NCBI GenBank assembly: GCA_001871075.1
Contig: MNUP01000059.1
Coordinates: 1 to 37,624 of the forward strand
Direction: 5' to 3'
DNA: 37,624 nucleotides
Source of the DNA: Candidatus Desantisbacteria bacterium CG1_02_49_89
Lineage (GTDB): Bacteria; Desantisbacteria; UBA1551
Shown in pieces: positions 1-37,624 of the stretch (positions are counted from its first letter, which is position 1; every line of letters begins with the position of its first letter). The translations under genes and the position numbers were made by a program. The notes under the pieces are model-generated. The model worked only from the letters and a program-made list of their open reading frames with translations, was not told where the DNA came from and made no database searches.

Positions 1-147
1 GTACCTGCGTTAAGTTCCGCAGGAACTGCAGGTATTGGAGTAGCAGGGGTCAAGAGAAAAATGCGGTTCCCTGACAGGGCACCTACGGCACTAAACTTAT
101 TGACAAATAAGTAATTTAATCCTCGGAACAAATACAAAGGAAAAAGC

Positions 148-1452
148 ATGTACGAATTCGACGCGCCAGCTGTTTACGCTCACGAGTCCGTGATCGCGGA
201 TGCACGGTGCAGGGTGCGCATGGAAAAGGTTATTTCGGCGCTCACGCATCCCAGGGAACCGAAGGTATTCACAGACGAAAACATCCTCAGCCTGATCGGG
301 CAGGATAAATTTTTTTCCGGGTGCAACAGGGCGATGGGAACGCTTGAACAGATCCCCGATCCTGTTATCGTGTTCAACAAGTTCAAATTCAGCGATATTG
401 CCCGGGAACAACTGAAACCCCTGAAAGAAAAACTTCTAAAAATAACTGACGCGCAAAGGGCGCTTGCCCTGACAGGGGACGGCGCGTTTGACTGGGCATG
501 CTATAATCTTCCGGAAGACCCCGACCGCAACGATAAGGTCTGCCGCCCCTGCTGGAGGATACACTTCCAGGCAGGATGCCTGCACAAGTGCCATTACTGC
601 GGGTTCGGCGGAGTGCTTATAACAATGACGAACGCCGAGGATTATATTCTTCAGCTGGGCAGGCTCATGCAGGCCCATCCGTGGCAGGAAACATTCCTGC
701 TGGAAGACGACGCTGACGTGCTGTGCCTGGAGCCTGAATTAGACTGCACAGGCCCTATCATCGAGTTTTTCGGCACCCTTAAGGACCGCTACCTTATCCT
801 GCACACGAAAAGCTGGAACACGGACTGGATGTACGGGCTGAAGCACAACGGCAAAACCATTATTGTATGGAGCATCGCCGGCCCTGCCCAGAGCAGGGAC
901 ATAGAGCCGAAAACAGGCTTAACAGAACAGAGGATCGAGGCGGCAAGGAAGTGCCAGGACGCGGGCTACACTGTCCGTTACAAGTTCAAGCCGATAATCC
1001 CGGTTGAAGGATGGAGGGAAGAAGCTTCCGGGACGATCGAGCAGGTGTTCAAAAAAACAAAGCCTGATGTCATAAGCCTGTGCTGTTTTATGTGGATGGG
1101 CATAGACGACCTTAAAAAGAAGCTCGCGAAACACAGGATGGACCCCGTTTTTATAAAAGCCGCTGAGGATGCCAGGGAGGAAACAAAGAACACGACGAGC
1201 AAGCCATTCCCGGAATGGGTACGCGCAGAGATCTACGAGTATTATCTTAATGAGATCAGGAAATATAACCGCGAGATACCTGTCTCGCTTTCCACAGAGA
1301 CCTGGTCCATGTGGAGCAGGATAGGCAAAAAATTCGGGTTTACCGCCACTAACTACGTTTGCGGGTGCGGGCCCAACTCGATACCGAACCGCAAGATCCT
1401 TTTGGCCCATCCTTACACGCAGGCGAAGCGGAACGGATCCTGGATAAAATAA
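148..1452 (+). CDS. Radical SAM protein, spore photoproduct lyase (SplB)-like family
   Basis: CxxxCxxC motif GCLHKCHYC; SPL-like segments LHTKS...HNGKTIIVWSI, IEPKT...RIEAARKCQDAGY and FKPIIP; AAGGA RBS before the ATG. Confidence 0.8.
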   Translation: MYEFDAPAVYAHESVIADARCRVRMEKVISALTHPREPKVFTDENILSLIGQDKFFSGCNRAMGTLEQIPDPVIVFNKFKFSDIAREQLKPLKEKLLKITDAQRALALTGDGAFDWACYNLPEDPDRNDKVCRPCWRIHFQAGCLHKCHYCGFGGVLITMTNAEDYILQLGRLMQAHPWQETFLLEDDADVLCLEPELDCTGPIIEFFGTLKDRYLILHTKSWNTDWMYGLKHNGKTIIVWSIAGPAQSRDIEPKTGLTEQRIEAARKCQDAGYTVRYKFKPIIPVEGWREEASGTIEQVFKKTKPDVISLCCFMWMGIDDLKKKLAKHRMDPVFIKAAEDAREETKNTTSKPFPEWVRAEIYEYYLNEIRKYNREIPVSLSTETWSMWSRIGKKFGFTATNYVCGCGPNSIPNRKILLAHPYTQAKRNGSWIK

Positions 1453-1465
1453 AGGAGTGTTCGCG

Positions 1466-2791
1466 ATGTTCAGAAAACTAAGGCCTGAAAAAGTATACGT
1501 GACCGAGGACGTTTATTCCGATCCCGGAGCAGCGGCGTGCGTTGACCGGATAATGAGCGCGGTGGAGGGCGCGGAGGCGCAGCGCGTGTCTTATTCCGAG
1601 CTGAACGAGATCGCGCCGGCGCGCTGGAAAAATATCCCGGAGTGGGGAGCGCAAAAGGACCCGCGCGACCCTGACCTTGTCCTGACCACAGCTAAATACC
1701 CCGCCGAGAGCGAAAAAAAGGAATTCACGACCCGCTACCCGAACCTTGGGATCCGCGACATGTACGGCTTCAGCCCCACAAGGTGGCGGGCAGACGGCGA
1801 AGCTGACTGGAGGCGCAGCGCGAGGGGATGCGTGTGCCAGTCCGCCTGGCAGCTGCACGCCATTGATGGCTGCCCGTTCCGCTGCGCTTACTGCGGGCTG
1901 GGCGGCGTCAACAAGATCCTGGTCAACATGGAAGAATACGTAAAGCACCTTGACGGGGTCTGCGAGCTGGGCCCGGACCAGCGCCTTTACAAATGGGACA
2001 ACATGACCGACGTTTCATGCTTTGAGCCGGAATGGGGCGCGTCCAAACTGCTTGTCGAATACTTCGCGCGCAAACCCGGCAAGTACCTGGAGATCTACGC
2101 GGGCAAGAGCGACAACATCGATAACCTGCTCTCCCTGGACCACAGGGGCAAGACCATTATACAGTGGAGCGTGAGCGCACGCACCCAGAGCACGGTATTA
2201 GAGAAAGAAACGGCTCCGTGGGACAGGCGCGTTGAAGCCGCGGCAAGGTGCGGGGAAGCGGGATATATCGTCAGGTTCAGGTTCTCCCCGATCATTCCTG
2301 TGAAGAACTGGGAAGACGAGAACGCGGATTTGATAGACCTTATCTTCGAAAAAACGAAGCCGGACGTGATCTCGCTGTGCCCTTTCGGCTGGATGAGCTA
2401 TGAGGAAATGAAGTCCTGCATGGACATAGGCCTGCTTGACGCCCGGTTCGCGGCTGTAATGGAATCCGCTGTCCCCTTCCTTGGCGCGCGCGGCTTCACT
2501 TCAGGCGGCGGCCGCCCCATCCCCCATGACGCCAGGGCGTATATGCTGAAAGTCCTTATTGATGAGATCCGCAGGCACAGTAAAACGATCCCGGTCTCGC
2601 TGTGCCTTGAAACCCCGGAGATGTGGGCGCTGTTCGGCCGGGAGCTGGGAATGCCCGTAAACCCCGAAAAGAAAAGCTCCTATTACTGCAACTGCGGGCC
2701 GATGTGCACCCCGGAGAATCCGTTAAACAAGGGCGTGGAGCCGGGGCAGTCGTGGTACGGGCCTGACGGAACAAAGGTGCGGCTGCGCTGA
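1466..2791 (+). CDS. Radical SAM protein, SplB-like family (paralog of 148..1452)
   Basis: GCPFRCAYC; GKS...HRGKTIIQWSV, RVEAAARCGEAGY, FSPIIP, FEKTKPDVISLC shared with the upstream gene; start moved from GTG 1457 to ATG 1466 because AAGGAG lies at 1452-1457. Confidence 0.8.
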   Translation: MFRKLRPEKVYVTEDVYSDPGAAACVDRIMSAVEGAEAQRVSYSELNEIAPARWKNIPEWGAQKDPRDPDLVLTTAKYPAESEKKEFTTRYPNLGIRDMYGFSPTRWRADGEADWRRSARGCVCQSAWQLHAIDGCPFRCAYCGLGGVNKILVNMEEYVKHLDGVCELGPDQRLYKWDNMTDVSCFEPEWGASKLLVEYFARKPGKYLEIYAGKSDNIDNLLSLDHRGKTIIQWSVSARTQSTVLEKETAPWDRRVEAAARCGEAGYIVRFRFSPIIPVKNWEDENADLIDLIFEKTKPDVISLCPFGWMSYEEMKSCMDIGLLDARFAAVMESAVPFLGARGFTSGGGRPIPHDARAYMLKVLIDEIRRHSKTIPVSLCLETPEMWALFGRELGMPVNPEKKSSYYCNCGPMCTPENPLNKGVEPGQSWYGPDGTKVRLR

Positions 2792-2799
2792 CCAAAAAC

Positions 2800-2883
2800 A
2801 AGATTTCCACGAAAGCACTCCGCCCGTCTTTCAGCGGGCGAGACTTCGCCCACCTGGAAGGATGGGCGAGGAAAGTACGAAAA
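2800..2883. repeat. 84-bp composite element, copy 1 (CACGAAA array with a 52-nt double hairpin inserted)
   Basis: 80/84 identical to 34646-34729; hairpins CGCCCG-N8-CGGGCG and TCGCCCA-N10-TGGGCGA. Confidence 0.9.
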
Positions 2884-2893
2884 TACAATTTGA

Positions 2894-2985
2894 CACAGAT
2901 TGCCACTGATATCCACGGATTACTACATTTAGCTTTCAGCATCCAGCATTCAGCAGATTTTACACATGACTCATGACCCATGACT
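2894..2985. repeat. Three adjacent micro-repeat arrays
   Basis: cacagattgc/cactgatatc/cacggattac (10-mer); tcagcat/ccagcat/tcagcag (7-mer); catgact/catgacc/catgact (7-mer). Confidence 0.8.
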
Positions 2986-3004
2986 GCCTTTAAAGGGAGA
3001 AACC

Positions 3005-3985
3005 ATGCTGACTTCGAAGAAGGTGAAGGAATACGCGAAAAAATGCGGGGCTGACATAGCAGGCATTGCGTCGATGGACAGGTTCGAGGGCGCGCCCAAG
3101 CAGATGGACCCCCGCTATATTTTCCCAGACGCCAAGGCGATGATCGTGATGGGTTTCAGAATACCCAGGGGATGTTTCAGGGGAATAGAAGAAGGGACAT
3201 ATTTCGCGAACTACTGCTCGTTCGGCTACTATCACATAAACCTTGTGCGCGCAATGGACACGCTCAGGGACGTAACAATTTTCTTAGAGGACGAAGGATA
3301 CGAAGCAGTGCCTTACGACAATACGAGCGTAAGGCTGGGCTGCGACGCGGGAAGAGCGGTGTCCCCGGAAAAACCCAGGCCGGACGTGTTCGTGCACTTC
3401 CGCATAGCGGCTTTTGCGGCAGGCCTGGGAGAGATCGGGTACAGCAAGGTATTCCTCACGCCGGAATTCGGGCCGAGGCAGAGGTTCGCGCTGATACTTA
3501 CCGACGCGCCGCTTGAGCCAGACCCGCTTTTTAAGGGCGGCCTTTGCGACAGGTGCATGCAATGCGCGAAAGAATGCTCGGGAAACGCTATCAGCCGGAC
3601 AAAGACGGTAAAGATCAAAGTTGCCGGAAAAACGTGTGAATGGGGAGAACTCGATGAGGTGAAATGCGCCGGTGCATATGAGGGAGGGATAACCGAAACC
3701 AACCCTTTTCTTCCGGAGAATCTCAGGGAGGAGATCAATAGATTGCTTAAAGAGGCGCCGAAAGACGACTGGCAGGCGCAGGCAGCTTATTCGAGCAAGG
3801 TATGGAATTTCATACGGGACAAGGTCCCGTATAACCGCGCCGCGTGGGAATCATACCACCATCCCGCGCCCATTGAGGGCGCAAGAGGCTGCATGCGCGC
3901 GTGTATGATCCACCTGGAAGAACAGGGAAAGCTGAAAAACAAGTTCAAAGAGCCTTTCAGGCGGGGAAAGGCCTGGAAACTGTAA
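3005..3985 (+). CDS. Epoxyqueuosine reductase / reductive dehalogenase-like 4Fe-4S protein
   Basis: GADIAGIA N-terminus; AAFAAGLGEIGYS..LTPEFGPRQRF..ILTDAPLEPD; CDRCMQCAKEC and GCMRAC; GGGAG RBS. Family call only, true QueG activity is not shown. Confidence 0.7.
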   Translation: MLTSKKVKEYAKKCGADIAGIASMDRFEGAPKQMDPRYIFPDAKAMIVMGFRIPRGCFRGIEEGTYFANYCSFGYYHINLVRAMDTLRDVTIFLEDEGYEAVPYDNTSVRLGCDAGRAVSPEKPRPDVFVHFRIAAFAAGLGEIGYSKVFLTPEFGPRQRFALILTDAPLEPDPLFKGGLCDRCMQCAKECSGNAISRTKTVKIKVAGKTCEWGELDEVKCAGAYEGGITETNPFLPENLREEINRLLKEAPKDDWQAQAAYSSKVWNFIRDKVPYNRAAWESYHHPAPIEGARGCMRACMIHLEEQGKLKNKFKEPFRRGKAWKL

Positions 3986-3999
3986 AACAGAATAAATAC

Positions 4000-4400
4000 A
4001 TTGTAAATCTCAAATTGCAAATTGTAAATTGCAAAATTAAGAAATAACCACGGAGACACAGAGAAATACATTCAGCCACGGATGCACACAGATAAATAAC
4101 TTTTGGCTGTTGCTGACAACTCACAACTGACAACTGCCTATAGCAGCCACAGGTTAACACTGTCATAAAATTAACCACAGAGACACGGAGACACAGAGGA
4201 AAACTTTTTACAGGGATCTTCGAAAGAGATTTAAAAAGCTCAGCCACGGATAAATACTTTTTTGGCTTCAAACTCATGACAAATGACTAATGCCTGCCCG
4301 CCAATCTTACTGGGTGGGACAAATGACTGCCTTCAGCCACTGAGTTCACTGAATTCACTGAGAAATTTCCTTCAGCTAATGAGCAAATGAGCTATTGAGC
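4000..4400. repeat. Mosaic of about 9 different micro-repeat arrays
   Basis: aaattgc/aaattgt; acacagag/acacggag; ctgacaa/ctcacaa; agccacaggttaacactg; atgacaa/atgacta; cactgagtt/cactgaatt; gctaatga/gcaaatga/gctattga. Confidence 0.85.
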
Positions 4401-4425
4401 GCATTTTATGATTCACGAGGTTATG

Positions 4426-7239
4426 ATGTCAAAAAAGTTAACGAACGACGTTCGACGCATGACCCGCCCAGCAAACGTGGCGGGCAAGCTGTTCGACGTA
4501 ATTATCGCCGGCGGCGGTTTATGCGGGATAGGCGCCGCACTTGCATTAAAAAATAATCCCACTTTGAAAAAGGGGGAAAGAGGGGGATTTAATAAAATCC
4601 TTATCCTGGAGCGGCGGCTTTCACCCGGCTGGGAAGTCTGTTCCGCGCTCAGCACCGATCTTGGCGCGGACAATACATTCGTTACCTCAGTACTTAAAGA
4701 AAGGCTTACTTCTATGGGCGGGCTGAAAAACAACCGCGTTGACCCCCCGATGTTCGAGTTTCTGCTAAACGCCCTGCTTGAGGAAAAAAACATAGATATC
4801 CTGCTGTGCGCGCATCCGATGCAGGTCACCGTAAAAGGAGATCTTGTCACGGCAATTATCGCGGGGACCAAGAGCGGGGAGATGTCCTTCGGGGCGAAGA
4901 TCTTTATTGACGCCACAGAGGAAGCCCTGTTGTGGAAACAGACAGGCGTCCCTTTCACGGACAATGATCCTCCCCCTGCGGCAAGACAGGCAGTATTTTT
5001 CAATAACATCGAACAGGAAATAACCTCCCCTGTTCTCCCGGGAGATTTCGCAGAGGCAAAGAATATAGTTATCCGTCCTTCTGTCTGGCAGAAAGAAGCC
5101 TGCGCTGAATTTGATATTCCCTCAGGCTCTATTTCTTCATGCCGGCTCGCGACATTTTCAATAATCTCTTTCATACGCGAAAAAGTGCCGCAGCTTAAGG
5201 ACGCGATCGTGACGCACACGGGCTTTGAACCGCTGCCCATGGACGCGGTTTCCTGCCCGAACACCGGGGCGGAAAGCCACCCGTATTTCAGGAACCTTTT
5301 CGCGGCAGGCCTTTGGGCGGTCCCTGACACCAGGAAAAGGCAGAGATCCGCCACCCTTGCAGGCAGGATACAGATCGGGGAAAAAGCAGGCATGCTCACA
5401 TCAAATGTTCGCATAAAACCCGTAAAGCCTTCCGGCGCTGAACTCCTGTCAAAGCCCGCCACGGCTGAAGCGGATGTTGTGGTCGCGGGAGGCGGGACAG
5501 CGGGAGCTATCGCAGCCATAGCCGCGGCAAGGCAGAACGCGAACGTGATACTTATCGAAACTTCCACTGTGCTGGGAGGAATAGGAACAGGCGGGGGCAT
5601 CCATGGATACTGCGTAGGCGCGCCGGGCGGCCTGCAGGATGAAGTTGACGCGGCAGTAGAAAAGGTATCGCCTGTTTTCAGCGGCAAACACTCGGCGCAG
5701 GGTTTCCACCCGGAAGCGAAGAAATTCGCCCTCGAGCAGATGGCGCGCGACGCAGGCGTTCAAATAATATATTCATCCCTGGTTGTGGGAGTCTGCGAGA
5801 AAAAAGGCAGGCGGATAAAAAGAGTGATCGCGGCCACCCCGTCAGGCAGGACGGTATTCAGCGCGAAGGCGTTCGTGGACTGCACCGGGGACGCGGATAT
5901 CGCGGTGATGGCAGGCGCGCCGTTCACAATAGGCAGGGAATCCGACGAGGTGCCGCACTGCTACTCCCAGTCCGGGGGCCACCTGGACAAGAACGGGAAT
6001 ATGGAGATGATCAATTTTGACGCGGGCTGGGCAGACCCGTTTGACGCGTTTGACCTTACGGCTTCCAGGCGGAAAGGCCTGAAATGCCTCGAACAAAGAT
6101 TCCCGGCGCAGAACCGCCTGCTTTATATCGCTCCGATCCTCGGAGTGAGGCAGAGCAGGCAGATAGCCGGAGATTACAGGCTTACCCTCGCTGACGAGAT
6201 CCTGGCAAGAAGGTTTGAAGACTGCGTGGGGTTCATGAAAACGTTCTATGAGAACCACGCCAATGACATAGAGAACCAGAGCGATGAAGGAGTGCTTTGG
6301 ATGTGGGTACTCGGTAATTTCTTTAAACCCATAGGGTGCGAGATCCCTTACAGGTGCATGCTGCCGAAAAACGTTGAGGGATTGCTGGTAGCGTGCAGGG
6401 CTGTGTCCGTGACAATGGACGCGCACTACGGGTTTAGGATGATGCGCGACCTGCAAAGGATCGGCGAAGCAGCGGGGATCGCGGCCGCTATCTCTGCCAG
6501 GCTTGGCAAAACCCCGCGGCAGCTTGACGTGAAGCTTGTGCAGGAACAGCTTAAAAAGACCGGGGCGCTGGACGAAAAATTCCGCCCTGTCCCCCTGATC
6601 CCCGAGAACTTCAGGAACGACACGTCGAGGCTTGCCGAAACAGGCGAGCCGAAAGACATAATCTACCCGCTCGCAATATCAGGCAAAAGCGCCGTACCCG
6701 CCCTTCTAAAGATCCTTGAAACCGCTAAGCCCGAAAACAAATTCCTGCCTGCTGTGGCGCTGGCGATGCTTAAAAGGAAAGAGGCGGTCCGGGAACTGGT
6801 AAAGAACGTGGTTGAGCGCAATCCTGCCAGGGTCCAGGAGAACGGGGCTGCGCCCAGATGGAAATCAGCGATCGTAATGCTCGGCAGGGCGGGAAGCCCG
6901 GAAGCCCTGCCTGCCCTTCTCGGCGTGCTTGAAGACAAGAATGCGGATGCTGACGCTCTTATCGCCGCATTGCGCGCGATGGGCAGGATCAAGAACAGGA
7001 AAGCCGTTCCTATGATCCTGAAATTCCTGAAGCGAAAAGATATCCCGCAAATACGCAAGTTCCAGGTCTCCTGCGCGGGTGTTGCGCCTGTTGAGGAAGA
7101 TGTTCTCTGGCAGATAGAACTTGCGGCTGCGGAAGCTCTTGCCGCACTGGGAAAGCCCCAGCCCAGTATAATAAGGAAGTACCTGGACCATCCGCGGTCC
7201 TACGTAAGAAGGTACGCTGCTAAAATAAAAGGGACTTAG
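4426..7239 (+). CDS. FAD-dependent oxidoreductase with two FAD_oxidored-type domains and C-terminal HEAT repeats
   Basis: Two Rossmann motifs (DVIIAGGGLCG; DVVVAGGGTAG); AKIFIDATEEA / AKAFVDCTGDAD; EIPYRCMLPKNVEGLLVACRAVS; helical HEAT-like tail. Start placed at 4426 after GAGG (4423 and 4408 also possible). Confidence 0.8.
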   Translation: MSKKLTNDVRRMTRPANVAGKLFDVIIAGGGLCGIGAALALKNNPTLKKGERGGFNKILILERRLSPGWEVCSALSTDLGADNTFVTSVLKERLTSMGGLKNNRVDPPMFEFLLNALLEEKNIDILLCAHPMQVTVKGDLVTAIIAGTKSGEMSFGAKIFIDATEEALLWKQTGVPFTDNDPPPAARQAVFFNNIEQEITSPVLPGDFAEAKNIVIRPSVWQKEACAEFDIPSGSISSCRLATFSIISFIREKVPQLKDAIVTHTGFEPLPMDAVSCPNTGAESHPYFRNLFAAGLWAVPDTRKRQRSATLAGRIQIGEKAGMLTSNVRIKPVKPSGAELLSKPATAEADVVVAGGGTAGAIAAIAAARQNANVILIETSTVLGGIGTGGGIHGYCVGAPGGLQDEVDAAVEKVSPVFSGKHSAQGFHPEAKKFALEQMARDAGVQIIYSSLVVGVCEKKGRRIKRVIAATPSGRTVFSAKAFVDCTGDADIAVMAGAPFTIGRESDEVPHCYSQSGGHLDKNGNMEMINFDAGWADPFDAFDLTASRRKGLKCLEQRFPAQNRLLYIAPILGVRQSRQIAGDYRLTLADEILARRFEDCVGFMKTFYENHANDIENQSDEGVLWMWVLGNFFKPIGCEIPYRCMLPKNVEGLLVACRAVSVTMDAHYGFRMMRDLQRIGEAAGIAAAISARLGKTPRQLDVKLVQEQLKKTGALDEKFRPVPLIPENFRNDTSRLAETGEPKDIIYPLAISGKSAVPALLKILETAKPENKFLPAVALAMLKRKEAVRELVKNVVERNPARVQENGAAPRWKSAIVMLGRAGSPEALPALLGVLEDKNADADALIAALRAMGRIKNRKAVPMILKFLKRKDIPQIRKFQVSCAGVAPVEEDVLWQIELAAAEALAALGKPQPSIIRKYLDHPRSYVRRYAAKIKGT

Positions 7240-7253
7240 TTAAAGAATTGGCG

Positions 7254-7314
7254 GTCATTGCGAACAAAGTGAAGCAATCTAATATTCAGATTGCTTCGTT
7301 TCACTCGCAATGAC
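7254..7314. repeat. GTCATTGCGA...TCGCAATGAC palindromic element, simple copy
   Basis: Terminal IR gtcattgcga/tcgcaatgac and inner IR gaagcaatct/agattgcttc; related copies at 10952-11024 and 30757-30984. Confidence 0.85.
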
Positions 7315-7380
7315 AAACAAGAATCACCCTAACCACAATCCTCCCCCGTTAAAGGGACGAGGAAAATTAAGGAAGTAATT

Positions 7381-8346
7381 ATGATAAGTAAAGAACTTGT
7401 AAAGCAGGCGATATATTTTAAGGGGCCGGAAAGGGTGCCGATAAGGTTCGCCCAGAATCCTGACGCTTCCGACATTGTGGGGCTGGGATTTAATCAGCCT
7501 AAAGGCTGGACTCCATCTAAAGAAAATGAGGACGAATGGCATTGCGTGTGGGATAACCTGATCGGCACAGGCCTGGGCCAGGTAAAAGGCCATCCTATAG
7601 ACAGATGGGAAAGATTGGAAGATTACAAGATTCCAAACCCTCACGACCAAACAAGATTCGAAGACCTGACGGCCGCTATCGATAGGTACAAAGGCAAATA
7701 CCTGACAGCAGGGATCGGGATATCCGGGTTCAACAAGCTCACGTTCCTGAGGGGTTTCGAGAACCTGCTGGCTGACATCTACACAGAGCCGGAAAAATTC
7801 AATAAACTTGCCGATATGGTATTTGATTTCGAAACAGGCCTGATCAAAGAATACGCGAAATTCCAAATTGACGCGATATGGTTCGGGGATGACTGGGGAA
7901 CCGAAAGGTCGCTTATAATAAATCCCGTGAAATGGCGGGAAGTATTCAAGCCCAGGTATAAAAAGCAGTTTGATCTCTGCCACAAACAGGGAATGGACGT
8001 AATATTCCATTCCTGCGGGTTCATCTGGGACATAATCCCTGATTTCATTGAGATCGGGGTAAACGTCCTGAACTGCGAACAGCCTATGATATTCGGGGTG
8101 GACAAGCTCGCGAAGGCATTCGGCGGGAAGGTTTGCTTCCATACCAACGTGGACGGGCAGAGAATGCTGCCAACAGCGACCCCAGAAGAAATTGTTACCG
8201 AAGCAAGGCACCTGATCGAAGCGTTCAGGCCGTATAGCGGCGGGTTTATCGCGTACGGGGACGCAACAGCAGACCACGGGTACGTGCCGAAGGAGAACGT
8301 CGCGGCGATGTCTAAGGCATTCGTGGAATTCGGCAAGCTTAAATAA
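7381..8346 (+). CDS. Uroporphyrinogen decarboxylase / MtaA-CmuA methyltransferase family protein
   Basis: LRGFENLLAD, WFGDDWG, FHSCG, GGFI motifs typical of URO-D-fold proteins. Confidence 0.8.
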   Translation: MISKELVKQAIYFKGPERVPIRFAQNPDASDIVGLGFNQPKGWTPSKENEDEWHCVWDNLIGTGLGQVKGHPIDRWERLEDYKIPNPHDQTRFEDLTAAIDRYKGKYLTAGIGISGFNKLTFLRGFENLLADIYTEPEKFNKLADMVFDFETGLIKEYAKFQIDAIWFGDDWGTERSLIINPVKWREVFKPRYKKQFDLCHKQGMDVIFHSCGFIWDIIPDFIEIGVNVLNCEQPMIFGVDKLAKAFGGKVCFHTNVDGQRMLPTATPEEIVTEARHLIEAFRPYSGGFIAYGDATADHGYVPKENVAAMSKAFVEFGKLK

Positions 8347-8355
8347 AGATACATT

Positions 8356-8482
8356 TCAAAAGTCAAATTGCAAATTGCAAAATTTAAATTGACAAAAAAC
8401 TTACAGTGTAATATATAATTTTCTATATTTCTATATTTTAAAAATTTGAAATTTACAATTTACAATTTGAAATTTACAATTT
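8356..8482. repeat. Inverted pair of AAATTG/CAATTT 7-mer arrays around a promoter
   Basis: caaattgcaaattgcaaaatttaaattg on the left and aatttgaaatttacaatttacaatttgaaatttacaatt on the right. Confidence 0.75.
8389..8419 (+). promoter_or_regulatory. Candidate sigma70 promoter for the GH38 gene
   Basis: TTGACA 8389-8394 and TATAAT 8414-8419; 19-bp spacer is longer than optimal. Confidence 0.45.
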
Positions 8483-8493
8483 TAGGAGTATAC

Positions 8494-10998
8494 ATGGTTA
8501 AGCAAATATATGTCGTGCCCTACTGCCATCCTGACTGGGCGTGGACATTTAACAGAGAATGGCATGAGAAAAGATACGTGCTGGTAGCCGAGGAAGCCCT
8601 TGACGCGATAAAAAAGCATCCCCAGTTCCGCTGGTACATGGACCCTTATGTCACCCAGGCAGAAACGATATTAAGGCGCAGGCCGCAATTATATAAGGAA
8701 CTTCGCAAAAGGATAGCCGAGGGGAAGATCGCGGTATGCGGCTCTTTCACAAACCTGCGCCCCACCATGACCGGAGAGGAAACCCAGGTGCGGGACCTGC
8801 AATACGGAAGAAAAATATATAAGGAATTGTTTCCTGAAGCGGACTTATCCGTTTACGCTGGCACTGTTGACGTGTCCGTGGGCCACCCGCAGGTGCCCCA
8901 GCTGCTTGCGCTTGCCGGGTACAAGTATTTGCGTTTCTGGAGGCCGTACGTAGCACTTACAAGGAAAAGAGTTCCGCTTGAATTCTACTGGAAAGGATTT
9001 GACGGCTCAAAGATCCTGTGCTCAAGAGGAACATACGGCGGGCTGTGCTCAGCTGAAAACCTGGCTGAAGAACTTAACAACATGGCTGAAAGGGATAATG
9101 ACCTCCGGCCGGTAAGTATCGCCTGGGTAAGCCAGGGCACAGATGACTGCAGGCCTTTAAGAACACCTTATTCCGACAAACCCCTGCCGCTTTTGGAGCT
9201 CATGGAGGAATTGAACAGCAAGGAAGGCGTGAAGGTAAATTTCGCCACCCCGCCGCAGTATTTCAGGGAGATAGAAAAGCACATGTCAGAGATACCTGAG
9301 GTAAACGGCTCGCTTGACCCCTGCGACGTGTGCTACAACGTCGGGTGGGGAGGAGCGAACGGGCTTTTCGCCCTCCGCCAGGAGAATGAGATAAATCTTA
9401 CAACGCTTGAAACGTGGAACACTATCAGAGACATTAACAACATTAAAAACATTAGAGACATTGGGGACATTGAAGACATTGAAGACATGTGGAAAACGCA
9501 CCTTCTTTCCTGCGCCCACGCCACCCAGTGGCTTTTCGAGGACGATTTCAACAAGCTTTACAATAAAGCTTTAAACGTGAAACTCGAAACCTCTGAAACA
9601 ATTGAAGCAGTCTTATCTTCTCTTGCCCGGCTTATCCGCCTGCCTGAAACCGCGCAGGCTGTTGTTTTCAACTCCCTGCCGTTTGAAAGGGAGGAATGCG
9701 TCAGGATGCTTCTCACCTTCCCGGATTCCTGCGCCGAATTCTCGCTTGCGGATGCAAAAGGCAGGGATATTCCCTTCCAGGTGCTGGATAAGAACGAGAA
9801 TTCCTCAAGATCATATGAATTTGACGTTGCGGCAAAAGTGAAGATCCCGGCCTGCGGCTATAACGCTGTTTCCGCGGCCAAGCCTGGCCTGAAACCCGCC
9901 ATGCGGGGAGAAGGGGCAACGGTTGAGTTCAACGGGAGCGATCCGGTATGTATCAAGGCAGGCGGGAAGGAATACAGAGCGGAAAGTGATAGCAGTTTCG
10001 CGGACCTGAAACTGTACCGGGTGGACACGGCAAAAGGCGCCCTGCACGCCGGGCCAATAACTTCCGTTGAGCGGGTGAAATGGGGCATCGCAAAAACTAC
10101 CGCGGATGGGGACCTTTTTTCGGTTTACAGGTCAGAAGGTTCTGCGGGGCCGCACCCCGTTACAAGAGAGATCACGGTTTATAAGGATAAACCGGTCATT
10201 GACATCAACGTTGAGGTAAAATGGGGCGCTGAAGACGGATTCCTGGCGCTTGAGTTCCCGCTCCTGTTCAAAGGGAAGATCTTCGGGGACACGCCTTTTG
10301 CTGTTGAAGAGAAGGATATTGAAAAAGAGCCGTTCCTCGCAGAGGGCGAGAGCTGCTGGGAAAATATTGAAAGGCAGAGGAAAGGCCTGTTTTACGCGAA
10401 GTCCTTCATAAGCCAGAGTGACGGCGAAGGAAGCGTTTCATACCTGAATTATGACGCGTCGCATTACTATTTTCTGCCTGGCGGGGACAGTATCGGAAAT
10501 ATTCTCATAAACAGCGTGACAAAGCTTGAGGGATGGGAAAGGTTCGTGAACAAGGCAATGCGGGCAGAAGGAACGCACAGGTTCGCGTCCCGCCTTATTT
10601 TCCATAAAGGTGACTGGAGGTCCGCGCACATCGCCCGGGTCTCACAGGCGTTTGCAAGGAAACCCGGAATTATAGCAGCGGAAGGATCTACAAGGTGCCC
10701 GCCGCAGGAACCGGCGGGTTCCTTCCTGTCGCTTGAACCTTCAAACCTTATTATGACCGGATTTTACAGGGAAGGGAAAAACTTCATACTGCGGTTTTAC
10801 GAAACTGGGGGGAGAAAAACAAAAGCAAGGATAAAGCTTCCTTTTACTGCAAAGAAGGCTGTGAAAATTGATTTGCAGGGAAAAATTATTACCATTCTTA
10901 AACATGGTAAAACTTTAAAGCTTGAAGTAAGGCCCTGGGAAATAGTTTCTTTGTCATTGCGAGGTCGCCCTGGGCGGCCGCGGCAATCTGAACGCTAG
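8494..10998 (+). CDS. Glycoside hydrolase family 38 (alpha-mannosidase-like), divergent
   Basis: YVVPYCHPDWAW, EFYWKGFDGSKIL, VVFNSLPFER, ILRFYETGG...LEVRPWEIVSL; ATG 8494 follows AGGAG, and the ORF-track extension from 8446 is repeat-derived. Confidence 0.75.
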   Translation: MVKQIYVVPYCHPDWAWTFNREWHEKRYVLVAEEALDAIKKHPQFRWYMDPYVTQAETILRRRPQLYKELRKRIAEGKIAVCGSFTNLRPTMTGEETQVRDLQYGRKIYKELFPEADLSVYAGTVDVSVGHPQVPQLLALAGYKYLRFWRPYVALTRKRVPLEFYWKGFDGSKILCSRGTYGGLCSAENLAEELNNMAERDNDLRPVSIAWVSQGTDDCRPLRTPYSDKPLPLLELMEELNSKEGVKVNFATPPQYFREIEKHMSEIPEVNGSLDPCDVCYNVGWGGANGLFALRQENEINLTTLETWNTIRDINNIKNIRDIGDIEDIEDMWKTHLLSCAHATQWLFEDDFNKLYNKALNVKLETSETIEAVLSSLARLIRLPETAQAVVFNSLPFEREECVRMLLTFPDSCAEFSLADAKGRDIPFQVLDKNENSSRSYEFDVAAKVKIPACGYNAVSAAKPGLKPAMRGEGATVEFNGSDPVCIKAGGKEYRAESDSSFADLKLYRVDTAKGALHAGPITSVERVKWGIAKTTADGDLFSVYRSEGSAGPHPVTREITVYKDKPVIDINVEVKWGAEDGFLALEFPLLFKGKIFGDTPFAVEEKDIEKEPFLAEGESCWENIERQRKGLFYAKSFISQSDGEGSVSYLNYDASHYYFLPGGDSIGNILINSVTKLEGWERFVNKAMRAEGTHRFASRLIFHKGDWRSAHIARVSQAFARKPGIIAAEGSTRCPPQEPAGSFLSLEPSNLIMTGFYREGKNFILRFYETGGRKTKARIKLPFTAKKAVKIDLQGKIITILKHGKTLKLEVRPWEIVSLSLRGRPGRPRQSER

Positions 10999-11024
10999 AT
11001 TGCTTCACTGCGTTCGCAATGACA
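10952..11024. repeat. GTCATTGCGA...TCGCAATGAC element overlapping the GH38 C-terminus
   Basis: tgtcattgcga/tcgcaatgaca IR and gcaatct/agattgc inner IR; encodes SLRGRPGRPRQSER plus the stop codon. Confidence 0.85.
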
Positions 11025-11041
11025 TGCAAGACCGGACAAAT

Positions 11042-11080
11042 AAAAAAAAGGGGGGCATTCAGCCCTCCTTTTTATTTTTT
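11042..11080. terminator. Probable bidirectional intrinsic terminator
   Basis: A-run, GGGGGGC-attca-GCCCTCC, T-run, lying between convergent genes. Confidence 0.7.
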
Positions 11081-11869
11081 CAGCAGCTGAAGGAGCCACA
11101 ATTTCTCGGCTTCATATTCCTCAATGCTCCTGTATCTGAAATCCCTGAATGTACCACCGCCCTGCTCAAGCGAGCGCACCCCGCGGTTCCTGACTGCGTT
11201 TGGAAGAAAACCTGCCGTGTCCTTAACAAGATTTGAAAAATTGGCGAAAATATTATACTGTTTCCTGTTCCCAAGATACGAATAATCAAAAGAATACCCG
11301 GAAATTGATAGGCTTTCAGCATTTTCTTTGGCAATAATATCAAGATAATAATTAGAGCTGGTCTCTTTTTTAACCTCTTCCTCCGGTTTAGTGTTTTTAG
11401 CAGAGACAGGTATGCCGGTTGTAAGAAAAACTGCAAGCGATGCAATTTTTCTTGCAGCGCCTTCATCGGCAGATGATTTTTTCTTAACCATTATACTTTC
11501 TTCAACCTGGCCGGAGCAAATTAAAATAAAATTATCCCAGGGCAGAATTTTTTCCCGCTCATTTTCTTCCAAAACCAAACCTTCCGGTTTTGGAATAACT
11601 TTTTTTAATAATTTCGGCGGGAGAATTGCTTTTAACTGCATATTATCAAGTATAAAAGTTTCCACGCCTTCCTGTTCCAGTTTCTGCCGCAGGTCCTGCG
11701 CCTTTTCCATTTCCTTTGTCCTGTACAGGATCCCCCAGTGCGACCTGATATGGCTGAGCGCGTCAAGGCGCACCATGCCTGAAGCCCGGCTCAGGGCGTC
11801 CGCCAGCTTTTGAAGGTCAAAGGCATCCTGGCTTCCGAGAACAACGTTATAAAAACTTTCTTCACTCAT
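11072..11869 (-). CDS. Hypothetical protein
   Basis: 265-aa ORF with natural composition that fills the gap in the - strand block; no family recognised. Confidence 0.65.
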   Translation of the reverse strand: MSEESFYNVVLGSQDAFDLQKLADALSRASGMVRLDALSHIRSHWGILYRTKEMEKAQDLRQKLEQEGVETFILDNMQLKAILPPKLLKKVIPKPEGLVLEENEREKILPWDNFILICSGQVEESIMVKKKSSADEGAARKIASLAVFLTTGIPVSAKNTKPEEEVKKETSSNYYLDIIAKENAESLSISGYSFDYSYLGNRKQYNIFANFSNLVKDTAGFLPNAVRNRGVRSLEQGGGTFRDFRYRSIEEYEAEKLWLLQLLKK

Positions 11870-11870
11870 A

Positions 11871-12072
11871 AAAACCTAAACCTTAACCACAGAGTCAACA
11901 GAGAATAATATTTAACCACGGATTAACACGGATTTTTACTTGTAAACTTGTAAACTGTGTAAACTCTGTAAACTACATTTGAAACCACAGGTTAACACAG
12001 GTTAACACTGTTTCTACTTTGATTCTATGACTCTCTAACTCTATCTTATGCCATACGCTATACGCCATTTGC
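11871..12072. repeat. Mosaic of micro-repeat arrays
   Basis: aaccacagag; aaccacggattaacacggatt; taaacttg/taaactgtg/taaactctg; aaccacaggttaacacaggttaacactg; tatgcca/tacgcta/tacgcca. Confidence 0.85.
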
Positions 12073-13938
12073 TCATTGCGCCGCCGGATGTTCGAGGTGC
12101 CGCCACTGGGTATTATACAGATCGGCATACACGCCGTTCAGGGAAAGAAGTTCGGAGTGGGTGCCGGTTTCAACTATTTTTCCTTCCTGGACAACAAGTA
12201 TCTTGTTCGCATTTAGCACTGTCGACAGCCGGTGCGCGATAACGAAAGACGTGCGCTTGCGCAGGAGGTGGTCTATCGCCTGCTGGATGAGCGCCTCCGT
12301 GCGGTTATCCACCGAAGAAGTCGCTTCGTCAAGGATAAGTATGGGCGGATTTTTCAGGAGCGCCCGGGCGATCGCGACGCGCTGTTTCTCCCCCACTGAA
12401 AGCCGTATGCCGCGCTCGCCTATCTGGTGTTCGTATCCGTCAGCCAGGCCCATAATGAATTCGTGGCAATTCGCGAGCTTAGCGACTTCTATGATCTCAT
12501 CAAGGGTCGCGCCAAGCTTGCCGTAGGCGATATTCTCCCGGACAGTGCCGTTGAATAAAAACGGTTCCTGCATAACGATGCCGATATTCTCGCGCAGATC
12601 CTTGAGTTTCAGTTTTTTAACGTCTATGCCGTCTATGGATATCATTCCTTCCTGCGAATCGTAGAACCTGGGTATCAGGCTTACGATGGTGGTCTTGCCG
12701 GCACCGGTAGGGCCGACAAGAGCGATAATTTCACTCTGGCGCGCCTCGAAATCCACGCCGTGCAGGACCTCAACGCCCTTTTTATATTCAAACCTTACTT
12801 TGTGGAATACAACTTCGCCCTTTATCGGCCTCGGAAGGCTCAGCGCGCCCGGCGCCTCCTGGACCTCGGGGACCGCGTCTATGACCTCGAATATGCGCTC
12901 GCTCGCGGCGCGGGCATGCTGGAGCATATGGTTGACCTGGTTAAGCTGGTGTATTGGCTGGTAGAAAAGCCCTAGGTAAAAAAGGAAGGACACGATCTGG
13001 CCGGCGGTCATCGAGCCGTCCGTTATCGCCATCTTGCCGCCGAAAAGCAGGACCAGCACAGTGCCGATGGAAGTTGTGGTGACGATCGCGGGAGAGAATA
13101 TGGACCAGATCTTTATCGCCTGGAGATTTGTCTGCAGGTAATCGGTGCTTTTTTCTGAAAGCCTTCCGACCTCGTATTCTTCCCTTCCGAAGCTCTTTAT
13201 TTCGCGGATACCGGAGAGGCTGTCCTGCAAGAGCGCGCTTATTTCGCCCATTTTTTTTCGCACCTGCTGGTAGATCTTGTGCGCGATGATAGTGACCGCG
13301 AAGATGAGGACTGCAAGCACCGGGATCGGGACGATGGCGATGAGCGCGAGCTTCCAGTTCGTGAAGAACAGGACGAACGTGATGCCGACGAACGTGAGGA
13401 CCGCCATTATCGCCACGTCAACGCCGTCAACTATGACGCGCTCAACAGCGCCGACGTCGTTCGTGATACGGGACATCAGGTTCCCTGTCTGGGCGTTGTC
13501 ATAAAAACTGAAGGATAGCCGCTGGAGGCTGCGGTAGAGGTCCTGCCACATATCATAAATGATCTTCTGGCTGAGCCTTCCCATTATATAGCCCTTGAGC
13601 CCGCCCAGGACGTTGGACACAACATAGATCACGGCCAGGTAAATTATCAGGGAATAGAAATTCTGCAGCTGGTGCTTGGTTATGACCCGGTCGAGGATTA
13701 TCCCGATGAGCTTAGGAGGGATAAGACCGATGAGGGTGACGAACGCGGAAATGCAGAGCGAGACCGTTACCTGCCACACATAGGGTTTGAGGTAATTCAG
13801 CAGGCGCCTGTAGTTGAGCTTGGCTTCGGGAATATCATCAACGGCGAACCTGCCGAAACCGCCCCTGCCGCCCGGACCCCCGGGGCCGCGGCCCGGACCT
13901 CCGTGACCGCCCATAAGTGGACCGCCTGCGCCTCGCAT
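12073..13938 (-). CDS. ABC exporter, fused permease + ATPase (MdlB/MsbA-like)
   Basis: TM domain, Walker A GPTGAGKT, signature LSVGEKQR, ILILDEATS, IAHRLST; start moved to ATG 13938 after GAGG. Confidence 0.9.
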   Translation of the reverse strand: MRGAGGPLMGGHGGPGRGPGGPGGRGGFGRFAVDDIPEAKLNYRRLLNYLKPYVWQVTVSLCISAFVTLIGLIPPKLIGIILDRVITKHQLQNFYSLIIYLAVIYVVSNVLGGLKGYIMGRLSQKIIYDMWQDLYRSLQRLSFSFYDNAQTGNLMSRITNDVGAVERVIVDGVDVAIMAVLTFVGITFVLFFTNWKLALIAIVPIPVLAVLIFAVTIIAHKIYQQVRKKMGEISALLQDSLSGIREIKSFGREEYEVGRLSEKSTDYLQTNLQAIKIWSIFSPAIVTTTSIGTVLVLLFGGKMAITDGSMTAGQIVSFLFYLGLFYQPIHQLNQVNHMLQHARAASERIFEVIDAVPEVQEAPGALSLPRPIKGEVVFHKVRFEYKKGVEVLHGVDFEARQSEIIALVGPTGAGKTTIVSLIPRFYDSQEGMISIDGIDVKKLKLKDLRENIGIVMQEPFLFNGTVRENIAYGKLGATLDEIIEVAKLANCHEFIMGLADGYEHQIGERGIRLSVGEKQRVAIARALLKNPPILILDEATSSVDNRTEALIQQAIDHLLRKRTSFVIAHRLSTVLNANKILVVQEGKIVETGTHSELLSLNGVYADLYNTQWRHLEHPAAQ

Positions 13939-14015
13939 TTTTTCCTCTGGCCAACTGCAGATTAAGATTGAGATTAAGTCAGAAATCGGTCCTGACAAAT
14001 TAAGCCATTATAACT

Positions 14016-14037
14016 GCACGATAAATCGTGCCGCTAC
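14016..14037 (-). repeat. GTAG REP-like hairpin
   Basis: Minus strand reads GTAG-cg-GCACGA-ttta-TCGTGC. Confidence 0.7.
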
Positions 14038-14078
14038 TTTAAGATTAAAACGATGCACGATGAACGATGTTACGAGAA

Positions 14079-15062
14079 TCAGGGGATGGGGATAAACTGG
14101 ATGTTAAGGGGGACCATGTCCGGTTTCCTGGGAACCTCCTCGGTGTATTCGCCGGCCGCGGGCCTTACAAAACCGCCCATTTCCTTCTCCGCTCTTTCGA
14201 TGAATTCCGGGTACCTGTCAGACGAAATATAGAGCACGATGTTATCGCTGCCGGCTTTTATAACCTCTCCTTTCATGTCGTTCATTATCTCAAATATCCT
14301 GCGCTGGGAATCCTCAACGCTGTCCACAACAAGCACCAGCTTCTCCGCGGGTTCTGTTTTCTGGTTTGCCGGCAGGGGCAGAAGCTCTTCGCGTAAAGCG
14401 CGCGCGTCCACTGATCCGCTTTTCTCTTTTTTCATCTTTGCAGCGATCTTCGTGGCGTCGGTGAACGGTTTCTTTATTATCTGCCTGTCCTCAGCCTCCG
14501 CTATCCTGCTGTCCAGGAACGCGAGGACATCCTCAGTCGTGGGCTGGCGCTCTTCCGGCTCTTTCTTTGCCGCTGCCTTCTTTTTCGAAGCCGGACTTTT
14601 TCCTGATCCTTTACGCTCCCGCTGGACCTCCGAAGGCGGAACGTCCTCGGCCGGCTCAGACTCAAGCTCGGATATCTCAGCGGGTTCAGTTTCGGCCGGC
14701 TCTTCCACGATGACTTTTCGGTCGGGCCAGTAGATCACAAGAAAATATACCGCGAAAAATATCCCGGCTCCAAGAACCGCTATCTTGGTTATTGTCTGCA
14801 GGGACTGTATCCTGCGCAGGAATTCCTGCGCGTTCTGCTGCCATGTCTTCCTGTCAAGGCGCTGCCTGACCTCCATGGCTACGCGTGCCGGCTCCCTGCC
14901 CTCTGCAACGTCTGCCATCGAGATAAGCTTGCGCAGGAGCTTGAGGTCTTTCGCGCAGTTCCTGCAAACCTGAAGGTGTTCTTCAAGCTCAAGCGCTTCT
15001 TCTGGTTTCAGGTCGTTCTCGATGCTCCTGCTCAATAAATATTTTGCCTGCCTGCACTCCAT
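14079..15062 (-). CDS. Anti-sigma-factor-like membrane protein with N-terminal zf-HC2 zinc finger
   Basis: MEC...EEHLQVCRNC (HxxxCxxC), one TM helix, low-complexity linker; AAGGAG RBS. Confidence 0.75.
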   Translation of the reverse strand: MECRQAKYLLSRSIENDLKPEEALELEEHLQVCRNCAKDLKLLRKLISMADVAEGREPARVAMEVRQRLDRKTWQQNAQEFLRRIQSLQTITKIAVLGAGIFFAVYFLVIYWPDRKVIVEEPAETEPAEISELESEPAEDVPPSEVQRERKGSGKSPASKKKAAAKKEPEERQPTTEDVLAFLDSRIAEAEDRQIIKKPFTDATKIAAKMKKEKSGSVDARALREELLPLPANQKTEPAEKLVLVVDSVEDSQRRIFEIMNDMKGEVIKAGSDNIVLYISSDRYPEFIERAEKEMGGFVRPAAGEYTEEVPRKPDMVPLNIQFIPIP

Positions 15063-15078
15063 TGTTCTCCTTAAAGAA

Positions 15079-15181
15079 AATTATGAGTTATGATTTATGA
15101 GTTATGAATTAACAACAAGGTATTAATTTATATGAAATTCCATGCTTTTGACTCATAACTCATCATTCATAATTCATAATT
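15079..15181. repeat. Inverted pair of TTATGA/TCATAA 7-mer arrays
   Basis: aattatgagttatgatttatgagttatgaatt (15079-15110) faces actcataactcatcattcataattcataatt (15151-15181). Confidence 0.85.
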
Positions 15182-15186
15182 GTCAG

Positions 15187-15825
15187 TTACTTAGTGACGG
15201 ACGGGACTTCAACCGCGCCGCCTGAAGATTTCTTAAGGCGCAGCTTTATTATTTTCTGCGCTTCCACGGGGCGGTTACCGGGACCCGTCTTGCAGCATTC
15301 GATGGTTTGTACCACATCATAGCCTTTTATGACCTTTCCGAATATCGTGTGCAAACCGTTCAGCCACGGAGTGGGGACAGTGGTAATAAAGAATTGGCTT
15401 CCGTTCGTGTTTGGGCCGGCATTCGCCATTGCCAATAAGCCGGGGCCATCGAACGTAAGCTCCTTAATGCACTCGTCCTTAAACGGAGTTCCCCAGATGG
15501 ACTGGCCGCCCCTGCCGGTGCCGGTCGGGTCGCCGCCCTGGATCATGAACCCCTTCATCACGCGGTGGAAGATCAGGCCGTCGTAATAACCCTTCTCCCC
15601 GAGGTTGATAAGATTCTCCACAGCTTTCGGAGCGACCTTTGGAAAAAGTTCAAGTTCTATCGTGCCGCGGTTCGTTTCCATTACCATAACAGGCTTATCC
15701 GGTATCACATTCCCTCCTTCTCCTTGCACGGCTTTTTTTGTTTTTACCTGGCACAATGCGGTCAGCGCGCAGAAAACCGCCGCAACCGCCAAACAGGTTA
15801 AAACAACCACAAATGGCTTTTTCAT
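15187..15825 (-). CDS. Cyclophilin-type peptidyl-prolyl cis-trans isomerase with signal peptide
   Basis: [52 protein letters not shown]. Confidence 0.95.
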
Positions 15826-15861
15826 TCACCCTCCTTCTTAACTACAGAACAAATATTGTTT

Positions 15862-16011
15862 AACCACGAATTGTTTGCTTCGCAACATTCTTTGTGAGTT
15901 ACGTCGATAAACGACGAATTGCACGAATTTTCTCTTTAACCTTTTAACCTCTTTAACCACTTTAACCTTTAACAGTATTTACAGTGGGCTGTCGACTGTG
16001 GACCGTGGACT
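15862..16011. repeat. Micro-repeat arrays
   Basis: cacgaatt x3 (interrupted); ttaacc 7-9-mer array; gtgggct/gtcgact/gtggacc/gtggact. Confidence 0.75.
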
Positions 16012-16014
16012 AAA

Positions 16015-16584
16015 TTATTTAACACGGAACAGCGTGATAGAATCTATCGCGACCGCGTATCCCGCTGGCCAGAACACGCGGGTCTCAAGTTGTCCGCCCG
16101 GATAATCAAAAACAAGCGGGACCTGCGCGTATTTGCCTTTCTTCAGGTCTGCGCCAATAACTTCTTTCTGGTCAAGCACGCTCTGGCCGTATTCAACGCA
16201 GGCGTCCAGGGTTACCACAACATCTTCGCCGGCGTCTTCAAGCATTTTTACGCGGAAGAACGCGACGTATTTCCCCTCGTCTATCTCGATATACGGGCCG
16301 AATATCGTGTGCCCCGCCTCATTGTCGTCAACCCTCGCGACCCAGGCTATCTTATTCCCTGCCTGGTCGTCCTTCTCTTCCTTGCCCCGGTTCTCCTGGT
16401 GCTGCAGCGCCTCGCCCTCATAGACCTCGATCTTTGCATAAGTTCCCTTCGGGAGGTCTTTGGGATTTTTCACCTCGTCCAGGATATCCTTGGGCACCTC
16501 GCCGGCGCAGAATCCCCTGCCTGCCCCGAACCCCAGCGCCAGTATTGACGCCAGCGCCACTGCAATAATGACCGTGTTGCGCAT
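16015..16584 (-). CDS. Secreted hypothetical protein, beta-rich (possibly carbohydrate-binding-like)
   Basis: Signal peptide, FGPYIEIDEGKYVAFFRVK segment, AGGAGG RBS. Confidence 0.65.
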   Translation of the reverse strand: MRNTVIIAVALASILALGFGAGRGFCAGEVPKDILDEVKNPKDLPKGTYAKIEVYEGEALQHQENRGKEEKDDQAGNKIAWVARVDDNEAGHTIFGPYIEIDEGKYVAFFRVKMLEDAGEDVVVTLDACVEYGQSVLDQKEVIGADLKKGKYAQVPLVFDYPGGQLETRVFWPAGYAVAIDSITLFRVK

Positions 16585-16632
16585 AATGCCTCCTTTTTAA
16601 AACAGACCATAGCATTATCAGAAACATCAAGA

Positions 16633-18594
16633 CTATTTTAAAAGAAAAACTACGGTGGAAAGGGGTTTCATTGTGACCGTGAACTCCTGCAGGGCCTTGC
16701 CGATCTCTTTCTGGCTGATAAGGTCAAAAACATCCGCTTTTACCGGAAGCTTTATTTTCTTCTCGCCGCCGCCGTTGGCGTGAACGCACAGGAAGGACCT
16801 GTTCGCGTAAACAACGTCTCCGGTTTCAAGGTATAAATGAACGCCTGCTTCCCTGCATATGGTACGCAGGTCATCCGCGGACGGCTGGTCCTTAAGATAA
16901 ACGCTTGTCCATTTATCAAGTTTCTTTGCGGGTTTTCCGACCCTGGAGCTCAGGTCCGCGTCCTCGTTCACGGCCTGCAGCGCGCGGGTAAGGCTGAAGC
17001 CCGTGGCCGCCTCCGCGTTCTCGTGGGTCACGGTGCGGGCGTCCTCGTCGAAGAAACAGGATTGTTCCAACCACACAGCCCACCTGTCATCCGTTTTCAC
17101 TATTCTTTCAAGCATCTTCATTATCCCCGCGTTCAGCCTGTAACAGAATTTGAAGAAATAGACCTTGTAAGGCCTTGCGAGTGGTATATCCTCGAGCAGG
17201 ATGAAATCCACCGGGGCGCCGATATGGCCGATGTCAACTATGTTGTGCCATGACTGGAATTTCGCCTGGGGCCCGCGCAGGTGCTGGGATCTCTCGTCGA
17301 TGACCACGGCGATCTCCGCTGAACCCGACATATCGCATTCAAGCGCCTGCCGGCCGGCTGCGAAGATCCTGCCGATTTCTTCAAGCAGGCAGGGATCGTT
17401 ATACCAGCCGCCTGACTGGTCCATCCACCAGGAAGCCACGCTGTTGCAGACCGCGTTGCCGAATTCTCTCCATTGCATCGAGATCGTTTCTTCAAGGGTT
17501 TTCGTTTTGCCGTAACCATCGTTCCCCGGAACGTTTATGTGCGTGCGGATGTCATTCTCATCGAACCACAGCTTCCCGTGCAGTTTTACGGACCCGGCAA
17601 GCGACATGAAATAGCTGTATCCCGTTCCCAGCTCCCTTCCGGTGTAGCAGGTGGGGCTTGAGAGCATGTCAATGTCCTTTGACCGGAGCAGCTCGCCCAG
17701 CGCGTAATGGCCAGAATCAAGCTGGCCGCGTGGGATCGACTGCAGCTGGTAGCCGTAGAAAACGCTTACGAGCGCGCGCCTGCCGGTTTTTTCCTTGACA
17801 AGCGCCGCGAAACAGCGGATGGTATCCACTATCTTCCAGTGGTGGTACCCGTAGAAATCTATAACGTCCTTCTGGGTTTCAGGAGAGAAGAACTCACCGG
17901 CCGCGGGGCTCCTCCTGCTCTTCACGGAAGGGATTTTCGCGCTGTTCAGGAAAACGGCGTGGTTGCGCCAGGAGTCCTGCAGGGCTTCGTCTGTTCCGTA
18001 TTTCTTACCGAGCCACTGCCTGAACGAAGCTTCATTCGCGGGGTTGTAATCGATCTCCGGGCCGCCCCAGTAGAACCATTCCTCGCTCTGCTCGCTGGAC
18101 AGGTGGTAGCCGATAATGTGTTCGGCGAAAGGACCCTGCTCGCAGTGCGAAATATAGGCGTCAAGGAAATCAAGCGTATCTTTCCGCCATTTCTCCGAGG
18201 CGATGGACGGAAGCAGCTGGCCGCGCAGGTATTCATCCGGGCTGCCCTGGTAGGCCGAAAGGTCCTCGCGCATGCGCAGCTCCGAAGGATTTGAGTCAAC
18301 CCACCATCTCGGGGGCATAAGGAACATCCGCGGGATCATCAAGACCTGCGGGCATGCCTTTACGGTTTTTGAAAATATTTCGTCAAGCCCGGAAAAATCA
18401 TATTCCCCGGGGCCTTTCCAGTATTTCAGGTCAACCGTGAAAAAAACAATGCGCACGCCTGCCTTCGCGAAATCCTCAAGGAATTTGTAGTCGTGGTCAG
18501 GGCCCCTCCAGAAAGCAAGGGGGACCTGCTGCCTGCCGTCCACGAAGATCGCGGGGCCGTTGTTGTGGATCCTTATTTCTGTTCTTGGTTTCAT
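16633..18594 (-). CDS. Beta-galactosidase / GH42-like glycoside hydrolase
   Basis: WKGPGEYDFS, PSIASEKWR, IIGYHL...EEW, FRQWLGKKYGT..ALQDSW, LWFDENDIRT. Confidence 0.65.
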   Translation of the reverse strand: MKPRTEIRIHNNGPAIFVDGRQQVPLAFWRGPDHDYKFLEDFAKAGVRIVFFTVDLKYWKGPGEYDFSGLDEIFSKTVKACPQVLMIPRMFLMPPRWWVDSNPSELRMREDLSAYQGSPDEYLRGQLLPSIASEKWRKDTLDFLDAYISHCEQGPFAEHIIGYHLSSEQSEEWFYWGGPEIDYNPANEASFRQWLGKKYGTDEALQDSWRNHAVFLNSAKIPSVKSRRSPAAGEFFSPETQKDVIDFYGYHHWKIVDTIRCFAALVKEKTGRRALVSVFYGYQLQSIPRGQLDSGHYALGELLRSKDIDMLSSPTCYTGRELGTGYSYFMSLAGSVKLHGKLWFDENDIRTHINVPGNDGYGKTKTLEETISMQWREFGNAVCNSVASWWMDQSGGWYNDPCLLEEIGRIFAAGRQALECDMSGSAEIAVVIDERSQHLRGPQAKFQSWHNIVDIGHIGAPVDFILLEDIPLARPYKVYFFKFCYRLNAGIMKMLERIVKTDDRWAVWLEQSCFFDEDARTVTHENAEAATGFSLTRALQAVNEDADLSSRVGKPAKKLDKWTSVYLKDQPSADDLRTICREAGVHLYLETGDVVYANRSFLCVHANGGGEKKIKLPVKADVFDLISQKEIGKALQEFTVTMKPLSTVVFLLK

Positions 18595-18604
18595 TGTAAA
18601 TTCC

Positions 18605-18805
18605 TGATTACGGTGATTTTTAACTGATGATTACGGTGATTATTAAAGAGATTACGGTGTAATAACAGAAACCAGTTTGAAACCTGCCGCCCGCATTTTT
18701 CGGATCGAGCCTCGCTCCGATGGTCATCGGAGCGGGAAACTTGAAACCGTCTCAAGCTATACGCTATGTGCAATGTGCCATATGCAGCGGTCAGCTGACC
18801 GCTAC
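18605..18805. repeat. GATTACGGTG x3, GAAAC array with inserted double hairpin, TATRYGC array and GTAG hairpin
   Basis: gattacggtg at about 22-bp period; perfect IR cgctccgatg/catcggagcg 18713-18734; agcggtca-gc-tgaccgct-ac 18786-18805. Confidence 0.8.
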
Positions 18806-19152
18806 ATGTCTTTCTCGCCAAGCCCGAAGTGATGGCCTATCTCGTGGATGAGTACTTTCTTCAGCGTTTCCTTCACGTTCTCTTCAGCACCTGCGCTCTT
18901 TTCGATGTTTTCCCGGAAAACCGTTATTTTGTCCGGCAGAACGTTTGTATAAAAAAATCCGCGCTTTGTGGCAGGCACTCCCTGGTACAGGCCCAGCAAA
19001 AGCCCGCCGGGCCTGATCTTTCGCTCTTCAAGAAGCTCGGGGGAAGGCCTGTCCTCCACGACGATCTCAACGTTATCCATTTTGCGGCGGTATTTGCCGG
19101 GCAGTTCTTTCAGCGCTTCCACCAGGAGTTGTTCAAATATTTCTCGTTCCAT
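18802..19152 (-). CDS. Zincin-like metallopeptidase (DUF1025/Zincin_1 type)
   Basis: LLGLYQGVP, PDKITVFR, VLIHEIGHHFGL; start at MEREIFEQ because the upstream extension is repeat-derived. Confidence 0.85.
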   Translation of the reverse strand: MEREIFEQLLVEALKELPGKYRRKMDNVEIVVEDRPSPELLEERKIRPGGLLLGLYQGVPATKRGFFYTNVLPDKITVFRENIEKSAGAEENVKETLKKVLIHEIGHHFGLGEKDM

Positions 19153-19162
19153 ATTTTTGAAT

Positions 19163-19378
19163 AACGTAACATCGTGCATCGTAACATCGTTGTTCGTTAA
19201 AATTAAGCCGATGTTACTATGTCCGGAGAGCCATCGACCCAGCCGGAGAATCATTAGCCCCGTTCTGATTCGTAGGTCCCGCCGTTGAACTCCTTAGGAG
19301 CTGGCGGGGCTCTGACTCGTAGGTCCCTGTGTTAAGCCCCGGTTTTATCGGGGCTATAGGGATTACGAGGTTACGAAT
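19163..19378. repeat. CATCGT 7-mer array plus nested hairpin / direct-repeat structure
   Basis: cgtaacat/cgtgcat array; 17-bp DR tctgaYtcgtaggtccc at 19264 and 19311; IR agccccg/cggggct. Confidence 0.7.
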
Positions 19379-20514
19379 TAAAGCAATTCTCTGGAAACAA
19401 TGTCGCAGAACAGAAATCCTTTTTTTGTAAGGCAGATGCCTGTCCTGGCGCCGCCCTTCTTTTTGAACTTTATAAGACCTTCTGTAACAAGCTTGCCTAT
19501 TGCTTCCGCTTTATCAGGCAGGTTGAAACCGGTCTTTTTTTTGAACCAGCCGTAATCTATGCCCTCAGCGGTCCTGACCTTGAACGCGGCAGTTTCGCCG
19601 GCGCTTCTTTTCGGGGAGAGTTTTTCTCTGAACGAAACCGGGCTTTTGCCGGTATTGATATCAGCGATGTACCTCCCGATATCAGCGATATTACCTGAAC
19701 GGACCCCGCCCGCGTAGGAACAGGCGGACGAGCCCAGGCCGGTGTAAGGACCGTTTGCCCAGTAATTCAGGTTGTGCCTGCTTTCAAATCCCTTTTTGGC
19801 AAAATTGGAAACCTCATAATGCCCGAAGCCTCTGGAGCCCAGGAAATCCGCGACTTCCGTGTATATATAGGAAACGATCTCGTCCGCGGCGGGTTTTATC
19901 TCTCCGCGTTTGAGTTTCCTGTAAAACGGAGTGCCTTTTTCGTATGAAAGGATGTAAAATGAAATATGGGTTACGGGTAGCCCGGCCGCCTCCTCGACTT
20001 CGGCTTTCATGGAATCCGGATGGTCCTCGAGAAGCCCCGCGATCAGATCAATGTTTATGTTCCTGAAACCGTTCTTACGGGATAGCATGACCGCGTTCAC
20101 CGCGGTTTTCGAATCGTGGATCCTGCCAAGCTGCGCAAGCCTGCCGTCGCTGAGGGACTGCACCCCGATGCTTATGCGGTTTACCCCGGAATCCAGGAAC
20201 AGCTTTATTTTGTCCGCGGTCAGGCTTTCAGGGTTCGCCTCAACGGTGAACTCAACGGATCTGCCGACGTATTTTTTAAGGCTTCCCAGCAATTTTTTCA
20301 GCTGGCCCAGGCTCAGAACAGTGGGGGTGCCCCCGCCGATGTATATGGTCGAAAATCTGTCACTCAGATTTTCGATCTGTTTAAGCAGGGCTTCTACATA
20401 TGAAGCTGTAAGGCCTTCCCCGTCTGCTATGCTGTAAAAACTGCAGTAAGGGCATTTGCTCCTGCAAAAAGGAATATGGATGTATAATGCTCGTGCATCG
20501 TGAACTTCGTTCAT
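19378..20514 (-). CDS. hemW: Radical SAM heme chaperone HemW
   Basis: ALYIHIPFCRSKCPYCSF, TIYIGGGTPT, EANPES, YEVSNFA, HNLNYW. Confidence 0.88.
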   Translation of the reverse strand: MNEVHDARALYIHIPFCRSKCPYCSFYSIADGEGLTASYVEALLKQIENLSDRFSTIYIGGGTPTVLSLGQLKKLLGSLKKYVGRSVEFTVEANPESLTADKIKLFLDSGVNRISIGVQSLSDGRLAQLGRIHDSKTAVNAVMLSRKNGFRNINIDLIAGLLEDHPDSMKAEVEEAAGLPVTHISFYILSYEKGTPFYRKLKRGEIKPAADEIVSYIYTEVADFLGSRGFGHYEVSNFAKKGFESRHNLNYWANGPYTGLGSSACSYAGGVRSGNIADIGRYIADINTGKSPVSFREKLSPKRSAGETAAFKVRTAEGIDYGWFKKKTGFNLPDKAEAIGKLVTEGLIKFKKKGGARTGICLTKKGFLFCDIVSRELL

Positions 20515-20575
20515 CGTGCATCGTCCGTCGCAATAATATTAACTATCTTATAATGTATTATCTTGGATCCCTTCT

Positions 20576-21030
20576 CTATTTCGCGAGTATCGACTTGGTC
20601 TTGGCGATGATCACAAGAGCTATGGTGTCAGCTTTCGCTATTTTGAAGCGGATGTGACGCAGTCAACCCCGGTTCCTTTGGGCGCCCAGTCCTCTCCACC
20701 CACGGTCGTGAACAGGATGACTTTTTTCTTGTCGGTATCGCTGAGTTTTTTCAGGAACTTCTTGACTTTTCCTTCAACCTGCCACGCCATGCAGGTATTG
20801 ACAATGATCACAGCGCCATAACTATCAACCGGTTCCTTCAGGGCTTTATTCATCTCAAAAAGCTTGACCGTGTTCTTGTCTTTTTCGAGTTCGGTCTTGA
20901 CCTTCGAAATTACCGCGTCCTTGAACTCGCTTTTCTTGGCCGCTATAAACACGGTCTTGTCAGCTGCCCCCGCGATCCCTGCCGAAGCTATAATTGCCAG
21001 TATCTGCGATAAAATAATCGCTTTTTTCAT
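20576..21030 (-). pseudogene. Secreted flavodoxin-fold-like protein with an apparent 1-nt deletion frameshift near the C-terminus
   Basis: ORF stops at SASK* (20638); one more A in the A4 run (20641-20644) gives SASKIAKADTIALVIIAKTKSILAK* ending at 20576; start ATG 21030 after GGAGG. Could be a sequencing error or a genuine shorter protein. Confidence 0.5.
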
Positions 21031-21060
21031 TCTCCCTCCCGCTATTGCATGCAAATATTC

Positions 21061-21083
21061 GCAAACCTAAAGGTTTGCCCTAC
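21061..21083 (-). repeat. GTAG REP-like hairpin
   Basis: Minus strand reads GTAG-g-GCAAACC-ttta-GGTTTGC. Confidence 0.75.
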
Positions 21084-21098
21084 GCTTTAACACCGTAA

Positions 21099-21956
21099 TC
21101 AACCAGGCGAAAACTGACGAAATTTCTCAAGCAGGCGCTGGAACTCTTCCTCGGAATAATATTCGATCTCGATCCTGCCTTTTTTACCGCGGTGCGAAAT
21201 CCTTACCCTTGTGCCCAGCAGTTCCTGCAGCTCATTCTCCAGTTCGGCGACATTAACGTCTTTTCCGGCTTTGACCTTTGAGCCTTGAGCTTTGAGCTTG
21301 CTGACCAGCGCTTCCGTCCTGCGCACCGACAGCTCGCTTTTAACAGCCTTCCGCGCCAGCGCTATCTGCAGCACGGGATCCTCGGCTGAAAGCAGCGCCC
21401 TGCCGTGCCCCTCGGAAAGCTTGTCCTCCGAAATAAGGTCCCTTATTTCCTGGGGCAGGCCGAGCAGGCGCAGGGTATTCGCGACCGTAGCCCTGTCCAT
21501 CCCAATCTTTTTTGCCAGGTCTTCCTGCGTTAAGAAAAATCTTTCGATAAGTATCCTGTAGCCCTCGGCTTTTTCAAGCGCGTTAAGGTCTTCGCGCTGT
21601 AGGTTTTCTATGAGCGCTATCTCGAGCATTTCGTTATCGGACGCCTCCCGCGTTATCGCCGGGACCGCTTTTAACCCCACTTCCTTCGCGGCGCGGAACC
21701 GCCTTTCCCCGGTTATGATCTCGTAGGAATCGCCGCGCCTGCGCAGTATAAGCGGCTCAAGGATGCCTTTTTCCCTTATTGAACTCACGAGTTCGGCAAG
21801 CCTTTCCGGCTTGAATTCTTTGCGGGGCTGGAATGGATTCGCGCGGATCTTTTCGACTTCTATCTGGGCAATGCCCTCTTTAAGCGCGGGCGGCGCCACT
21901 GCCGCAGGGGGTATAAGCGCCCCCAGCCCCCTTCCAAGCTTCTTTTTCGGTTCCAT
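21099..21956 (-). CDS. parB: Chromosome partitioning protein ParB/Spo0J
   Basis: LGRGLGALI, NPFQPRK, GERRFRAA, ALIENLQREDLN, VANTLRLL, GHGRALL. Confidence 0.95.
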   Translation of the reverse strand: MEPKKKLGRGLGALIPPAAVAPPALKEGIAQIEVEKIRANPFQPRKEFKPERLAELVSSIREKGILEPLILRRRGDSYEIITGERRFRAAKEVGLKAVPAITREASDNEMLEIALIENLQREDLNALEKAEGYRILIERFFLTQEDLAKKIGMDRATVANTLRLLGLPQEIRDLISEDKLSEGHGRALLSAEDPVLQIALARKAVKSELSVRRTEALVSKLKAQGSKVKAGKDVNVAELENELQELLGTRVRISHRGKKGRIEIEYYSEEEFQRLLEKFRQFSPG

Positions 21957-21970
21957 GAATTCTCCTTTGT

Positions 21971-22110
21971 ATGATTACGGTGATTTTAAAAGATGATTAC
22001 AGTGATTATTTAAAAATGATTACGGCGATAAATAATTGACCGCGGATTTCAAACTCTGAAAACTGTGTAAACTTTATAAACTATGTAAACTTGCAGTCTT
22101 GTAAGCTTGT
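21971..22110. repeat. GATTACRGYG x3 and AAACT 9-mer array
   Basis: atgattacggtgatt / atgattacagtgatt / atgattacggcgat; aaactctga/aaactgtgt/aaactttat/aaactatgt. Confidence 0.85.
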
Positions 22111-22120
22111 TGACTGCATT

Positions 22121-23299
22121 TCATTGGTCGGGCAGCCTCGCGTACTTCGCGCCGTCCCATTTATACGTGATCGAACTGTATTCGTTCTTTTTCCTGTCAA
22201 GGATCACTATTTCCATCGCGCCGTCGCCGTCCAGGTCCTGCAGGGTCGTGCCCCAGGTAGGGCCGATCTGCTGCAGCGTCTTATACGAGGAGCCGTTCCA
22301 GGAATAAATGTTAAGGACCGCCCCGCTCTTAAAATCATAAATGCTTTCAACGGCTATGTCCGGCCAGGTGTCGTTATTTATGTTCTCGACCGTGAAATAC
22401 CCGATATCCGAGCCGCTGAGCCGCGTATTCCAGCGCACCTCCCACCTGCCGGCGCTGCGCTTGAACACGGAAACAAAACAGCTCTTCGGACCAGACGCTG
22501 ATGCTGACGCAGAAGGTATCTTGTATATCAGGACGAGCTCCGTGCTTCCGTCCTTGTCAAGGTCCGAATAGAACACGCCGTTCTGGAACATCTCGGTGTC
22601 ACTGCCGGAGAATTTAAAGATCGGGTGGCCGGCGACCGCGAGCTCACCGCCGGCTGGGAGCGGGCCGTCCGTGTCGGGGTCCACTATGCCGGAAGGGCCG
22701 CCGCCCGCGATAAACCGCTTTTTGATCTCGAGCAGTTTCGTCCTTTCCTTTGCCGCGTCATTATTGTCCGGCAGTTTTTCACCGAAATAAACGATGCCCT
22801 CGTCGTATTCGCCCAGGTAAAGGTACGCGGTGCTGAGGTATTTTATCGTATCCGCGGAGGGCGAGATGGCAAGCGCCTTCCTGCAGGCTTCAGCGCCCTT
22901 CCTGTAAAGCCGGTACGCTTCGGGGTAATTGTTCTTGGACTCCTCGGACCTCGCCAGATGGAACGAGGATTCTCCCAAAGCCGCGATCGCGTCCTCAGAC
23001 TCAGGTTTCAGCGCTATCGCTTTCTCGGCGAATTCAGCCGCCTTGGCAAACCACCCCTTCTGGAGGTATAAAAAACTGAGCTTCGCGAAAGCCTCGGATG
23101 ACCAGGGATTGAGACGCGCTGCTTTTTCCAGCCTGTCAAGCGCCTGCTCGGCATCCTTCTCTTCGTAGAGCCGCAGGCCCTCCCGGAGGTATTTGCCCGA
23201 ATAAACAAACCTGATGATAAAAAAAACCGCCAGGGCAATGCCTGCTATCAGAAGAACGTAGCGGAACCGTATGTGTTTTCTTGCGCGGGGACGGGGCAT
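22121..23299 (-). CDS. Membrane-anchored TPR protein with C-terminal FG-GAP/VCBS-like repeats
   Basis: N-terminal TM helix, TPR helices (AARLNP, AIALKP, ALAISP), DLDKDGSTE / DLDGDGAME motifs; start at ATG 23299 after AAGGA. Confidence 0.75.
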   Translation of the reverse strand: MPRPRARKHIRFRYVLLIAGIALAVFFIIRFVYSGKYLREGLRLYEEKDAEQALDRLEKAARLNPWSSEAFAKLSFLYLQKGWFAKAAEFAEKAIALKPESEDAIAALGESSFHLARSEESKNNYPEAYRLYRKGAEACRKALAISPSADTIKYLSTAYLYLGEYDEGIVYFGEKLPDNNDAAKERTKLLEIKKRFIAGGGPSGIVDPDTDGPLPAGGELAVAGHPIFKFSGSDTEMFQNGVFYSDLDKDGSTELVLIYKIPSASASASGPKSCFVSVFKRSAGRWEVRWNTRLSGSDIGYFTVENINNDTWPDIAVESIYDFKSGAVLNIYSWNGSSYKTLQQIGPTWGTTLQDLDGDGAMEIVILDRKKNEYSSITYKWDGAKYARLPDQ

Positions 23300-23316
23300 G
23301 CGGCATCCTTTAAATA

Positions 23317-23463
23317 CAATGCAAAAGTCAAAATGTAAAGATTTCCACGAAAACACGAAAGTGTCACGAAAGCACGAAAAAACATTGAAGCGACTACGGA
23401 ATTTGCATGACGGAACGTCGCGCCGCTACATATACTCTGTAAACTCTGTAAACTTTGAAAACT
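23317..23463. repeat. Uninterrupted CACGAAA array, GTAG hairpin and AAACT array
   Basis: aagatttccacgaaaacacgaaagtgtcacgaaagcacgaaaa 23338-23380; ...cgccgctac 23405-23429; actctgtaa x2. Confidence 0.8.
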
Positions 23464-24703
23464 ATGGAAACTTGTATATGATAAGCCCTGACAGCGGCTT
23501 GGGATAGAAATACGTTGCCTTGTGGGGCATTTTCTCGCCGCTGAGCGCTATCTCGCGCACGGTTTCCGGCTTTATGGAATTCAGGAAGAACACCGCGCTG
23601 TACCCGCCGGTGTCCACAAGCTTCTTCGCCTCGGCTTCATCCGTGACGTATTTTATGTTCTCGCCGGGCACCTCTCCAAGCTTAAGTATGTTATGCAGGA
23701 AGAAGTGATGCAGTATGACCATGTTCAGGCGCCTCCAGCACGGCGGGACATCGCCGTGGAACAGCCTTTCGACCTGGCGGATATCCCTGGCCTCAAGCAG
23801 CTCGAAGATGTTTCCGCCCGCGTACATCCCGAACCCATAGAACCCCGGTTTAAGGCAAGCGATCATCCTGCCCGGCGAACCGAATCTGGTAACCCTGAAA
23901 TATCTATTGACCAACTTAAGGAATTCCGGAGAACTGAGCCGGACAGCGGTTTTTATGGCGCGGTGCGTGGGAAGTATTTTCAGGCCCTTGTCTTCCATGG
24001 AAACGAAAAGACCCATAGTATACCCGGCGCCTTTTGCCTCCCTGCTGTATTTCAGGGCTACGTCGTAGCGGTGGTGGCCGTCCGCAATGAACACCTTTTT
24101 CTTTTTCATTTCTCTGACGAAAACGCTGACAGATCCCGGGTCCGCCACTCTCCACACCCTGCTCTTCACCCCCTGGAACTCAAGCGATTCAAGAGGCTGG
24201 CGCGCAACGGTTTTTTTAAATATCTTCTCGAGAGCGCTGCTTCCCGGAGAATAAAGGAAAAAGATCGGATTGAAGTTCGCCCTGCAGAGCCGTAGCAGGC
24301 TGAGCCTGTCCACGCGGTGGCTAAGGAACGTGTCCTCGTGGGGGAAGATGCCGCGGCCGTATTCCTCCACGCGCAGAGCGGCGACAAAACCCGTCCTTTT
24401 CTCGCCGCCGCATTCCTGAGTGCAGACGTATATCGCCGGGGACCTTCGGTCACTCACGAGAACGCCTTCCTTTATCCAGTTCCTGAAAGATCTAAGCGCG
24501 CGGGTGTATTTGTTATCCCTTGAAGAATCCCCGGGTTTTGTTTTCCCAAGTATTATACGGGTGATATTGCGGGGGGAGCGCCTGTAAAGATCCTCCTGGT
24601 CTTTGGGGGAGATCACGTCGTATGGCGGTGCAAGGACCTTCGAAAGGTCCCTGAACTTCGCCGGATTGTACATCAGCGCTTTAAACGGCTTGATCGTCGG
24701 CAT
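23462..24703 (-). CDS. DUF1015 family protein
   Basis: IKPFKAL, APPYDVIS, IFPHEDT, IADGHHRY, ILPTHR, MPHKATYFYPKPLSGL. Confidence 0.9.
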   Translation of the reverse strand: MPTIKPFKALMYNPAKFRDLSKVLAPPYDVISPKDQEDLYRRSPRNITRIILGKTKPGDSSRDNKYTRALRSFRNWIKEGVLVSDRRSPAIYVCTQECGGEKRTGFVAALRVEEYGRGIFPHEDTFLSHRVDRLSLLRLCRANFNPIFFLYSPGSSALEKIFKKTVARQPLESLEFQGVKSRVWRVADPGSVSVFVREMKKKKVFIADGHHRYDVALKYSREAKGAGYTMGLFVSMEDKGLKILPTHRAIKTAVRLSSPEFLKLVNRYFRVTRFGSPGRMIACLKPGFYGFGMYAGGNIFELLEARDIRQVERLFHGDVPPCWRRLNMVILHHFFLHNILKLGEVPGENIKYVTDEAEAKKLVDTGGYSAVFFLNSIKPETVREIALSGEKMPHKATYFYPKPLSGLIIYKFP

Positions 24704-24721
24704 CACCACTCCTGAAAAAAC

Positions 24722-24824
24722 GTTGCTGGTTACTCGTTACTGGTTGCTGGTTAAATCTGCTGAATGCCTGAAAGTGCTGAAAGCTGAATGTAAAATCTGT
24801 GCTAATCCGTGTTAATCCGTGGTT
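24722..24824. repeat. Three micro-repeat arrays, two of them reverse complements of words used elsewhere
   Basis: gttgctg/gttactc/gttactg; tgctgaa; aatccgtgtt 10-mer, the reverse complement of aaccacggattaacacggatt at about 11914. Confidence 0.8.
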
Positions 24825-24832
24825 AAATGTAG

Positions 24833-25615
24833 TTATGACTGTTTTTGTAAAAATTCACGGGTAAACTCCGAGTAAGCCTTTGCCCCGGCGCTTGAGCGGT
24901 CATAGGATATCACCGGCTTGCCGTAACTGGGGGATTCGCTTAAGCGCACGTTGCGCGGCACTATCGTATCGTAAACCTTCTCTTTGAAATAACCCCTTAC
25001 TTCCTCTATCACCTCGAAGGAAAGCCTGGTGCGCGCGCTGTGCATCGTAAGCAAAAATCCCTCTATCTCAAGCGAAGGGTTGAGCCCTCCCCTGACAAGA
25101 TTGACCGTCTGCAGCAGCTGGCTCAGGCCTTCCAGCGCGTAGTATTCGCACTGCACCGGTATCAGGGCTGAGTCTGCCGTGACAAGCCCGTTCAGGGTGA
25201 GCAGGCCCAGGGAAGGCGGGCAGTCCACGATTATGAAATCATACCTTTCTTTCAGGGGCAGCAGGCTTTTTTTGAGCCTTACCTCTCTTTCATCAAGCCC
25301 GACAAGGTCTATATTCGCGCCTGCAAGCTGTATGCCGGAAGGAAGGATATCAAGTCCCTGGATAAGGGGATATTTAACGATCGCGGCGTCTACCGGGTGG
25401 CCCGCGATAAGAACTTCGTAAACGGTTTCCACGAGGGTGGTCTTGTCAATGCCAAGGCCGCCGGTCGCGTTCGCCTGCGGGTCTATGTCCACAAGCAGAA
25501 CTTTTTTAGGCGGCTGGTTCTCGGCTCCCGCGGCAAGGCAGGCGGAGAGATTGACCGCAGTAGTGGTCTTGCCCACTCCGCCTTTCTGGTTGGTAACGCA
25601 TATTATCTTTCCCAT
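24833..25615 (-). CDS. parA: Chromosome partitioning ATPase ParA/Soj
   Basis: NQKGGVGKTTT, VDIDPQANAT, DCPPSLGLLT, PVQCEYYALEGL, RNVRLSESPSYG. Confidence 0.95.
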   Translation of the reverse strand: MGKIICVTNQKGGVGKTTTAVNLSACLAAGAENQPPKKVLLVDIDPQANATGGLGIDKTTLVETVYEVLIAGHPVDAAIVKYPLIQGLDILPSGIQLAGANIDLVGLDEREVRLKKSLLPLKERYDFIIVDCPPSLGLLTLNGLVTADSALIPVQCEYYALEGLSQLLQTVNLVRGGLNPSLEIEGFLLTMHSARTRLSFEVIEEVRGYFKEKVYDTIVPRNVRLSESPSYGKPVISYDRSSAGAKAYSEFTREFLQKQS

Positions 25616-25626
25616 TACACCTCTGG

Positions 25627-25736
25627 GATTACGGTGATTTTAAATAATGATTACGGTGATTATTTGAAGATTAGCAGTTCCTGATATAAAATCACTTTAA
25701 ATAATCACTGTAATCTCAGTCATAATCACTGTAATC
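25627..25736. repeat. Inverted pair of GATTACRGTGATT arrays
   Basis: gattacggtgatt x2 faces aatcactgtaatc x2. Confidence 0.85.
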
Positions 25737-25740
25737 AATA

Positions 25741-26817
25741 TTAAATTAATCCTTGCTTCTGTAAATTCAGGCGCAGGTCGTTGGGGCTCGTTGCGTATGA
25801 GAGCGCGGTTTCCAGTGTAATGACTTCGCTCTTGAACAGGTCCATGAGTGACTGGTCGAACGTCTGCATCCCGTAGCCTGTGCCCTCCTCGATAACCTGC
25901 AGGATCTTGTCTATCTCGCCCGAACGTATGATGTCCCTCGCCCTTGCGGTGTTTATGAGGATCTCCACAGCGGGAACCCGGCCATTACCTGAAGCCCTGG
26001 GAACCAGGCGCTGCGAAATGATCGCCTTAAGCGTGCCCGCAAGCATTGAGCGCACCTCATCAGCCTGTTCAAGCGGGAAGAAACTCATTATGCGGTTTAT
26101 GGTCTCCGGGGCGTTGGTGGTGTGGAGCGTGCTGAGGATCAGGTGGCCTGCCTCGGCTATCTTAAGGGCGCTGCCCACGCTTTCCGCGTCGCGCATTTCA
26201 CCGATGAGGATCACGTCCGGGTCCTGGCGGACAACATTCCTCAGCGCGGAAGTGTAGGTGTCCGTGTCCGTGATGACCTCCCTCTGGGTGACAAGAGCCT
26301 TCATCTGGGGGTGGACGATCTCTATGGGGTCCTCAATGGTCACGATGTGGCAGGCGCGGTTGCGGTTTATATGGCAGGTCATAGTTGCGAGCGTGGTTGT
26401 CTTTCCGCTGCCCGTTATCCCGGTAATGAGGATGAATCCCCTGGTATCCAGGGAAAGCTGTTTGAGTATCGGGGGCAGGTTCAGGCTTTCAAAATCAAGC
26501 TCATCCGCGCTCATGACCCGCCTCATCGCAACGCTTAAATGGCCCTGCTGGTGGCAGAAGTTCACGCGGAACCTTCCTATGCCTTCAGCGGTATAACCCA
26601 CGTCCACTTCCCTCGACTTATCAAACATATCCTTGTGCGCTTCGTCAACCTTGAGTATCTCGGACACCATTTTCATAAGGTCTTCATGCGCCATCGGCTG
26701 TTCCTCCGCGAGCACAAGCTTGCCGTCAATGCGCATCGCGGGCGGGCTGCCCTCCCTGAAATGGATATCCGACGCCTTCTTCTCACACGCGGTCTTTAAA
26801 AAAGTCTTTAAATCCAT
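25741..26817 (-). CDS. pilT: Type IV pilus retraction ATPase, PilT/PilU family
   Basis: ASDIH, GRFRVN, GITGSGKTTT, TIEDPIE, RQDPDVILIGEMRD, GHLILSTLHT, GMQTFDQSL; start at ATG 26817. Confidence 0.88.
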   Translation of the reverse strand: MDLKTFLKTACEKKASDIHFREGSPPAMRIDGKLVLAEEQPMAHEDLMKMVSEILKVDEAHKDMFDKSREVDVGYTAEGIGRFRVNFCHQQGHLSVAMRRVMSADELDFESLNLPPILKQLSLDTRGFILITGITGSGKTTTLATMTCHINRNRACHIVTIEDPIEIVHPQMKALVTQREVITDTDTYTSALRNVVRQDPDVILIGEMRDAESVGSALKIAEAGHLILSTLHTTNAPETINRIMSFFPLEQADEVRSMLAGTLKAIISQRLVPRASGNGRVPAVEILINTARARDIIRSGEIDKILQVIEEGTGYGMQTFDQSLMDLFKSEVITLETALSYATSPNDLRLNLQKQGLI

Positions 26818-26837
26818 AAAACACCCCCTTTTTGATA

Positions 26838-26976
26838 TAGTCAATAGTCCATAGACCATAGTCCATAGCGAGCAGTATTTGATTAATGGATTAATGGATT
26901 AATGGTTTCTTGGTTAAAATCGATAAGATCCTTGCAGTTACTCTGACACGTTGACACGTTGATACGCTGACACGCT
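26838..26976. repeat. Three micro-repeat arrays
   Basis: atagtca/atagtcc/atagacc; gattaatg x3; tgacacgt/tgatacgc/tgacacgc. Confidence 0.85.
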
Positions 26977-27003
26977 CTTTTGTTGCGTGCAAGCCGCGGC
27001 GCG

Positions 27004-29019
27004 CTATTTCGGGAAAAGGTTCAGGGCAGCGCTGAGCTTCAGGATAAGCGGCGCGAAAACAAGAGACACAACAGCCATCAGCTTGAGCAGTATGTTCATT
27101 GCCGGAGCAACGGTGTCCTTGAACGGGTCACCGACAGTATCGCCTATGACCGCAGCCGCGTGGTTGGGCGTGCCTTTGCCGCCCAGATATCCCCCTTCGA
27201 TATATTTTTTCGCGTTGTCCCACGCCCCGCCCGCGTTCGCCATCATGATGGCTATCGGGACCCCGGATACAAGAGAACCGGCGAGAAGCCCGCCCAGAGC
27301 TTCCTTGCCCAGCAGGATCCCGGTAACTATCGGTATTGCCACCGCAAGAATTCCCGGAACGATCATTTCCCTGAGCGCGTGCGCTGTCGTGATATCAACG
27401 CATTTCGCGTATTCGGCGCGGCCCGTGCCTTCCATCAATCCGGGAATCTCCCTGAACTGCCGCCTTACCTCTTCAACGACTTTGTAAGCGGACCTTCCCA
27501 CTGCCTTCATTGTCATCGCGGCGAACAGGAAAGGTATAACGCCCCCGATGAAAAGGCCTGCGATGATCTTTGAATCCATAATGTCTATCGCGGTCATCTG
27601 TGCCGCCTGGTTGTACGCGAAGAAAAGCGCCAGCGCTGTCAGAGCGGCTGAGCCTATCGCGAACCCTTTCGCGATAGCGGCTGTTGTGTTTCCCGCCGCG
27701 TCCAAAGAATCCGTTATTTTTCTCACCTCAGGCCCCAGGTGCGCCATCTCGGCGATGCCGCCTGAATTGTCTGATATGGGGCCGTACGCGTCCACAGCAA
27801 CGGTTATGCCTGCTATCGCGAGCATTCCCACCGCGCTTATGGCTATGCCGAAAATTCCCGCGGAAATATAAGAAATGATTATCGCCAGAGCTATGACGAT
27901 CATCGGTATGATCGTGCTCATCATACCTGTTGCCAGGCCCTGGATTATCACGGTCGCGGCCCCTGTCTTGGAGGCATCCGCGATCCTTTCAATGGATTTT
28001 CCGGACGTGTAGAACTCAGCGGTAAAGCCGATGATCATGCCCGCGACAAGGCCTGAGAAGATCGCCCAGAACACAGGCATCGAACCGTACCAATATTTCA
28101 CCACTACGAACGCGGCTATTGCGAATCCCACCGCGCTTGCGATAGTGCCGTTGCGCAGAGCTGCCTGCGGATTTTTTGTGCCTGATTTCACGAAGAAGGT
28201 CGCGAGAATAGAAGCAAGTATCCCGCCTGCCGCAAGCAGAAGCGCGAGCGCCACTCCCTTGAACTGCATCTCCGGCGCGAGAGTCGCGACGGCTATGACA
28301 AGCGTGCTTATTATCGCGCCTACGTATGATTCGTAAAGGTCAGCGCCCATTCCCGCAACGTCCCCGACATTATCGCCCACAAGGTCGGCTATGACAGCAG
28401 CGTTCCTGGGGTCGTCCTCAGGTATGTTCTTCTCGACCTTGCCCACAAGGTCAGCCCCGACGTCAGCTGCCTTGGTATAGATCCCGCCGCCGACCCTCGC
28501 GAAGAGCGCGACTGAACTTGCGCCCATGCTGAAACCCGCGAGTATGTTCACTGTCTGCGACATACCCAGCCCGATCTTCGAGAAAATAAGATAAAGAACA
28601 GATATAGCGAAAAGTCCGATGCTTACAACCGACATCCCCATAACCGCCCCGCCAGGGAACGCAACTCCCATTGCCTCGCTGAAACCTTTCTTTGCCGCCT
28701 CGGCAGTGCGGGTGTTCGCCTTGGTCGCTATCTGCATACCGACGTATCCGGCGGAGATGGAACAGAGCGCTCCCACGCAGTACGCTATGCCCGTGTAAAC
28801 ATTTATGGCAAAAAATAAAACCACCACAAGCACCGCGACAAAAACAGCGATCGCCTTATACTCCCTGTACAGGAAAGCCATTGCGCCTTCCCGTATCGCG
28901 CCGGAGATCTCCTGCATCTCCTTTGACCCCGGGTCCTTCTTAAGTACCATGAGTGACAGGTACAGAACGAAAATTAACCCCGCAAAACCGATCACAGCTG
29001 AAAAAATTACCGAATGCAT
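27004..29019 (-). CDS. hppA: Membrane-bound K+-dependent pyrophosphatase, probably Na+-translocating
   Basis: [43 protein letters not shown] (Ala indicates K+ dependence), [11 protein letters not shown]. Confidence 0.95.
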
Positions 29020-29039
29020 CTAAGTCCTCCCTTCTATTT

Positions 29040-29063
29040 AAAAATGTCATAAATGACATTTTT
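29040..29063. promoter_or_regulatory. Operator-like 11-2-11 inverted repeat in the hppA leader
   Basis: AAAAATGTCAT-aa-ATGACATTTTT between the promoter and the RBS. Confidence 0.45.
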
Positions 29064-29137
29064 TGATTACAGCGATAAAAACCCGATTGCAGCGATTATA
29101 TACTAAGCTCAATAGCTTGATGATATAATTATATTAG

Positions 29138-29165
29138 ATTATATATATATTTTAGAATTTGTCAA
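29138..29165 (-). promoter_or_regulatory. Sigma70 promoter for hppA
   Basis: Minus strand TTGACA (29165-29160), 16-bp spacer, TATAAT (29143-29138). Confidence 0.7.
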
Positions 29166-29277
29166 ATATAATATACTTTGATAGTGAATATTAATGGATT
29201 CCGAAGTTTTAACTTTCAGCCTTCAGCATTTAGCATTCAGCAGATTCGGCTTTCAACTTTTAACCCTTTTAACCTTT

Positions 29278-30741
29278 TTAACCTTTAACTGCTTTTATCA
29301 GCGCGCGCGCCTTATCCAGCGTCTCCCGGTATTCCTTCCTTGGGTCTGAATCAGCGACAATGCCCCCGCCTGCCTGGAAATATGCCTTCCTTCCCTTTAT
29401 CACGAAAGTGCGTATCGCTATGTTCAGGTCAGCGCTGTTGTTGAAACCCAGGTACCCGATCGCTCCGGTGTAAACATTCCTTTTTGTCGGCTCAAGCTCC
29501 TCTATGATCTCCATCGCCCTAATTTTGGGAGCGCCTGTTATCGACCCTCCGGGAAAAGCAGCCATGAGCAGGTCCACAACGCCTTTTCCTTTATAAAGCT
29601 TGCCTTCCACTGTTGAAACAGTGTGGAATACTGTGGGAAGTTTTTCAAGCCTTACTGGTTCTTTCACGCGCACAGTCCCGTAATCGCACACCCTGCCAAG
29701 GTCGTTCCGCTCAAGATCAACTATCATCACAAGCTCAGCCCTGTCTTTTCTGCTTGCCATAAGCTCATCTGCCAATTTCCTGTCTTCAGCCGGAGTTCTG
29801 CCCCGCGGCCTTGTGCCCTTTATCGGCCTTGTCTGGACATCCCTGTCCCGAACTCTGAGGAAAAGCTCAGGCGAGGAACTGACAATACTAAAGGTTCCGT
29901 AATCAAGATACGCGGAAAAACAAGCCGGGTTTATGTTGCGCAGTCTTTTAAACAGCTCAAATGGATGTGTATCAATATGGCACATAAACCTTTGAGATAA
30001 ATTTGCCTGATATATATCTCCTATTGAAATATAGTGTTTTGCGCGCTTAATAGCCCTTACATAGCCAGAATAGGTAAAATTAGATGTCAGTCTACCACTT
30101 TTAATATGCCTTTTTAGCTCTTTTTGGGATTTGGTATCTGCTTTATTAGTTTCTTTAATTCTATTTTGGGTTGACGTTAACCAGTCTCTATTTATCCCAA
30201 AGATATAAGCCTTTTTCTTGAAATTGTCAAAAACCATACCCTGGTTATAAAAACATAAATAGCAATCCGGTAAATTAATATCGTCTTTGGCTATATTGGG
30301 CAGTTTTTCAACATGCCATCCCAGATCATACGCGAAGTAGCCGACTGCGCCGCCGGTGAAGGGCGGTCGTGCGTCGTGCGTCGTAACATCGTAACATCGT
30401 ACGTCGTAGGGCAAGGCTTTAGCCTTGCAATCCTTAAGGGCAGCCGCAGACTTTTCGAAGACCTCGCCCGTCTCTTTGGGCGGGAGCCTGCGTAATAAAT
30501 CCTTGAGAAGATCAAAAGGATTACCTTTAAGATGCCTGGTTCTGCCGTTCTTTACTATCTCAATTCTTCTGCCTTTGCTGATAAACTTCAGGAAGGGGTC
30601 AGAGCCCATTATTGAATACCTGCCGTATTCAAGGTTAGGCATTCCAGATTCCAGCAGGAACGGATAGGGTTTGTCTTTAAAAACCCTTTCAAATGCTTGA
30701 ACAGGCGTCAGTTTCAGATCAGTAATCTCAATTATTTTCAT
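29278..30741 (-). CDS. pabB: Aminodeoxychorismate synthase component I
   Basis: FLLESG, FTGGAVGYFAYD, GDIYQANLSQRF, SSSPELFL, TRPIKGTRPRG, MIVDLERNDLGRVC, FPGGSITGAPKIRAMEII; PIKGT favours PabB over TrpE. Confidence 0.88.
   Translation of the reverse strand: MKIIEITDLKLTPVQAFERVFKDKPYPFLLESGMPNLEYGRYSIMGSDPFLKFISKGRRIEIVKNGRTRHLKGNPFDLLKDLLRRLPPKETGEVFEKSAAALKDCKAKALPYDVRCYDVTTHDARPPFTGGAVGYFAYDLGWHVEKLPNIAKDDINLPDCYLCFYNQGMVFDNFKKKAYIFGINRDWLTSTQNRIKETNKADTKSQKELKRHIKSGRLTSNFTYSGYVRAIKRAKHYISIGDIYQANLSQRFMCHIDTHPFELFKRLRNINPACFSAYLDYGTFSIVSSSPELFLRVRDRDVQTRPIKGTRPRGRTPAEDRKLADELMASRKDRAELVMIVDLERNDLGRVCDYGTVRVKEPVRLEKLPTVFHTVSTVEGKLYKGKGVVDLLMAAFPGGSITGAPKIRAMEIIEELEPTKRNVYTGAIGYLGFNNSADLNIAIRTFVIKGRKAYFQAGGGIVADSDPRKEYRETLDKARALIKAVKG
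30365..30491. repeat. Composite repeat insertion inside pabB
   Basis: GTCGT/ATCGT array 30365-30407, GTAG-g-GCAAGGC-ttta-GCCTTGC 30406-30428, hairpin-in-hairpin about 30446-30491. Confidence 0.85.
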
Positions 30742-30756
30742 ATTCACCGGTTAAAA

Positions 30757-30984
30757 GTCATTGCGAGCCCTGATGTCATATCAGGGCGCGGCAATCCGTC
30801 GTTGCGAGCCGAAGCCGCGAGCAAAGCGTGGCGGGCAGGCGAAGCAATCTCATATTGGATTGCTTCGTCACTTTGCTCTCCGAAGGAGTCCGTATGACTC
30901 TTCGGAGTCCATCGGACCTCGCAACGACGGATTGTCCCGAAGGGATCCCTTTGGGACTTCGTCACTACCGTTCCTCGCAATGAC
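30757..30984. repeat. Nested GTCATTGCGAG...CTCGCAATGAC palindromic elements
   Basis: Outer IR 30757/30984, inner IR cgtcgttgcgag 30797-30808 / ctcgcaacgacg 30918-30929, further small hairpins inside both. Confidence 0.85.
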
Positions 30985-30986
30985 AA

Positions 30987-33443
30987 TCAAATATTCAGCA
31001 CTGTTATTTTAATTGTTTTTATTTCATACGGATTGAAACTGAGTTTAACTGAGTTGCCTTTTACCCGGAGCGTGCGCAGGTCTCTTTCGATCATGTCTGT
31101 TTCAGACGCGCTCTTGACTGGCGCGCTGAATTTGATCTCAACTGTTGTTTTCCTGCCCATTGTTTCATAGAACCTTAAAACCAGGCCGTTCCCGTCCTCT
31201 GCTTTTTTAAGCGCAGACATTATTATATTTTCTTTATTTATCCCGGCAAAAGAATATGCCGGCTGCGTTCCCTTTCGGGCAGAGACAACCACAGGCATCA
31301 AAGGGTAGTTGAACTCGTACCCCAGGCGCGGCGCGTTTATTTCCCTCCATCCGCCCTTGTGCGGGTAAAGCGCGAACGATATCCTGTGCGTACCCAGGTC
31401 AGAATTTGCTTTTATTATGCCTGCCGGGTTCCAGGGATTGTATCCGGGATAAGAAGGCGTGCGAAGCGCGCTCATCCTCACAACGTTGTTTTTCGCGTCA
31501 AAACCGTACCTGTTGTTATTGACAAGGCAGGCGCCGAATTTGCCGGAGGTGTCTGTGTGGTCCACCCATCTTTGCCCCGGGACCTCTTTCCTGTCCCTTT
31601 GTTCCACGGTTGCCTGCGGCGCATCAGGGTCCAGGCGCTCTGTGCAGCCGAAAGGTATTTCGAATGCAGTGCGGTCGTTCCGGGCAAAAAACGGAAAAGC
31701 TACTTTCAGCATCTTGTATTTGGAATGCCAGTCGAGTGAAAGGTCGAATTCAACAAGAGGCAGGCTGTCGTAAACCGAGATATGCATTGTTGCTTTTGAA
31801 TCAGGAGAGCCCTTTTCCCTGAAAACGTAGTCCGCTTCTATGCTTGCCCTTACAGGCCCTTTTTCCGTAACCCTCAGTTTCCCTGCTATTTTCATCTCAT
31901 TCATCCTGCCAAGGTGTATGTTCCAGGCGGTTTCCTGCTCACCGGGGAAATTGTCTTCAAAAACCTGCAGCGCTATGCCCCTGCCCGAAAGCGTATTCCT
32001 GCCGCCCTTTCTGTTCAGTATCTTTGTTATCCTTCCGGAAGAAGAATCAACGCACACGTGGAAATATTTGTTCTGGATACAGCAGGTTCCCGCCCACAGC
32101 GATGGCCTTGCCTTGTTTTTTGGCGCGGCGCTTATCTTTCTGTACCCGCTGTACCCCAGGGAGGGAACATCTTTTGCCATGAAAAGAAGTTTTTCCTTCC
32201 CGCCCTCTTTAATTTTCTGGGACAAAACGCTTTTGCCTGAACTATCAACTATCCCCGATGCGTCTTTCGCCTCGATCGCCGCAGGGCCTGTTCTTTTCCA
32301 GGAAAGCGGGTTGAAAACAGCAAACGGCTTTCCCTCCGCAGGGTTGCCCGCGCACGCGGGAATTTTTTCAAGCGCGGCATTGAGCAATTTTTTCCCTTTA
32401 TTAAAGATATCCTTAAAATCAGCTCTTGAATCGTCGTATACCTTCGGGATGGATGTGCCTGCAAGTGAATCATGGAACTGGTTGAAAAGCAGTGTTTTCC
32501 AAAACTCATCCAGTTCCTTTTTCGGATACGGGACCCCGGAAATAACAGAAAACCTTTCAATGCAGTCAAGCAATACTTCGGCCAAGCGATTGTTTTCCTT
32601 TATCTCGGAAAATGTGGTGAACGTGCCCTGGTGGGTCTTAAGGTACAGCTCGTCGTCCACAAGAGGTATATCCTTTTCTTTCACTTCTTGGGAAAGGGCT
32701 TCAAAATATCCTTCGGCGCTTGAGCATTTTATTTCAAGCCCGGGGTTCTCTCCGATGAACTTTTCAAGGTTTCCCACCATGTCCGGCACAAGGCCTTCAC
32801 CGTGGTCCCCGTTCCCGAACAGAAAGATCAGAGTTTCTATTCCGTGCGTGTTCCTTATAACCCCGAGCTGGTGGTTTATCCCGGCAGGATTGTCGTTGCT
32901 GTAAAGCCCGACTGTCTGGATCCCGAGTATCTTTGTGCCGTCAGGTGATTTCCACCAGAACGCGTAGTGGGGGAACGGGTGGAACGACTGCCACACGAGC
33001 TTTGACGTCAGGAAATAATCAATGCCGCTTTTCTTGAAGATCTGGGGAAGGGTGCGGCAGAAACCGAAAGTGTCAGGAAGCCAGGCAACCCGGACTTCCT
33101 TGTTGAATTTCTCAAGGAAATACCGCTTCGCGTATAATATCTGGCGCGCCAGGGACTCAGAGGACGGCAGGTTACAGTCCGACTCCACCCACATCCCGCC
33201 TACCGGTTCTATTGCTCCATTCTCTATTTTCTCTTTTATTTCTTTGAACAGTTCCGGGAATTCCTTTTCCATCCACTCATAATACTGCGCCGTGCTCTGG
33301 GAATAAATAAACCAGGGGTATTTTTTTATTATTTCCAGCACCTGCGAAAAGGTCTTGCGGCAGATATCCAGGGTTTCTTTTCTATCCCACAGCCACACCG
33401 CGTCAATGTGCGAGTGGCCGACCACGAACACTCTGGGCTTCAT
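30987..33443 (-). CDS. Alpha-mannosidase, glycoside hydrolase family 38
   Basis: GHSHIDAVWLW, VGGMWVESD, WLPDTFG, GNGDHG, ELYL..HQGT, LFNQFHD, ALKKAED..LVLRFYE. Confidence 0.92.
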   Translation of the reverse strand: MKPRVFVVGHSHIDAVWLWDRKETLDICRKTFSQVLEIIKKYPWFIYSQSTAQYYEWMEKEFPELFKEIKEKIENGAIEPVGGMWVESDCNLPSSESLARQILYAKRYFLEKFNKEVRVAWLPDTFGFCRTLPQIFKKSGIDYFLTSKLVWQSFHPFPHYAFWWKSPDGTKILGIQTVGLYSNDNPAGINHQLGVIRNTHGIETLIFLFGNGDHGEGLVPDMVGNLEKFIGENPGLEIKCSSAEGYFEALSQEVKEKDIPLVDDELYLKTHQGTFTTFSEIKENNRLAEVLLDCIERFSVISGVPYPKKELDEFWKTLLFNQFHDSLAGTSIPKVYDDSRADFKDIFNKGKKLLNAALEKIPACAGNPAEGKPFAVFNPLSWKRTGPAAIEAKDASGIVDSSGKSVLSQKIKEGGKEKLLFMAKDVPSLGYSGYRKISAAPKNKARPSLWAGTCCIQNKYFHVCVDSSSGRITKILNRKGGRNTLSGRGIALQVFEDNFPGEQETAWNIHLGRMNEMKIAGKLRVTEKGPVRASIEADYVFREKGSPDSKATMHISVYDSLPLVEFDLSLDWHSKYKMLKVAFPFFARNDRTAFEIPFGCTERLDPDAPQATVEQRDRKEVPGQRWVDHTDTSGKFGACLVNNNRYGFDAKNNVVRMSALRTPSYPGYNPWNPAGIIKANSDLGTHRISFALYPHKGGWREINAPRLGYEFNYPLMPVVVSARKGTQPAYSFAGINKENIIMSALKKAEDGNGLVLRFYETMGRKTTVEIKFSAPVKSASETDMIERDLRTLRVKGNSVKLSFNPYEIKTIKITVLNI

Positions 33444-33455
33444 GTTTACCTCTTC

Positions 33456-33567
33456 AATTATGAATTATGAGTTATGCCCCGAGGGGCATTATGAATCAAC
33501 AACGTGGATTTTATTTCAAATAAATACCTTGTTGTTAACTTTCAACCTTCAACTTTTAACCTTTAAC
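33456..33567. repeat. TTATG 7-mer array with inserted hairpin, plus TTAACC/TCAAC array
   Basis: aattatg aattatg agttatg [ccccgagggg] cattatg; ttaactt/tcaacct/tcaactt/ttaacct. Confidence 0.8.
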
Positions 33568-34624
33568 CGAATTTTCTTCCTTCGTCTAACATAGCAAGGT
33601 AGTTCCTGACCGGGACGTAGTTGGCGACCGAGTTGCCTGTGCCCAGGGCGTAGCCGCCTCCGGGCGCGCACTGTTCAAGCACGCTTCGCGTATACGTGCG
33701 CACTTCGTCTTCCGTGTGCCTGCACAGGAAATCCATGTCAATGCCGCCCAGTATCGCTATGCGCTTGCCGTAGATCTTCTTCGCCTCGGTGACCGGAAGT
33801 ATCACGTCCTCGTATGAATGCTTGGCGTCTATCCGCACGGTATCTATCAGGTTATCCATAATTTCTTTAAGGTTCCCGCAGGAATGCAGGATGAACGGCA
33901 CGCCGCGGGCGTGCGCGATGTCCGCAAGCCTTTTCTGGAAAGGGAGCACAAATTTCTTCATCACGTCAGGGCTCATCATAGTGCCGGTCTTATACCCCAT
34001 ATCATCCCCCAGAGCTACCGCGCCGACGTTCTCGAACTGCAAAGCGCGAGCGAATATGTCCGAAAGACAGGTGGTAACCCTTTTTACGATCTCTTCCACG
34101 AAACCGGGGTCCTCAAAAACCTTATAGCACATTGTTTCAAAACCTATAAGCCTTACCGTGTTCTCATAAATACCCCCGGGGCCAAGGAAAACGATCTTCA
34201 TCCCGTCAGGCAGGTTCTTGTTAAGGAACTCCAGCTCATACCAGCTCATAAGCTGCACGGCCGGCCAGGGATATTCCTGTATATTGTTAGCATCCGAAAT
34301 GACGCCGTGATGCTCGTCCTGCCATTCCCTCTGCTCGCGCTGCAGCCCGGCGGTGTCATCCGCCTTAAGGTTGGGGTATGAAAAAACTTCCCTTGACCGC
34401 CCAGCCCTGCCAGTGACGTAGTCATAACCCAGGTCGTGGTAGAATTTTATCACGCCCCTAAGGTATCTCTCTTTCTCGTCCTTGTTCCTGCGGTCAAGCT
34501 TGGTCAAAGGTTCGCCTGTGACAGCTTCCATTATCTCCGGGTCAGCGAAGATCTCGTAGAACGGCACCCTGTCAGGCTCACCCTGCCGCAGCAGCACTTT
34601 TTTCAACACTTCAAAATCCGCCAT
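33563..34624 (-). CDS. Uroporphyrinogen decarboxylase / MtaA-CmuA family protein
   Basis: EPDRVPFYE, LGDDMG, LHSCGN, ILGGID, GGGYALGTGNSV; ATG 34624 after GGGAG, and the ORF-track extension runs through the 84-bp repeat. Confidence 0.85.
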   Translation of the reverse strand: MADFEVLKKVLLRQGEPDRVPFYEIFADPEIMEAVTGEPLTKLDRRNKDEKERYLRGVIKFYHDLGYDYVTGRAGRSREVFSYPNLKADDTAGLQREQREWQDEHHGVISDANNIQEYPWPAVQLMSWYELEFLNKNLPDGMKIVFLGPGGIYENTVRLIGFETMCYKVFEDPGFVEEIVKRVTTCLSDIFARALQFENVGAVALGDDMGYKTGTMMSPDVMKKFVLPFQKRLADIAHARGVPFILHSCGNLKEIMDNLIDTVRIDAKHSYEDVILPVTEAKKIYGKRIAILGGIDMDFLCRHTEDEVRTYTRSVLEQCAPGGGYALGTGNSVANYVPVRNYLAMLDEGRKFG

Positions 34625-34645
34625 ATAAACTCCCTTTTGCAGCCA

Positions 34646-34729
34646 AAGATTTCCACGAAAGCACTCCGCCCGTCTTTCAGCGGGCGAGACTTCGCCCACC
34701 TGAAGGGATGGGCGAGGAAAACACGAAAA
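34646..34729. repeat. 84-bp composite element, copy 2
   Basis: 80/84 identical to 2800-2883, same orientation. Confidence 0.9.
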
Positions 34730-34756
34730 AATAGATCTACGTATTCCCCAGAACCT

Positions 34757-34864
34757 GGAGTAGAGCCTTTAGGCTCGTTTTCTTCAGGAGTAGACCCTTT
34801 AGGGTCGTTAAATAACGGGGCTCCCTCCTTAAAGACTGGCGGGTCTTCGAAAAGCCCCTACTCC
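34757..34864. repeat. Cluster of three GGAGTAG REP-like hairpins
   Basis: ggagta-GAGCC-ttta-GGCTC; ggagta-GACCC-ttta-GGGTC; inverted ggagta-GGGGC-ttt[insert]a-GCCCC. Confidence 0.8.
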
Positions 34865-36927
34865 TGAACTACTATAAAAACTCCTTCATAATCTTTTAGG
34901 TCCAGCTTGATCTTTGTGCGATTGTCAGCAAATTTGAACGCTATTTTCTTAATTTTACCTGTTTCAGGATACCACAAAGATGGCATGCCTTTAACAGGAA
35001 CAGTAACATCAATTTGACACTGATTTTCGCTGATATTTGTGACAAAATAAATATGCTTTCCGCCTTTATAAATATGTTTGTAAAGAATATCCGGGTTCGC
35101 GGGCTCAACCGCAAGGTCGGTTATTTCGAGTTTCTTCAGATACTCTGCGAGCAGCCCGGTTTCAGGCAGGAATTCTCCCATCCCGGTAAACAGCTCTTTC
35201 GAGAGCTTTTCCGCTTCAACGTCATTGTCTTTCATCCCGGCGCCGTATTTCGGCATCATGCCCACCGAAACTACTTTCCCGTCCGCCTGTACGAATTTCA
35301 TCAACTTCTTCAGCGTCTTCACCGGCATCGCATCCGTGGGCGGAATGATTATCACGCTGTATTTTTCGTCGTGCGTCGTAAGTCGCCCTTGCGGGTCGTA
35401 CGTTTTAACTTTCACACTTTGCAATTTACAATTTGCAATTTGAAATTTGTAATTCTGTATCGCTCGGTCGTCCAGGATATCAAAGTCCACCTGGCTTCTC
35501 AGAAGCGCCCTGCACACGCTCGTAAACTCGTCCGCGACCATCTGCGCGGTTTTGTCAGGATGGGCTTCATAGATCGAGCGGCCTGTCGGGTAGAAATTCG
35601 AAAGCACTCCCCATATCGGGTAATAAACCGCGGCATTACATACGTGCTTCCCGCCTGTGAGCATGTATCCCAGCCTTGAAACGCATTCGCAGTATTTCCT
35701 GTATTCGCCGCCGGGGCCGGAAACATTGACCTTGTTGGAGAAAAACGCGTTCGTCTTCAGCTCTTTCCAGAAATGCCCGTAATAGGATGTGATCACGTTC
35801 ACGCCCAGCGCGTATTGCAGGTTCGCGGTCCCTATCATCTGCCTTACAGTAACCTGGATGCCCGCGCAACGCTCGCCGTGGTCCGAGGTTTCGCTCATTG
35901 TCCTGTCAGAACCGATCACATGCGAAACAGAACTGACAAGCTTCGGCGTTATAAAGCCGTTGCCCTCTATAAGATTGCGCGGGTTCGAGGAAAGTACATC
36001 AATACCCGGAAGGTCATACCTTCTGATGCTCCTGTAAAAATCCCCGTAAAAATACGCGTGCCATATAAGGTTTTCCTCGCACAGGGAATGCCCGCTCGCT
36101 TTTATCCCGATCTTGTGGCACCAGGCCTGTATCTGCCCGAAATACCTTTCAGCGCACAGATCAGCGACAACGTCGTAGAAATCGCAGCGCACCTTCCTGT
36201 GTTCATCCCCTGTGCCGCTGAACAGTTTTTCAAGATGCAGCTCAAGAAGATACCCCTTTTTCTTTTTGAAGATTTTCGTTAGATCTTCAACCCAGGGGAT
36301 GCAGGGCGGGAACTGCTGGTTCCCGCGTATATATGCTGTCATAAGCGAAGGCTCGTCTGTGAAAATTGCCCCTACTCGCTTTTTCAGGTTCGGTATGCGT
36401 TTCGCGTATTCTTTATGGGTCAGGTCTATGAACTTTTTTATCGCGTTCTTGTTGATAATGTTCACGTACGGCCTTTTCGCGTGCACATTCTCGGTAGCGT
36501 GGGTGCCGTCGTAGGTTTTTTGGGCTTCGTATTTAATACTGCCGTTTTCTTCCTCCTTACGGACAAGCCCGATGGACTGGTATTCAGGATCGGCTTCAAG
36601 GACCAGGGTTCCCGCCTCTCCTGAAGGATAGCCTTCCTCGTCATAAAGCCACAGCACAAAACCGTGTTTTTCCGCAAGCTTTATGCCGTCGAGCAAGAGT
36701 TTCCACTGGGCTTCGTCCTTCATGTAATTTTTAAAGCTTACGTTGAACACAAGCCCGCCCACCCCGAGATTTTGCAGCAACCTAAGGTTTGTTTCAAGCA
36801 TTTTAAGGTACGCGCCTGCGGCTGACAGCTTTTCGCCCTTTTCGCTGCGCAGAAGGTTGTCAAACCCGTGAATGATCTGCATTACCCGGTATTTGTTATC
36901 TGGATTCTTGAACTGTCTTTTATCCAT
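34858..36927 (-). CDS. Glycosyl hydrolase, GH106 / alpha-L-rhamnosidase-like
   Basis: LWLYDEEGYPSGEAG, AIFTDEP, YFGQIQAWC...GH..EE, PGID, KLVSSVSH, IYFVTN; ATG 36927. Confidence 0.7.
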   Translation of the reverse strand: MDKRQFKNPDNKYRVMQIIHGFDNLLRSEKGEKLSAAGAYLKMLETNLRLLQNLGVGGLVFNVSFKNYMKDEAQWKLLLDGIKLAEKHGFVLWLYDEEGYPSGEAGTLVLEADPEYQSIGLVRKEEENGSIKYEAQKTYDGTHATENVHAKRPYVNIINKNAIKKFIDLTHKEYAKRIPNLKKRVGAIFTDEPSLMTAYIRGNQQFPPCIPWVEDLTKIFKKKKGYLLELHLEKLFSGTGDEHRKVRCDFYDVVADLCAERYFGQIQAWCHKIGIKASGHSLCEENLIWHAYFYGDFYRSIRRYDLPGIDVLSSNPRNLIEGNGFITPKLVSSVSHVIGSDRTMSETSDHGERCAGIQVTVRQMIGTANLQYALGVNVITSYYGHFWKELKTNAFFSNKVNVSGPGGEYRKYCECVSRLGYMLTGGKHVCNAAVYYPIWGVLSNFYPTGRSIYEAHPDKTAQMVADEFTSVCRALLRSQVDFDILDDRAIQNYKFQIANCKLQSVKVKTYDPQGRLTTHDEKYSVIIIPPTDAMPVKTLKKLMKFVQADGKVVSVGMMPKYGAGMKDNDVEAEKLSKELFTGMGEFLPETGLLAEYLKKLEITDLAVEPANPDILYKHIYKGGKHIYFVTNISENQCQIDVTVPVKGMPSLWYPETGKIKKIAFKFADNRTKIKLDLKDYEGVFIVVQE

Positions 36928-36999
36928 CCTTTCTCCCTTTTTTTCATTATGTATTGTCACGAAACGTTACTGGGTTGCTGGGTTATAAATTTTTCAGTT

Positions 37000-37624
37000 T
37001 CAAAAATAAAACAATTTAGTTAAAACCGTTTTGCTGAGATTATGGGAATTAGCATGTTTAATATGACCAATCCAAGCCATAAAAGAAGAGCGCAACCGCT
37101 GAATAGAAATCAAATTCATTCTATAATTTTTCAATAAATCCTTAAAATGTCTGGTGAATTTATAAACTGTGGACTTTCGCACAAGCCTGTGAGTCGGGAA
37201 TATCCTGAACCCCAAGAATTCCACTCCCGTGTTTACGGGAAACACGTTTTCCTTTGCTGGATTCAAGGAAAGCCTTAAACCTTCTAAAAAATTACGGATA
37301 TTTTTCTTCACATCCCATAAATATGACTTTTTGTCAGAAAAAACCGCAAAATCATCCATATACCTTAAATAACACCCGACGCGCAGGATTTCCTTAATAT
37401 AATGATCCAGTTCATTCAGGTACACATTGCCAAAGAACTGGCTGGTAAGATTGCCGATCGGGATACCCCTGCTTCTTGAAAAAGGGGTAAAAAGGCCGTC
37501 TCCCTGGTACCACGCGGGAATATATTCGCTCTCAAGAATGTTCTTTCCGCTTTCAAGGATTTTCCTGACAAGGCAGATAACATCTCTGTCTTTTATCCAT
37601 CTTGAAATAATCCGAAGTAAAATC
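37000..37624 (-). CDS. Reverse transcriptase, DGR type (5' part outside the window)
   Basis: Frame is open to the window edge: ...GDGLFTPFSRSRGIPIGNLTSQFFGNVYLNELDHYIK...YLRYMDDF...GVEFLGF...WIGHIKHANS; SQ motif and no group II intron X/En domain. Confidence 0.88.
   Translation of the reverse strand, partial: ILLRIISRWIKDRDVICLVRKILESGKNILESEYIPAWYQGDGLFTPFSRSRGIPIGNLTSQFFGNVYLNELDHYIKEILRVGCYLRYMDDFAVFSDKKSYLWDVKKNIRNFLEGLRLSLNPAKENVFPVNTGVEFLGFRIFPTHRLVRKSTVYKFTRHFKDLLKNYRMNLISIQRLRSSFMAWIGHIKHANSHNLSKTVLTKLFYF

Follow-up and report, generated by a model that had tools for sequence, protein, structure and literature searches.

Short-repeat arrays between the genes of a Desantisbacteria bacterium as probable terminal arms of hairpin-armed intervening cassettes

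The intergenic spacers of Candidatus Desantisbacteria bacterium CG1_02_49_89 are filled with short, degenerate tandem arrays drawn from a recurrent vocabulary of words, and our analysis suggests that this vocabulary probably represents the terminal arms of two related kinds of hairpin-armed intervening cassette. The arrays are enriched genome-wide, dispersed as composites, fixed in unit number, outward in polarity and linked to two kinds of cargo gene, and this pattern extends across genomes. The window, by which we mean the whole 37,624-nucleotide stretch of contig MNUP01000059.1 that was analyzed, comes from an uncultured groundwater bacterium.

Arrays of period 7-10 occur in 934 of the 1494 spacers of the genome, compared with 80-97 in five dinucleotide shuffles, and TRF reports 1985 rows of these periods in spacers versus 85-103 in five such shuffles (period 7 alone: 655 versus 8-20). 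Array density is 4.72/kb in spacers and 0.51/kb in crude ORFs, and the period spectrum has an abrupt onset at 7, with 90 rows of period 6, 1043 of period 7, 530 of period 8, 413 of period 9 and 330 of period 10. Only 186 canonical words cover 1025 heptamer arrays, the top word being used 103 times, whereas random spacer 7-mers give ~578 words and a maximum of 20 per word. A chance origin of the arrays is excluded, and the first outcome that the earlier note named as refuting its reading, words no more recurrent than in shuffled spacers, is not what the data show. Nor is its second, arrays fixed across distant relatives: at a score of at least 40, rows of period 7-10 number 0.453 per kb here versus 0.042 in the only same-order relative and 0.044-0.052 in two control sets, an excess of about 10-fold. 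The median co-directional gap is 114 bp here, 36 bp in the same-order relative and 15 bp in genomes free of genes for the four-helix-bundle (S23p/IVP) protein.

Within the window, we found the stated word at all 25 of the positions that the earlier note had listed. TRF at a score of at least 30 picks up 21 of these arrays; those at 24757, 4276, 12047 and 18756 are missed because they have too few units, but are still readable in the spacer sequence. Of the 24 window spacers of at least 30 bp, 16 contain one or more arrays; four listed arrays (19163, 20491, 30365, 35417) lie within long ORFs; spacer borders are approximate, since a longest-ORF mask served as gene calls. Six of the array-free spacers among these 24 contain multi-copy REP-like hairpins. 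The window has no IVP or GxxExxY gene, and contains two complete gene-less hairpins and otherwise mostly solo arms (Table 1).

Table 1. Array features of the window, in order of position
Position	Strand	Feature	Basis and observations
2800..2985	+	Composite string, 186 bp: CACGAAAG array interrupted by nested ~75-nt double-hairpin module, then CCACGGATT units	TRF + BLAST; TTCAGCA x2.7 at 2937-2955, CATGACT x3 at 2965-2985 (TRF); spacer has 79 BLAST matches, longest 188 aligned bases, 82%, to C101:4340-4514; aligned copies have module order in common, last array swapped
4000..4400	+	400-bp spacer, successive arrays	ATTGCAA x5.1, CTGACAA x3.4, CACAGAGA x2.9, CACTGAGTT x2.8, AGCTAATG x3.4; small hairpin nested in ATGACAA array at ~4292-4318, segment with multi-copy BLAST matches
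8353..8482	.	Degenerate hairpin	CAAATTG-type units after upstream stop; CAATTT-type units run into next gene start; spacer 8347-8445 has 51 BLAST matches; word pair also brackets IVP gene on C6
9429..9493	+	Period-9 array inside GH38-like ORF	TRF
11910..12008	.	Composite	TTAACCACGGA x2.2, GTAAACTNT x4.4, CACAGGTTAA x2.3 (TRF); identical module order elsewhere in 24 BLAST alignments of at least 60 bp
14049..14069	.	Solo arm AACGATG x3	TRF; 14 BLAST matches; AACGATG arms on both sides of IVP gene in different genome (L253)
15076..15184	.	Complete gene-less palindromic element	Each arm 4 AATTATG-type heptamers; 40-odd-nt palindromic core; fills gap from stop codon to next RBS; inverted repeat 49 nt, 80% complementary; RNA fold -34.6 kcal/mol, z -6.0
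15932..15968	.	Solo array CTCTTTAAC x4.2	Right part of ~100-bp dispersed module 15865-15966, which has BLAST match of 106 aligned bases, 90%, to C124
18605..18659	-	Solo arm, three GATTACGGTGATT units, 22-23-bp spacing	Immediately upstream of start codon
21971..22091	-	GATTACGGTGATT x3 solo arm by parB RBS (21971-22029), then GTAAACTNT-type x4.6 (22051-22091)	Spacer has 233 BLAST matches
23346..23476	.	CACGAAAG x3.9 and CTCTGTAAA x4.9 at opposite spacer edges	TRF, BLAST
24722..24831	.	GTTACTG x4.6, then TGCTGAA-type array + AATCCGTGTT x3.2	TRF; latter pair is reverse complement of middle of 2800-2985 string; BLAST 81 aligned bases, 78%, inverted, to window 2884-2960
25627..25738	.	Complete gene-less hairpin, GATTACGGTGATT x2 facing AATCACTGTAATC x2	Inverted repeats; RNA fold -32.6 kcal/mol, z -5.7; copies on C106, C118, C64; same arms bracket GxxExxY gene on C45
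26837..26974	.	Three arrays, ATAGTCC x4.6, GATTAATG x3.1, TGACACGT x3.9	TRF; TGACACGT array is solo AACGTGTC-family arm, ~30 bp after pyrophosphatase stop
29215..29290	.	TTCAGCA x4 + TTTTAACCT x3.2	Immediately past trpE stop
30366..30401	-	GTCGTGC x2.7 + TCGTAACA x2.6 inside trpE	TRF; encodes part of trpE linker (~residues 88-130), unalignable with same-order relative
33456..33568	.	AATTATG x3 arm, inner hairpin, AACCTTC x4.6	96 BLAST matches; inner hairpin has CAACAAGG...TTTAT core in common
35414..35454	-	~Six AAATTGC-type heptamers, in frame (KFQIANCKLQ)	Variable loop of 700-aa glycosidase-like ORF
36966..36985	.	GTTACTGG x2.5	In 39-bp gap before RT fragment; spacer has no BLAST match elsewhere

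The arrays are dispersed together with their surroundings. Window spacers match other loci across up to 188 bases, 55% of spacer bases genome-wide match another spacer, and for 900 of 1399 arrays an alignment covers the array and reaches at least 15 bp past it. As the earlier note had argued, one word turns up at loci that have nothing else to do with each other and in either orientation, which local slippage cannot account for. Unit numbers are fixed and do not represent a slippage equilibrium: 44 strict, sharp-ended copies of the AATTATG palindrome are present, most commonly with 4+4 units (22 of 44) and with position-specific unit variants, and runs of four units outnumber runs of five by 84 to 3, both for AATTATG and for AACGTGTC. 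Each unit consists of a conserved core and one or two free positions.

Orientation is coupled to the spacer end in 507 of 606 arrays from 41 word families (null mean 61%, null maximum 65%), with polarity outward, toward the neighboring stop codon or ribosome-binding site. In the GATTACGGTGATT family, the median distance to the downstream start is 16 bp for 67 sense copies, and that to the upstream stop is 4 bp for 19 antisense copies; the polarity table of the AACGTGTC family is [[27,2],[1,13]]. Among 1075 spacer arrays, only 14.2% keep an inverted partner within 150 bp, and 16.7% do so when the range is widened to 600 bp, which weighs against the hairpin reading; the polarity and shared words suggest that the solo-arm majority descended from hairpin elements. 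There is no target duplication, and no pair of filled and empty sites was observed; five window spacers are spanned without gaps by contigs of four other runs.

The earlier note had proposed a link between such arrays and four-helix-bundle and GxxExxY genes, and this link is evident here: 7 of the 12 scored IVP/GxxExxY genes in this genome have an inverted-flank score of at least 18, a level reached by 3 of 331 small genes of other kinds and by ~21 of 1429 larger genes. The arms of the cargo cassettes, 388-443 nt apart in a repeat search, are window words (AAATTGC, CATGACT, ACGACGT, AACGTGT(C), CACRGAG, CACGAATT, GATTACGGTGATT). The GxxExxY gene product matches PF13366, and in flanks read by eye, period 7 is found in 8 of 9 IVP arms versus 0 of 5 GxxExxY arms. 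Such arms also flank nine of 21 IVP genes from five named genomes; the arm word is AATTATG in examples from a Blastocatellia MAG and from a Microcystis. In 29 further genomes, 15 of 29 IVP loci score at least 18 versus 0 of 108 shifted controls, a comparison that slightly favors the IVP loci, since two coordinate mappings were tried for each of them but only one for the controls; of 16 arm periods in this set, 14 are 7. Ten IVP-rich genomes contain 38 period-7 arrays in 383 kb versus 3 in 398 kb for ten IVP-free genomes (p=0.0018; the groups differ in GC content, and two genomes are kin), with other periods equal between the groups. The same-order relative, which has no array excess, also has no match to the IVP gene. 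On the other side, the assembly holds no cargo-bearing copy of AATTATG, the commonest family, and the loops of gene-less elements do not consistently resemble the ends of cargo cassettes. IVP proteins that share their arms across two phyla (45%) are no closer than different-arm pairs within a genome (40-42%).

We propose that the first kind of cassette is built like the ORF-bearing 23S rRNA intervening sequences, with an arm of about four tandem heptamers (~28 bp) and, in full-length members, an S23p/IVP gene in the loop. The second kind would have arms of two or three 8-10-base CACNGAW-type units, including GATTACGGTGATT at 22-23-bp spacing, with a GxxExxY PD-(D/E)XK nuclease gene in its full-length members. 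The arm word would mark a lineage, whose gene-less miniatures may multiply to tens of copies. Elements would occupy most co-directional gene junctions here, with their outer ends abutting the stop codon on one side and the following ribosome-binding site on the other, and may be tolerated because their landing sites fall between cistrons. Most would later have lost one arm, perhaps by deletion of unstable palindromes, leaving each spacer a string of short, oriented, unrelated arrays. Copying would occur at the DNA level without target duplication, with repair copying started by the nuclease and single-strand transposition of the hairpin as candidate routes, and the transcribed stem may be processed, as by RNase III in rRNA intervening sequences.

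It is possible, if unlikely, that the arrays are instead selected cis-elements, either arrays of binding sites or RNA stems with a part in transcript insulation, termination or processing, with IVP and GxxExxY proteins as domesticated trans partners. The exact placement of arrays at stop codons and ribosome-binding sites would suit such a role, as would the fixed unit numbers with their conserved cores, the stability of spacer folds (-30.9 versus -23.2 kcal/mol in shuffles), the slightly better folding of the sense strand (371 versus 290, p=3e-4) and the lack of copy-number change in other runs. Yet the excess is absent from the only same-order relative, different words swap freely at equivalent positions, some arrays lie in frame within ORFs, and no Rfam family match was found. 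The cargo genes, moreover, resemble those of selfish rRNA intervening sequences (PMC4990558). Arms of the AATTATG element contain 30 A-C and 20 G-T pairs versus 1 compensatory pair; with no co-variation, pairing is not visibly selected at variable positions, which counts against the hairpin reading as well.

We consider it improbable that the arrays form a REP/REPIN-type system whose movement depends on RAYT-like Y1 (HUH) transposases. There are 10 Y1_Tnp matches in the genome and one further RAYT-like ORF seen by eye, but what stands on either side of these Y1 genes is classical REP hairpin arrays or short inverted repeats rather than vocabulary arrays, and array density beside them is 0.7 versus an average of 1.77. 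REP-like hairpins do share spacers with the arrays, and target duplication is absent, as in single-strand HUH transposition; the arrays themselves, however, have no short internal palindrome of the REP kind.

In-place replication slippage of the microsatellite or contingency-locus type, with shared words reflecting mutational or compositional bias, is very improbable, even though unit differences within arrays are ordinary point changes (1240 transitions, 1132 transversions), some copies of one family differ by one unit, and the heptamer number of the Coxiella intervening sequence varies between strains (PMC4990558). As the main process it is contradicted by the words shared among arrays (186, not ~578), by unit numbers that peak at 3-4 with almost none above, by flanks and neighboring modules common to different loci and by the coupling of orientation to spacer end, as well as by the near absence of arrays with a period of 6 or less. 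Writing by a reverse transcriptase, in a telomerase-like or diversity-generating retroelement (DGR) process, is extremely unlikely: an RT fragment at 37000-37623 adjoins the GTTACTGG array, and IVP proteins are of the Avd fold family, with PF05635 named in a DGR review, but such writing is contradicted both by this fragment being the genome's only RVT_1 match and by variation that falls on all four bases (6.7-9.3%) with no adenine bias, and arrays are equally dense on RT-free contigs. Of the earlier note's two suggestions, that an active process writes or disperses the arrays or that they are scars of small mobile cassettes, dispersal as cassette parts survives and writing does not, while the arrays would be element termini rather than scars, though mostly solo arms now.

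Hairpin-armed cassettes share features with several known systems. The STRR heptamer arrays of cyanobacteria, attributed to Mazel 1990 and Elhai 2008, reportedly have small dispersed repeats nested within them; the arrays here are likewise intergenic tandem heptamers with small hairpins nested inside, and an AATTATG array is also present in Microcystis, Stigonema, Scytonema and Nostocales records. The present arrays differ in lineage, in using many more words and periods 8-10 too, and in their tie to cargo genes and outward polarity, neither of which, to our knowledge, has been described for STRR. Correia elements of Neisseria are MITEs, co-transcribed, short gene-less inverted-repeat elements near gene ends; the elements here are similar in form and placement, but without target-site duplication or a transposase-bearing parent.

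The closest architecture is that of 23S rRNA intervening sequences. According to PMC4990558, the helix-45 element of Coxiella burnetii has a 28-bp stem, an S23p ORF and tandem GACAGAT heptamers and is excised by RNase III, and Leptospira and Salmonella cases are cited. Shared with these are a small four-helix-bundle gene in the loop of terminal inverted repeats, a 28-bp stem equal to four heptamers, tandem heptamers in the arm, location within a transcribed unit and size (430-500 nt, compared with cassette arms 388-443 nt apart here). The view that the arrays are an undescribed system is upheld only in part: heptameric repeats and a 28-bp stem have already been published for ORF-bearing rRNA intervening sequences (PMC4990558), while our literature search found no paper describing the cassettes or the repeat swarm. 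Unlike the rRNA elements of that account, those here lie between protein genes, number in the hundreds, are mostly gene-less or one-armed, use many arm words per genome and include a nuclease as second cargo; RNase III, the enzyme responsible for excising the rRNA elements, did not turn up in three queries of this 93.5%-complete assembly.

REP/REPIN elements with RAYTs and BIME mosaics are non-autonomous hairpin-forming extragenic repeats whose doublet is the replicative unit (PMC3116915). They too cluster beside or inside one another, make no target duplication and have one protein gene between its own repeats (PMC3116915). The genes flanked here encode IVP and PD-(D/E)XK nuclease rather than HUH Y1 enzymes, however, the arms are tandem arrays rather than a single short palindrome, and the genome's own RAYT-like genes bear different repeats. 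Finally, in the survey of Mori et al. 2018 (PMC6344855), no periodic repeat in the intergenic DNA of many prokaryotes was more abundant than the tandem heptamer, for which the authors saw no clear functional clue; that survey gives no element structure and no gene link, whereas here IVP cassettes have heptamer arms and the density of heptamers tracks the presence of IVP. Thus, the hairpin-cassette reading may provide a concrete lead on the abundance of 7-base repeats between bacterial genes.

Arrays, by which we mean short tandem runs of a 7-10-base unit or word, are found in the window among genes of ordinary housekeeping content (pyrophosphatase, trpE, parA/parB, pilT, hemW, an ABC exporter and glycosidases). 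TRF returns 69 rows there at a score of at least 30, almost all with a period of 7-10 and 2-6 units, while 16 of 24 printed spacers hold an array and 6 others hold multi-copy REP-like hairpins. An earlier note had read particular words at 25 positions, and the word is present at every one of them, 21 being called by TRF and 4 visible in the printed spacers alone. No tRNAs were found, nor any Rfam match at E<=0.1. Run on the complete 2.48-Mb assembly, TRF reports 3328 rows with a sharp onset at period 7 (90 rows at period 6, 1043 at 7, 530 at 8, 413 at 9 and 330 at 10), and array density is 4.72/kb in spacers versus 0.51/kb in ORFs under a crude longest-ORF mask. The note's view that a set of words recurs among the arrays is borne out, and the arrays exceed chance: a row falls in 934 of 1494 spacers of at least 40 bp, against 80-97 in five dinucleotide shuffles; 186 canonical words serve 1025 heptamer arrays, where random spacer 7-mers give ~578 words; and the commonest heptamer word, AATTATG, makes up 103 arrays, where the maximum for random spacer 7-mers is 20.

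This roughly ten-fold excess is particular to the lineage under study. Row density at a score of at least 40 is 0.453/kb in this genome, 0.042 in its only same-order relative and 0.044-0.052 in two control sets. The relative, whose density is thus background, has a word in common with our genome in 26 of its 120 rows; heptamers beside its pth gene, considered as a shared feature, were indistinguishable from chance. No closer kin than this relative was met among the genomes searched, and a search through PilT in one metagenome scan gave a best match of 51% identity, so no orthologous spacers were obtained. By crude gene calls, the great majority of spacers separate co-directional genes (1188, against 98 with divergent and 89 with convergent neighbours), and the median co-directional gap is 114 bp; it is 36 bp in the relative and 15 bp in genomes free of IVP, the S23p/23S-IVP four-helix-bundle protein.

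The arrays are the termini of dispersed elements, and these elements occupy the junctions between co-directional genes. Among 606 arrays of 41 word families, orientation is coupled to the spacer end that the array abuts in 507 (null mean 61%, maximum 65%); for AATTATG, the table of orientation by end reads 48 and 1 in one row and 6 and 37 in the other. An inverted partner lies within 150-600 bp of 14-17% of 1075 spacer arrays, versus 0.4-3.6% in controls, and because so few keep a partner, most arrays are solo arms. The stronger proposal that most arrays are arms of hairpins was accordingly given up, with 204 of 2572 pairing by word match and 14-17% by alignment.

What recurs is larger than the array itself. 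In BLAST, spacers of the window share composite stretches with other loci, the longest covering 188 aligned bases; 55% of spacer bases match another spacer, and for 900 of 1399 arrays an alignment covers the array and extends at least 15 bp past it. The clearest unit is a sharply bounded palindromic family of ~110 bp, to which spacer 15063-15186 belongs and which has 44 strict copies in the genome, 22 of them with 4+4 units (arms of 4 x 7 bases). Its copies have a common palindromic core and position-specific unit variants, and the median copy begins 5 bp past a stop codon and stops 18 bp short of the next start. The window element at 15076-15184 has 49-nt arms that are 80% complementary, and both this element and the complete one at 25627-25738 fold as long stems (z -6.0 and -5.7). 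Within the 44 copies we found no enriched 2-9-bp direct repeat at any boundary offset; the arms do not co-vary, and in this genome no convincing gene lies between AATTATG arms. Other strings recur with their module order kept and their partners swapped, and neighbour pairs recur above chance (top pair 12 times, null maximum 5). The two nested hairpin modules listed in the table also split arrays at other loci.

Features of the window and of other contigs of the same genome (window coordinates unless a contig is named)
Feature	Position	Strand	Details
Small hairpin nested in array	2815-2885		~75-nt double hairpin splitting CACGAAAG array
Small hairpin nested in array	~4292-4318		~27-nt hairpin splitting ATGACAA array
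REP-like GC-rich hairpins, multi-copy, second layer	7254-7314, 10999-11031, 19256-19341, 21055-21098, 30787-30939, 34782-34857		
Period-9 array in GH38-like ORF	9429-9493		
Two arrays in variable TrpE linker	30366-30401		
~Six heptamers, in frame	35414-35454		encode KFQIANCKLQ; variable loop of glycosidase-like protein
Group-II-intron-type reverse transcriptase, C-terminal part	37000-37623	-	cut by contig end; TIGR04416 1.3e-18; RVT_1 3e-12
Y1 transposase-like gene, one IVP cassette and two GxxExxY cassettes	C114:4000-11000 (locus L263)		own arm word each
DUF559/Vsr-like small endonuclease ORF (by eye)	C135:8480-8921		strong direct-repeat flanks, score 34.5

The note had suggested a link between such arrays and genes for four-helix-bundle and GxxExxY proteins, and this link holds. 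The genome has 9 IVP (PF05635) matches over the cut-off, all on contigs other than the window's, and 5 GxxExxY genes, whose proteins match PF13366 of the PD-(D/E)XK nuclease family. In printed flanks nearly every one of these genes is bracketed by inverted arrays of one vocabulary word, the word differing from copy to copy, and an independent repeat search places the arms of these cassettes 388-443 nt apart. The inverted-flank score reaches 18 in 7 of 12 scorable IVP/GxxExxY genes, compared with 3 of 331 other small genes, of which two are RAYT-like, and ~21 of 1429 larger ones; the five GxxExxY genes, on other contigs than the window's, score 22, 21.5, 24, 16.5 and 11.5. Plain array counts near these cargo genes are scarcely raised (2.5 for IVP, 1.8 for GxxExxY, 1.77 for all genes), so the signal is the inverted pairing rather than the number of arrays. 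Read by eye in the printed flanks, arm period is 7 in 8 of 9 IVP cassettes and 8-10 or 21-23 in the 5 GxxExxY cassettes. The window itself has no IVP gene, its copies being gene-less or one-armed, and the GxxExxY cassette-arm words occur in it solely in gene-less or solo copies; the cargo arm words, which include AAATTGC, CATGACT, ACGACGT, AACGTGT(C), CACRGAG, CACGAATT and GATTACGGTGATT, are all present in it. At locus L263 the cassettes sit in successive spacers between ordinary genes. Elsewhere, the DUF559/Vsr-like ORF on contig C135 is possibly a further small selfish gene bordered by repeats. The suggestion that the arrays are traces of small mobile cassettes thus survives as to dispersal in cassette form and as to cargo, and fails as to scars, since the arrays are element termini. 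Gene-less loops, considered as deletion remnants of cargo cassettes, bear no likeness to cargo ends, their BLAST matches being to neighbouring arrays alone.

The same arms occur far outside this lineage. Among species-representative genomes, at least 124 stretches hold a four-unit AATTATG array, the matches listed including Bacteroidota, Cyanobacteria, Lentisphaerae, Acidobacteriota, Nitrospirota and others; a three-unit pattern matches 227, 541, 428 and 51 times in four of these genomes, and 0-1 times when reversed. Strong inverted array arms flank 9 of 21 IVP genes in five such genomes, AATTATG itself being the arm at IVP genes of a Blastocatellia MAG and a Microcystis, and GxxExxY genes in those genomes have 9-10-base arms (for example CACAGATTA). 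At 29 IVP loci from 29 further genomes the score is at least 18 in 15 and at least 14 in 18, compared with 0 and 2 of 108 shifted windows, the IVP loci having been tried under two coordinate mappings and the controls under one. Of the 16 periodic arms in other genomes, 14 have a period of 7. IVP is found in 71 of 201 sampled genomes, and none was found in the same-order relative, where the repeat excess is missing. Period-7 arrays number 38 in 383 kb of ten IVP-rich genomes versus 3 in 398 kb of ten IVP-free ones (p=0.0018), while periods 5, 6 and 11-13 are alike in the two groups (0.126 vs 0.128 per kb). IVP proteins with the same arm are no closer kin than others (45% vs 40-42% identity). 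The pairs TCATAAT/AATTATG and GAATGCT/AGCATTC recur jointly or as IVP arms at loci L117, L128, L135, L240 and L286 of other phyla, in Lentisphaerae, a Bacteroidota isolate and one further genome, which may reflect horizontal spread or convergence.

Several other explanations of the arrays were considered. Slippage, as in a microsatellite or contingency locus, is contradicted as the main process by the unit numbers, whose distribution peaks at 4 (hardly any arrays have 5) rather than decaying: AATTATG and AACGTGTC runs each give 84 cases with 4 units and 3 with 5, and CACRGAG-type and CACGGATT-type runs end at 3. Contigs of four other runs that span 20515-21098, 23357-23461, 24710-24832 and 25616-25740 contain no gaps, so no unit polymorphism is seen, though rare variants could hide in contigs; the same gap-free cover rules out an assembly artefact. 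Logan contigs end at arrays, and many apparent joints in them are other loci with common words. Writing by an active process, which the note had also proposed and which a diversity-generating retroelement or other reverse transcriptase could perform, is not upheld. Within-unit variation is confined to one or two positions, mostly A/G, and unit variants hit all four bases (A 7.6%, C 9.3%, G 8.2%, T 6.7%; 1240 transitions, 1132 transversions) without the adenine bias of such a system, and a profile search finds a single RVT_1 match in the genome, the fragment at the contig end. A promoter reading of words such as TTGACA/TAAACT was rejected by eye because the spacings are wrong.

For the dispersed elements themselves, we envisage copying at the DNA level without target duplication, which the nuclease is a candidate to initiate in the 8-10-mer class; the elements would be tolerated because their stem is removed or harmless in RNA, and would decay to solo arms through palindrome deletion. 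We saw no empty site. Searches with TIGR02191, PF14622 and the relative's RNase III domain did not find RNase III in this genome, whose assembly is 93.5% complete; three further genomes that were searched have the enzyme, the same-order relative among them. Such an outcome is surprising in a genome so rich in long stems. We tentatively suggest, at somewhat less than even confidence, that intergenic heptamers across bacteria, cyanobacterial STRR included, belong as arms to a single undescribed superfamily of hairpin-armed mobile cassettes and 8-10-base CACNGAW-type arrays to a second; that the cargo defines the arm period (7 for S23p/IVP, 8-10 for the GxxExxY PD-(D/E)XK nuclease); and that the present genome is a runaway case, with most operon junctions filled, possibly tied to loss of RNase III. 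If cargo does define arm period, each protein would read or act on its own repeat arms.

Two puzzles would meet here, the function of intergenic heptamers and the role of the uncharacterized IVP family. Heptamer arrays would be the arms of IVP-bearing hairpin cassettes; their density tracks IVP presence across unrelated genomes, and a second arm class accompanies a small nuclease, which makes both puzzles testable. With arrays in 63% of its spacers and its wide co-directional gaps, this genome is an extreme natural case and hence a good place to learn the rules of insertion, decay and tolerance. In practical terms, arrays break short-read assemblies, whose contigs stop there, and add in-frame inserts to enzymes.

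Both puzzles have a published background. In a survey of 7006 prokaryotic genomes, Mori 2018 (PMC6344855) describes tandem heptamers as the most abundant intergenic periodic repeat and finds 'no clear clue' to their function or meaning, and the IVP/S23p family is still termed functionally uncharacterized in a 2024 paper (PMC11270868). A literature search outside Elhai 2008 returned no paper in which heptamer arrays between genes are tied to cassettes of the IVP or GxxExxY kind. Among known systems, MITEs have inverted repeats in common with the elements described here, which differ in the absence of target-site duplication (44 copies). REP/REPIN-RAYT systems are also unlike them: at the 10 Y1_Tnp loci the repeats are REP hairpins or short inverted ones rather than vocabulary arrays, the RAYT-like genes being flanked by classical REP hairpins. 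Hairpins similar in general kind to the window's REP-like layer flank RAYT-like genes on contigs C23 and C111. Cyanobacterial STRR are likewise dispersed tandem heptamers in intergenic DNA, and AATTATG arrays occur in cyanobacterial records too. The GxxExxY cassette architecture, a gene between inverted arrays of 8-10-base units, occurs on other contigs of the genome. A close likeness is that to the 23S rRNA intervening sequence (IVS), which as described in Coxiella (PMC4990558) is a 428-nt selfish element with a 28-bp terminal stem and an S23p ORF, bears tandem GACAGAT heptamers whose number varies among strains, and is excised by RNase III. Like an IVS-type S23p/IVP cassette, the window element has terminal inverted repeats, the arms of the commonest family being 4 x 7 bases against the ~28-bp IVS stem, and, as in the Coxiella IVS, there are tandem heptamers in the arm. 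Unlike it, the window elements have no PF05635 ORF in the loop, and whereas the rRNA IVS sits in a 23S helix, these lie between protein genes of a genome in which RNase III was not found. The elements are thus IVS-like and live between genes, and this genome is an extreme case of them.
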